Assembly: GCA_002793015.1 (NCBI GenBank)
Contig: PFPK01000022.1
Span: forward strand, 1-38,349
Origin: Candidatus Magasanikbacteria bacterium CG_4_10_14_0_2_um_filter_37_12
GTDB taxonomy: Bacteria > Patescibacteriota > Patescibacteriia > Magasanikbacterales > UBA922
DNA length: 38,349 nt
Reading direction: 5' to 3'
In this document: positions 1 to 38,349 of the stretch, piece after piece
Layout of the letters: each line of letters begins with the position of its first letter
Numbering within the stretch: position 1 is the stretch's first letter
Notes under the pieces: model-generated
What the model was told of the DNA's origin: nothing
What the model saw: the letters and a program-made list of their open reading frames with translations, nothing else
Database searches by the model: none
Translations under genes and position numbers: made by a program

Positions 1-192
1 GGAATTACCATTTAGCCGTTAAGTGATAATCCCAGAATCTCTAGGGAGATTCTACTTAATTTTATTACTATTAGGCAACAGGTCTAATGACTCTATTATA
101 CAAAGCAATGCCAAGCCCTGCAAAAACCAGATCCTGTACGTACTATTGCATCTTCTATAATTTTACCATCAACATCTTGATCATCTGTCGCG

Positions 193-486
193 TCATACCC
201 CAAAAAAAACATTGATAATTTCTTCATTTTTATTGTTATAGACAAGAAATGATATATCTACTTTGTCTTTTCGTGGACCTACGAGAGAATATGTTTTTTC
301 ACCTTTCAAATATAATGTGTCTCCAGCAAATGTAAAAGGTATTTTTGGTGTTCTAGAATCTTTAAAAAACCTACCTCCTCTATGTTCAGAAAAAACAAGA
401 TCTGTTAAATTGAGATGTTCTAAATCTACTGACATTTTTATATCGCATACATCCCCTAAACTACGCTCCATTCCATCTACAGACAT
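193..486 (-). CDS. Hypothetical protein, possibly frameshifted at its 3' end
   Basis: ATG-started 97-aa ORF with no recognisable motif. The stop follows a T8-G4 run, and the +1 frame stays open to position 96. Confidence 0.45.
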   Translation of the reverse strand: MSVDGMERSLGDVCDIKMSVDLEHLNLTDLVFSEHRGGRFFKDSRTPKIPFTFAGDTLYLKGEKTYSLVGPRKDKVDISFLVYNNKNEEIINVFFGV

Positions 487-539
487 AATAACAATTTACT
501 ACTAAATTAAAATAATTTCTATTTACTGTTTACTAATTA

Positions 540-1670
540 CTATTTACTCTTCCCCATCTTCCCCTTCACAAACCACACCGCCGCGCCAACTCCAGCGACA
601 CCAAGCAAAATCAAAACTAACAAATTATGAAATAACATTGAAATAAGAATCACAACAATAGATAATACAAGTGCGATAATAAATGTAACACCACGAGTAA
701 TGCTACCACCAATACTTCCAAGTGCTGGGATGACAGAAAGAAGTACGCTAATAGGACCTAAGATTGAAGCAAGGCCCATCCACATCATGAGAAAGCCAAT
801 CACACGCAGAGCCCACAACCACACTCTATACTCACCATGCATAGCAGTGACAGATTCTTCCAGACCAGTACGTCGTGCTTCGTATAGTGTCTTGTCTGTC
901 TTTTTATCCAGATATGGACCAAGTTTGTCGCCATTCAGTTTTGCAAACACAGTCGTCTCTCTGTCAGACTCTGTAACGCTATACGAAATACGTACATCAC
1001 CAACGACAGGATCGTTCATACTTGAATCCCCGATATAAATATATTTGCCATTTACGATTTCACCATAAGTTGGCAACTGAACATTTTTTGTGTTCAAAGG
1101 TAGTGCCGCGCTTCCGGGCAAAGACAATGCTTTCATATCAACCTTATACACGCCAAGCATGCCATTTGGCGCTTTTGTTGAAATGGACTTTATACTTGTT
1201 ATTTTATTTTCATGTTCTGCCGGAATTTTGAAACTACCAGAATCAGCTGGACTGCTTGTCCATTCTTTCACATAATTATACGTCTTCGTTACTTCTTGTG
1301 ATCCTCCAAGTTTGTCTTCTGTTTTTGATGTAACTTTTTCTACCCATGTGTATGTTTCCACATTTCTACTCACTGCTAAATAATTGCCAGAAACAAGATA
1401 CTCACCATCGCCAATAAGATCATCAGTTTTGAAAATTCCTATTGCTGCGACAAGAGCTCCTTGCAAATCATCGTGTGATTCAAGCACGCTTGCATTTACT
1501 TGCACAGCGTTTTTGGCAATTTCTGACTTGTCTACTCTACCTTCATTCATGTAAATAACGACGAATGAAGCGAGAAAAAGCAAAAGTCCAAAGAAAATTC
1601 CCTTAAACGATCCGCCGATGCTGGAACCAAAGCCGATTTTGGTTGTTTCGGTGAAAGTATCTGGAGACAT
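540..1670 (-). CDS. TMEM43/LUMA-family (DUF1625-like) membrane protein
   Basis: N-terminal 'IGGSFKGIFFGLLLF...NEGR' TM segment, 'R.VE.Y.W.E' and 'P.VGD.RISY' motifs, and three C-terminal TM helices. The likely start is the ATG at 1670 (MSPDTF). Confidence 0.8.
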   Translation of the reverse strand: MSPDTFTETTKIGFGSSIGGSFKGIFFGLLLFLASFVVIYMNEGRVDKSEIAKNAVQVNASVLESHDDLQGALVAAIGIFKTDDLIGDGEYLVSGNYLAVSRNVETYTWVEKVTSKTEDKLGGSQEVTKTYNYVKEWTSSPADSGSFKIPAEHENKITSIKSISTKAPNGMLGVYKVDMKALSLPGSAALPLNTKNVQLPTYGEIVNGKYIYIGDSSMNDPVVGDVRISYSVTESDRETTVFAKLNGDKLGPYLDKKTDKTLYEARRTGLEESVTAMHGEYRVWLWALRVIGFLMMWMGLASILGPISVLLSVIPALGSIGGSITRGVTFIIALVLSIVVILISMLFHNLLVLILLGVAGVGAAVWFVKGKMGKSK

Positions 1671-1685
1671 ATAAACAAGAGTTAG

Positions 1686-1765
1686 ATAGAACACAGATTG
1701 AACTGATAAAACTGATTAGAACAGATCTATGAAAATCTGTTAGATCTGTTAAATCTGTGTTCTAT
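1686..1765. repeat. Junction hairpin element of degenerate ACAGAT-type repeats
   Basis: Perfect 14-bp inverted repeat ATAGAACACAGATT (1686-1699) / AATCTGTGTTCTAT (1752-1765) with internal degenerate copies. Confidence 0.8.
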
Positions 1766-3141
1766 TAATTATAGAATTTAGAATTAAAATAATCTTTAAG
1801 CTCCCCAATATCCACCCTTTCTTGCTCCATCGTATCACGATCTCTCACCGTAACTTTCTTATCTTCAAGACTATCAAAATCAACAGTCACACAATATGGC
1901 GTACCAATTTCATCTTGCCTTCTATATCTTTTTCCAATACTTCCTGTTTCGTCATGCTGAGTCATCCAAGTACCACGCAAACTATTTTGAATTTCATTAG
2001 ACAAATTCTGCAATGGTTCTTTTTTAGAAAGTGGTAAAATCGCTATCTTGATTGGTGCTAGATCTTTATGAAGACGAAGAACATATTCTTTTTCATGTTT
2101 GGCGTCGTCAGAACCACTGCGAGCATCTATTTCTTCATAAGCATCAATAAGAAAAGCCAAAGTAGCCCGATCAGCTCCGTCTGAAGTCTCAACAATATGG
2201 GGAATAAACTTTTCATTTTTTTCTTGATCAAAATAACTCAAATCTTGCCCACTATATTCACTATGACGAGACAAATCCCAATTTCCTCGATCATGAATAC
2301 CTGCAAGCTCTTTGAATCCCATGCCTGGATAATTGTATTCAATATCCCAAGCTTCAGCTGCATAGTGAGCAAGTTCATCTGATTTGTGTTGTCTAAACTG
2401 CAAATTTTCTTTTTTCATTCCAAAATCCAAATACCACTGCATCCTTGCTTTTTTCCACATCTCAAAAACTTCCTTTTTTTGATCTGGATGAATGAAATAC
2501 TGTTGTTCCATTTGTTCAAACTCGCGTGTTCTGAAAGTAAAATTCCCCGGAGTGATTTCATTTCTAAAAGCCTTTCCAATCTGGGCGACACCAAATGGAA
2601 TTTTCTTTCTCATCGACTGTTGAACATTTAGAAAATTAACATAAATCCCTTGACAAGTCTCTGGTCGTAAATAAATTTGACTGGTGTTATCTTCCAATGC
2701 TCCCATAAAAGTTTTAAACATTAGATTGAACTTTCGTACATCAGTCAAATCTCCTCCACAATCTGGACAGACTACATTATGTTTATCCCACTCGCATGGT
2801 CTGAAATCTGGCTTAATTCCTTTGGCTTCTAGCAAGTGATCTGCCCTCCATCTTTTCTTACAATCTTTACAATCAACCAATGGATCAGTAAACCCAGCAA
2901 TGTGCCCACTAGCCTCCCAAGTCTTTGGATGCATCAAGATAGCAGCGTCCAATCCGACAACATCATTTCTCTCTTGCACCATCGCTTTCCACCAAGCTCT
3001 TTTTACATTATTTTTGAGCTCCACGCCAAGTGGACCGTAATCATAGCATGATGAAAGACCTCCATAAATTTCTGAAGACTGAAAGATGAAGCCACGACGT
3101 TTGGCTAGAGATACTATTGGTTCTAGATTTTCTAAACTCAT
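1765..3141 (-). CDS. glyQS: Glycine--tRNA ligase, alpha2 (homodimeric) type
   Basis: KRRGF, YDYGPLG, LRPETCQG, GKAFRNEITP and FRTREFEQME motifs, plus the C-terminal anticodon-binding domain GSIGKRYRRQDEIGTP. Start at ATG 3141. Confidence 0.97.
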   Translation of the reverse strand: MSLENLEPIVSLAKRRGFIFQSSEIYGGLSSCYDYGPLGVELKNNVKRAWWKAMVQERNDVVGLDAAILMHPKTWEASGHIAGFTDPLVDCKDCKKRWRADHLLEAKGIKPDFRPCEWDKHNVVCPDCGGDLTDVRKFNLMFKTFMGALEDNTSQIYLRPETCQGIYVNFLNVQQSMRKKIPFGVAQIGKAFRNEITPGNFTFRTREFEQMEQQYFIHPDQKKEVFEMWKKARMQWYLDFGMKKENLQFRQHKSDELAHYAAEAWDIEYNYPGMGFKELAGIHDRGNWDLSRHSEYSGQDLSYFDQEKNEKFIPHIVETSDGADRATLAFLIDAYEEIDARSGSDDAKHEKEYVLRLHKDLAPIKIAILPLSKKEPLQNLSNEIQNSLRGTWMTQHDETGSIGKRYRRQDEIGTPYCVTVDFDSLEDKKVTVRDRDTMEQERVDIGELKDYFNSKFYN

Positions 3142-3159
3142 ATATTTTATTTTCTTTAA

Positions 3160-3262
3160 AATACAAGAAACAAAACACAAACAAATCTCAAAAAACAAAT
3201 AATAAATAATAAATTTGGAAACTGGAGCCTGTTATTTATTTGAAAATTGTCTCTTGCTTCTT
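3160..3262. repeat. Junction hairpin element of degenerate heptamers (ACAAGAA/AAATAAT vs TTGTCTC/TTATTTG)
   Basis: A/C-rich arm followed by a T/G-rich arm. ACAAGAAACAA (3163-3173) is nearly complementary to TTGTCTCTTGC (3247-3257). Confidence 0.55.
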
Positions 3263-3292
3263 TGTGGTTAATTATACCAACTATTTTATAAT

Positions 3293-3472
3293 AAAAAAAG
3301 ACAGCCAAAAATACTGTCTCGGGGTCCGATGTTACTTCGGACGGTTCCACCCGAGTTGTCCGACTTGATCTCGGACCACTCTTTGTATTTTCCACGTATA
3401 TCTGCGAATATTCCGCATTCAATCCGCATCTTTACCACCTCCACAGTTGCCAATACTGTTTCATCAGTGGTA
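3293..3472 (-). promoter_or_regulatory. Glycine T-box riboswitch with intrinsic terminator
   Basis: Antiterminator CUCGGG-UGGAACC-GUCCGA..UCGGAC-CCCGAG (3318-3355). Overlapping terminator GAGACAGU..GCUGUCUU+U-tract (3293-3320). K-turn Stem I (3433-3472) with GGC in the loop. Lies upstream of GlyRS. Confidence 0.9.
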
Positions 3473-3478
3473 TTATTT

Positions 3479-3506
3479 ATAATAACATTTTGATGAAGAA
3501 AGTCAA
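3479..3506 (-). promoter_or_regulatory. Sigma70-type promoter of the T-box/glyQS transcript
   Basis: TTGACT-16 nt-TATTAT with an extended TGn. The predicted start site falls at the base of Stem I. Confidence 0.65.
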
Positions 3507-3675
3507 GCGAACGTAAAGTGAACATAAAGCCAAAATATAAAAATACCAATTGAATCATGAAAAACGGAAGTTTCAAAATAGGACAACAATTTTTTAAAAA
3601 AATATAATGAAACCACATACAAAACACCTGGAAAATTTATAAAAAAAATAGCTGTTCTCATAAATTTTTCTATAC

Positions 3676-3707
3676 AAAAAACACCCCAATAAAATTGGAG
3701 TGTTTTT
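3676..3707 (-). terminator. Intrinsic terminator after csp
   Basis: AAAAACACTCCAAT..ATTGGGGTGTTTTTT hairpin with T-tract. Confidence 0.75.
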
Positions 3708-3723
3708 AAACTTGTGAGAGAAA

Positions 3724-3927
3724 TTATGAAATTCTGCTAACTTTAACAGCGTTCAAACCTTTTGGACCTTCAGCGACTTCAAATTCTACTTTGTCACCTT
3801 CACGAAGATCGTTGTACTCTACGTCTACAAGCTCGCTAGAATGAAAGAAAAGATCTTTCTCTTCACCTTCACGCGAAATAAAACCAAACCCCTTATCGGT
3901 AAGTCTGGCAATTATACCTTGTTGCAT
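3724..3927 (-). CDS. csp: Cold-shock domain protein (CspA family)
   Basis: KGFGFI (RNP1), DLFFHSS (RNP2) and EGDKVEFEV..GPKG..A motifs. Confidence 0.95.
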   Translation of the reverse strand: MQQGIIARLTDKGFGFISREGEEKDLFFHSSELVDVEYNDLREGDKVEFEVAEGPKGLNAVKVSRIS

Positions 3928-3929
3928 AA

Positions 3930-4036
3930 ATTGTAAAACAAATGAATAATTTACCCGCCTTGGGCGGGCTCATCAAATCCAGCATAGCCCCCACCCTGGG
4001 TGGGCGGGTCAAACTCGACTATGTTTGTTTTACAAT
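3930..4036 (-). promoter_or_regulatory. Structured csp 5' leader
   Basis: Perfect 13-bp closing stem (3930-3942 / 4024-4036) enclosing two GC-rich hairpins. Confidence 0.6.
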
Positions 4037-4054
4037 ACTGTTTTTGATGGCTAT

Positions 4055-4083
4055 ACAGTACTATATATAAAAAAATTTGTCAA
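4055..4083 (-). promoter_or_regulatory. Sigma70-type promoter of csp
   Basis: TTGACA-17 nt-TACTGT. Confidence 0.6.
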
Positions 4084-4113
4084 TAGACGACTTGGGACGA
4101 TAAGGAAATTCTA

Positions 4114-4551
4114 TTAACTCTCCAAAACCAATGTCACTGGCCCATCGTTAATCAAGCTAACCTGCATATAGGCACCAAATTTCCCAGCAGAAACTTTTAC
4201 ACCAAGCTCATCAATTTTCTTTACAAAATAATCATACAAAGGTTCAGCTACTTCTGGTCTAGCAGCATCAATAAAACTTGGCCTGTTCCCCTTTTTACAA
4301 TCAGCATAGAGGGTAAATTGTGAGACTACCAAAATGTTTCCTGCAGACTGAATGATATTGTTGTTCATCTTCCCATCTTGATCTTCAAATATTCTTAATT
4401 TCGCCAGTTTATCTACCAATTTTATGACCTGTTCTTTTGTGTCATTGTGCGTAATCCCAAGTAAAACCAAAAAACCATGGTCAATTTGACCTATGGTTTT
4501 GTTATCCACACTCACTTTTGCTTCAGAAACTCGCTGTACAACTAAACGCAT
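4114..4551 (-). CDS. dtd: D-aminoacyl-tRNA deacylase
   Basis: MRLVVQRV, LRIFED, SQFTL, GNRPSF and NDGPVT motifs. Confidence 0.97.
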   Translation of the reverse strand: MRLVVQRVSEAKVSVDNKTIGQIDHGFLVLLGITHNDTKEQVIKLVDKLAKLRIFEDQDGKMNNNIIQSAGNILVVSQFTLYADCKKGNRPSFIDAARPEVAEPLYDYFVKKIDELGVKVSAGKFGAYMQVSLINDGPVTLVLES

Positions 4552-4610
4552 ATTTTATGCTCTACACTCTTAAAATTCTTTACTACATTTCAAACAATGA
4601 GTATCTCTTT

Positions 4611-5162
4611 TTAAACAGTATATATCTCTTTCTCTTTTTCATCACCAATAATTTTTATTGTATCATTATACTCTTTGACAACCTTGTCCACTCCTTCTTG
4701 ATAGGTATATTTTTCATCTTCAGAAATCGTTTTGTCTTTTTCTGCTTTCGCAATCTCTTCACGAACTTCCTCTCGAATTTTACGAATAACAATACGAGCT
4801 TGCTCCAATTTATTGTGCAAAACCTTTATCAATTCGCTTCTTCTATCCGTTGTAAGATCAGGAAGAATAAGACGAATCATCACCCCATCATTGACTGGAT
4901 TTAAACCTAAGTCAGAGTTACGAATTGCTGTTTCAATATTTTGCAACACACCTTTGTCCCAAGGTTGAACATTGATTGTCTTGGCATCAGCTACCGAAAT
5001 AGAAGCCAAACCTTTTAATGCCTGTTTGCTACCATAGGCTTCCACCGTAAGATCCTCTACTATTGCGGGGGTAGCTCGCCCAGTTCGCAAAGAAGAAATC
5101 TCTGATTTCAAATGTTCAATGGTCTTATCAAATTTTTCTTGATTCATGCCGACAAAATCCAT
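4611..5162 (-). CDS. frr: Ribosome recycling factor
   Basis: LRTGRATP, IETAIRNSDLGLNP and ISEDE motifs. Confidence 0.96.
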   Translation of the reverse strand: MDFVGMNQEKFDKTIEHLKSEISSLRTGRATPAIVEDLTVEAYGSKQALKGLASISVADAKTINVQPWDKGVLQNIETAIRNSDLGLNPVNDGVMIRLILPDLTTDRRSELIKVLHNKLEQARIVIRKIREEVREEIAKAEKDKTISEDEKYTYQEGVDKVVKEYNDTIKIIGDEKEKEIYTV

Positions 5163-5220
5163 ATTGTTTATAACGTTAAATAATAATTTAGATCTGCATT
5201 AATTATAGGCTACTAGTCGG

Positions 5221-6306
5221 TTATTCCTTTGGAGGAATTGTAAAACCAAGATAAAGTAATTCTGATCTCTCAGGATGAACTCTAAGTGCTGTTGGTATTT
5301 GTCCAGAAGGCATTTTTCTAGTAATCCAATTACTGCCTCCATCAATACTGCGATAAAATGTAGAACGATTGTTGATAGTAGCTGTATAATAAATTTCTCT
5401 ATCGTTCTCCGGATTTATGGCAAAGCTATAAATTTGGGCACTTCCTGGTGGAGTGATCAAACTTAAAGTATCCCAATTCACACCACCATCCTTTGAGACC
5501 AAAATACCATAGGTCGAAATCCAGTACAAGGTATCTTTCTTGTTTGGGTGAATATAAAAATATCGAAACTCTGTTGCTTTGGAATATTTTTTCAGCCCTT
5601 CTACCAATGAATTCCAAGTCAATCCACCATCACTAGATCTATATAACCCTTGCGACTTTGTAATTAAATATATCACTCCTGGTTGAGCTGGATCTGCTAT
5701 TAAGCTAACAATATTACTCTTAAATCTCTTAGAGACAGACCAACTCTTTCCGAGATCAAAGCTCTGGAGCAAATCACCATTAGTTTCTGCTAAGAGAATC
5801 TGATAAGGTGAAAACGGATTAACAAGTAATGCCCGAATGCCAGCACTGGTACGAGATTCACGATACACTTCCTCCCAAGTGCGGTTGCAATCAATGCTCT
5901 TATAAACGTGGCTTCCGTCAGTAGCATAAACAGTACAGACATCTTCTGGATGAATAGCAATGCTATAAACAAAACCAGAAGACAATGGGCTGGAGGCCTG
6001 TTGCCAAGTTTTACCGTCATCATAGGTATAAAAAAGCCCTTGCTCTCTAGATAACCAATACATAGTTTTGGTATCCTGAAGATCTGGAATTAATCTATAA
6101 ACACTGACATTAGAAATATTTTGAACACCTTGAGCTGTTGGTTTGGTCGAAATCGGTTGCCAAGATTCACCTTTGTCTACTGAAACAAACATACCACCTG
6201 GACCAGATGTCTCTACCCCATTAGATTGAGAAATTGACAAACAACCTGCACCTAGCAATAGGGGTAAGGCCACGACCAAAATTAGTTTTAAAAAAGATGT
6301 TGTCAT
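5221..6306 (-). CDS. Lipoprotein with BNR/Asp-box beta-propeller (YCF48-like)
   Basis: Lipobox LLGAGC and seven S-x-D-x-G-x-x-W-type repeats. Confidence 0.8.
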   Translation of the reverse strand: MTTSFLKLILVVALPLLLGAGCLSISQSNGVETSGPGGMFVSVDKGESWQPISTKPTAQGVQNISNVSVYRLIPDLQDTKTMYWLSREQGLFYTYDDGKTWQQASSPLSSGFVYSIAIHPEDVCTVYATDGSHVYKSIDCNRTWEEVYRESRTSAGIRALLVNPFSPYQILLAETNGDLLQSFDLGKSWSVSKRFKSNIVSLIADPAQPGVIYLITKSQGLYRSSDGGLTWNSLVEGLKKYSKATEFRYFYIHPNKKDTLYWISTYGILVSKDGGVNWDTLSLITPPGSAQIYSFAINPENDREIYYTATINNRSTFYRSIDGGSNWITRKMPSGQIPTALRVHPERSELLYLGFTIPPKE

Positions 6307-6350
6307 AAAATAAAATTAACTTGTCCTGCGAAGTTGTAAGCGAAGCATGG

Positions 6351-7253
6351 CTAAGGTAACTTCAATAAAACTTGCTCCACCAAAAGACGAGGGTGAACAT
6401 TCTTATTTAACATTTCTATAGTATACAAGATTTGATTATATATATCTACTAGTTCCTTTTTATTTATTTCAAAACTCTCAGACAAAAGCATGGACTGCCA
6501 GACAAATAAGACATCTTGTAATTTGTCCCTGGCCACAATATGATCAGTCTTATCTCCAAACAAATCATCAACATTTTTTAGCTTTTCATAAAATGGTTTT
6601 CCGATTAAATTGACAAATCGCTTTCTTTCTAGCTTGTAATTATCAAAAGATTCCAAATCATTTTTCCAGACTATTGCTTTACCCGGAAGACCTTGAGAAT
6701 ACTTAACAATTTCTTTGGACAATTCGTCATTAAAACTTTCTTGCACAAAATATTCCGCAATCTCAATTTTGTTCACTGGATAAAAATAGACTACCTGACA
6801 ACGAGACCTTATAGTCGCCGGTAAAAGATCCTCGTCAGTAGTGATGAGAAAAATAACTGTCCATAAACTTGGTTCTTCCAAAGTTTTTAAAAGAGCATTT
6901 GAGGCGCCGATACTCATTTTTTCGGCTTCATCAATAATTGCCACTTTGTATTTTTTGCCAAAAGCACTACTAGTCAAAAAATTTTTCACCCCTTGCAATT
7001 GTTCAATAGAAATGTTTTTTTTGGTTTTACCAGTTTTTTCATCTTGCTCTTGTCCGACTATCAAAAAATCTGGAGTAGCCACAAGTTTTTCTCTAGTAAT
7101 TTCAAATAATCTTGCACTAAACTCCTTGGCAACAGTAAGTTTGCCAACTCCTCTTGGTCCAACAAAACAATAAGCATGGCTCAAATTGTCATTTTCAATC
7201 ACCTTACCAAAAAACTCAAAAACTGACTTGTGTCCAATAATATCATCTGACAT
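6351..7253 (-). CDS. holB: DNA polymerase III delta' subunit
   Basis: HAYCFVGPRGVGK, KVAIIDEAEKM, NALLKTLEEP and TIRSRCQ motifs. Confidence 0.9.
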   Translation of the reverse strand: MSDDIIGHKSVFEFFGKVIENDNLSHAYCFVGPRGVGKLTVAKEFSARLFEITREKLVATPDFLIVGQEQDEKTGKTKKNISIEQLQGVKNFLTSSAFGKKYKVAIIDEAEKMSIGASNALLKTLEEPSLWTVIFLITTDEDLLPATIRSRCQVVYFYPVNKIEIAEYFVQESFNDELSKEIVKYSQGLPGKAIVWKNDLESFDNYKLERKRFVNLIGKPFYEKLKNVDDLFGDKTDHIVARDKLQDVLFVWQSMLLSESFEINKKELVDIYNQILYTIEMLNKNVHPRLLVEQVLLKLP

Positions 7254-7275
7254 ATGAACCTATTGTAGCATATTT

Positions 7276-8421
7276 TCAAAACTCAGACAACAAGATGTTT
7301 AGTGTCTCTGTAGCACATTTCTCCCACGAAAAATTCTCTGCACGTCTGATCCCTTTCTCAACATGAGACATTCTATATTCAATATTCTCTATCAATTTTA
7401 CAACTGCTTCAGCAATATCTTGTATATTTTCAGGATCAACATATACACAAGCATCTTCTCCCACTTCTTCCAAACTACTGCCACACGACGTAACCACAGG
7501 TGTACCACAAGCCATGGCTTCTAAAATCGGAATACCAAATCCTTCATAAAGGCTAGGAAACACAAAAACTTCGGCTACGTTCATAATATACGGGACATCT
7601 TCTTCATCTACCCAACCGGGTGTAATGATATCATTTTTATATTTTGAATTTTCAATCGCTTGTTGAACCTTCTCATAGCCATAACCAGGTTTGCCAACAA
7701 GAATCAATCGGACTTCGGACTTCGGACTTCGGACTCTCAAATTCTCAAAGGCTTGAATTATGTGCCATGTATTTTTCTTCTCCTCAAGTCTCCCAACTGT
7801 CATCAAAAAAGGTTTCTCAATTCCATATTTTTTCAATACTTCGCCAATCTTTATTTTATTCTCAATCTTCCTATATTTTTTATCATACCCGTGATGTACA
7901 ACGTCAACGTCGGCCGAAGTCTGAGAGTCGAAAACTGAAGTCAGTTCATTTTTCGTAAAATGTGAAGGAACAATAATCTTCCATAATTTTTTCAAAGCAA
8001 ATTTTGCACTCCACACCGAATACCACCTCTCAAACCAGTTGTAACTTTCTGGAAATTTGGTGGCAGCGATATCATGAATGGTCACCACGGTTTTCTTCGG
8101 ATGGATAATGGGGAAAACATGTGCTGGAATAAATAACACATCTGGTGGATGACGAAACATCTCCCAGCTCATTCTAATCTGCGTCCAAAATCTCTTCGGT
8201 GGCCAACGTAAAACTTTTTCATTCCACCTATCTGGTAACTTGGCTAACTTCCCTTGCAAGGGTTTGTCAGTATATAAAACAAATTCTAAATTTTCAAAAT
8301 CCCTTACTCCTTTTCTATTACTACTTGATTTCTTTAACTCCTCAATCACAAAATAAGCATACCACTCTACACCCGTCTTATACTCATGATTGGCTCGGCT
8401 AGCGTCGATTCCGATGATCAT
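7276..8421 (-). CDS. Glycosyltransferase family 4 (GT-B)
   Basis: IGIDAS, TGVE.Y, VTIHD, GRLEEKKN and FPSLYEGFGIPILEAMACGTPV motifs. Confidence 0.92.
   Translation of the reverse strand: MIIGIDASRANHEYKTGVEWYAYFVIEELKKSSSNRKGVRDFENLEFVLYTDKPLQGKLAKLPDRWNEKVLRWPPKRFWTQIRMSWEMFRHPPDVLFIPAHVFPIIHPKKTVVTIHDIAATKFPESYNWFERWYSVWSAKFALKKLWKIIVPSHFTKNELTSVFDSQTSADVDVVHHGYDKKYRKIENKIKIGEVLKKYGIEKPFLMTVGRLEEKKNTWHIIQAFENLRVRSPKSEVRLILVGKPGYGYEKVQQAIENSKYKNDIITPGWVDEEDVPYIMNVAEVFVFPSLYEGFGIPILEAMACGTPVVTSCGSSLEEVGEDACVYVDPENIQDIAEAVVKLIENIEYRMSHVEKGIRRAENFSWEKCATETLNILLSEF
7708..7735. repeat. Perfect intragenic tandem heptamer (TCGGACT)x4
   Basis: Four exact copies, translated as VRSPKSEVR in the GT4 protein. 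Confidence 0.95.
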
Positions 8422-9032
8422 ATTTTTATTCCTAAAGTTTTCAAATATTGAATAAAGATATCTACATCATTTTTTTCATGATCAAAAAAGTATGTTTGAA
8501 AGCCCATTTCTTTTGGCACAACAAGATTTTTTTCGCTATTATCCACAAATACACATTCCTCTGCTTGCATATTTGTTTTTTCAAGCGCTTTTTCAAATAT
8601 TTTAGCACCATCTTTCATTTCGCCAACGACAGCTGAGGTAATAATATAGTCGAAAATATTGTTAAATCCAAATTCATCAACGATATCTGCCATTCGATCT
8701 CGTGAATTGGAAGTAATAATACCAGTGACAAACTCTCTATCATGTAATTGATGGGCAAGCTCAACCATTTTTATATTCAAAGGAACATGGCGATTTACAT
8801 ATTGAAGAACATCTATATTAATATCGTTACCAAGACAATCACAAAAATCTTGCCACATGTCTTTATGATCTATACTACCGGACTTAAGCTCATCATTAAA
8901 CTTAAGATAACATTCACTAATCTTTTCTTTCGCCAAACCAGTCTGCTCGACGAAATTATTAAAAATAGTAACACGCCCAGCACTGTCAGTAGTGAGCACT
9001 CCGTCGAAATCAAAAAATATCACTTTGATCAT
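8418..9032 (-). CDS. HAD-superfamily phosphatase (subfamily IA)
   Basis: FDFDGVL motif I, ITSN motif II, K..KIF and FVDN motif IV. Confidence 0.88.
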   Translation of the reverse strand: MIKVIFFDFDGVLTTDSAGRVTIFNNFVEQTGLAKEKISECYLKFNDELKSGSIDHKDMWQDFCDCLGNDINIDVLQYVNRHVPLNIKMVELAHQLHDREFVTGIITSNSRDRMADIVDEFGFNNIFDYIITSAVVGEMKDGAKIFEKALEKTNMQAEECVFVDNSEKNLVVPKEMGFQTYFFDHEKNDVDIFIQYLKTLGIKI

Positions 9033-9063
9033 AGATTAATCTCCTGCACAAAAGTAAATCAAA

Positions 9064-9360
9064 TTAATTTTTTCCTTTTCTAGAAAACAGCAACAAAATC
9101 AAACAAGACAATACGTAACTCATTACTACACAAGCCAAAAATATCACTGCCCAGCGATTGGCATACCCAAAATCAAAAAATTCTCGATTGTGCATAGACT
9201 GGATACTTTTCCAAAACGAAGATGAAGCAAAACCTGGCATACACTCATGGGCATTGCAACCAATAGTTGTCCAGATAGACAAAAACCACGATGTGATAAA
9301 TACTATAAAAAAAAGCATGATTTTTTGTACGTTTGGTTGAAAGAATTTTTTGAGATGCAT
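9064..9360 (-). CDS. Small two-TM hypothetical membrane protein
   Basis: ATG start 3 nt after the upstream stop; two hydrophobic segments flank a loop with a Cys pair. Confidence 0.6.
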   Translation of the reverse strand: MHLKKFFQPNVQKIMLFFIVFITSWFLSIWTTIGCNAHECMPGFASSSFWKSIQSMHNREFFDFGYANRWAVIFLACVVMSYVLSCLILLLFSRKGKN

Positions 9361-9363
9361 ATT

Positions 9364-9594
9364 TTATAAGTTTGATGTATTTGCCATACAGCCTGCAGCA
9401 TATGCCGAGGCTTCCCCTGCTTTAGTGTCAGCCCATTCTGCAAACACTGCTGCCCTGCCTGCTTTGACCTCTGCTTGTTCGGCATTGTACACTGCTTCCT
9501 GAACATGATTATTGACGACTTCTACTCGAATAATAAGGATCACAAGTAGCACAAAAATAAAAAACTCAGGGGCGTAGGATACGATTTTTTTCAT
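9364..9594 (-). CDS. Small hypothetical protein, N-terminal TM plus Ala-rich helix
   Basis: ATG start, hydrophobic N-terminus, AEQAEVKAGRAA...KAGEASAYAA periodicity. Confidence 0.6.
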   Translation of the reverse strand: MKKIVSYAPEFFIFVLLVILIIRVEVVNNHVQEAVYNAEQAEVKAGRAAVFAEWADTKAGEASAYAAGCMANTSNL

Positions 9595-9689
9595 ATATAT
9601 AAATTAATTAATAAATTACTTTGAATTACCTTTTTATAATGTAATTTATTTTAAAAAAACAGTATTTTTTCCCCTAAATAATAGCTGTC

Positions 9690-9974
9690 TTAATTATTTT
9701 TTGGGACACAATCATTTCCCCATTCATCCATATCGGTTTCGATATCGTATCGACTAAATGGCACAATTTTACAAATATACTCAGGACAATTTTTGGCGTT
9801 AGATGATTGAAATTGTTCTCTACAATAAATTTCCTTATCCTCTTTTGAGGCATTTTGCTGTATTTTATTCATGTTTAAATTTGATATTTTTTTGACTGTA
9901 ATCCAACTTATTCCTGCAATAATAAACAATACAACTATCAAAGAAACAATAATCTTTATATATTTTACTTTCAT
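9690..9974 (-). CDS. Small membrane-anchored/secreted Cys-containing hypothetical protein
   Basis: Likely start ATG 9974 (MKVKYIK); one TM helix, then four Cys in the C-terminal part. Confidence 0.6.
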   Translation of the reverse strand: MKVKYIKIIVSLIVVLFIIAGISWITVKKISNLNMNKIQQNASKEDKEIYCREQFQSSNAKNCPEYICKIVPFSRYDIETDMDEWGNDCVPKNN

Positions 9975-9995
9975 AATTTTAATCAATGATATAAA

Positions 9996-10077
9996 CCCTA
10001 GCCCCGATAAATCGAGATCTGGGAACCTGCAGTCAAGCAGGTTAAACCACACCCTCGTCCCATACCAAAGTACGAGG
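9996..10077 (-). other. Unassigned three-hairpin structured element
   Basis: Consecutive stems at 10053-10077, 10024-10043 and 9996-10023; a GC-rich island in AT-rich DNA. Confidence 0.45.
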
Positions 10078-10294
10078 TCAAGATTAATATAATTTTTTAA
10101 TCAAACATTTGTTGGTGTGAAAAAAACAAAAAGTAAACCGAGAAATATACTTATTTTGTCAAAAACTGCGTGGAACAAAGCAAGTTTTGCCTGCCCGTCG
10201 AAGTGGTAGGTAGGATGATTAGTATATTTCGAAATGACAGATAAAAAACCTAAGTATAAGTTCTTTGTTATAATCATTATAGACCAATTATTCA

Positions 10295-11395
10295 TTAATA
10301 CAAATTTTTATAACCTTGGTATTTTACATCCTCCCCCACCATCTCAGTCTTCACTGTGTTCAATATCAAACTCTTATCTACTCCTCCAACCCCCCTACCG
10401 CCAACCACAGGCACAGCACTGACGCCTCCAATAATCTTCGGAGCGATATAAAATAAAACTCGATCAACAAGCAAAGGATCAAGTAAAGCATCGTCCACAA
10501 AGTAACCGTGTGTACCACTGCCACCTTCCACATACAGGTGTTGGATATTATATTCTTTACCTAGATATTGGAGTAATTTTTTTAGAGAAACTTTTTTGGG
10601 ACCAAAAGATTTGAACTCTACCATGGCTTTTTGAAATTTGTTTTTGTTTTTTTCTGAAGCCAAATTGGTACAAACCACAAAAACATTCTGATCTCGAAAG
10701 ACATCCAAATTAGTATCCAAATCCAAAGTCGGATCAATAATCACCCGCAGTAAATTCTTTTTTTTAAATTTCCCATGTGAAGCCAACTCTGGATTGTCGG
10801 CCCGCACAGTCCCAGATCCGACCAAGACGGCATCACACATACTCCTCTCTATACGAGCATCTTTGCGAGCTTTTTCGCCAGTGATCCATTGAGATTGTCC
10901 TGTCTTCGTCGCCACTCTCCCATCCAGACTAACCCCAGCTTTGAGAGTTACATATGGTAAGCCTGTAGTCATCCACTTGAAATAAGACTGCATAAATATG
11001 TTTATTTCTTTATAATCTACAGAATTTTTGGAAATATACTCCACTTCAATATTATTTTTTTTCAAAATATCATAGCCTTTACCATATACTTTTGGAAAAG
11101 AATCTTTCATGCCAATCACTACTTTTCGTATTCCAGAAGAAACCAACAGATCAGTACAAGGAGGAGTCTTACCAAAATGACAGCAAGGTTCTAAAGTGAC
11201 ATACATAGTAGCACCTTGCACACCAAATTTGGCTTTATCTATAGCCATAACCTCGGCATGTGGCCCACCATACTTTTTGTGCCAGCCTTCTCCAACTATC
11301 TGTCCATCTTTTACCAACACAGCACCAACACTAGGATTTGGCGAAGTATGCCCAATCCCCTTTTTTGCTAATTGAATGGCGCGTTGCATAAACAT
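10295..11395 (-). CDS. ribD: Bifunctional pyrimidine deaminase/reductase RibD
   Basis: SPNP.VG, HAE, LEPCCHFGKTPPC zinc motif; SLDG, WITG and VEGG in the reductase domain. Confidence 0.95.
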   Translation of the reverse strand: MFMQRAIQLAKKGIGHTSPNPSVGAVLVKDGQIVGEGWHKKYGGPHAEVMAIDKAKFGVQGATMYVTLEPCCHFGKTPPCTDLLVSSGIRKVVIGMKDSFPKVYGKGYDILKKNNIEVEYISKNSVDYKEINIFMQSYFKWMTTGLPYVTLKAGVSLDGRVATKTGQSQWITGEKARKDARIERSMCDAVLVGSGTVRADNPELASHGKFKKKNLLRVIIDPTLDLDTNLDVFRDQNVFVVCTNLASEKNKNKFQKAMVEFKSFGPKKVSLKKLLQYLGKEYNIQHLYVEGGSGTHGYFVDDALLDPLLVDRVLFYIAPKIIGGVSAVPVVGGRGVGGVDKSLILNTVKTEMVGEDVKYQGYKNLY

Positions 11396-11397
11396 AT

Positions 11398-11502
11398 CGA
11401 AAATTTGAAATTTGAAATTCTTAATTTGAAAACAATTTTTAATAATTTAATGATTCAATTTTAAAATTTTATTCATTTATAATTGTTTGTAAATTTCAAA
11501 TT
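11398..11502. repeat. Junction hairpin element of AAATTTG-type heptamers
   Basis: AAATTTG tandem arm and a complementary AAATTTCAAATT arm overlapping the ribBA stop. Similar to 16954-17108. Confidence 0.6.
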
Positions 11503-12705
11503 ATTCAACAAGTGCCCCATCTTGTCCTTCTTTGTCTGCAAATATTGATCATCGACACCATTGGCTGAGATCTCAATAGACACTTGTTCCACCACGTCAA
11601 TCCCATATCCTGTGATACCACCAATTTTTTTAGGATTATTGGTCATCAAACGAACTTTTTTGACACCAAGATCTCGGATAATCTGAGCACCAATCCCATA
11701 CTCACGCAAATCTTCTGGTAAGCCTAAAGCTAAATTTGCTTCGACAGTGTCAAGACCTTTTTTGTGCTGTAATTTATAAGCTTTGATCTTATTGATCAAA
11801 CCAATTCCTCGACCTTCTTGCTCCATATAGAGCACTACCCCTTTTCCTTCTTTTTCAATATCAGTCATGGCTTTGTGTAATTGTTGTCCACAATCACAAT
11901 GGAGAGAACCAAAAACATCTCCGGTAAGGCACTCTGAATGCACCCGAATTAAAACTGGAGTATTGCCACTCACTTTTCCTTTTATAAGAGCCGTATGCAA
12001 AGTATCGTGAAGTAAATCTTTGTAAACTTTCATTTCCCAAACACCTGTCTTGGTCTGTAATTCTGTTTCTGCAGCCAATTCAATAAATGATTCATTTTTA
12101 TGTCTATAGGCAATCAAATCTGTCACAGAGACCATGACCAAATTATGTTCTTTGGCAAACCTAAACAACTCTGGCAAACGCATCATCGTCCCATCACCAT
12201 TCATTAATTCACTAATTACTGCCACAGGCTTCACCCCAGCCAAAATACACAAATCAACAGAAGCCTCTGTATGCCCGGCTCGCCATAGCACTCCGCCATG
12301 CTGAGCTCTCAATGGAAAAACGTAACCAGGTCGAAAAAGATTTTCAGGATTGGCATCTTCAACAATAGCTGTCTTGATTGTTGCCACTCGGTCCTTAGCA
12401 AAAATACCTGTAGTTGCACCTTCTTTAGCCTCAACAGTGACTGCAAAAGCAGCTTCTAATTTGGAAATATTTTTGGCTACCGTTGGTGGAAGATCTAATT
12501 TGTCGGCCAACTTATTTTTTATGAAAAGACAAACAACTCCGCCAGTGTGACGAATAATAAAAGCCATTTGCTCTTCTGTAAGATGCTCTGCTGAGACCAC
12601 CAAATCCCTTTCATTTTCTCGATCTTTGTCATCAACGATGATAACTATCTCCCCACGTTTGATAGCATCAATAGCATTTTTTATTGAATCAAAATTTGTT
12701 TTCAT
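11473..12705 (-). CDS. ribBA: RibBA fusion (DHBP synthase / GTP cyclohydrolase II); RibB domain degenerate
   Basis: GCH II motifs RVHSECLTGD, CDCG, QEGRGIGL, DTVEAN and TNNP are intact. RibB motifs are altered (RENERD, TTGIFA, RPGYVFPL). Confidence 0.93.
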   Translation of the reverse strand: MKTNFDSIKNAIDAIKRGEIVIIVDDKDRENERDLVVSAEHLTEEQMAFIIRHTGGVVCLFIKNKLADKLDLPPTVAKNISKLEAAFAVTVEAKEGATTGIFAKDRVATIKTAIVEDANPENLFRPGYVFPLRAQHGGVLWRAGHTEASVDLCILAGVKPVAVISELMNGDGTMMRLPELFRFAKEHNLVMVSVTDLIAYRHKNESFIELAAETELQTKTGVWEMKVYKDLLHDTLHTALIKGKVSGNTPVLIRVHSECLTGDVFGSLHCDCGQQLHKAMTDIEKEGKGVVLYMEQEGRGIGLINKIKAYKLQHKKGLDTVEANLALGLPEDLREYGIGAQIIRDLGVKKVRLMTNNPKKIGGITGYGIDVVEQVSIEISANGVDDQYLQTKKDKMGHLLNNLKFTNNYK

Positions 12706-12754
12706 AATTCATAATCCACACAAAAACTATAAACTACAAACTATGAACCAAGGA

Positions 12755-13762
12755 CTACTTCGTCGCCATAATACTCCGCTTATAACTTTCTAAATTCTCA
12801 AGAGCAATACCCGTCCCTTTGGCTACACAAAGCATAGGCTCGTCAGCTACATAACAAGCCACGCCTGTCGCTTGGGTAACCAGCTCATCTAGATTACGAA
12901 GTTGGCTAGACCCTCCAGACATAATGATTCCTTTTTCCATTACATCCGCTGACAATTCTGGAGGAGTATCATGAAGAACACTTTTGACAGCATCAATCAG
13001 TCCTTCCAAATCAAGCTGAAGAGCTTCTGTGGTATCACTTGAAGTAACTTTGATAATTCGTGGTAAACCAGAAATCATATCCCGACCCTTCACCTCAATT
13101 TCTAAAGGTTTACTCATAAACATGGCTGAGCCTACCATTATTTTTACCTCTTCGGCTGTTCTTTCACCTACTGCCAAACCGTATTTCTTACGAATGTGTT
13201 CAGCAATAGAACTGTCAAAACGATTGCCACCAATCCGAACAGATCCACAAGAAACAATGCCACCAAGAGAAATAACGGCAATTTCTGCTGTTCCACCACC
13301 AATATCAATAATCATATGACCGCTAGCCGTCCCAATCGGAATATCTGCTCCAATCGCTGCAACAATCGGCTCTTTGATAATATAGGCTGCTTTTGCACCA
13401 GCAGCCATAGTTGCGTCTATCACAGCTCTACGCTCTGTAGAAGTGATGCCAGCAGGTACAGCCACCATTACCTCTGGACGAAAAAGGCGAGCCCCACCAA
13501 TTGCTTTATTAATAAAATAGCGAAGCATTGCTTCGGTAGTTCGATAATTTGCTACAACTCCATCTTTCAATGGTCTTTCTGCTATGATGGTATCTGGCGT
13601 GCGCCCAATCATATCTTTGGCTTCCAGCCCGACTGCCAAAACTTTCCGATCTCCAGCTGATATTGCTACTACCGAAGGTTCGTTAATTACAATACCGTGC
13701 TTTGGAACATGCACCAAGACATTTGTCGTACCAAGATCAATTGCTACTTTTTTAATCCACAT
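12755..13762 (-). CDS. mreB: Rod shape-determining actin homolog MreB/Mbl
   Basis: AIDLGTTN, INEPSVVA, RPLKDGV, IDIGGGT and TPPELSAD motifs. Confidence 0.96.
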   Translation of the reverse strand: MWIKKVAIDLGTTNVLVHVPKHGIVINEPSVVAISAGDRKVLAVGLEAKDMIGRTPDTIIAERPLKDGVVANYRTTEAMLRYFINKAIGGARLFRPEVMVAVPAGITSTERRAVIDATMAAGAKAAYIIKEPIVAAIGADIPIGTASGHMIIDIGGGTAEIAVISLGGIVSCGSVRIGGNRFDSSIAEHIRKKYGLAVGERTAEEVKIMVGSAMFMSKPLEIEVKGRDMISGLPRIIKVTSSDTTEALQLDLEGLIDAVKSVLHDTPPELSADVMEKGIIMSGGSSQLRNLDELVTQATGVACYVADEPMLCVAKGTGIALENLESYKRSIMATK

Positions 13763-13774
13763 AATTTTTTAGAG

Positions 13775-13848
13775 TAAGCAGAATAAGCAGAATAGGCTAA
13801 GTACACAGAATAAGCTATACGAATAACTTAATCTGCTTAATCTGCTTA
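13775..13848. repeat. Junction hairpin element of TAAGCAGAA 9-mers
   Basis: Inverted repeat 13775-13794 / 13829-13848 with 18 of 20 positions complementary. Confidence 0.8.
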
Positions 13849-13854
13849 ATCCCC

Positions 13855-15351
13855 TTAATCTGCTTTCAAGCTTATATTAAACTTCCGATCCAACCTCAAA
13901 TCACCTTTATATTCATAAACTCTATCCCCCCAGTGTTGTTCTTCTTCTGCTGGTTTGGCAGATTGAATAATCTTACCAAAATCAAGGTGGAGCGTCAAAC
14001 CGTGATTAATAGTCCCAATCTGTTTTTGTACAAGCAAATTATAAGTATTGCTAACAATATCTTCCGCTATATTGGTCGGTAATTGATAGATGAATGACAA
14101 TGATTTTATCTCACCAGGCTCTACTGCAAAATATACTCCGAACCACTGCTTGCCCAGCTCTTCGCCACTATCTACTTCGTCTATACCAATACTCTGACCG
14201 TTTTTCCTTTTCCCAATTATAGAAACCAATTTTGAATCTTTTGGAACATAAACTCTGGTATAGGTCAAGTATGTACTAGTACGCCAATCAAAAGTGCCAC
14301 CATGGAAATACTCCATAGTCGTTGCAGCCAAATAACGATCTGACTCAGATTCATGAGAAGCCGGTCTCTTGGAAATTGTGTAGTTAAGTGATCTTGTGAT
14401 AGCATGGTCAGTCTTGAGAGCACCGAGATTAGCGTCAACCCACAGCACATAGTCATGATTTGTTTCAACCACGTCGGCAGATAACCCATAGTTATCCACC
14501 AGTGTCTGTAGATCACTAGCCTGAGAAAAGAAAACAAGATGCTTTTCATGGGCTAGACTAAAGAGAACATCATAGTAATCATCATATCTCTCAAATAAAT
14601 TATCTTTAATATGTCCCACCAATGCTTCCATAAATGGTCTGATTATGGATTTCCTATCTTCGAACGCCATTCCTTTGGATTCATAGCCATACTCTACTTC
14701 ATATTCTAGTTGCTCAGTCACATTCTCAGAAGTAAATTCTATTCCGTCAATAGTAAAATCACCTGTAATATTCATCAATCTTTCTAGTACAGTTGGTGTG
14801 ATACCCACGACAACATCAATATCGTCTGCATTGACACCGCCCTCACCTTTATATAACTCCAAAACTTTCTTAGCACTTTCTCCAAAATCAGGAGACCAAT
14901 TACCGTCACTAAAATACCATTGACTTACTCCTAAATATTTACTAATTGGCTCTGGTGGAACTGGTTGCCAATTGGCTAGAGTCTTTTTATCAAGAACACC
15001 ACTACCTTCTACTTCCACAATTTCCATCTTTCCCCTGTCCACAGTCACCACTGCGTATACACCAATAAATCCCCCGCCTGGTCGAAGTTCAGTATTATTT
15101 TGAAAAAGAAATAAATAAGTCTTTGGTTTAGTAAAACCAAAGACTACAGGCACGACATCCAAAATTTTGTTTTGTCCTTCATTCAATTCTGCTCGAATGG
15201 TATTTTGCAAAAAATTATTGTCTATCACACTAGACAAATCAAAATTTCGAATAGCATAATAACTGAAAACCAAAAAAGTAATCAGCACAACAAAACAAGA
15301 ACCAAAAAACCATTTCCAAATGTTAGATTTTTTTCTTTTTTTAAAAAACAT
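13855..15351 (-). CDS. DUF4012 domain membrane-anchored protein
   Basis: YLFLFQNNTELRPGGGFIG, D.NWSPDF and DANLGALKTD motifs with an N-terminal TM. Likely start ATG 15351. Confidence 0.85.
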   Translation of the reverse strand: MFFKKRKKSNIWKWFFGSCFVVLITFLVFSYYAIRNFDLSSVIDNNFLQNTIRAELNEGQNKILDVVPVVFGFTKPKTYLFLFQNNTELRPGGGFIGVYAVVTVDRGKMEIVEVEGSGVLDKKTLANWQPVPPEPISKYLGVSQWYFSDGNWSPDFGESAKKVLELYKGEGGVNADDIDVVVGITPTVLERLMNITGDFTIDGIEFTSENVTEQLEYEVEYGYESKGMAFEDRKSIIRPFMEALVGHIKDNLFERYDDYYDVLFSLAHEKHLVFFSQASDLQTLVDNYGLSADVVETNHDYVLWVDANLGALKTDHAITRSLNYTISKRPASHESESDRYLAATTMEYFHGGTFDWRTSTYLTYTRVYVPKDSKLVSIIGKRKNGQSIGIDEVDSGEELGKQWFGVYFAVEPGEIKSLSFIYQLPTNIAEDIVSNTYNLLVQKQIGTINHGLTLHLDFGKIIQSAKPAEEEQHWGDRVYEYKGDLRLDRKFNISLKAD

Positions 15352-15360
15352 ACGTATATT

Positions 15361-15450
15361 ACTTGAACACTCAAACACTTTATCACCTAAGAACATCTGC
15401 AAGTAATGTCCCAGGAATAACAAAATACTAAAGTGTTTAGGTGTTCAAGT
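15361..15450. repeat. Junction hairpin element of RAACACTT 8-mers (empty form)
   Basis: Inverted repeat 15361-15382 / 15429-15450 with 20 of 22 positions complementary. Confidence 0.85.
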
Positions 15451-15452
15451 GT

Positions 15453-16946
15453 CTAATTTTTAAGTCTTTTCTTCTGTGACACATTAAAGCCAAGGTACTT
15501 CCCGCACATCATGTGGGTGACCGCATCAATTGCTGGAATAGCACTGATAAAAATAAGGGAGATTGGTAAGAGTGCCCACTGCAAAATCATGATAACATAT
15601 TTATGTCTTGGGTGTGATTCTGGGCGAGGTGGCAGAAGTGGCAGACTCAGTATAGCAGAAAGTGCCATTCCAAGCATGGCACTGGTCATTATAATTTGCA
15701 ACATGTGTGGGGCGTTGAAAAAAAGCGCACTTTGTCGAATTGATTCTGGTGCCACCAAAAGTGGTAATTGTCCCAGCACAGTAATCAGTAAAGCAATCAA
15801 ACACCAAGACCACTTGCCTTCCCATTCTACAAATACCCACTTGAATTTCTTCCAAAGTGGAATAGCCTTCCCTTTTTTGCGAAATTCCCAAAGTAAGTAC
15901 GGTACATGCTCGACTCCCCAAGCCCAACGTCTTTGTTGACGATACAGATTCTTGATACTCTGTTTCCACTTATCATCTCGAACAGTATCCATAGATACTG
16001 GTAAATACATTGGAGTCACTTCATAATTACCATTGTAAGTAAGTAAACATTGATAAAAAATTCTAGAATCCTCACTAACAATCCTTTTTTCATGAAATCC
16101 TGCGTCAACTATGGCACGAAAGCTCATCGAGTGAGATGAAAAAGTAACAAGCGCATCTTGTCTAGCCAAAGAAGTCAACATCCAAAAAGTCGTACCAAAA
16201 GCCATAACACGCAAGATGGCTGGGGACTCCCACATGTTGTTGTTGTAGACAGCGATTGGTTGATATGAACTCTTCGTAGGATTTGGATGAGTACAATACA
16301 AATATGTGAGATAAGCAAAATACTGGGCATGACAAACTGTATCAATATCAAAAATAGTCACAATCAACTTGTCATAATCCCAACTTCTTTCATCAATATA
16401 TTTCTTCATCTCTTGCTCAGCATAATTGAGATTTGATCCTTTGCCATGGATTTCGTCAGGCAGATTGCTTGGATGACAGACCCCCACAATATCATGGAAT
16501 GAACCAAAGAATTTGTTTTTGATTCTTCCCAAAATATCGTGGTAATGATCTTCTTTCCTCTCTTCACCGGCCACGACAATAATAAATTTATCCTTATTGT
16601 AAACAGAACTGACAATACTTTCTATAGCTGTCTCGACCACATCCCACTCTTCATTGTATAGAGTGAGAAAAATAATATGCCACTTGTCTTCATGGTTAGT
16701 TAATTCATATTTGATCTTATCTTTCCAATCAATACTTCTGGTCTGTCGAAAACGGATCCAGGCAATGATAAGATAAAACGAAAAATTAAACACCTTCAAA
16801 ACCCAATATATATCAAAGACAATGATGAAATAGATCATCCAAAGTGGCTTGACAAAAGAAAGCAATATTACCAAAAACAAAGTGCCCCAGATGGATAGGC
16901 CTGGGAGCATTTCATATAAACGATAGCGTTGGTAATCAGTTAACAT
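15453..16946 (-). CDS. Membrane-embedded processive-type glycosyltransferase family 2
   Basis: GKGSN, DID (DxD), SED and QQRRW (QxxRW) motifs with TM helices at both ends. Likely start ATG 16946. Confidence 0.88.
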   Translation of the reverse strand: MLTDYQRYRLYEMLPGLSIWGTLFLVILLSFVKPLWMIYFIIVFDIYWVLKVFNFSFYLIIAWIRFRQTRSIDWKDKIKYELTNHEDKWHIIFLTLYNEEWDVVETAIESIVSSVYNKDKFIIVVAGEERKEDHYHDILGRIKNKFFGSFHDIVGVCHPSNLPDEIHGKGSNLNYAEQEMKKYIDERSWDYDKLIVTIFDIDTVCHAQYFAYLTYLYCTHPNPTKSSYQPIAVYNNNMWESPAILRVMAFGTTFWMLTSLARQDALVTFSSHSMSFRAIVDAGFHEKRIVSEDSRIFYQCLLTYNGNYEVTPMYLPVSMDTVRDDKWKQSIKNLYRQQRRWAWGVEHVPYLLWEFRKKGKAIPLWKKFKWVFVEWEGKWSWCLIALLITVLGQLPLLVAPESIRQSALFFNAPHMLQIIMTSAMLGMALSAILSLPLLPPRPESHPRHKYVIMILQWALLPISLIFISAIPAIDAVTHMMCGKYLGFNVSQKKRLKN

Positions 16947-16953
16947 AATTTTT

Positions 16954-17108
16954 AATTTGAAATTTTTAATTTTAAAAACAATTTTCAATGAGTTAATTTT
17001 AATACATAAAACTTAGACATTATCAGGTATCGTATAACACAAGTCTACAACATTGTAAATTTATAAATTAAAAATTGTTTGAAAATTGTAAATTATAAAT
17101 TTCAAATT
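16954..17108. repeat. Junction hairpin element of AAATTTG/AAATTGT heptamers
   Basis: Inverted repeat 16954-16972 / 17090-17108 with 18 of 19 positions complementary. Confidence 0.75.
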
Positions 17109-17382
17109 AATAAACTATTTTAAACTCCCCAAACTCACTCTCCTCGACCTCCTTCCATTCTTCTATCACCTTCTCAACTTTAGCGTACTCTGATCCCTCT
17201 TTACACCATTTTAGCATTTTTTTCAAGTCTTCTTTCTCTCCTTCTACTAAAATCTCAACGGTTTTGTCTGGACAATTTTTGACCCAGCCCTTCAAGCCAA
17301 ATTCACGAGCCTTTTGGCAAGCTGTGTCTCGAAAAAATACTCCTTGGACTTGACCATGAATGGTGAGGTGGAGTTGGTTCAT
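17107..17382 (-). CDS. acyP: Acylphosphatase
   Basis: G.VQGVFFR and GWVKN..D..VE motifs. Confidence 0.93.
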   Translation of the reverse strand: MNQLHLTIHGQVQGVFFRDTACQKAREFGLKGWVKNCPDKTVEILVEGEKEDLKKMLKWCKEGSEYAKVEKVIEEWKEVEESEFGEFKIVY

Positions 17383-18623
17383 ATTTTTTCACTGACTTTC
17401 TTTTCAGCTTCAAACACTAGTTCTGCAATCTCATTTATTCTATCTGCCTGCAAAGTAAAACTAACCAAACCTCTTGATAATAATTCCGGCAATACTTTTT
17501 TCAAAGGAGACAAAAAAGAAGTGGTCGTCTCTATATTGTTATATTTGCATGTTTCAAGTACATTGTACACCAAATTTAAAACAGCCGTATTTGCGGGGTT
17601 ATAAACCTGTTGCATATTTGGATTGGTTCTATCTGCAGCAAGTGTATATTGTGTAATATCATTTATTCCAACAAATGCTAAATCAAGACCCGATTTTACA
17701 AAATCTTCAATTTGCATAGCCGCCACAGGAGTCTCAAACATTGATCCAACTTTTATATCTACATGTGGTTTTATGCCGTGTCCCAATAAGGCTTCTTTAA
17801 CTAGTATATATTCTGAAACATCTCTCACCATTGGAAAAATTATTCCAATATTATTGTATCCTGCGTCTAGCACTTTTTTTATGGCTTGAAAATCAACAGA
17901 TAACAATTCTTTTTGATCCAGTCCGCGCACAATTCCCCTCCAACCAAGCAAAGGATTACTTTCTACTATTTCTTCTTCGCCTTTATTATATAGACTAAGT
18001 TCGTCTGTTGAAAAATCCATTGTCCTAATCCAAACTGGCTTTGGATTAAAAGTCTCTGCAATCTGCATTATGCCATTTGCCAAAATATCAATCAATTCTT
18101 GCTCTTTGTTTTGTTTTATATAATAAAAATAAGGGTGATTTCCTGTTTCTTCAACAATCAAATTTGTACGTAATAATCCGACACCGTCAGTATTTAACTC
18201 CATAGCACTTTTTGCCATTCTAGGGATACTCATTTGTAAATATATTTTACTATTCAACTTGTGAGCCAAAGGGAGATAAAAATTCTGACTATTTTTTTCT
18301 TGTTTTCCTAAAAAAATGTTACCGCTTTGCCCATCCACAGTAACTTCAATGTCTTCCTTAAAAACAGAAATATCATCAACCAACACACACGGTTTCCATA
18401 TTTCTTTGATATAAGAAACTGTATGATCCGCTTCACTGGCAGATTGGATAATAAAAGCAGAGGCATGGCGTGCTTGGCTAGGTAGCGGTGGGTGTAGTGA
18501 TTTGGCAAAAACAATATCACCATCCACAATTTTAGACGCAGAATCAATATTTTTTACATACTTTAACTTTCCAGAGATAATCCCAGGACTTACACCATCT
18601 CCTTTTAGTAATATTTGTTTCAT
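17379..18623 (-). CDS. PEP-utilising enzyme-like protein (His swivel domain + PEP-binding barrel, no ATP-grasp domain)
   Basis: G.GVSPG, ADH..., VTVDG..G, DGVGLLR, E.NPLLGWRG, MFETP and GINDITQYTLAADR motifs. Confidence 0.8.
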   Translation of the reverse strand: MKQILLKGDGVSPGIISGKLKYVKNIDSASKIVDGDIVFAKSLHPPLPSQARHASAFIIQSASEADHTVSYIKEIWKPCVLVDDISVFKEDIEVTVDGQSGNIFLGKQEKNSQNFYLPLAHKLNSKIYLQMSIPRMAKSAMELNTDGVGLLRTNLIVEETGNHPYFYYIKQNKEQELIDILANGIMQIAETFNPKPVWIRTMDFSTDELSLYNKGEEEIVESNPLLGWRGIVRGLDQKELLSVDFQAIKKVLDAGYNNIGIIFPMVRDVSEYILVKEALLGHGIKPHVDIKVGSMFETPVAAMQIEDFVKSGLDLAFVGINDITQYTLAADRTNPNMQQVYNPANTAVLNLVYNVLETCKYNNIETTTSFLSPLKKVLPELLSRGLVSFTLQADRINEIAELVFEAEKKVSEKI

Positions 18624-18652
18624 AATTAAATATTTATTCTTTTGTTATACAA

Positions 18653-19039
18653 TTATCGCTGAATGACACCTATATTCGGCTCCCCACTATACTCCGCTGA
18701 AATATACTGCCCCTTAGGTTGCTCCAAAAGTTTTGGAATCAATTCTTGAACCATATCAACATCACCAACCGAAATTGCCAAAAGTGGAATCTGTTTCACA
18801 TACGCAAAAGTATTTGCCACCACGCACGCAATCCGTGTACTTGTAAAACTCCCAGCTCCAACAACCACTATAATTCCATGAACACTTTCTTTATTCAGAC
18901 CCATACTAACAAGAAAATCCTCAATCAAAAAAAGAAGCTCCTTATTCCTCCCTTCGTAAATTTTATCAACCATTTTTTCTTCATCAAAAAGAGCCAAATG
19001 AATTTGGTCTTTTTCTGACATGTTTATCAACAAGTACAT
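18653..19039 (-). CDS. tsaB: Short TsaB-like t6A biosynthesis protein
   Basis: G.GSFTSTRI motif and C-terminal Y..EPNI, as in short CPR TsaB homologs. Confidence 0.75.
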   Translation of the reverse strand: MYLLINMSEKDQIHLALFDEEKMVDKIYEGRNKELLFLIEDFLVSMGLNKESVHGIIVVVGAGSFTSTRIACVVANTFAYVKQIPLLAISVGDVDMVQELIPKLLEQPKGQYISAEYSGEPNIGVIQR

Positions 19040-19085
19040 AATTACTTATAAAACTTAGACTACTTAGTCAGCTCAGAAAACTTAA

Positions 19086-19682
19086 TCAAACCTCAAGCTC
19101 ATTAATAGCCACCATCCCCCCAGACTCAAAGAGAGAAAATATAAACTTATCCATCATCTGTCTACGCTCATAAAATTCTTCCACAGTCATGACTGTATAC
19201 CGAATATTGAAACCAACTTCCTTTTCATACTCTGCAATCAGTTTGTCAAAATTACGCTCCTTAATATTACCAATAATCAAAATATCGCTCTGAACATCAG
19301 AATTACCCACAAACTGTCCTGTCAAAAGAAGCAATTGCACTTCACCGGCCTTTTCTTTAAGTGTATTAATGAATTCTTGCTCTCCTAACATTTGAGCTTT
19401 TAGAAGAAGGGCATTCATCTCTGGGTACAAAAATGACGCAGGATTAATCGCATAATATTTTCTCAGTCCTGATCCAGCCTTGCTCTTATTTATATTACTT
19501 GGCGGAGAGACCACTGTGATTAAAGTAAGTTTGAGAAATAATTCGAGCTCTCTTCTAATCGCATTGATCTGAACATCCAGAGATCGAGCCAGTTCTCGAA
19601 CATAAAAAGATTGCGTAGTATCTCGAAAAAATAAACGCAATAAACGAAAACGAGTTTTTGAACCAAAAAATTGTTCAAGCAT
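19086..19682 (-). CDS. Winged-helix plus nucleotidyltransferase-like domain protein
   Basis: FGSKTR..LL..F, YVRELAR and IRREL helix-turn-helix; C-terminal G.F....DILIIG. Confidence 0.7.
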   Translation of the reverse strand: MLEQFFGSKTRFRLLRLFFRDTTQSFYVRELARSLDVQINAIRRELELFLKLTLITVVSPPSNINKSKAGSGLRKYYAINPASFLYPEMNALLLKAQMLGEQEFINTLKEKAGEVQLLLLTGQFVGNSDVQSDILIIGNIKERNFDKLIAEYEKEVGFNIRYTVMTVEEFYERRQMMDKFIFSLFESGGMVAINELEV

Positions 19683-19839
19683 ATTTTTTATAAATCATAA
19701 ATTTAACCTTGCCTGCCAGCAGGCAAAAATCATAAATCATAAACAATTCCAATCTTTTAGCTTCTTAGACATTTTGGACTTCTCCAGTATTCCATGGTCC
19801 ACCTGCTAATAGGCAGACTTTCCAGCTTTCCTAAAGTAT

Positions 19840-19868
19840 AGTATAATAAGATCAGCTAAAAAAGTCAA
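19840..19868 (-). promoter_or_regulatory. Sigma70 promoter overlapping a divergent -10
   Basis: Minus-strand TTGACT-17 nt-TATACT; plus-strand TATAAT at 19842-19847. Confidence 0.6.
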
Positions 19869-19883
19869 AGATGCCAAGCTTAT

Positions 19884-22127
19884 ATGAATAATGTTGACAT
19901 ACGAGAATTTTTCGTTGAAGGAGACGACCAAAAAACCTCACACGTCTTGTTACACATCACCGAGCCATCCACTGCCGAAGAAATAGAAAAGGGCTATTTT
20001 TTAGCATTGTGTGAGATAAATAATGGCTCTATTGAACATATTGAACAGCTCCAACAAATCATTGATGACATCGAAGCTGGATATTATAACACCGCCAATG
20101 AAGATGGCGATAAAAATCCTTTTGAGCTTACCTTAGAATACATCAACAGAAAAAACCTAGAAATATCAGACAAAAAAATAGCAATTCATTGTTTGGTAGC
20201 AGTAGTAAAAAATAATACTATCTCAATTAGTTACCATGGAAATCCCCATGCTATATTATTTTATGAACAAAAAAATCAAATCCATACTTTCAATATTCTA
20301 AAAGAACAGGCCGAAAACAACGATAGCGACGCCCTATTTTCTTCTGTTATTGAAGGCAACGTTAATCCTGGAGACAAAATATTTGTTGCCACCCCCCAGG
20401 TCACTGATCATTTTTCTTACGACAGACTTGAAAAAATAATCACCTCAAGAAGCATACCTCAAAGTGTAGATCACATAGAAAAAGTCTTAAAAAATCTTCA
20501 TGGTCACTCTTCATTTGGAGGTATTTTATGTGAATATCTATCAAATAAAAATCCACAAGAAACAGAAAAAGAACCTCAATCCAAAAAATTAGATCAGAGT
20601 TCTGCCGAATCCTTAGACCAATTACTTCAATCTGAAAGAAATACCGCTGAAACCCTCTCTCCTCCTTTGTTCAGTCTTTTCAGGAAAAAGACCAAAAAAG
20701 AAGAAAGTATCAATAAAACAAGAATCTCCCTGAAAAAAAGAAGAAAGATAGTGAGAGACAATGTCACAGAAACCAACTACAGACCACACCAAGACAGCGA
20801 GATACGTACAATTAAGTCCACCACACTAGTTTTGGTTGGTAGAACCTTAGTAGAAGGCGGATTATGGTTAATTAATTTAATAAAAAAACTGGCTATTGTA
20901 ATTGGAAAAATATTCATCATGATTTTTATTTTAATTACTAATAAAAATAATAGCAGGCGTGAAGCAATCCAATCTTTTAAAAATACAGGCCACAATCTCG
21001 GACAATTCATCAAAGAATTACCAATTGCAAGTAAAATCCTCCTCTTTGGCACAATCATCGCTGCCATACTTTTTATTAGCAGTATTGCTGGGATGAAAAT
21101 AAATGAAGAGCGTCTTGTCAGGGAACAAAACTACAACAACCATATTCAAGCTATCGAAGACAAAATCGCCATAGCTGAAGCCAGTATAATCTATAACGAT
21201 AACAGCAAGGCATTTACAACACTCAAAGAAGCCCAAGAATTGACCGACGCTATCTCCGACAATGGAAAAGAGTCAAAAGAATTACAACAACAATTTTCTG
21301 TCTCTATTGAAGAAAAATTAATTAAACTAAGAAATGTCACCGTAGTTTCTCCACAACTTCTAATTGATCTCCAAAATCAATATGGAGAAATAAATACCAA
21401 AAAAATGACCAGAATCGACGACACACTGGTTGCTTACGGACCAGAAGATCAATCATTTTATAGTTTTGAAATTAATTCAAAAAATAGCGAGACACATCTC
21501 CATGATATTGTCTCAAACATCACAGGGGGTTCCACTCCAAAAGAACAAGACAAGATTGTTTTCTTATCCGGAAACCAAGACATCTTTGAATACAACAAAG
21601 AAACAAAAACTTTATCAAAGAATGATATTGCTTACCCAGACGACAAACCCCAAATTACCGACATTTTTATTTACAATCTCCGCCTATATGCGATCGATAA
21701 AAAAAATAATCAAATTTACAAACATAACAAAACAAAAACCGGCTATGACAAAGGAAGCCCTTGGATAAAAACAAATAACGTTGACCTAAGTGATGCGGTA
21801 TCTCTTGCTGTTGATGGTGATATCTTTGTTTTAAAAGAAAATGGAGAAATTCTCAAATTTGTCAGTGGAAAAAAAGAAGAATTCACCATCACTGGTCTGG
21901 ATCCAGAATTATCAAAGCCAAGCATAATCTGGACATACAATGATGTACAAAATATCTACATCCTTGAGCCGTCTGTAAAACGTATTGTGGTATTAAACAA
22001 AGAAGGAAAGCTGCTCAAACAATACACTGTCAACGAATGGCAAGAGCCAACTGGAATGATTGTCGACGAAGCCAAAAAAACTATTTACGTTCTAGACCAA
22101 AACAAGATTTATTCGTTTGGAATCTAA
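19884..22127 (+). CDS. Large membrane protein: PP2C-like N-terminal fold, TM helices, C-terminal beta-propeller
   Basis: 747-aa ORF with central hydrophobic segments and C-terminal repeats (LYAIDK, AVDGDIFVL, IYILEP, IYVLD). Domain calls are inferred from sequence pattern. Confidence 0.65.
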   Translation: MNNVDIREFFVEGDDQKTSHVLLHITEPSTAEEIEKGYFLALCEINNGSIEHIEQLQQIIDDIEAGYYNTANEDGDKNPFELTLEYINRKNLEISDKKIAIHCLVAVVKNNTISISYHGNPHAILFYEQKNQIHTFNILKEQAENNDSDALFSSVIEGNVNPGDKIFVATPQVTDHFSYDRLEKIITSRSIPQSVDHIEKVLKNLHGHSSFGGILCEYLSNKNPQETEKEPQSKKLDQSSAESLDQLLQSERNTAETLSPPLFSLFRKKTKKEESINKTRISLKKRRKIVRDNVTETNYRPHQDSEIRTIKSTTLVLVGRTLVEGGLWLINLIKKLAIVIGKIFIMIFILITNKNNSRREAIQSFKNTGHNLGQFIKELPIASKILLFGTIIAAILFISSIAGMKINEERLVREQNYNNHIQAIEDKIAIAEASIIYNDNSKAFTTLKEAQELTDAISDNGKESKELQQQFSVSIEEKLIKLRNVTVVSPQLLIDLQNQYGEINTKKMTRIDDTLVAYGPEDQSFYSFEINSKNSETHLHDIVSNITGGSTPKEQDKIVFLSGNQDIFEYNKETKTLSKNDIAYPDDKPQITDIFIYNLRLYAIDKKNNQIYKHNKTKTGYDKGSPWIKTNNVDLSDAVSLAVDGDIFVLKENGEILKFVSGKKEEFTITGLDPELSKPSIIWTYNDVQNIYILEPSVKRIVVLNKEGKLLKQYTVNEWQEPTGMIVDEAKKTIYVLDQNKIYSFGI

Positions 22128-22181
22128 AAATATAATAAGCATACTCCGAGATGACAGATGAAAACTTAGTATGAGTTCAAT

Positions 22182-22216
22182 AAAAAAAAATCAGCCACTT
22201 TCATGGCTGATTTTTT
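22182..22216. terminator. Bidirectional intrinsic terminator
   Basis: A9-TCAGCCA..TGGCTGA-T6 between convergent genes. Confidence 0.85.
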
Positions 22217-22256
22217 GTTACTTATTTGTGATGGTTTGTATCAAAATCGATGCTCC

Positions 22257-22682
22257 TTATTTTAAGACTACCTTTCCACCGGCTTCTTCGATTTGTTTCT
22301 TAAGCTCTTCTGCTTCAGCCTTTGGTACATTCTCCTTTATAGCTTTTGGAGCTCCGTCTACCAATGCTTTAGCATCAGCAAGACCTAAGCCAGTAGCAGC
22401 TTTCACTGCCTTGATAACAGCAATCTTGGTTGTGCCAGCATCAGTAAGCTCAACAGTAAATTCTGTCTTCTCTTCTGTTCCAGCGTCACCAGCAACACCA
22501 ACAACAGCTGGACCAGCCATCATCATAGCAGGTGCGGAAGCTGAAACGCCAAACTTGTCTTCCAAAATCTTCACTAATTCAGCTAGATCAAGTACAGACA
22601 TTTTCTCTACTTCTTCTACAAGAGATTTAAATTTGGCAGGCACTTCTACTACTTTTTCTTCTGTTGTGTTTTCTTCTGTCAT
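22257..22682 (-). CDS. rplL: 50S ribosomal protein L7/L12
   Basis: [25 protein letters not shown] and [15 protein letters not shown] motifs. Confidence 0.97.
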
Positions 22683-22716
22683 ATTTTTTATTTTAAATAT
22701 CTAAGTTAGGTTATAT

Positions 22717-23238
22717 TTATACTTTAGCATCTTTGATTGCGCTAAGGACAAACACTAGACCACGCAAATTACCGGCAAGAACATTAACGAATCCAGAAAT
22801 TGGAGCATTAAGTGTACCAACCACTTTTGCAAGGAGCTCTTGTTTACTTGGTAGAGCGGATAATTCTTTTACTTTAGCGTCATCAATCAATTTGCCTTCC
22901 AACATTCCGCCGAAAATCGAGACCAACTCGTGACTCTTGGCAAATTTAGCAATAATCTGAGCAGGGGCGACCTCATCTGTCACACCAATGATTACGGCTG
23001 GGGATCCCTCAAACACCTTCGTATTCACTTCCAACCCAAGTTCAGAAAGAGCTTTTTGGAGAAGAGTCTTCTTGCTGGCAACATATGTGATATTTTGATC
23101 ACGACAAATGCCACGAAGTTCTTCTGATTCAGACACTTTCAAACCTTGAAAGTTGGCAAATACAGCAGCTTTGGAATCCTTGAGGTGAAATACTAGATCT
23201 TGAACAGCTTGTTCTTTTGATTGTTTTGTTTTGGCCAT
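22717..23238 (-). CDS. rplJ: 50S ribosomal protein L10
   Basis: GL.V....LR, K.TLL..AL and LSALPSKQELLA motifs; upstream of rplL. Confidence 0.96.
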   Translation of the reverse strand: MAKTKQSKEQAVQDLVFHLKDSKAAVFANFQGLKVSESEELRGICRDQNITYVASKKTLLQKALSELGLEVNTKVFEGSPAVIIGVTDEVAPAQIIAKFAKSHELVSIFGGMLEGKLIDDAKVKELSALPSKQELLAKVVGTLNAPISGFVNVLAGNLRGLVFVLSAIKDAKV

Positions 23239-23239
23239 A

Positions 23240-23312
23240 AATCTTAGTTTTCAAAGTTATTTAAGTTTGTTTAGTTTTCTAAGTTATCTTTTTAACCTAG
23301 AAACTATCCAAC
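23240..23312. repeat. Degenerate AGTTTTCTA 9-mer repeat element
   Basis: About five degenerate 9-mers followed by a short complementary arm (TAGAAACT). Confidence 0.5.
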
Positions 23313-23316
23313 AAAC

Positions 23317-23483
23317 AAAAAACTGTGGTTTTACCACAGACTTCTATAACTCTTCGACTTTATTAATTCAACTTGATTAAGCCTAGAAAACTAAATTTTC
23401 TTTGGGCTGACTCAAATCTAATTAGAGTTACCTCGGCAGGATATTTAATCCCGACTGAGTCGGGAACCTACTGTCTATGGTGC
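23317..23483 (-). promoter_or_regulatory. L10 leader (ribosomal protein autoregulatory RNA) with terminator
   Basis: CCAUAGACAGUAGGU...UUAAAUAUCCUGCCGAGG matches the L10-leader core. Terminator CUGUGGU..ACCACAG+U6 at 23317-23340. Confidence 0.85.
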
Positions 23484-23487
23484 GGAT

Positions 23488-23516
23488 ATAATACTATATA
23501 GATGAAAATTTGTCAA
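23488..23516 (-). promoter_or_regulatory. Sigma70 promoter of rplJL
   Basis: TTGACA-17 nt-TATTAT immediately before the leader. Confidence 0.75.
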
Positions 23517-23544
23517 TATAAACTATACACAAGATATATTGTTC

Positions 23545-24387
23545 TTATGTCATAACCCAAAATGGCTTGATAAACTGTTTTTTAAACTTCGAAGCCTTTT
23601 TGCTGTCACGTGAGATTACCAACTTTGTTTTCCCTCTACCCTCGATGATATGCTTAAACACACCCTTTTCTTTTTCCCTTAGTTTAGTATATGTCGTATA
23701 AAATTCATCAATACGTTGTGCCACCTTTTTGTCAATCCAAACCTCAATAATAAAATCACCAATGATATTTACATAATAATTTTCTCTCCCAAAAAGTATA
23801 TTTTCTTGTGCATAATATTGACTCCACTCGCCGTCAAAATAATGTCGAATATCTAGGTCAAATGGTTTCTTATGACAAGATAAAACAAAATATTGTCGTT
23901 TATTATTGACAAACAAATCTCGCACTTTGATTTCATTTTCTGGGTGAGCTATGAAAAACCAACTATGTGGATTATACGCAATAAATGGCTCTTGTCCGCC
24001 GGTTATTACCTCAATTTGGAAAATAGCATGATTCCAAAATGCATCAGTAAGTAACGAATTTGTAAAATTATATTGAATTTTTTCACCATCCTGAAGATGT
24101 AAAAAATGCCCGCTATGTGTGGTCGCTGTAAGATACACATGTTCTGCTGAATCGACGAAAAAAACCAACTCTTTTAACCACACAGCATTAAGTGATACCA
24201 TTTTTTTATGAGTCACCAAAACTTCGTCTTTCTTAAGAGAGTGAATAATATAATACACTCCTTGTTTGGTAGTTTTAGGTCTTACCTTTTGTATAGACGT
24301 TATAACATCTGTTATTTTCATTGGCCCTTTTCTAAGGAGAAATAATAGATGTTCTTCTATATCCTTATTTTTTTGAAAAAATAGCAT
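23545..24387 (-). CDS. Putative winged-helix transcriptional regulator
   Basis: N-terminal HTH-like segment TKQGVY.....L....VL; C-terminal domain not identified. Confidence 0.6.
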   Translation of the reverse strand: MLFFQKNKDIEEHLLFLLRKGPMKITDVITSIQKVRPKTTKQGVYYIIHSLKKDEVLVTHKKMVSLNAVWLKELVFFVDSAEHVYLTATTHSGHFLHLQDGEKIQYNFTNSLLTDAFWNHAIFQIEVITGGQEPFIAYNPHSWFFIAHPENEIKVRDLFVNNKRQYFVLSCHKKPFDLDIRHYFDGEWSQYYAQENILFGRENYYVNIIGDFIIEVWIDKKVAQRIDEFYTTYTKLREKEKGVFKHIIEGRGKTKLVISRDSKKASKFKKQFIKPFWVMT

Positions 24388-24438
24388 ATATAATTAACTA
24401 AATATCATGATGCATTATTATACTATAATACACTCAAA

Positions 24439-24459
24439 AAGTAAAGAGTTCCTTTACTT
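24439..24459. promoter_or_regulatory. Operator-like palindrome AAGTAAAG-N5-CTTTACTT
   Basis: Perfect 8-bp inverted repeat overlapping the -35 of a minus-strand TTTACT-17 nt-TATAAT promoter (24417-24445). Confidence 0.55.
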
Positions 24460-24548
24460 CTTGTACAAAATACGACACACATTAGAAGAAAATAAATTTA
24501 TATGATAAAAAATATCATATGAGCTTAAAAAAAAATAACTACATATAT

Positions 24549-24902
24549 ATGGACTGGAAAAACCTTGCCCCCGACTTAATTCGCCAACGAGTTATAATTG
24601 AAGGCACGACAAAAAAAATTGTCGAGCCTAATCAGATTACAAAATATCTAAATGAGTTGGCAAAAGTGACGGGAATGGAAAAACTTTCTGGTCCGTTTGT
24701 CTATAGTGCCCATGAAATGGGTTATGGCGGTTGGATCCATTGAAAATCTTCGGGAGCAACCTTTTATTCATATCCAACAAAAGACCCCCTTTTCACTGTT
24801 GATTGTTATACATGCAAGCCATTCTCGATAGATGGGGCTGGAAAATTTACTAAAAAATTTTTTAATGCCACAGATATAGTCTGGAAAGAGATTGATGCAT
24901 AA
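24549..24902 (+). pseudogene. S-adenosylmethionine decarboxylase-like proenzyme interrupted by in-frame TGA (24741-24743)
   Basis: The frame continues after TGA: GYGGWIH*KSSGATFYSYP...FTVDCYTCKPF...IVWKEIDA. D-x-YTC and the overall length fit the SpeD family. Confidence 0.75.
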
Positions 24903-24924
24903 GTTTTTTCTTTTTTTCTAAATT

Positions 24925-24973
24925 AAACAAAAAAAAGACTCTGTGGAGAAAAAACAAAGTCTTTTTTTGTTTA
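24925..24973. terminator. Bidirectional terminator-like hairpin
   Basis: AAACAAAAAAAAGACT..AGTCTTTTTTTGTTT between the convergent speD-like gene and the tRNA. Confidence 0.6.
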
Positions 24974-24974
24974 G

Positions 24975-25046
24975 TAGCCCGTAGGGGAATCGAACCCCTG
25001 TTACTAGGATGAGAACCTAGCGTCCTAGCCACTAGACGAACGGGCC
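24975..25046 (-). tRNA. tRNA-Glu (anticodon CTC), CCA not encoded
   Basis: Cloverleaf GGCCCGT/ACGGGCT, anticodon arm CTAGG-TTCTCAT-CCTAG, T-loop GGTTCGATTCC; followed by CTA. Confidence 0.95.
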
Positions 25047-25082
25047 ATAATGGAAAATCAAATCCATACTTAGAACGTGAAA

Positions 25083-25111
25083 ATTATATATGATTAAGCC
25101 AAAATAGTCAA
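25083..25111 (-). promoter_or_regulatory. Sigma70 promoter of tRNA-Glu
   Basis: TTGACT-17 nt-TATAAT. Confidence 0.75.
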
Positions 25112-25127
25112 TGATCATCTACCAAAT

Positions 25128-26903
25128 CTACCTAGATGGCGGAACTTGATAATAATCCAAGAGGAACTTGCTAATATCTCCAAAAACTGGTGCAGTGGTG
25201 CTATCCGAATAATTTCTTTGAGGTCGATCGAATTTTATAATCATCACAAATTTTGGGTCATCGACCGGAGCAAATCCTACGAAAGATTGGTTGGTCTCAT
25301 CACTATATCCACCTTTGTTGGCAATCTGAGCTGTGCCAGTTTTTCCTGCCACATAATAACCCTTCACAGAAGAAGCGCCGGCGTGTCCACTGTCCACCAC
25401 CTTCACCAACATAGCAGACAAAATAGCGGCGCTTTTCTTACTAATTATTTCACCTAGTGACTTAGGGCGAGTTTGTGCTATTTTTCCATCGGAATACACT
25501 ATTTTTTCTACTACATAAGTCTTCATCATATTTCCACCATTGGCAATAGCCCCAAAAGCAGAAACCATCTGGAGCGGAGTGGCAGTGATACCCTGTCCAA
25601 AAGAGGCTGTGGCCGCATAGCAGTCAAACTGATCTACTTTGTTTTCAAAAAGAGATTGAATGGTTCCAGAAGATTCACTGTCCAACTCTATTCCAGTTTT
25701 CACACCAAAACCAAATTTTTCAATGTAATCAATAAAATTCTTCTTGCCAATTTGTTCTACGACATAGATCATACCAGTGTTGATAGAATTTACTAGCACC
25801 CCAGTCATGGTCTGGTCTTTATATGCCTTATCCATAGCGTTCTTTATAGGTGTTCTGCACAGACCTTCTTTGCTACCACTATCATAAAAGTAAGAATCCT
25901 GTGTCAGGATGCCCAAATCAAGAGCAGCTGCCATGGCAATCGGCTTGAAGATAGATCCTGGCTCATATGCAGTAAAAATACTAGAATTGTTGTAAGCATT
26001 AACATCATCAATGTTCCCATAATCATTGAGATCAAAATCTGGCAATGAACACATTGCTCTGATAGCACCAGTGCTTGGATCCATAATTATTAACGAAGCA
26101 CTGGCTGCCCCATACTCTTCCATACCCTGACGCAGGCGCTCACAAGCTTTGAACTGCAGTGTTCGGTCAATTGTCAAATAAATGTCCGCCCCATCATCTG
26201 CTGCTTCAAACGAGCGTCCAGCCAATGGAATCAGACTACCAGCCAGACCTTTCTTGGCTTCTAAAAAACCACCTTTTCCCCCAAGCTCTTGTTGCCAATA
26301 ACCTTCAATGCCATAACGCCCAATATCATTACCATTTTCGTCTCTACCAACAAAACCAATAACATGAGCGCCCAATTCTCCTTCGGGATAAAATCTCTCT
26401 GAACGACGAACAAATCCCACGCCAGGCAGATTTCGTTCTTTCAAAATATCTACCAGATTTTCCTCTACTTTGTTTTCAATCGGCTCATATGGATCTGTAC
26501 GTTTATTGACTTGTAAATAAACTTCCAACTTTTTTTGATCATCATATTGAAATACTTCTGACAATGCTATAGAAACGTCTTCGGCGGTATTATCATCTTT
26601 AATTTCACGCGTATCTACAAAGACAATAAAAAAATCTTTGTTTAATGCCGCTGGATATGCTTCGCCAGTATATTTGTCAGCCATAAAAAATATTTCTCCA
26701 CGCTCAGGAAAAAGTTGTTCATATAGGGACTGAGATCCGGCAGCTAAAGCTACATAAAACCCATGCTCCACAACCATTAACACAAACAGGCGGATCACTA
26801 TCACAAAAGTAAAAAGACTCAAAAACAAAACCCCTACTCGAAGACGGCTGTCACACGAATTTGCGGTATCTCCTTTATTTTTTTTCTTAAAATTTTTATA
26901 CAC
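25128..26903 (-). CDS. Class B penicillin-binding protein (FtsI/PBP2 family)
   Basis: RG.I, R.YP.G and G..GIE dimerisation-domain motifs; catalytic SIFK, SIN and KTGT. Start uncertain (GTG 26903 or 26957). Confidence 0.9.
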   Translation of the reverse strand: MYKNFKKKNKGDTANSCDSRLRVGVLFLSLFTFVIVIRLFVLMVVEHGFYVALAAGSQSLYEQLFPERGEIFFMADKYTGEAYPAALNKDFFIVFVDTREIKDDNTAEDVSIALSEVFQYDDQKKLEVYLQVNKRTDPYEPIENKVEENLVDILKERNLPGVGFVRRSERFYPEGELGAHVIGFVGRDENGNDIGRYGIEGYWQQELGGKGGFLEAKKGLAGSLIPLAGRSFEAADDGADIYLTIDRTLQFKACERLRQGMEEYGAASASLIIMDPSTGAIRAMCSLPDFDLNDYGNIDDVNAYNNSSIFTAYEPGSIFKPIAMAAALDLGILTQDSYFYDSGSKEGLCRTPIKNAMDKAYKDQTMTGVLVNSINTGMIYVVEQIGKKNFIDYIEKFGFGVKTGIELDSESSGTIQSLFENKVDQFDCYAATASFGQGITATPLQMVSAFGAIANGGNMMKTYVVEKIVYSDGKIAQTRPKSLGEIISKKSAAILSAMLVKVVDSGHAGASSVKGYYVAGKTGTAQIANKGGYSDETNQSFVGFAPVDDPKFVMIIKFDRPQRNYSDSTTAPVFGDISKFLLDYYQVPPSR

Positions 26904-27040
26904 AGTCACACGAAAAATTACAAACAACGAAAAACAATAAATGAGGTCGTATCTCAAGTCTATTCAAGCAATGGAATAATACATTACTAATCTGCCTTTC
27001 GATGGGAATCCATTTGTCCCAACTTTAATTTTGGGCATCT

Positions 27041-28075
27041 CTATATCTTTCTGTGTCTGCCTATTCGGTTGTCTGCGGTCTCTTTACTAATCAAGCCGTC
27101 TTTCAAAAGTTTTGTGATAGCATTGTCCATAGTTACCATCCCATCTTTTACTCCAGTTTGAATTGAACTTTGAATCTGAACAATATTATTTTCTCTAATC
27201 AAATTACTAATTGCTGGAGTGTTGACCAATATTTCTCTGGCAGCTACCCTTTTGTTATCAACAGTTGGCACCAATTGTTGAGCCACAATACAACGTAACA
27301 CCGCTGAAAGCTGGATGAGGACCTGCTTTTGCTTGGCTCCTTCAAAAACATCTACAATACGTTCCACAGCCTCAGCCGCAGTCGAGGTATGAAGAGTAGA
27401 AAACACCAAATGGCCAGTCTCGGCAGCCGTCAATACTGTAGCGATGGTCTCAGGATCGCGCATCTCGCCAACCACAATTACATTTGGATCCTGACGCAAA
27501 ACATGCTTAAGGGCAGCATCAAAAGACTTGGTGTCAACCCCGACTTCGCGTTGTTCAATCAAACTTTCCTTATCTTCAAAAGTAAACTCTACAGGATCCT
27601 CAATAGTGATAATATGTGATTTCCTAGTTTGGTTAATTTTTTCAACCATGCTGGCAATGGTGGTTGATTTACCATGCCCGGTCGGCCCTACTACCAAAAC
27701 AAGACCGTCTAGTAAATTGATACAATTCTCAAGCACTGGTTCAAAACGAAGTTCTTCTGGCGTGGGAATATTTTTTGGAATAAGACGTGCCGACAAACCA
27801 ATCTTATTATTCTGTCTATGAATATTAACTCGAAAACGAACTTCACCAATTTCGTAACTAAAATCCAGCTCTAACTCGTCTAAAAATGTCTTCTTTTGCT
27901 CGCTAGAAAGCATACCAAAAACACCTGTTTCCAAATCACTGGAAGATATGTCAGTTTCTTCAACATTTTGCAAAACTCCCTCAACACGTATGGTTGGCTT
28001 TTCATCACCAACAAGGTGAAGATCTGAGGCGTTACTTTCCAAAGCTAATTCGAAGTATGATTTCAATAATTTCAT
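27041..28075 (-). CDS. pilT: Type IV pilus retraction ATPase PilT family
   Basis: ASDLHL, GPTGHGKSTT, TIEDPVE, LRQDPNVIVVGEMRD, ETGHLVFSTLHT and NLIRE motifs. Likely start ATG 28075. Confidence 0.93.
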   Translation of the reverse strand: MKLLKSYFELALESNASDLHLVGDEKPTIRVEGVLQNVEETDISSSDLETGVFGMLSSEQKKTFLDELELDFSYEIGEVRFRVNIHRQNNKIGLSARLIPKNIPTPEELRFEPVLENCINLLDGLVLVVGPTGHGKSTTIASMVEKINQTRKSHIITIEDPVEFTFEDKESLIEQREVGVDTKSFDAALKHVLRQDPNVIVVGEMRDPETIATVLTAAETGHLVFSTLHTSTAAEAVERIVDVFEGAKQKQVLIQLSAVLRCIVAQQLVPTVDNKRVAAREILVNTPAISNLIRENNIVQIQSSIQTGVKDGMVTMDNAITKLLKDGLISKETADNRIGRHRKI

Positions 28076-28258
28076 AAATAAAAGCTTAAAATGCCAAAAA
28101 AAGCTAAATAAACTTAAAAGACTTAAATTCCTTTCTAGTTTAGCACAAAAAAATATTAGATACCACAAAAAAAAATCCCCTTGACCACATTTACCGATAA
28201 GCAGCCCAGCATACAAGGGAAGAAAAAGATTACTCTTCACATGGTCAGTGACGAGGAG

Positions 28259-28290
28259 AAAAAAACATTCGCTTTCCAAGCGAATGTTTT
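28259..28290 (-). terminator. Intrinsic terminator after the YtxH-like gene
   Basis: AAAACATTCGC..GCGAATGTTTTTTT. Confidence 0.8.
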
Positions 28291-28303
28291 AACTTGAAAC
28301 TAT

Positions 28304-28630
28304 CTATTTCTTCCTACCTGCCACCTCTTTTTGGATATTTTTCCACTGCGATGAGACTAACTTGACTATCATATTTTTGGCGTTATTCGCCAGACCATTT
28401 TTGACAGCATATTTGTCGACAGTCTCTCTGACTAAACTTACATATTTATTTTTGGTCATTTTGTCAAATTGTTCAGAAGAAGTAACTTTTTCTTTTACTT
28501 CGGCATAGACATCTGCGGCATAATCAAAAATCTGTTCACGAACTTCCCGACCTTTTTTGGTAGTAGAGAGCCACATTAATCCTGCCCCCAAAAGACCACC
28601 AAATACTAAACCTTTTTTGAATTTACCCAT
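28304..28630 (-). CDS. YtxH-like protein
   Basis: KFKKGLVFGGLLGAG...KKGREVR N-terminus. Confidence 0.7.
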   Translation of the reverse strand: MGKFKKGLVFGGLLGAGLMWLSTTKKGREVREQIFDYAADVYAEVKEKVTSSEQFDKMTKNKYVSLVRETVDKYAVKNGLANNAKNMIVKLVSSQWKNIQKEVAGRKK

Positions 28631-28714
28631 ATGATTTGAATATTATAGTTTATGCTAAAATTTTCTAAGACAATTTGTAAAATTAATGCTATATAACTAA
28701 CTATAACAAATAAA

Positions 28715-29893
28715 CTACACTTCAACAAGATCTTGATATAAAATTTCTAAATAATCCACAATAGGCACCCAAGAATACTTAATTTCTGCAATTGTTCTAA
28801 TATCTTGAACAAATGTCAAATGATTAACTTCTTCAGAAAAATATTCCACAATTTTGTCTGCCAAATCTCGCGAATCACCAGGATTGAAGACCACGCCACC
28901 ATCTGCTGCCACTGTCCTTACACCTGGCAGATCACTGGCAATAATTGGTACACCACTAGCCATTGATTCTAAAAGAACCATCCCAAAAGCTTCACCCTGA
29001 TGAATGGATGGCAAGACTGTCAAATTGGCCATGTTGTAATAATATGGTAATTCTTCATTGCTAACTCTGCCGACAAAACGTACAGACTTGCCAAGTCCAA
29101 AACTTTTGGCTCGCAATTCGAAATCATGCCGTAGCTCTCCATCACCAACAAATACTGCTTGCATTTCTACACCACTTTTTTTGAACAAAAGCAACGACTC
29201 CAGCAAGACAGGAACACCTTTGAAATAATGTGCAGTATCCATCCCACCCACAAAAAGCACGAGAGGAATATCTGGGTCAAGATCATGTCGTAAAAATAAA
29301 GCATCTGGCTTCCCTACTCTTGGGCGAAATCTATTTATATCCACCCCAAATGGTAGCTCAACCCATTTATTTCTAAACTTATGAAAATGATCCACAGCTC
29401 CACTATGTTCAATATAATCAAAAGAACTGGCAATAATTAAATCTGCAGAATTAAGTATTTTTGGCATCCAGTATTTGGAATAATATTTGAAAATTAATCC
29501 CTTCCAGCCTGGGCTACGTGTGTCCATATGGTAAGTAATTACCAAAGGTTTGTCAGGATTTCGTAATTTCCATTTTCTGACCAAGTTGGCTGTACCAAAA
29601 AATGGATAATGGAGATGAACCAAATCAAAATTATCTAATTCCTTGTTGACTTGAGGTAATCTGGCTGCTTTGCCATACTGAATAGATGGTTTTAGAAATT
29701 TGGCATATTCAATTTGTTCTTGGATCTCTGGTTCGTAGTCTGATTCTGTCTGTGGTAATTTTTCTTGAAAAGTAGGCGTGATGACTTCGACATCATGACC
29801 ACGTCTGGCCAACTCGCTCACAGTTTGTAACACAACATTACCCATTCCACCATAGTAGGGAGGGTAACTACAGACGACATGAGCAATACGCAT
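28715..29893 (-). CDS. Glycosyltransferase family 4
   Basis: YPPYYGG, HLHYP, KGV and EAFGMVLLESMASGVP motifs. Confidence 0.92.
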   Translation of the reverse strand: MRIAHVVCSYPPYYGGMGNVVLQTVSELARRGHDVEVITPTFQEKLPQTESDYEPEIQEQIEYAKFLKPSIQYGKAARLPQVNKELDNFDLVHLHYPFFGTANLVRKWKLRNPDKPLVITYHMDTRSPGWKGLIFKYYSKYWMPKILNSADLIIASSFDYIEHSGAVDHFHKFRNKWVELPFGVDINRFRPRVGKPDALFLRHDLDPDIPLVLFVGGMDTAHYFKGVPVLLESLLLFKKSGVEMQAVFVGDGELRHDFELRAKSFGLGKSVRFVGRVSNEELPYYYNMANLTVLPSIHQGEAFGMVLLESMASGVPIIASDLPGVRTVAADGGVVFNPGDSRDLADKIVEYFSEEVNHLTFVQDIRTIAEIKYSWVPIVDYLEILYQDLVEV

Positions 29894-29898
29894 ATAAT

Positions 29899-30234
29899 TT
29901 ATTTTTTCTTCAATTGGTCTAAAGAATCTTGTCTAATTACTTTGGTAAAATCACGTTTCAAACTTTCCATTTTGACATGAAGTTTAAATAGAAGATAAAA
30001 AATAGCCGATATGGAAAGATATGTAACAAGATCTACGCCACGCCCAATACCAATATAATCAGCCAGCCTTTGGACAATGTTCGGCCAAACCACAACAATA
30101 GCCACTGCTACCCAAAAAAAAATCCAAAATAAGGCACCTTTTGGTCCAAGCAAATTATCTTCTTTGCGCTTCAACACTCCGACAATGGCAAAGATACAAA
30201 ACAAAACTAATAGAATCTGGAATATTGCTAACAT
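29899..30234 (-). CDS. DUF2304 family membrane protein
   Basis: LA...GIGRGVDL..Y motif, three TM helices, downstream of a DPM-like GT2. Likely start ATG 30234. Confidence 0.85.
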   Translation of the reverse strand: MLAIFQILLVLFCIFAIVGVLKRKEDNLLGPKGALFWIFFWVAVAIVVVWPNIVQRLADYIGIGRGVDLVTYLSISAIFYLLFKLHVKMESLKRDFTKVIRQDSLDQLKKK

Positions 30235-30274
30235 ACTTTTAGTCTTTAAAAAAATAAGAGATAAGAGATATATG

Positions 30275-30943
30275 TTACTTAATAAACTTCCCAATAATTA
30301 AATCCCTCATAATCCTCAACCCCCCTACAGTGCATTGTCCATATTCATGATACGTTACTTTTACTGGAAATTCAACATAATTCAGATTATATTTTTGGAT
30401 CAACTCTGGAATTTGGGAAGCATGGGCCATTCTATCCTGAGTAATACGAATTTTTTTCAAAGCATTAATATTAAGAATTCGAAAACCATTGTGGGCATCA
30501 GTTAATTTTAGACCACCAAAAACACGGCCTACCTGCTGAGCGACGGGTAGTAAAATATATTTTTTGAACCAAGGAATTTTGGAACGGTTATCCAAAAACC
30601 GTGAACCCAATAAAACATCAGCCTTTTTTTCCTTTATCTTCTGTAATGCTGGTATAATATCATTAGTATCAAACTGTCCATCACCATCAAAATGCAAGAC
30701 GTATTCGGCTTTATTTCTTCTGGCGTATTCATGTCCAGTCTCCAATGCGGCCCCTTGGCCACAATTTATTTTGTGATGTAGCACTACGGCCCCAGCTTTT
30801 TTGGACTCTTCAAAAGTATTGTCTTCTGAACAATCATCCACCACTAAAACTTTATCTACATGTTCAAAAAGGCTCTGCACCACAGAGCCGATTCTTTTTT
30901 CTTCATTATAAGCTGGAACTATAGCCAAAAACATATCTTTCAA
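30275..30943 (-). CDS. Glycosyltransferase family 2 (polyprenol-phosphate glycosyltransferase-like)
   Basis: PAYNEE, VVDDCS.D, GQGAAL, DGDGQ, GSRF and TDAHNGFR motifs. Confidence 0.9.
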   Translation of the reverse strand: MKDMFLAIVPAYNEEKRIGSVVQSLFEHVDKVLVVDDCSEDNTFEESKKAGAVVLHHKINCGQGAALETGHEYARRNKAEYVLHFDGDGQFDTNDIIPALQKIKEKKADVLLGSRFLDNRSKIPWFKKYILLPVAQQVGRVFGGLKLTDAHNGFRILNINALKKIRITQDRMAHASQIPELIQKYNLNYVEFPVKVTYHEYGQCTVGGLRIMRDLIIGKFIK

Positions 30944-31005
30944 ACGCTAACAAATTAAACCAGATAAAATTGAAATATAACAACTAATAGTACTCGAGTA
31001 TCTAA

Positions 31006-32019
31006 TTACTCCATCATCTCTTTATTGGCAATAGTGTAGTCAATGGTCCTCCTCAATCCATCGTCTATTCTAACCAACGGAATCCAGTCTAACTCTTCTT
31101 TTGCTCTCGTAAGATCTGGTGCTCCTTTCTGAGAAAGAAATACCAGTGGTTCTTCAAAGGCTACTCTTGAATTCGAGTTGGTCATGGCAATAATCTTTTG
31201 AGCAATATCAGACATCTTATGAATTTCGTCGTGTCCCAGATTGACCAGAGATACTTCATGTCCAGCATGCATGAGACGAACAAGCCCGTCGATAATATCA
31301 GAAACAAAGCATAAAGACTGGGCTAATGCATCATCGCCATAAATCACTAAATCACGGCCATCAAGAGCATCTAAAATAAAATCTGGAATTAATAACCCAT
31401 CACGCAATTTCATCCGCGGACCATACGTAGTAAATACTCGTGCAATCTTAACATCCAAACCATAAACCTGTCGATAAGTTTCAACACAAGTCTCAGCAAA
31501 TCTCTTGCCTTCATCATAAGAGCCACGTGGTGAAAGATGATTGACCTTACCCTCATTAGACTCTAGAAAAAAATTCCTCTCTGCCGTGGCAGGACCATAG
31601 ACCACAGAACTTGAGGTAAACAGATATTTTGAACGATATTTTACAGCCAAATCAAGTGTGTTAAGCATGGCTCTGGAGTTGGCATGAAGAGAGTGCAGTT
31701 TCAAATCTTCAAAATTCTTAGGACTAGTCGGACAAGCGAGGTGATAAATTTCTTGCACTCCTTGAAATTTTAATTTAAATTTTTCTAATTCTGGAAATTC
31801 TTGCAAATCAATAGGCCCATTGACATCAAATTTTATAAATTCAAAATCAGGGTATTGTAATAAATGATCAATATTCTGAATAGTAGAATTGGATAAATCA
31901 TCCATACAAATCACGTTGGCTTCTTTCAAAAGACGCTCGCATAAATGAGTACCAAGAAAACCTGCTCCGCCAGTAACTAAAACATTTTTCTTTTCAAAAA
32001 TAGGTGTTTGGTCAATCAT
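31006..32019 (-). CDS. NAD-dependent epimerase/dehydratase, UDP-glucuronate decarboxylase-like
   Basis: TGGAGFLG, IYHLACPTSP, YDEGKR and TYGPRM motifs. Confidence 0.88.
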   Translation of the reverse strand: MIDQTPIFEKKNVLVTGGAGFLGTHLCERLLKEANVICMDDLSNSTIQNIDHLLQYPDFEFIKFDVNGPIDLQEFPELEKFKLKFQGVQEIYHLACPTSPKNFEDLKLHSLHANSRAMLNTLDLAVKYRSKYLFTSSSVVYGPATAERNFFLESNEGKVNHLSPRGSYDEGKRFAETCVETYRQVYGLDVKIARVFTTYGPRMKLRDGLLIPDFILDALDGRDLVIYGDDALAQSLCFVSDIIDGLVRLMHAGHEVSLVNLGHDEIHKMSDIAQKIIAMTNSNSRVAFEEPLVFLSQKGAPDLTRAKEELDWIPLVRIDDGLRRTIDYTIANKEMME

Positions 32020-32125
32020 ATTTTTAAATTCAAAAGGTATGATAACCTCAGGACACCTGTTCTCCTTTGGTAGAGGCAGGTGTTAAACTATGCTCTTATT
32101 CTACGCAATTACAGACGAAGCGGAA

Positions 32126-34147
32126 TTAAGATATAGGAACGCTAATTATATTATTAGTTTTAAAATCAGTAAAAAAATATTTCTGGGCGACCTTCTTTCC
32201 TTCTTTGTTCCAAACACGAACGGGCTGATCATTACTTTTTGGTATAGTAACTAGTTCATCTTCTCCATCATAGTTATAATCCCCGACTATGAAAGAAAAA
32301 GATTTTTTGTATGATCCATAAGCCAAAAATTTTTTGATTATGCTACCGTCATGATCATAAAAAACTACCAAAGGCCTTTCTCCTAAACCACCGCCTACGA
32401 CATATTCCATTTGATCGTCACTATCCAAGTTCATTACAGATACTTTATCAGCTTTAGAAAATGAGTCTAAAAAAAATTTATTTTTAGAAAACCCTTCACC
32501 TGACAGCGTTTCCATAGTAAGTTTGTCATCTAGTTCATAAAGAACTACCAAATCATACTTATTGCTTCCTTCTGTTTTAAATTTATCAAAAGACACACCG
32601 TTGTGTTTATTTTCTAAGATGTGAGTATAAAGATCCTCTCCTTCCAAAGAATAAATATCAAAGAGAGTGTTACTTGGACCTTTGGGTGCAACAACAATTT
32701 CTGGCTGAACATCGCCCATCACATCAGCAACTAAAATACTAATTTCTCCGCCTGGCTCAATAATAAAACTATCTATTTTTTTCCAATCAGCGTCATAGAG
32801 ACTAATCCTCCATCTAGTTTTATCAAACGATTTTGCTGTTACATAAAATGTCTTTCCTAAATATTGATAAAAACTAAAATCATCTATACCAGACAAAGCC
32901 CGCTCACGCAAAACTTTATCGTCATCACCTGTATTAAAATCCCAAGATGTATGATCACCATTGTCGCCGTTGACAACAATAATATTTTTTAAAAACTTAC
33001 TGTTTTCAACTTCGTTTAAGGCATACTGAACTGCCTTGTCTATTTGTAAAAGTCCAGTACCAAAAAGGTTGGAATAAACATCTTCATCTGTGCTAGGTGT
33101 GTGGTGGGTTGTTGACAGCAGTGCTTTATAGATGTTTTTTGCAGCCCAATTTGGCTTAATGCTCTTAATCAAAGCCGCCGCTCCGCTGACTAAAGGTGCA
33201 GAAAAAGAAGTCCCACTCCAGCCACCTGTATATTGTTCGTTCAGATCATATTTTGGTGAATAACGTACTGTACTAAAAATATTTTCTCCTGGTGCGGTGA
33301 TATCCACACAATTTGAACCAATGTTAGAAAAACTAGCAATATTATGACTGGCACTGATGGCACTCACACCAAGCACTTTATTTGTCTCTTTTCCAGCATC
33401 AAAACAAATTGGATACAATGGAAAATCATTCAAATCAGAAGCACTGTTACCAGCGGCAGCGACCATCACCACACCTTTTCCATATGCATAATCAATAGCC
33501 TTTTCTACATCTCCCGTGATATCGCCGACCACACTCATATTGATAATATTAGCCCCATTATACACAGCGTAATAAATGGCATCTGGTAATCTAGCAAAAG
33601 AACCAGATCCACCCTCATCAACTACTTGGATATTCATTAATTTGACATTAGGGCTAACGCCAGAGCCATTTTTTTTATTGTTGCCAACTGCCCCAATGAT
33701 ACCAGCCACAAGAGTACCATGATTAAATACCCCAGAATTTTTTTCGCTCTCGGTAAACTGATCAACTTGTGGCCTAGGATTATTGTTGCCTCTCTCTTCT
33801 GATTCATCAATTAGACCATCGCTGTTTGTGTCTCTCGACACAAAACTCCACCCCCAAACATCATCAACATAACCATTTTTATCATCATCTATTTGATTAT
33901 TAGAAATTTCATCAACATTTTTCCAGACATTGGTGAATAAATCTGGATGAAAAGTATCAAAACCATTATCAATTACTGCAACTACAACGTCTTGAGAACC
34001 TAATGTATAATCCCAAGCAGAATACACATTAATGTCCGTGTAAGCCCACTGTTCTACAAAAGGATCATCAAGAGTCTTAGCATAGGTAATCTCAAAAAAC
34101 AAAAAAGAAGAAAACAAAAAAATAGCAAGTAAAAAAATATTTCTCAT
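32126..34147 (-). CDS. Secreted S8 (subtilisin-like) serine protease with C-terminal FG-GAP-like repeats
   Basis: Signal peptide; catalytic triad VAVIDNG, HGTLVAG, GTSFSAP; AAAGN oxyanion motif; D-x-x-x-D-G-x-x-E repeats. Confidence 0.9.
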   Translation of the reverse strand: MRNIFLLAIFLFSSFLFFEITYAKTLDDPFVEQWAYTDINVYSAWDYTLGSQDVVVAVIDNGFDTFHPDLFTNVWKNVDEISNNQIDDDKNGYVDDVWGWSFVSRDTNSDGLIDESEERGNNNPRPQVDQFTESEKNSGVFNHGTLVAGIIGAVGNNKKNGSGVSPNVKLMNIQVVDEGGSGSFARLPDAIYYAVYNGANIINMSVVGDITGDVEKAIDYAYGKGVVMVAAAGNSASDLNDFPLYPICFDAGKETNKVLGVSAISASHNIASFSNIGSNCVDITAPGENIFSTVRYSPKYDLNEQYTGGWSGTSFSAPLVSGAAALIKSIKPNWAAKNIYKALLSTTHHTPSTDEDVYSNLFGTGLLQIDKAVQYALNEVENSKFLKNIIVVNGDNGDHTSWDFNTGDDDKVLRERALSGIDDFSFYQYLGKTFYVTAKSFDKTRWRISLYDADWKKIDSFIIEPGGEISILVADVMGDVQPEIVVAPKGPSNTLFDIYSLEGEDLYTHILENKHNGVSFDKFKTEGSNKYDLVVLYELDDKLTMETLSGEGFSKNKFFLDSFSKADKVSVMNLDSDDQMEYVVGGGLGERPLVVFYDHDGSIIKKFLAYGSYKKSFSFIVGDYNYDGEDELVTIPKSNDQPVRVWNKEGKKVAQKYFFTDFKTNNIISVPIS

Positions 34148-34153
34148 AAAAAA

Positions 34154-35683
34154 TTATAGTACATGTAGGCTGTCCGCTTTACCATACACTGTGGGATATT
34201 TTAAGATTTCTGTGTCTGCCTTAATTGCACCTTTTGATTTAAAATTCATATCAATCACAGAGGATCCAGGAATAACAAACCGCTTCATAAAATTATTTGA
34301 GGAAAAAATCTTATCAGTGGTATTTCCAGAAATAGTGTAGAACAAATCGTCTATATATTGATAATATATCTGATTTTTAGTGGGGTGTTCGACAATAGAT
34401 CCTCTTGGGTACTTATATCCAACGCTACTAAATACTTCCAGGCCGAACAAAAGGTTCCCCGACAAAGCGTCTTGCAAATCATTTAGACCATCACCATTGG
34501 TGTCTTTGGACTTTGGGTCTGTAAACCAGTAAAAAATTTCTTCATGGTCAGTCAAACCATCTCCATCTGAGTCAACTTTAAAATCACTGGTGCCATATTC
34601 TTTTTCAGTATCTTGGTCTACGCCGTCATGATCTTTGTCAACTATGCCCCCCTCTTTATCTTCTACATCATAGCCCCTAATATTATAAAAACTAATCTGC
34701 GATGATTCAAGCGTAATAACACGTTTGGTCCAATTGTCACCATAAAGTAATTTGGCTTCTATTTCTGAACGAATTGGACGCAGACGACATCCTGGCTCTG
34801 GGGCATATACTTTTGGGGAATTTTCAAAACTTACTAACCATGTTCCTGACCTAACACAAATTGGTTTACCAACTAAATACTGTCCAAGTTTGGTGTTACT
34901 AACATAAATAACACCGGCCATATCATTGTACCAAGAATGAAAAACTGCTGGATGAGAAAATGGGTGGATGTACCCATCAAAACCAAAATAATAAATTTGG
35001 GTGTCTTTGCCTTTAATAAGACTGCCCTCTGGAATATATGATACAGGCTGGGTATAATTTATTGATTTATTTAGTGTTTTAGTTTTACCATTAGCATCCT
35101 TGAACTGAACATAAACAATCTTATTATCAGTCCCAGGAGATAACATCCAGTATATGCTGTCTGTGACAGGAAAACCATCAAACAAAAAAAAATCTTTTTC
35201 ATTGCTAACAAATATGGTTTCAACACCTTTGGAGTACTCAAAATCAAGAATCACAGACCTCTTGTTTGTCTCCTCATCCTCATCATTGATAAAAAAGTCC
35301 ACGTTCATGTCGTCTGGAACATATAGACTTATCTGGTCTGTATATACTTTTTTGGAATCTACTTTTCCACCTTTGAATTTTGCGTATACAGTCTTAATGC
35401 CACCTCCAAAATTGAGATACCAAACTTTGGTCTTGGCATAAGCCTCCCACTTGGCATCTAGCAAATCTGGTTCATTGGAAATCATCATTTGAGTTGCTCC
35501 CTCTGGTGCTGAAATATAGAGAGTTACTTGTCTAGTATAAACATTCGGATTGTTCTTGTTAATATTAAAATAAACCTCTGGTGAAGCAGTAAAAGCTGTG
35601 CCAAAAAAAACAAATAGTGCTAACAAAACACCACCAATTAGTGAAGTGAAAAGTATAACTTGATTTTTTAGCTTTAATGACAT
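34154..35683 (-). CDS. Secreted multi-repeat surface protein with Ca-binding DxDxDG repeats
   Basis: Signal/TM, two beta-rich repeats (SN...W.L..G...K.VY..FK), GSLIKG..IYY repeats and DKDHDG/DSDGDG/DTNGDG. Likely start ATG 35683. Confidence 0.75.
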   Translation of the reverse strand: MSLKLKNQVILFTSLIGGVLLALFVFFGTAFTASPEVYFNINKNNPNVYTRQVTLYISAPEGATQMMISNEPDLLDAKWEAYAKTKVWYLNFGGGIKTVYAKFKGGKVDSKKVYTDQISLYVPDDMNVDFFINDEDEETNKRSVILDFEYSKGVETIFVSNEKDFFLFDGFPVTDSIYWMLSPGTDNKIVYVQFKDANGKTKTLNKSINYTQPVSYIPEGSLIKGKDTQIYYFGFDGYIHPFSHPAVFHSWYNDMAGVIYVSNTKLGQYLVGKPICVRSGTWLVSFENSPKVYAPEPGCRLRPIRSEIEAKLLYGDNWTKRVITLESSQISFYNIRGYDVEDKEGGIVDKDHDGVDQDTEKEYGTSDFKVDSDGDGLTDHEEIFYWFTDPKSKDTNGDGLNDLQDALSGNLLFGLEVFSSVGYKYPRGSIVEHPTKNQIYYQYIDDLFYTISGNTTDKIFSSNNFMKRFVIPGSSVIDMNFKSKGAIKADTEILKYPTVYGKADSLHVL

Positions 35684-35722
35684 ATAATTTCTACAAAATA
35701 GTATACTAAAAAATAGACCAAC

Positions 35723-37114
35723 ATGCAATTATTTTATAGAATTAGACAGTTGATTCTAGTGGCTGGAGATCTACTAGTTTTTATTTTTTGTTTTTGGCTT
35801 AGTCTGGCTATCCGATATTTTGAAATTCCCTCTCTGGAGACATTTGAGCATCATGTAGCCATATTACCAATATTGCTGGCGCTCTGGTTAGTATTGAACT
35901 ATATCAATGGGCTATATGATTTGGTGAGATGTGGCAATATCAAAAATTCTTCCAGAAGACTCCTCGAAACAGCAATGATAGCCTTGGTGGTAAGCATGGT
36001 TTTATTTTACATATTGCCAAAAATAAATTTGACCCCAAAGACTATACTGGTGCTGGCTGTGTTTATTGGCTACAGTCTAGTCTTCATTTGGCGACTACTC
36101 TATGAATATTCTATTGGTGATAAAGGTTTGAAAGAGAAAATCCTCTTTGTTGGTCATACCAAAGAAATGGTTGAACTAGTAAATATCATAACCAAATTAC
36201 CCCAAAAAGGATACCAAATTTGTGCATGGATAGACCCCACCAAAAGCATTGACAAAGAAAAATATAAATCTATTGAAATCTATGAGAGGTTCCAAACTAT
36301 CAGACCGCTCATCACCAATCATCATATTAGCACTGTTGTAATAGCTCCTGACTTACGCCACCAAGAAGAAGTACTGAGAGAATTATACGAACTATTATTT
36401 TGGGATGTTCGCATCATGGACATGACTTCTTTTTATGAGACGATTACTGGTCGCATTCCACCTTCTACTTTTTCAGAAGGATGGTTTTTGGATCATATTG
36501 GAAACAATGATTTGCCAGTCTACAAAAAAATAAGAATACTAATAGATTATATTGCCGCTTTATTGCTTGGAATCATATTTGTCATATTATTTCCTCTAAT
36601 TGTTATTGGCATAAAAACCACTTCTAAGGGCCCAATTTTTTTCAAACAAAAAAGAGTTGGTAAATATGGAAAACATTTTTTTCTCTACAAATTTCGCTCC
36701 ATGTATTCTCTGGCAGAAGATGGAAGTGCCGAGATGGACGGCGCCCAATTTGCCACCAAAAATGACGAGAGAGCTACAACGTTTGGCAGATTTTTACGAA
36801 AAGTCCGACTGGATGAGTTGCCACAGTTTATCAATATGCTAAAACGTGATATCACGCTTATTGGTCCACGTCCAGAAAGACCAGAGATAGTGGAAAAGTT
36901 GGAAGAAAAGATGCCGTACTATTCGCTTCGCCATGTAATTCGTCCTGGTCTAACAAGTTGGGCAGTGCTCCACCAAAATTATACTGACAACATAGAAACG
37001 TCTTTACAGAAGTTACAATATGATCTGTATTATATAAAAAACAGATCACTTTTACTTGATCTGTCGATCTTACTCAAAACTGTTAATCTAATTCTGAGAG
37101 GGATGGGACAATAG
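35723..37114 (+). CDS. Polyprenyl-phosphate sugar phosphotransferase (WcaJ/WbaP-like)
   Basis: GPIFFKQKRVG, KFRSM, LDELPQ, GPRPERP and YDLYYIKN motifs with N-terminal TM helices. Confidence 0.93.
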   Translation: MQLFYRIRQLILVAGDLLVFIFCFWLSLAIRYFEIPSLETFEHHVAILPILLALWLVLNYINGLYDLVRCGNIKNSSRRLLETAMIALVVSMVLFYILPKINLTPKTILVLAVFIGYSLVFIWRLLYEYSIGDKGLKEKILFVGHTKEMVELVNIITKLPQKGYQICAWIDPTKSIDKEKYKSIEIYERFQTIRPLITNHHISTVVIAPDLRHQEEVLRELYELLFWDVRIMDMTSFYETITGRIPPSTFSEGWFLDHIGNNDLPVYKKIRILIDYIAALLLGIIFVILFPLIVIGIKTTSKGPIFFKQKRVGKYGKHFFLYKFRSMYSLAEDGSAEMDGAQFATKNDERATTFGRFLRKVRLDELPQFINMLKRDITLIGPRPERPEIVEKLEEKMPYYSLRHVIRPGLTSWAVLHQNYTDNIETSLQKLQYDLYYIKNRSLLLDLSILLKTVNLILRGMGQ

Positions 37115-37123
37115 ATTTACCTT

Positions 37124-37637
37124 ATTACTTGAACACTTTAGCACCTGAACACTTGAAAATTATGAACACTGAATCACTAAAACTAGTTTAGTGCCCATAT
37201 TTCTGCTTCTTCTATAGTCTTAAAAAAATTTGTTACAAAAGTATTTTCTGAATCGTCTTGTTTTACACTTACTTCGTCGTTGATAAAGGCAAACTTCTCT
37301 ACACCCACATCGTTGTAAACAGCCGCGATGTTTTTGTTTCTCCAAGCAGTTAAATTTGGAGTAAGCTCTACTATATAATGCCGTAAATCAACAATAATTC
37401 TCTTGCTTTCCAATTGCTTTACTATTTCAATATAAGCTAGAGCTTCTTTTTTAAACTGATCTTCGCTAAAACTTGCGACCTACTTAAAAATCAAATACAA
37501 AATCCCATCTTCTTCAAGCACCCTGATAAAATTGTCATCAATGTAATTTACCATAATATGAAATATCCAAATGTTAAAGTGTTTAAGTTTTAAAATGATA
37601 ACGTGCTCAAGTGATAAAGTGTTTGGGTGCTAAGGTG
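37124..37637. mobile_element. Candidate cargo-carrying inverted-repeat element (RAACACTT family)
   Basis: Arms 37134-37154 / 37617-37637 (18 of 21 complementary) flank one short gene. ATTACTTGAACACT is shared with the empty element at 15358. Mobility is inferred only. Confidence 0.5.
37183..37554 (-). pseudogene. SpoIIAA/STAS-like small protein interrupted by in-frame TAG (37480-37482)
   Basis: ATG 37554 gives MVNYIDD...LIFK*VASF...IIVDLR...KFAFI...FKTIEEAEIW, 124 codons with one internal stop. Confidence 0.65.
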
Positions 37638-38349
37638 CTAAAGTCCCCATTCTTTCTTCAGTATTTCCAAACCATCTTCTATAGTAACTGTTGGCTCCCA
37701 TCCGAGGAGTTTTTTTGCTTTGGTATTGTCTGCCTCTACAAACCTCATCTCACCTTTTCTTTCTGGAATATATTCAACATCTCTACCAATTAGCTCAGCA
37801 ATTTTATTGACACTGGTCTGTTGGCCAAAACCAATGTTGATAGTTTCTCCGTGTGACACATCTGATTGCCAGGCAATTATATTTGCTTCAACCACGTCAG
37901 AAACATAGACATAATCACGGGTCTGTTCTCCATCCCCTACCACAGTTAATTTTTTGTTTTCTTTCTTCTGTTGCAAAAAAATTGGAATAACCATAGGGTA
38001 TCCTCCGTTAACAGTCTTTCTAGGACCGAAAACATTGAAGTAACGTAGTGACACCGTCTCTAGCCCAAATAGATCAACATATAGCATCATATACTGTTCT
38101 CCAATGCGTTTGTGGAGTCCGTATGGGCTCTTTGGTCTGATACTATGTGTTTCGGCAATAGGTAGCTCTCCTTGGTCTTCATACACTGCTCCTGTAGAGC
38201 TAAAGACAATCTTTTTTACTCCTGACAATCTAGCGGCTTCCAAGATATTTAACGTACCAGACACATTGATCTCATGGGTAGATACAGGGTCTTCAATAGA
38301 AATTAGCAAACGAGGGTCAGCGGCCAAATGAAAAATCACATTCACACCT
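37638..38349 (-). CDS. NAD-dependent epimerase/dehydratase (5' end outside window)
   Basis: FHLAA, SST.AVY, SPYGLHK (YxxxK), LRYFNVFGPR and GDGEQTRDYVYV motifs. Confidence 0.92.
   Translation of the reverse strand, partial: GVNVIFHLAADPRLLISIEDPVSTHEINVSGTLNILEAARLSGVKKIVFSSTGAVYEDQGELPIAETHSIRPKSPYGLHKRIGEQYMMLYVDLFGLETVSLRYFNVFGPRKTVNGGYPMVIPIFLQQKKENKKLTVVGDGEQTRDYVYVSDVVEANIIAWQSDVSHGETINIGFGQQTSVNKIAELIGRDVEYIPERKGEMRFVEADNTKAKKLLGWEPTVTIEDGLEILKKEWGL

Follow-up and report, generated by a model that had tools for sequence, protein, structure and literature searches.

The window, a stretch of 38,349 nucleotides from the genome of a Magasanikbacteria bacterium (G000), an ultra-small bacterium with a genome GC of 36–40%, carries eleven repeat elements, an in-gene array and a broken cargo frame (Table 1). 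The elements occur between protein genes or within leaders, never inside an rRNA gene. Their arms are degenerate tandem arrays of 7–9-nt units that fall into at least five families, and inspection by eye found no sequence rule shared by the units. The two-armed elements of the original prediction are real. Arrays of period 7–9 were detected by TRF in 7/7 of those named, and 6/7 rank within the 11 longest inverted-repeat pairs found in the window; 3160–3262 is absent among the 25 inverted-repeat pairs listed for the window. The 37124–37637 element is not empty, as its spacer carries the cargo frame. Genome-wide six-frame searches gave no match of this frame to PF05635, PF13366, TIGR02436, TIGR04256 or PF04480, and the window itself has no PF05635 gene. 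Bacteroides thetaiotaomicron, taken as a control in these searches, gave a PF05635 match.

Table 1. Repeat elements and related features of the window, with the identity of the inverted pair and the z score of the fold.
Feature	Coordinates	Strand	Location and remarks	Inverted pair	z
Gene-less hairpin, 9-nt ACAGAT-type arms	1686..1765	-	glyQS stop to TMEM43 start	1686-1717/1734-1765, 84%	-5.5
Weak, degenerate hairpin	3160..3262	-	T-box-like leader terminator to glyQS start		-2.2
Perfect 4 x 7-nt array, in frame	7708..7735	-	GT4 glycosyltransferase loop; same repeat class, beyond the original list		
AAATTTG-family element	11398..11502	-	ribBA-ribD	11416-11450/11468-11502, 71%	+0.6
Short perfect two-armed hairpin, 7-nt units	12706..12754	-	mreB-ribBA; same unit in G001		-5.5
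9-nt-unit hairpin	13772..13865	-	DUF4012-mreB	13772-13799/13824-13851, 82%	-4.8
8-nt RAACACTT-family hairpin	15361..15450	-	GT2-DUF4012	15361-15382/15429-15450, 91%	-5.2
Full-length (~165 nt) AAATTTG-family element	16949..17113	-	acyP-GT2	16949-16972/17090-17113, 92%	-3.8 at full length (-0.6 for a clipped version)
Degenerate remnant	19040..19085	-	before tsaB; no fold above shuffles		+0.2
7-nt-unit hairpin with nested small GC-rich palindrome	19692..19744	-	before 198-aa ORF		-2.7
9-nt-unit hairpin	23240..23312	-	L10-leader terminator to rplJ start		-3.0
8-nt-unit arms around cargo frame	37119..37644	-	directly after epimerase stop, convergent junction	37119-37166/37589-37636, 71%	-1.9
Cargo frame, 123 codons, one in-frame stop at codon 25	37183..37554	-	spacer of the 37124-37637 element		

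Folding of the mRNA strand was compared with dinucleotide shuffles for each element. Terminal inverted repeats form stems with z of −2.2 or lower in 8/11 window elements. The fold of the ribBA-ribD element is not above dinucleotide shuffles. Four elements had been described as one-armed remnants. Three of them (12706–12754, 19692–19744 and 23240–23312) fold as two-armed hairpins, and only 19040–19085 does not. Nor does every element lie between two genes as described, since 3160–3262 and 23240–23312 separate a leader terminator from a start codon. The T-box-like leader upstream of glyQS is at 3317–3473; Rfam at gathering score identified only a tRNA and the L10 leader, with the T-box below that score. 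Terminator scans, which skipped 20001–22499 where no element lies, showed none of the seven main elements to contain a GC-stem-plus-U-tract site, as predicted, and gave one match inside 19692–19744. Ordinary terminators were rejected as candidates on this ground.

Throughout the genome 57 intergenic short-period arrays were found (period 6–10; 35 of period 7), versus 0–3 per shuffle in 10 shuffles. An arm-to-arm score of at least 16 was reached in 30/820 junction windows, versus 2.7 expected from mismatched junction pairs. Both arrays and paired windows thus exceed their respective controls. The arrays have the features of the heptamer-repeat class: about 3–5 degenerate 7–8-nt units, over-represented, intergenic and intragenic, and often in opposite-strand pairs. 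AAATTTG copies are 70–89% alike, and one pair is 95.5% alike over 89 nt, partly inside a larger duplicated block. Two gene-less copies at different junctions share 85% identity over 166 nt.

Orthologous junctions were compared in relatives with about 70–95% protein identity to this genome. The same junctions are mostly ≤30 nt in 39 relatives. The ribBA-ribD junction is ≤27 nt in 7/7 more distant relatives, and the junction of 19040–19085 is ≤33 nt in 11/11 others. DUF4012-mreB is ≤30 nt in 21/34 and GT2-DUF4012 ≤27 nt in 21/27, denominators that retain three and one long gaps, respectively, which are start-calling artefacts. There is almost no orthologous junction for glyQS-TMEM43 because TMEM43 was found in 1/5 genomes searched. 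In the congeneric genome G001 the window junctions hold the same or a different element. The same element family is kept at four junctions. GT2-DUF4012 has the RAACACTT family again with more units, and a full AAATTTG element lies upstream of tsaB at the site of 19040–19085. The site of 3160–3262 has a different 7-nt element, DUF4012-mreB has an unrelated hairpin at the site of 13772–13865, and the 37119–37644 element is absent from the same junction. The acyP-GT2 element is 75–80% identical over its length to three G001 copies.

The fate of cargo was followed at the cassettes of G001. For 8 of the 16 cassettes the two flanking genes are neighbours in G000, and intact cargo is kept in 0/8. Instead, G000 has one stub, one pair of collapsed arms, one arm trace, two other repeat elements, two short gaps and one unrelated spacer. 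The stub lies at nusG-rplK, where G001 has arms and a whole gene and G000 has the same arm family with the last 29 codons, 59% identical to the G001 gene (E 3e-10). At the junctions of the window itself, none of 40 relatives yielded a cargo-filled allele with the same arms. The sole filled case there is a four-helix-bundle cassette directly after the mreB stop in G013, whose unit and downstream gene both differ. Overall, orthologous junctions include tight, replaced, collapsed, stub-bearing and cargo-filled states. By these comparisons the elements are lineage-specific insertions, coming and going between related species. At atpA-atpG, G000 has a cassette without a comparable counterpart, the gap in G001 holding an unrelated gene.

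The original prediction stated that similar repeats flank four-helix-bundle and GxxExxY genes in other genomes. This proved correct: arms occur at 47/51 such cassettes, the complementarity of whose flanks exceeds the 95th percentile of mismatched pairs. Protein genes lie on either side of the G000 cassettes, and the PF05635 ORF is co-directional in the loop, in this genome and in relatives. The G000 four-helix-bundle genes are on contigs C1, C7, C28 and C36. Arm families of the cargo cassettes are common to different genera together with the cargo family. Four window elements match a cassette arm above the shuffle maximum and 7/11 do not, including 3160–3262 and 15361–15450. The 3′ arm of 1686–1765, which has a sister copy on C1, scores 19–22 against three GxxExxY cassettes of G024 (shuffle maximum 17), and by sequence match its arms are of the GxxExxY cassette arm family. 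The 3′ arms of 11398–11502 and 13772–13865 match G001 four-helix-bundle cassettes with scores of 26 and 18 (shuffle maxima 18 and 15), and an arm of 16949–17113 also matches a four-helix-bundle cassette. The elements had been proposed to be footprints of a non-autonomous mobile system. Junction comparison and the cassette arms support a mobile origin tied to four-helix-bundle/GxxExxY cassettes, whereas the 85% identity between two gene-less copies is only suggestive of such copies moving on their own.

Elements also co-occur with the cargo genes across genomes. With G000 and G001 left out of the comparison, 37 arrays were found in 300 kb of four-helix-bundle carrier genomes (15/17), versus 4 in 384 kb of the others (3/22). 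Two of the 17 carriers have no array in 20–27 kb. The co-occurrence has a rho of 0.71, versus 0.11 for GC. Sister pairs differ in the predicted direction in 8/8 (p 0.008), and the carriers lie scattered over the tree, with 13 changes versus a shuffle mean of 13.9. The AAATTTG family occurs in 8/41 genomes, all carriers. Fisher's test gave 8/21 carriers versus 0/20 others (p 0.003), counting as carriers G035 and G037, which have only weak TIGR02436 matches (E 1e-4 and 2e-5) and are non-carriers in the array and sister-pair counts. DUF559 genes crowd into the same genomes (11/13 matches), so the co-occurrence may mirror a permissive host.

Two proposals about placement were not borne out by these data. 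Insertion was proposed to be targeted to operon junctions. Co-directional junctions are not preferred, with 32/42 high-scoring windows versus 617/820 overall, copies lie beside tRNA genes, and similar arrays lie in frame inside genes. The closeness of stop and start, in a sample chosen with windows anchored on both, does not require selection; insertion into a very narrow junction of a few bases would produce it. Both ribBA and DUF4012 read into the 5′ arm of the element downstream, which supplies their stop codon. Inside genes, 54 single in-frame arrays were found versus 0–2 in codon shuffles. At the GT4 loop, arrays of differing units occur in 5/14 sequences from four-helix-bundle-carrying genomes versus 0/14 from others. 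In-gene units are within one mismatch of cassette units in 32/44 cases versus 46% by chance, a modest excess.

We wondered which enzyme might move the elements. No dedicated moving enzyme was found among Y1 transposases and reverse transcriptases in 41 genomes. Y1 transposase does not track the elements (7/19 carriers versus 6/22 others), and G000 has only a short Y1 fragment without such arms; a Y1/RAYT transposase was rejected as mobiliser. Reverse transcriptase was also rejected, lacking co-occurrence across the 41 genomes (10/19 versus 11/22). The RT matches of G000 are on C23 and C13, apart from its four-helix-bundle contigs. G013, 99% complete, has 12 cassettes, and neither a Y1 transposase nor an RT was found in it. 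The arms are common to cargo cassettes that encode no transposase in a search for Y1. An RNase III gene is present in 5/5 genomes.

Some of these structures have precedents in print, namely the Coxiella intervening sequence (IVS) and the heptamer pairs of Geobacter and Xanthomonas. The ORF-bearing 23S rRNA IVS of Coxiella burnetii helix 45 (S23p/PF05635) has a long terminal stem, variable-number tandem heptamers in the arm at the RNase III site, a patchy distribution and a co-directional four-helix-bundle ORF prone to deletions (PMC4990558). The S23p/PF05635 family is also found in rRNA insertions of CPR bacteria (PMC11270868). Unlike rRNA IVSs, the elements described here are located at protein-gene junctions, in leaders and next to tRNAs, have many arm families of 7-, 8- and 9-nt units and a second cargo family (GxxExxY), and are mostly gene-less. 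A cassette at mRNA junctions was not found in the literature searched. The Gmet_I classes and Gmet_H4 of Geobacter metallireducens resemble them in about four tandem 7-/8-nt units, opposite-strand pairs at variable distance, positions between and within genes, and IS elements inserted nearby; the available text of PMC2700814 treats those pairs as putative IHF/HU binding or regulatory sites and contains no cargo gene or gain-loss analysis. The convergent GGGAATC heptamer pairs of Xanthomonas and the heptamer repeats of Nostoc are likewise intergenic, near ORF ends, often inverted and variable in length between close species. In contrast, the available text of PMC4692102, a G-quadruplex study, describes one G-rich unit per genome at conserved locations and draws no cargo link. 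REPINs, as described in the available part of PMC3337134, are also non-autonomous arm-spacer-arm hairpins in intergenic DNA, whereas the present elements have degenerate tandem arms, no associated Y1 gene and an autonomous-looking form without transposase. Avd of diversity-generating retroelements, a PF05635 homolog, has the same protein fold (PMC10053308). A G000 cargo protein matches the Avd model weakly (E 3e-6, far below the cut-off) and, unlike those retroelements, the cassettes have no RT association.

These results suggest that the hairpins are probably small cassettes in gene-less, decaying form, with the layout of ORF-bearing rRNA intervening sequences. Such a cassette would consist of a 5′ arm of about four 7–9-nt units, a small co-directional four-helix-bundle or GxxExxY gene, and the reverse-complement arm. 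Junction comparison shows that such cassettes arrive in single lineages, in gaps between genes or next to tRNAs where relatives have only a few bases. Internal deletion would then drop the cargo to leave arms with a stub and later a bare hairpin, a course seen once clearly and once weakly, and the hairpin would decay or be overwritten by another family. Since arm families are associated with cargo families in different genera, the arms may represent the cis ends, and copies lacking a gene might be duplicated in trans. Copies may persist if the insert folds in the transcript as a long stem, keeping stop and start close; alternatively, RNase III might cut the stem with neither gene harmed, which the Coxiella precedent fits. 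Most tentatively, spread would need the four-helix-bundle protein, as an Avd-like nucleic-acid-binding pentamer, together with a host DNA enzyme and no dedicated transposase or reverse transcriptase. If correct, this explanation would join three loose ends: the function-less PF05635/GxxExxY families, how rRNA intervening sequences arise and spread, and why many bacteria have an excess of heptamer repeats. The single in-frame arrays sit uneasily with it, because insertion of a complete cassette into a gene would not readily produce them.

A host state such as slippage or a repair bias for 7-nt units could instead make arrays and inverted pairs, selection keeping those in gaps and protein loops, with the four-helix-bundle, GxxExxY and DUF559 genes as passengers in permissive genomes. 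The in-frame arrays, the differing units at one GT4 loop, the DUF559 co-occurrence and the modest match between in-gene and cassette units all favor this, and polymerase slippage is a hypothesis reported in the available text of PMC4692102. We nevertheless consider it doubtful, though a genuine contender, as slippage yields direct repeats rather than paired inverted arms around a gene, and a single 7-nt step within a gene is a frameshift. Arm families shared between genera along with the cargo, and the nusG-rplK stub, a deletion from a filled cassette, also speak against it. Host regulatory elements kept by selection, either RNase III processing or stability stems or nucleoid-protein sites as for the Geobacter pairs, are quite unlikely. 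Stems are strong at most sites, RNase III is present, G001 retains the element family of G000 at four junctions, and IHF/HU sites were proposed in the available text of PMC2700814. However, the same gene strings are expressed in most relatives despite tight junctions, a single junction is occupied by unrelated elements in different genomes of the genus, and IS elements and MITEs have landed in the loops.

It is very unlikely that the elements are REPIN-like and moved by a RAYT/IS200-type Y1 transposase. Their arm-spacer-arm form in intergenic DNA is that of the REPINs in the available part of PMC3337134, one G028 Y1 gene is bracketed by inverted repeats, and one G001 Y1 gene lies in an AAATTTG loop. 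Against this, the G001 copy is bounded by IS ends of its own within the loop, Y1 is a mere fragment in G000 and does not follow the elements, and in place of one conserved palindrome the arms have degenerate tandem arrays belonging to many families. As a general explanation, ordinary terminators or low-complexity AT-rich sequence arising by chance are barely conceivable. Two elements fold no better than shuffles and the genome is AT-rich, but the excess of arrays and paired windows, the lack of a GC effect across genomes and the terminator scans refute this reading for the class; 19040–19085 alone may still be such a case.

A more far-reaching variant, which we regard as unlikely, is that the Avd-like four-helix-bundle protein is part of a repeat-writing system not described before. 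Together with a polymerase or repair enzyme of the host, it would write blocks of about four 7–9-nt units in one step, either as paired arms carrying its own and other genes into junctions or as single in-frame blocks overwriting protein loops. If so, rRNA intervening sequences would represent a special instance of it, and the bacterial heptamer excess, long unexplained, a by-product. In streamlined genomes, housekeeping genes also obtain stop codons and loop peptides from the arms.

Seven two-armed elements and four one-armed remnants had been named in the window, which is contig C17 of a genome (G000) of 871 kb in 48 contigs with a completeness score of 97%. The small genome size is suggestive of Patescibacteria. 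Four sequencing runs contain at least half of the window, one of them possibly its source, and all are labeled groundwater metagenome. Pfam matches agree with the gene names in the original prediction. Arrays of period 7–9 nt were present in 7/7 two-armed elements, and six of these rank among the window's 11 longest inverted pairs. Compared with shuffles, 8/11 named elements had a fold z of −2.2 or lower. The values were −1.9 for 37124–37637, +0.6 for ribBA-ribD and +0.2 for 19040–19085; the other three supposed one-armed remnants are hairpins by folding. Across the genome, 57 intergenic arrays were found versus 0–3 in each shuffle, the coding/intergenic split being approximate because gene calls were mechanical. 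The two ends pair in 30/820 junction windows genome-wide, where 2.7 were expected. The elements form a real family, and their tie to cassettes of the rRNA intervening sequence (IVS) type is well supported.

Junctions were compared in syntenic DNA of 39 relatives. GT2-DUF4012 is at most 27 nt in 21/27 relatives, DUF4012-mreB at most 30 nt in 21/34, mreB-ribBA and ribBA-ribD at most 30 nt in 5/6 and 7/7, respectively, and the junction upstream of tsaB at most 33 nt in 11/11. Unrelated hairpins account for several of the long junctions. The congeneric genome G001 shares the element family with the window at acyP-GT2, GT2-DUF4012, mreB-ribBA and ribBA-ribD. Its elements differ from those of the window at DUF4012-mreB and upstream of tsaB, glyQS, the 198-aa ORF and rplJ, and the 37124–37637 element is absent from the same junction. 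As judged from this comparison, the elements are insertions, lineage-specific in presence.

Profile search of G000 recovered four four-helix-bundle genes and two GxxExxY genes, all outside the window, as had been stated. Complementary flanks above the mismatched-pair cut-off were found at 47 of 51 four-helix-bundle/GxxExxY loci, a subset of the matches from G000 and its relatives. Of the four exceptions, one is a G000 gene and three are loci in G001 that a MITE interrupts. The arm at glyQS-TMEM43 has matches among GxxExxY cassettes of the relative G024, and arms of ribBA-ribD, acyP-GT2 and DUF4012-mreB match four-helix-bundle cassettes of G001. Against this small set of 51 cassette loci, the other seven window elements had no arm match above shuffles. 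These matches indicate that gene-less elements and cassettes have arms in common.

Eight of 16 G001 cassettes have both neighbor genes adjacent in G000. Between nusG and rplK, arms flank a complete gene in G001; in G000, arms built of the same repeat unit adjoin the final 29 codons of the gene (59% identical, E 3e-10). This one clear case indicates that the G000 locus is a deletion derivative of a filled cassette. After gatA, only collapsed arms are present in G000 versus a cassette in G001, and the remaining six pairs have short gaps, traces or different elements in G000. Directly 3' of the mreB stop there is a 49-nt hairpin in the window versus a filled cassette of different unit in the relative G013. 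A 123-codon frame with a single stop still lies inside the window's last element (37124–37637). At different junctions in G001, two gene-less copies share 85% identity over 166 nt including the loop, which fits copying of empty elements but also parallel deletions within a single cassette family. The prediction that the elements are footprints tied to four-helix-bundle/GxxExxY cassettes is supported by their lineage-specific presence, the arms shared with cassettes and the deletion derivative.

A preference for co-directional junctions, also predicted, was not observed (32/42 high-scoring windows versus 617/820 overall), and copies also adjoin tRNA genes. Among 20 junctions of 74–232 nt that were folded, stems start and end close to the stop and start codons (medians −2.5 and −1 nt), but the sample had been picked through windows anchored on stop and start. 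This part of the prediction was not upheld, as insertion into a tight junction yields identical geometry.

Array load was compared between carriers, which have a four-helix-bundle gene, and non-carriers. In the syntenic region, 17 carriers have 37 arrays in 300 kb, with at least one array in 15/17, one G013 array being the arm of a cassette within the region; 22 non-carriers have 4 arrays in 384 kb, with 3/22 array-bearing. Array load correlates with cargo gene count (rho 0.71; GC, rho 0.11). On a tree of five proteins the carriers are dispersed, with 13 changes versus a shuffle mean of 13.9. In sister pairs differing in carrier status, the carrier has more arrays in 8/8 (p 0.008), with support below 0.8 for three pairs and two loci under 7 kb. 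The AAATTTG family occurs in 8/41 genomes, all carriers, with no more than 20 candidates scored per genome, and GxxExxY in 10/41, all carriers.

We consider it fairly probable that small-gene cassettes of the IVS type inserted, were emptied and are decaying between genes. The arms would act as cis ends, an Avd-like protein may act together with a host enzyme, and the insert may be tolerated via folding or RNase III cutting of the transcript. An RNase III gene is present in 5/5 genomes examined, carriers and non-carriers alike. A REPIN-like transposition is very improbable, since no Y1 transposase tracks the elements across genomes; neither does a reverse transcriptase (RT). That the elements are host regulatory sites is unlikely.

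A somewhat better, though still doubtful, alternative is that a host mutational state makes the arrays and the cargo genes are passengers. DUF559 is also concentrated in carriers (11 of the 13 DUF559 genomes among 41), which fits a permissive-host explanation. Coding interiors contain 54 arrays of period 7–8 versus 0–2 in each of five codon shuffles. One GT4 loop (window 7708–7735) has arrays of different units in 5/14 carrier sequences and 0/14 others, with nearly constant loop length. Simple insertion and decay do not explain in-gene arrays because a whole cassette is an unlikely intermediate within a needed gene. Of 44 units found inside genes, 32 differ from a cassette unit by at most one mismatch, versus 46% by chance (p 0.0004).

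Related systems are described in the literature. The IVS of Coxiella combines a 28-bp stem with tandem heptamers, variable in number, at the RNase III site, and its S23p ORF is decaying (PMC4990558). Also described are paired sites of four 7/8-nt units on opposite strands (PMC2700814), convergent heptamer pairs with a slippage hypothesis (PMC4692102), IVP ORFs within rRNA insertions of CPR bacteria (PMC11270868), homology of PF05635 to Avd (PMC10053308) and REPINs (PMC3337134). No publication on arm-bracketed four-helix-bundle/GxxExxY cassettes between protein genes was found in a search whose coverage excluded most subscription journals. The window adds a filled-to-stub allele pair, a correspondence between arm families and cargo families, and a sister-pair test with RT and Y1 negative.

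Other features in the window, its genome and relatives
Feature	Location	Strand	Detail
7-nt unit x5	window 515–548		overlaps TMEM43 stop codon; new to the list
TMEM43-family gene	window 540–1670		after glyQS; ~420-aa gene there in most relatives
Terminator	window 3298–3320		follows T-box-like leader
T-box-like leader, short stem I	window 3317–3473	(-)	upstream of glyQS; E 9e-8, 41.5 bits, below gathering score 93
Two ORFs (98, 120 aa)	window 9064–10052		between HAD and ribD; no Pfam or NCBIfam match
ribBA-ribD	window 10295–12705		inside the conserved DUF4012-mreB-GT4 string in some relatives but not in others
Nucleotidyltransferase-like gene	G000 C1:14077–14589		HxGH motif by eye; ACAGAT-family hairpin upstream, another arm at 3' end, in-frame palindromic insert
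RNase III gene	G000 C6:400–1345		repeat hairpins on both flanks
RT gene	G000 C23:22466–23074		E 7.5e-20
RT gene	G000 C13:3986–4585		E 2.5e-7
Duplicated block, ~200 nt	G000 C22:27440–27640, C33:7100–7400		contains AAATTTG arm; 89 nt also shared by C14 (95.5%)
IS200-like Y1 transposase element	L092 (G001:C3:41887–42560)		in AAATTTG hairpin loop
Gene-less relative of L092 element	L156		in AAATTTG hairpin loop
MITE, ~135 nt	L140, L157, L162, L095, L097, L108, L110 (G001)		near-identical copies, central GC-rich palindrome
RAYT-like Y1 gene	L145 (G028:C32)		inverted arms, period ~16 nt, flush with upstream stop and downstream ATG; relative G028 without four-helix-bundle matches

The G001 MITE lies within 4/16 cargo cassettes, two gene-less AAATTTG loops and one convergent junction. 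AAATTTG elements separate the RNase III gene from tRNA-Lys in both G000 and G013 (locus L130). TMEM43 was matched in 1/5 genomes searched, and ribD in 16/41, several weakly and none outside the family. HAD and ribD are ~10 nt apart in G001, versus two intervening ORFs in the window.

Follow-up and report, generated by a model that had tools for sequence, protein, structure and literature searches.

The T-box riboswitches known to date are divided into four classes, in which the binding of tRNA is augmented by the IDTM (the double T-loop of Stem I, which serves as a platform for the tRNA elbow), by the S-turn of Stem II, or by both, according to the classification given in PMC10482949. According to PMC7583486, a T-box that acts on transcription cannot as a rule do without the IDTM, and one with a truncated Stem I cannot do without Stem II; the absence of Stem II from glycine T-boxes is attributed there to their strong GGC-GCC duplex (section 4.2). 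The ultrashort T-boxes are reported all to regulate ileS (bioRxiv 10.1101/2023.02.28.530422), and the class II search of TBDB took in Actinobacteria together with truncated hits of class I (PMC7778990). In our full-text literature searches, of which the larger ones were followed through their best 20-30 matches, we found no paper on a T-box from Patescibacteria, in line with the remark in a first-pass annotation of the DNA studied here that this lineage is not usually associated with T-boxes; an earlier mention is possible. Within the same scope, that of published articles, no T-box was described as lacking both the IDTM and Stem II.

The window analyzed in this work, a stretch of 38,349 nucleotides from a genome of 871 kb (Candidatus Magasanikbacteria), contains a leader of this kind. 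It lies on the minus strand, as do all features of the window given below, and runs from the beginning of Stem I at 3472 to the end of a run of seven U residues at 3293, upstream of the gene it presumably regulates, glyS (1765..3141, ATG at 3141), which encodes a homodimeric glycyl-tRNA synthetase (GlyRS) of 458 aa. The protein matches PRK04173 with 657 bits against a cut-off of 312, and its nearest named homologues come mostly from Ca. Magasanikbacteria or the Patescibacteria group (~75-82% identity). Upstream of the leader, at 3724-5162, the window contains frr, dtd and a cold-shock gene, and the adjacencies frr-glyS and dtd-glyS are found again in relatives. Rfam RF00230 matches positions 3317-3473 at a level beyond chance (41.5 bits, E 8.4e-8), but under the gathering score of 93. 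At the gathering level Rfam reports no T-box in the window, none in 10 test loci, which include the canonical control L093, and none among 41 genomes searched with RF00230; since L093, a glycine leader with a long Stem I, is also below the cut-off, the failure of the window is not specific to it. The leader fold has a z-score of -3.7, with none of 200 shuffled sequences equally stable. Taking this together with the comparisons described below, we regard the leader as a genuine T-box, which by analogy to known T-boxes would sense tRNA.

Compared to the class II leaders of the glyQS type (e.g. Bacillus subtilis glyQS, RF00230), the leader from the window shares the Gly specifier, the K-turn, a single-stranded linker that replaces Stem II, the RRRxG-Stem III-AA motif, the UGGAACC bulge, the intrinsic terminator and the association with a GlyRS gene. 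However, this minimal leader has neither the long Stem I nor the IDTM, exposes its specifier in an apical rather than an internal loop, is about half as long, uses a terminator that covers half of helix A1, begins helix A2 with a Watson-Crick pair, and is followed by a putative second promoter. The restriction of class II to glycine is true of the glyS leaders, and a threonine version of the minimal design also exists (L246, see below). With the class III ultrashort ileS leaders of Actinobacteria such as Nocardia farcinica and Mycobacterium, as described in PMC10482949 and bioRxiv 10.1101/2023.02.28.530422, it shares a short Stem I without the IDTM, a basal K-turn, and a small apical specifier loop (5-6 nt in class III) in which the codon is followed by a purine. 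On the other hand, class III T-boxes "require stem II for function", and all of them control ileS at the level of translation, whereas the minimal leader lacks Stem II and the IIA/B domain, specifies glycine and ends in a terminator. The staphylococcal glyS T-box with its stem Sa and the streptococcal glycyl T-boxes (PMC9177973, PMC11404447) likewise precede GlyRS and carry lineage-specific insertions, but by those accounts they keep the long Stem I with its AG bulge and apical loop, and the insertions that we see among the relatives of the window are sporadic and form no fixed domain. Judged by its predicted structure, the leader is thus a T-box that belongs to neither class II nor class III.

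The conservation of the leader was studied in 107 genomes of the family. A covariance model was made from a training alignment of 16 leaders, whose structure was set from the well-pairing columns (94.2% paired, with compensatory changes in 17 of 22 pairs). At the threshold of E <= 0.01 the model matches 83 of the 107 genomes, and in 66 of the 103 that possess glyS the match is directly upstream of this gene, with two more on split contigs; these counts include the training genomes. Among 65 best matches, 63 adjoin glyS by coordinates and the other two precede a glyS start. No such leader was found in 35 of the 103 genomes with glyS, some of which are truncated or gapped. The model matched 57 of 59 non-training loci, the two misses being the controls with a long Stem I (L093 and L094). 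The alignment of leaders from related genomes that had been proposed as a check bears the structure out: in the 57 held-out leaders 97.2% of the positions assigned to helices are paired and 19 of 22 pairs show compensatory changes, a level reached in none of 500 shuffles, and slid controls are 28-58% paired; the held-out sequences are related to one another and their alignment was fitted to the model. For the finer comparisons we used a strict parse of the K-turn, which 73 of 82 distinct glyS leaders passed and nine failed.

Stem I (3433..3472) comprises 40 nt, as proposed in the first-pass annotation. It consists of a canonical stem of 7 bp (3472-3466/3439-3433), a K-turn with a 3-nt bulge (3465-3463) and tandem G·A/A·G pairs followed by a third A·G pair (GAA 3462-3460 facing GGA 3442-3440), an upper stem of 5 bp (3459-3455/3447-3443), and an apical loop of 7 nt (3454-3448) that presents the glycine codon GGC at 3449..3451, with U before and A after it. 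The two helices covary in both alignments (4/4 and 5/5 pairs compensatory in the training as well as in the held-out set), and neither an AG bulge nor a double T-loop was found in Stem I. The specifier, for which the parser searched GGN only, is GGC in 68 and GGA in five of the 73 parsed leaders, and an independent MAFFT alignment of 16 leaders shows the GG conserved at the level of >=90%. The specifier is preceded by U in 63 and followed by a purine in 59 of the 73; the apical loop has 6 nt in 44 of them. In L246 (G388:C6:17454-17562), located upstream of thrS, the same K-turn hairpin carries ACC, again without Stem II, and we interpret it as a natural specifier swap of the minimal design from Gly to Thr.

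An AUG triplet overlaps the K-turn in 40 of the 73 leaders and shares the reading frame of the Gly codon in 24, as could be expected if ribosomes translating a leader peptide mediated the attenuation. However, the triplet is not AUG in the remaining 33, neither the frame nor the peptide length is kept, and the peptide predicted for the window contains no glycine. The related possibility of translational control at the glyS start meets with the lack of Shine-Dalgarno motifs and with a start codon far from the terminator. Both models, that of the leader peptide and that of sequestration of the Shine-Dalgarno sequence, were rejected on the variation of frame and length and the absence of Shine-Dalgarno-like motifs, and we give this explanation hardly any credence.

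Downstream of the linker follows the discriminator motif RRRxG-Stem III-AA, defined in PMC7583486 (3356..3382: purine string 3382-3377, Stem III 3376-3358, AA 3357-3356), and then the antiterminator (3318..3355), with helix A1 at 3355-3350/3323-3318, the bulge UGGAACC at 3349-3343 and A2 at 3342-3324. Stem III lies where the first-pass annotation had placed it, and covariation supports both elements (in the held-out alignment, 3/3 counted pairs are compensatory in the Stem III region and 4/4 in A2). The bulge is identical in all 73 parsed leaders, which were selected by that motif, so that each of them combines a glycine codon with UGGAACC; the accord between specifier, bulge and downstream gene on glycine, first observed in the window, is conserved in all three respects. 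The base pair of A2, on the contrary, is G-C in the window and G·U in the Rfam consensus. Among the 57 held-out leaders the first A2 pair is G·U in three, G-C in 22, C-G in 14 and U-A in 14, and G·U is kept in several minimal leaders from metagenomes. This G·U is termed the primary steric sensor of aminoacylation in PMC7583486 and PMC9177973; as it has mostly been replaced, and by G-C in the window, the discrimination against charged tRNA is not assured.

The UGGA of the bulge is complementary to the U73-CCA end of tRNA-Gly, and the presence of U73, given in the first-pass annotation as a bacterial feature, was confirmed both in the Gly(UCC) tRNA of the window's own genome and in the Gly(GCC) tRNAs of its relatives. 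The gene for tRNA-Gly(GCC) is absent from the window's assembly, from which the Asp and Trp tRNAs are also missing; a candidate returned by ARAGORN with relaxed settings was dismissed as a spurious pseudogene call. A strict pattern for tRNA-Gly(GCC) matched 44 of the 107 family genomes. Of 30 such loci from relatives, 28 held a Gly(GCC) gene, with U73 and the usual motifs in the D- and T-loops; the tRNA elbow being ordinary, an unusual tRNA does not account for the missing IDTM.

The leader ends with an intrinsic terminator (3293..3320) made of an 8-bp hairpin (3320-3298) and seven U residues (3299-3293). The overlapping terminator reported earlier is therefore present, but its overlap with the antiterminator is restricted to the final 3 nt of A1, i.e. 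to three of the six A1 pairs. The same 3-nt overlap was found in 62 of 70 leaders (A1 could not be parsed in three of the 73, and four mis-parsed leaders with overlap 0 were kept in the denominator). The median energy of the terminator is -9.4 kcal/mol, and -3.3 kcal/mol without the three shared A1 bases. The penalty of the antiterminator relative to the terminator has a median of 0.9 kcal/mol and is 0.9 kcal/mol for the whole leader of the window, compared to 14.6 and 15.2 kcal/mol in the long-Stem-I controls L093 and L094, and a bias of 0.5-0.9 kcal/mol is no larger than the uncertainty of such energy calculations. The minimum-energy fold combines the terminator with A2 and part of A1. In L179, L184 and L186, all of them minimal leaders, the terminator overlaps A1 fully and is favoured by 13-19 kcal/mol, and hence the minimal architecture does not depend on a balanced switch. 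Measured from Stem I to the U-run, 48 of the 70 leaders are 111-145 nt long. No Shine-Dalgarno-like motif was detected in any of 68 leaders, and the U-run is separated from the ATG by a median of 43 nt (158 in the window), with the hairpin and U-run located 13-258 nt before the ATG, which points to termination as the output of the switch.

Transcription may start from two places. The predicted promoter P1 of the sigma-70 type (3479..3506; -35 at 3506-3501, -10 at 3484-3479 or 3482-3477; 10/12 consensus) would put the start of the RNA at the base of Stem I, and in 68 of the 73 parsed leaders TTGAC is found 32-58 nt upstream of Stem I, with 50 of them having it at 32-40 nt. A promoter so close to Stem I leaves no space for a longer version of this stem. 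The putative P2 is an extended -10 motif (3271..3279) between the terminator and glyS, and such motifs occur in 29 of 68 leaders, compared with 0.76 in shuffled sequences (maximum 4 of 200). This abundance, together with the loss of the G·U sensor and the lack of the leader in 35 of 103 family genomes, is what could be expected of a degenerate or poorly discriminating attenuator, in which the terminator mostly silences P1 or the leader responds to the level of tRNA-Gly regardless of charge, and glyS is expressed via P2. One leader (L019, upstream of glyS in G096) fits this scenario, as it retains the promoter, the end of the terminator and an extended -10 motif, and its T-box body is gone, likely by deletion. 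However, the strict P2 motif is absent from 39 of the 68 leaders, in some of which just 5-16 nt separate the U-run from the ATG, and compensatory changes are dense in every helix. The latter, together with a Gly specifier and bulge that are fixed across many genera, indicates continuing selection. We therefore consider degeneration quite improbable and a working tRNA-dependent terminator the better reading.

Between Stem I and the purine string lies a linker (3383..3432) that contains a private insert of four degenerate repeat units of ~11 nt. A 6-bp hairpin is possible within the insert at 3417-3403 (-7.9 kcal/mol), and the stretch 3394-3428 had been annotated as a Stem II-like hairpin. Were it a functional Stem II bracing the codon-anticodon duplex, the leader would be a hybrid of an ultrashort Stem I, Stem II and a terminator, and there are precedents for unorthodox forms: a plain hairpin can partly stand in for the IIA/B pseudoknot (PMC7583486), and an odd Stem II is known in the streptococcal glycyl T-box (PMC11404447), though in the data presented there it gave no tRNA protection. 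Nonetheless, neither the S-turn strand AGUA nor the F-box motif CCGU(U/C) occurs in 3394-3428, and the insert is missing from nearly all relatives, including the leader of the same-genus genome G001 (L039). Between the K-turn GA and the purine string, a span that takes in the basal stem's 3' strand, the leader of the window has 56 nt, more than any other of the 70 leaders measured, whose median is 18 nt; the parser gives more than 25 nt for only three of the 70, to which L170, mis-measured by it, has to be added. Thus the linker of the family leaves no room for a domain of ~70 nt such as Stem II with IIA/B. Matches to AGUA or CCGU exist in seven linkers, all within stem strands or the purine string. 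Similar repeat units are found at the same linker position in L020 and L177 and, free-standing, in an intergenic spot of G090; there is no second copy of the insert in the window's genome, and the repeat pattern matched two of five genomes searched, the window's genome not being among them. The interpretation of the hairpin as Stem II was consequently abandoned, and we regard the hybrid as very unlikely. What stands of the atypical combination proposed in the first-pass annotation is the ultrashort Stem I with a transcriptional terminator; the hybrid with Stem II does not, as it rested on a non-conserved repeat. The glyS T-boxes of this family are devoid of both Stem II and the IDTM, and in this respect their design is more unusual than the hybrid originally suggested. 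Long palindromic inserts are seen in A2 or Stem III of L018, L028, L038, L039, L043, L156, L157, L161, L174 and L182, and it seems that small repeats often insert into the loops of these two elements.

We consider it quite likely that the leader is a minimal transcriptional glycine T-box that follows the standard logic with only two tRNA contacts, the anticodon and the 3' end. The fold, the Gly specifier, the bulge, the terminator and the absence of the IDTM and Stem II are shown by sequence and comparison; tRNA binding, charge sensing, the start sites and induction are what we infer from the known mechanism of T-boxes. According to this model, the P1 transcript would begin at Stem I, whose K-turn would present the GGC in its tip loop for pairing with the tRNA-Gly anticodon GCC, and the short A-rich linker would allow Stem III and the antiterminator to reach the tRNA's 3' end. 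With uncharged tRNA, UCCA would pair with the bulge and all six A1 pairs would be held, so that the terminator would be denied its three lowest pairs and the polymerase would continue into glyS. If the tRNA is charged, these three bases would go to the terminator and transcription would stop.

Three circumstances may explain why two contacts suffice. Firstly, the all-G-C codon-anticodon duplex could be strong enough, perhaps extended by pairing of U(-1) with A37, a contact that lies beyond the reach of covariation. Secondly, the switch would be nearly balanced, with the terminator favoured by ~1 kcal/mol versus ~15 in the two controls, and could be tipped by a short-lived tRNA complex. Thirdly, P2, located past the terminator, would provide basal glyS expression, and the switch would add only the boost upon starvation. 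Given so slight a bias of the terminator and a basal supply from P2, weak binding of tRNA would be sufficient. As for the binding itself, the B. subtilis glyQS core without the double T-loop is reported still to bind tRNA with kon halved and a main lifetime of ~29 s, but to form no ultra-stable complex (PMC5951919); a T-loop point mutant shows a ~50-fold loss of first-step affinity (PMC6197855), and a truncated Stem I by itself barely binds tRNA-Ile (PMC7583486). Such weak binding, predicted for two contacts, could also mean that the switch depends on a helper, be it a protein that binds the K-turn or another one, a pause of the polymerase, or a tertiary contact made by the ACAA that occurs in 41 of 70 linkers. 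Proteins of the L7Ae type can stabilise the K-turns of T-boxes according to PMC7583486; yet no L7Ae/YbxF homologue (PF01248) scored above the cut-off in five genomes searched, including that of the window, and the linker is variable in length, with inserts of 25-40 nt tolerated. We find a helper unlikely, if less so than any of the other alternatives, and prefer the two-contact switch that acts unaided.

A transcriptional design without the IDTM and Stem II falls outside the four classes as they are defined in PMC10482949. Whether it deserves to be regarded as a fifth natural class, i.e. a transcriptional switch of ~110-130 nt with two contacts, lacking the IDTM, Stem II and the G·U sensor, operated by a balanced exchange of three base pairs and reprogrammable by codon (Gly, Thr), is in our opinion evenly poised. 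If it does, no smaller riboswitch that senses tRNA would exist in nature, and it would be widespread in uncultured lineages under the threshold of Rfam. The family would break two rules at once, namely the need for the IDTM in transcriptional T-boxes and the need for Stem II when Stem I is truncated, and has mostly dropped the G·U sensor as well, with strong selection on each helix that is left; its natural sequences make testable how small an RNA can be and still sense uncharged tRNA as it is transcribed, whether a strong codon can take the place of Stem II, and how aminoacyl-tRNA is rejected. It would also follow that Patescibacteria, with their reduced genomes, keep the tRNA-sensing control of synthetases (as suggested by leaders of glyS, thrS, ileS and valS), unseen at the Rfam cut-off. 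In addition, the leader may be a convenient small framework on which to engineer sensors of tRNA.

Beyond the family, a search of the order gave matches in two other families, one with 37 of 59 genomes matched and the other, weakly, with four of seven, and no match in seven small families. Matches were obtained in 48 of 151 genomes of a class sample and in 24 of 151 of a phylum sample; those inspected are mostly thrS or valS leaders, the minimal glyS leaders being L203, L218, L234 and L244. A pattern scan of metagenomes gave at least 120 matches, mostly due to chance, and 32 of the 120 listed pass a pairing filter; at least 25 of these 32 precede a GlyRS start as read from the open reading frames by eye, and four are chance matches, and three further GlyRS leaders failed the filter. 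Viral contigs gave no match to the single consensus pattern used. Six of the metagenomic minimal glycine T-boxes (L287, L292, L307, L333, L358 and L386) are purine-rich just before the ATG, mostly without a U-run near the antiterminator, and are possibly translational versions.

Other T-box designs were encountered in the relatives. Stem II and the IIA/B domain are recognisable in their ileS leaders, and leaders of ileS- or valS-like genes with a short Stem I, Stem II, an IIA/B-like region and a U-run (L006, L007, L010, L011, L013, L201, L211, L222, L255 and L256) are the real hybrids, as opposed to the glyS leader of the window; only L006 passed the strict Stem II pattern, and the others were judged by eye. 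A second unusual design, mostly before thrS (L196-L199, L204, L206-L209, L212, L214-L217, L220, L221 and L223-L231), has a hairpin of 5-6 bp with ACC in the tip loop, followed by one or two hairpins inside a junction that is closed by a short basal helix, without the IDTM or a canonical Stem II; its first gene is sometimes dtd, GNAT-like, Nudix-like or metK-like. In L232, L233, L235, L236, L238, L239, L240 and L243 a small hairpin or pseudoknot-like element follows the short Stem I. The only other T-box found in the window's genome (L002, G000:C8:6162-6330) precedes thrS and keeps a hairpin that resembles the double T-loop. In its relatives L200, L202, L205 and L210 the ACC codon is located in a separate side hairpin, and this type is a possible intermediate between the long and minimal forms.

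Three further features deserve mention. A gene for tRNA-Ile with the UAU anticodon, a tRNA rare in bacteria, lies elsewhere in the genome of the window (G000:C21:15964-16037). The window itself contains a tRNA-Glu(CUC) gene at 24974-25046 and, before rplJ, an L10 leader (RF00557) at 23308-23498, which with 44.3 bits is just above the Rfam cut-off of 44 and carries an insert of ~54 nt.
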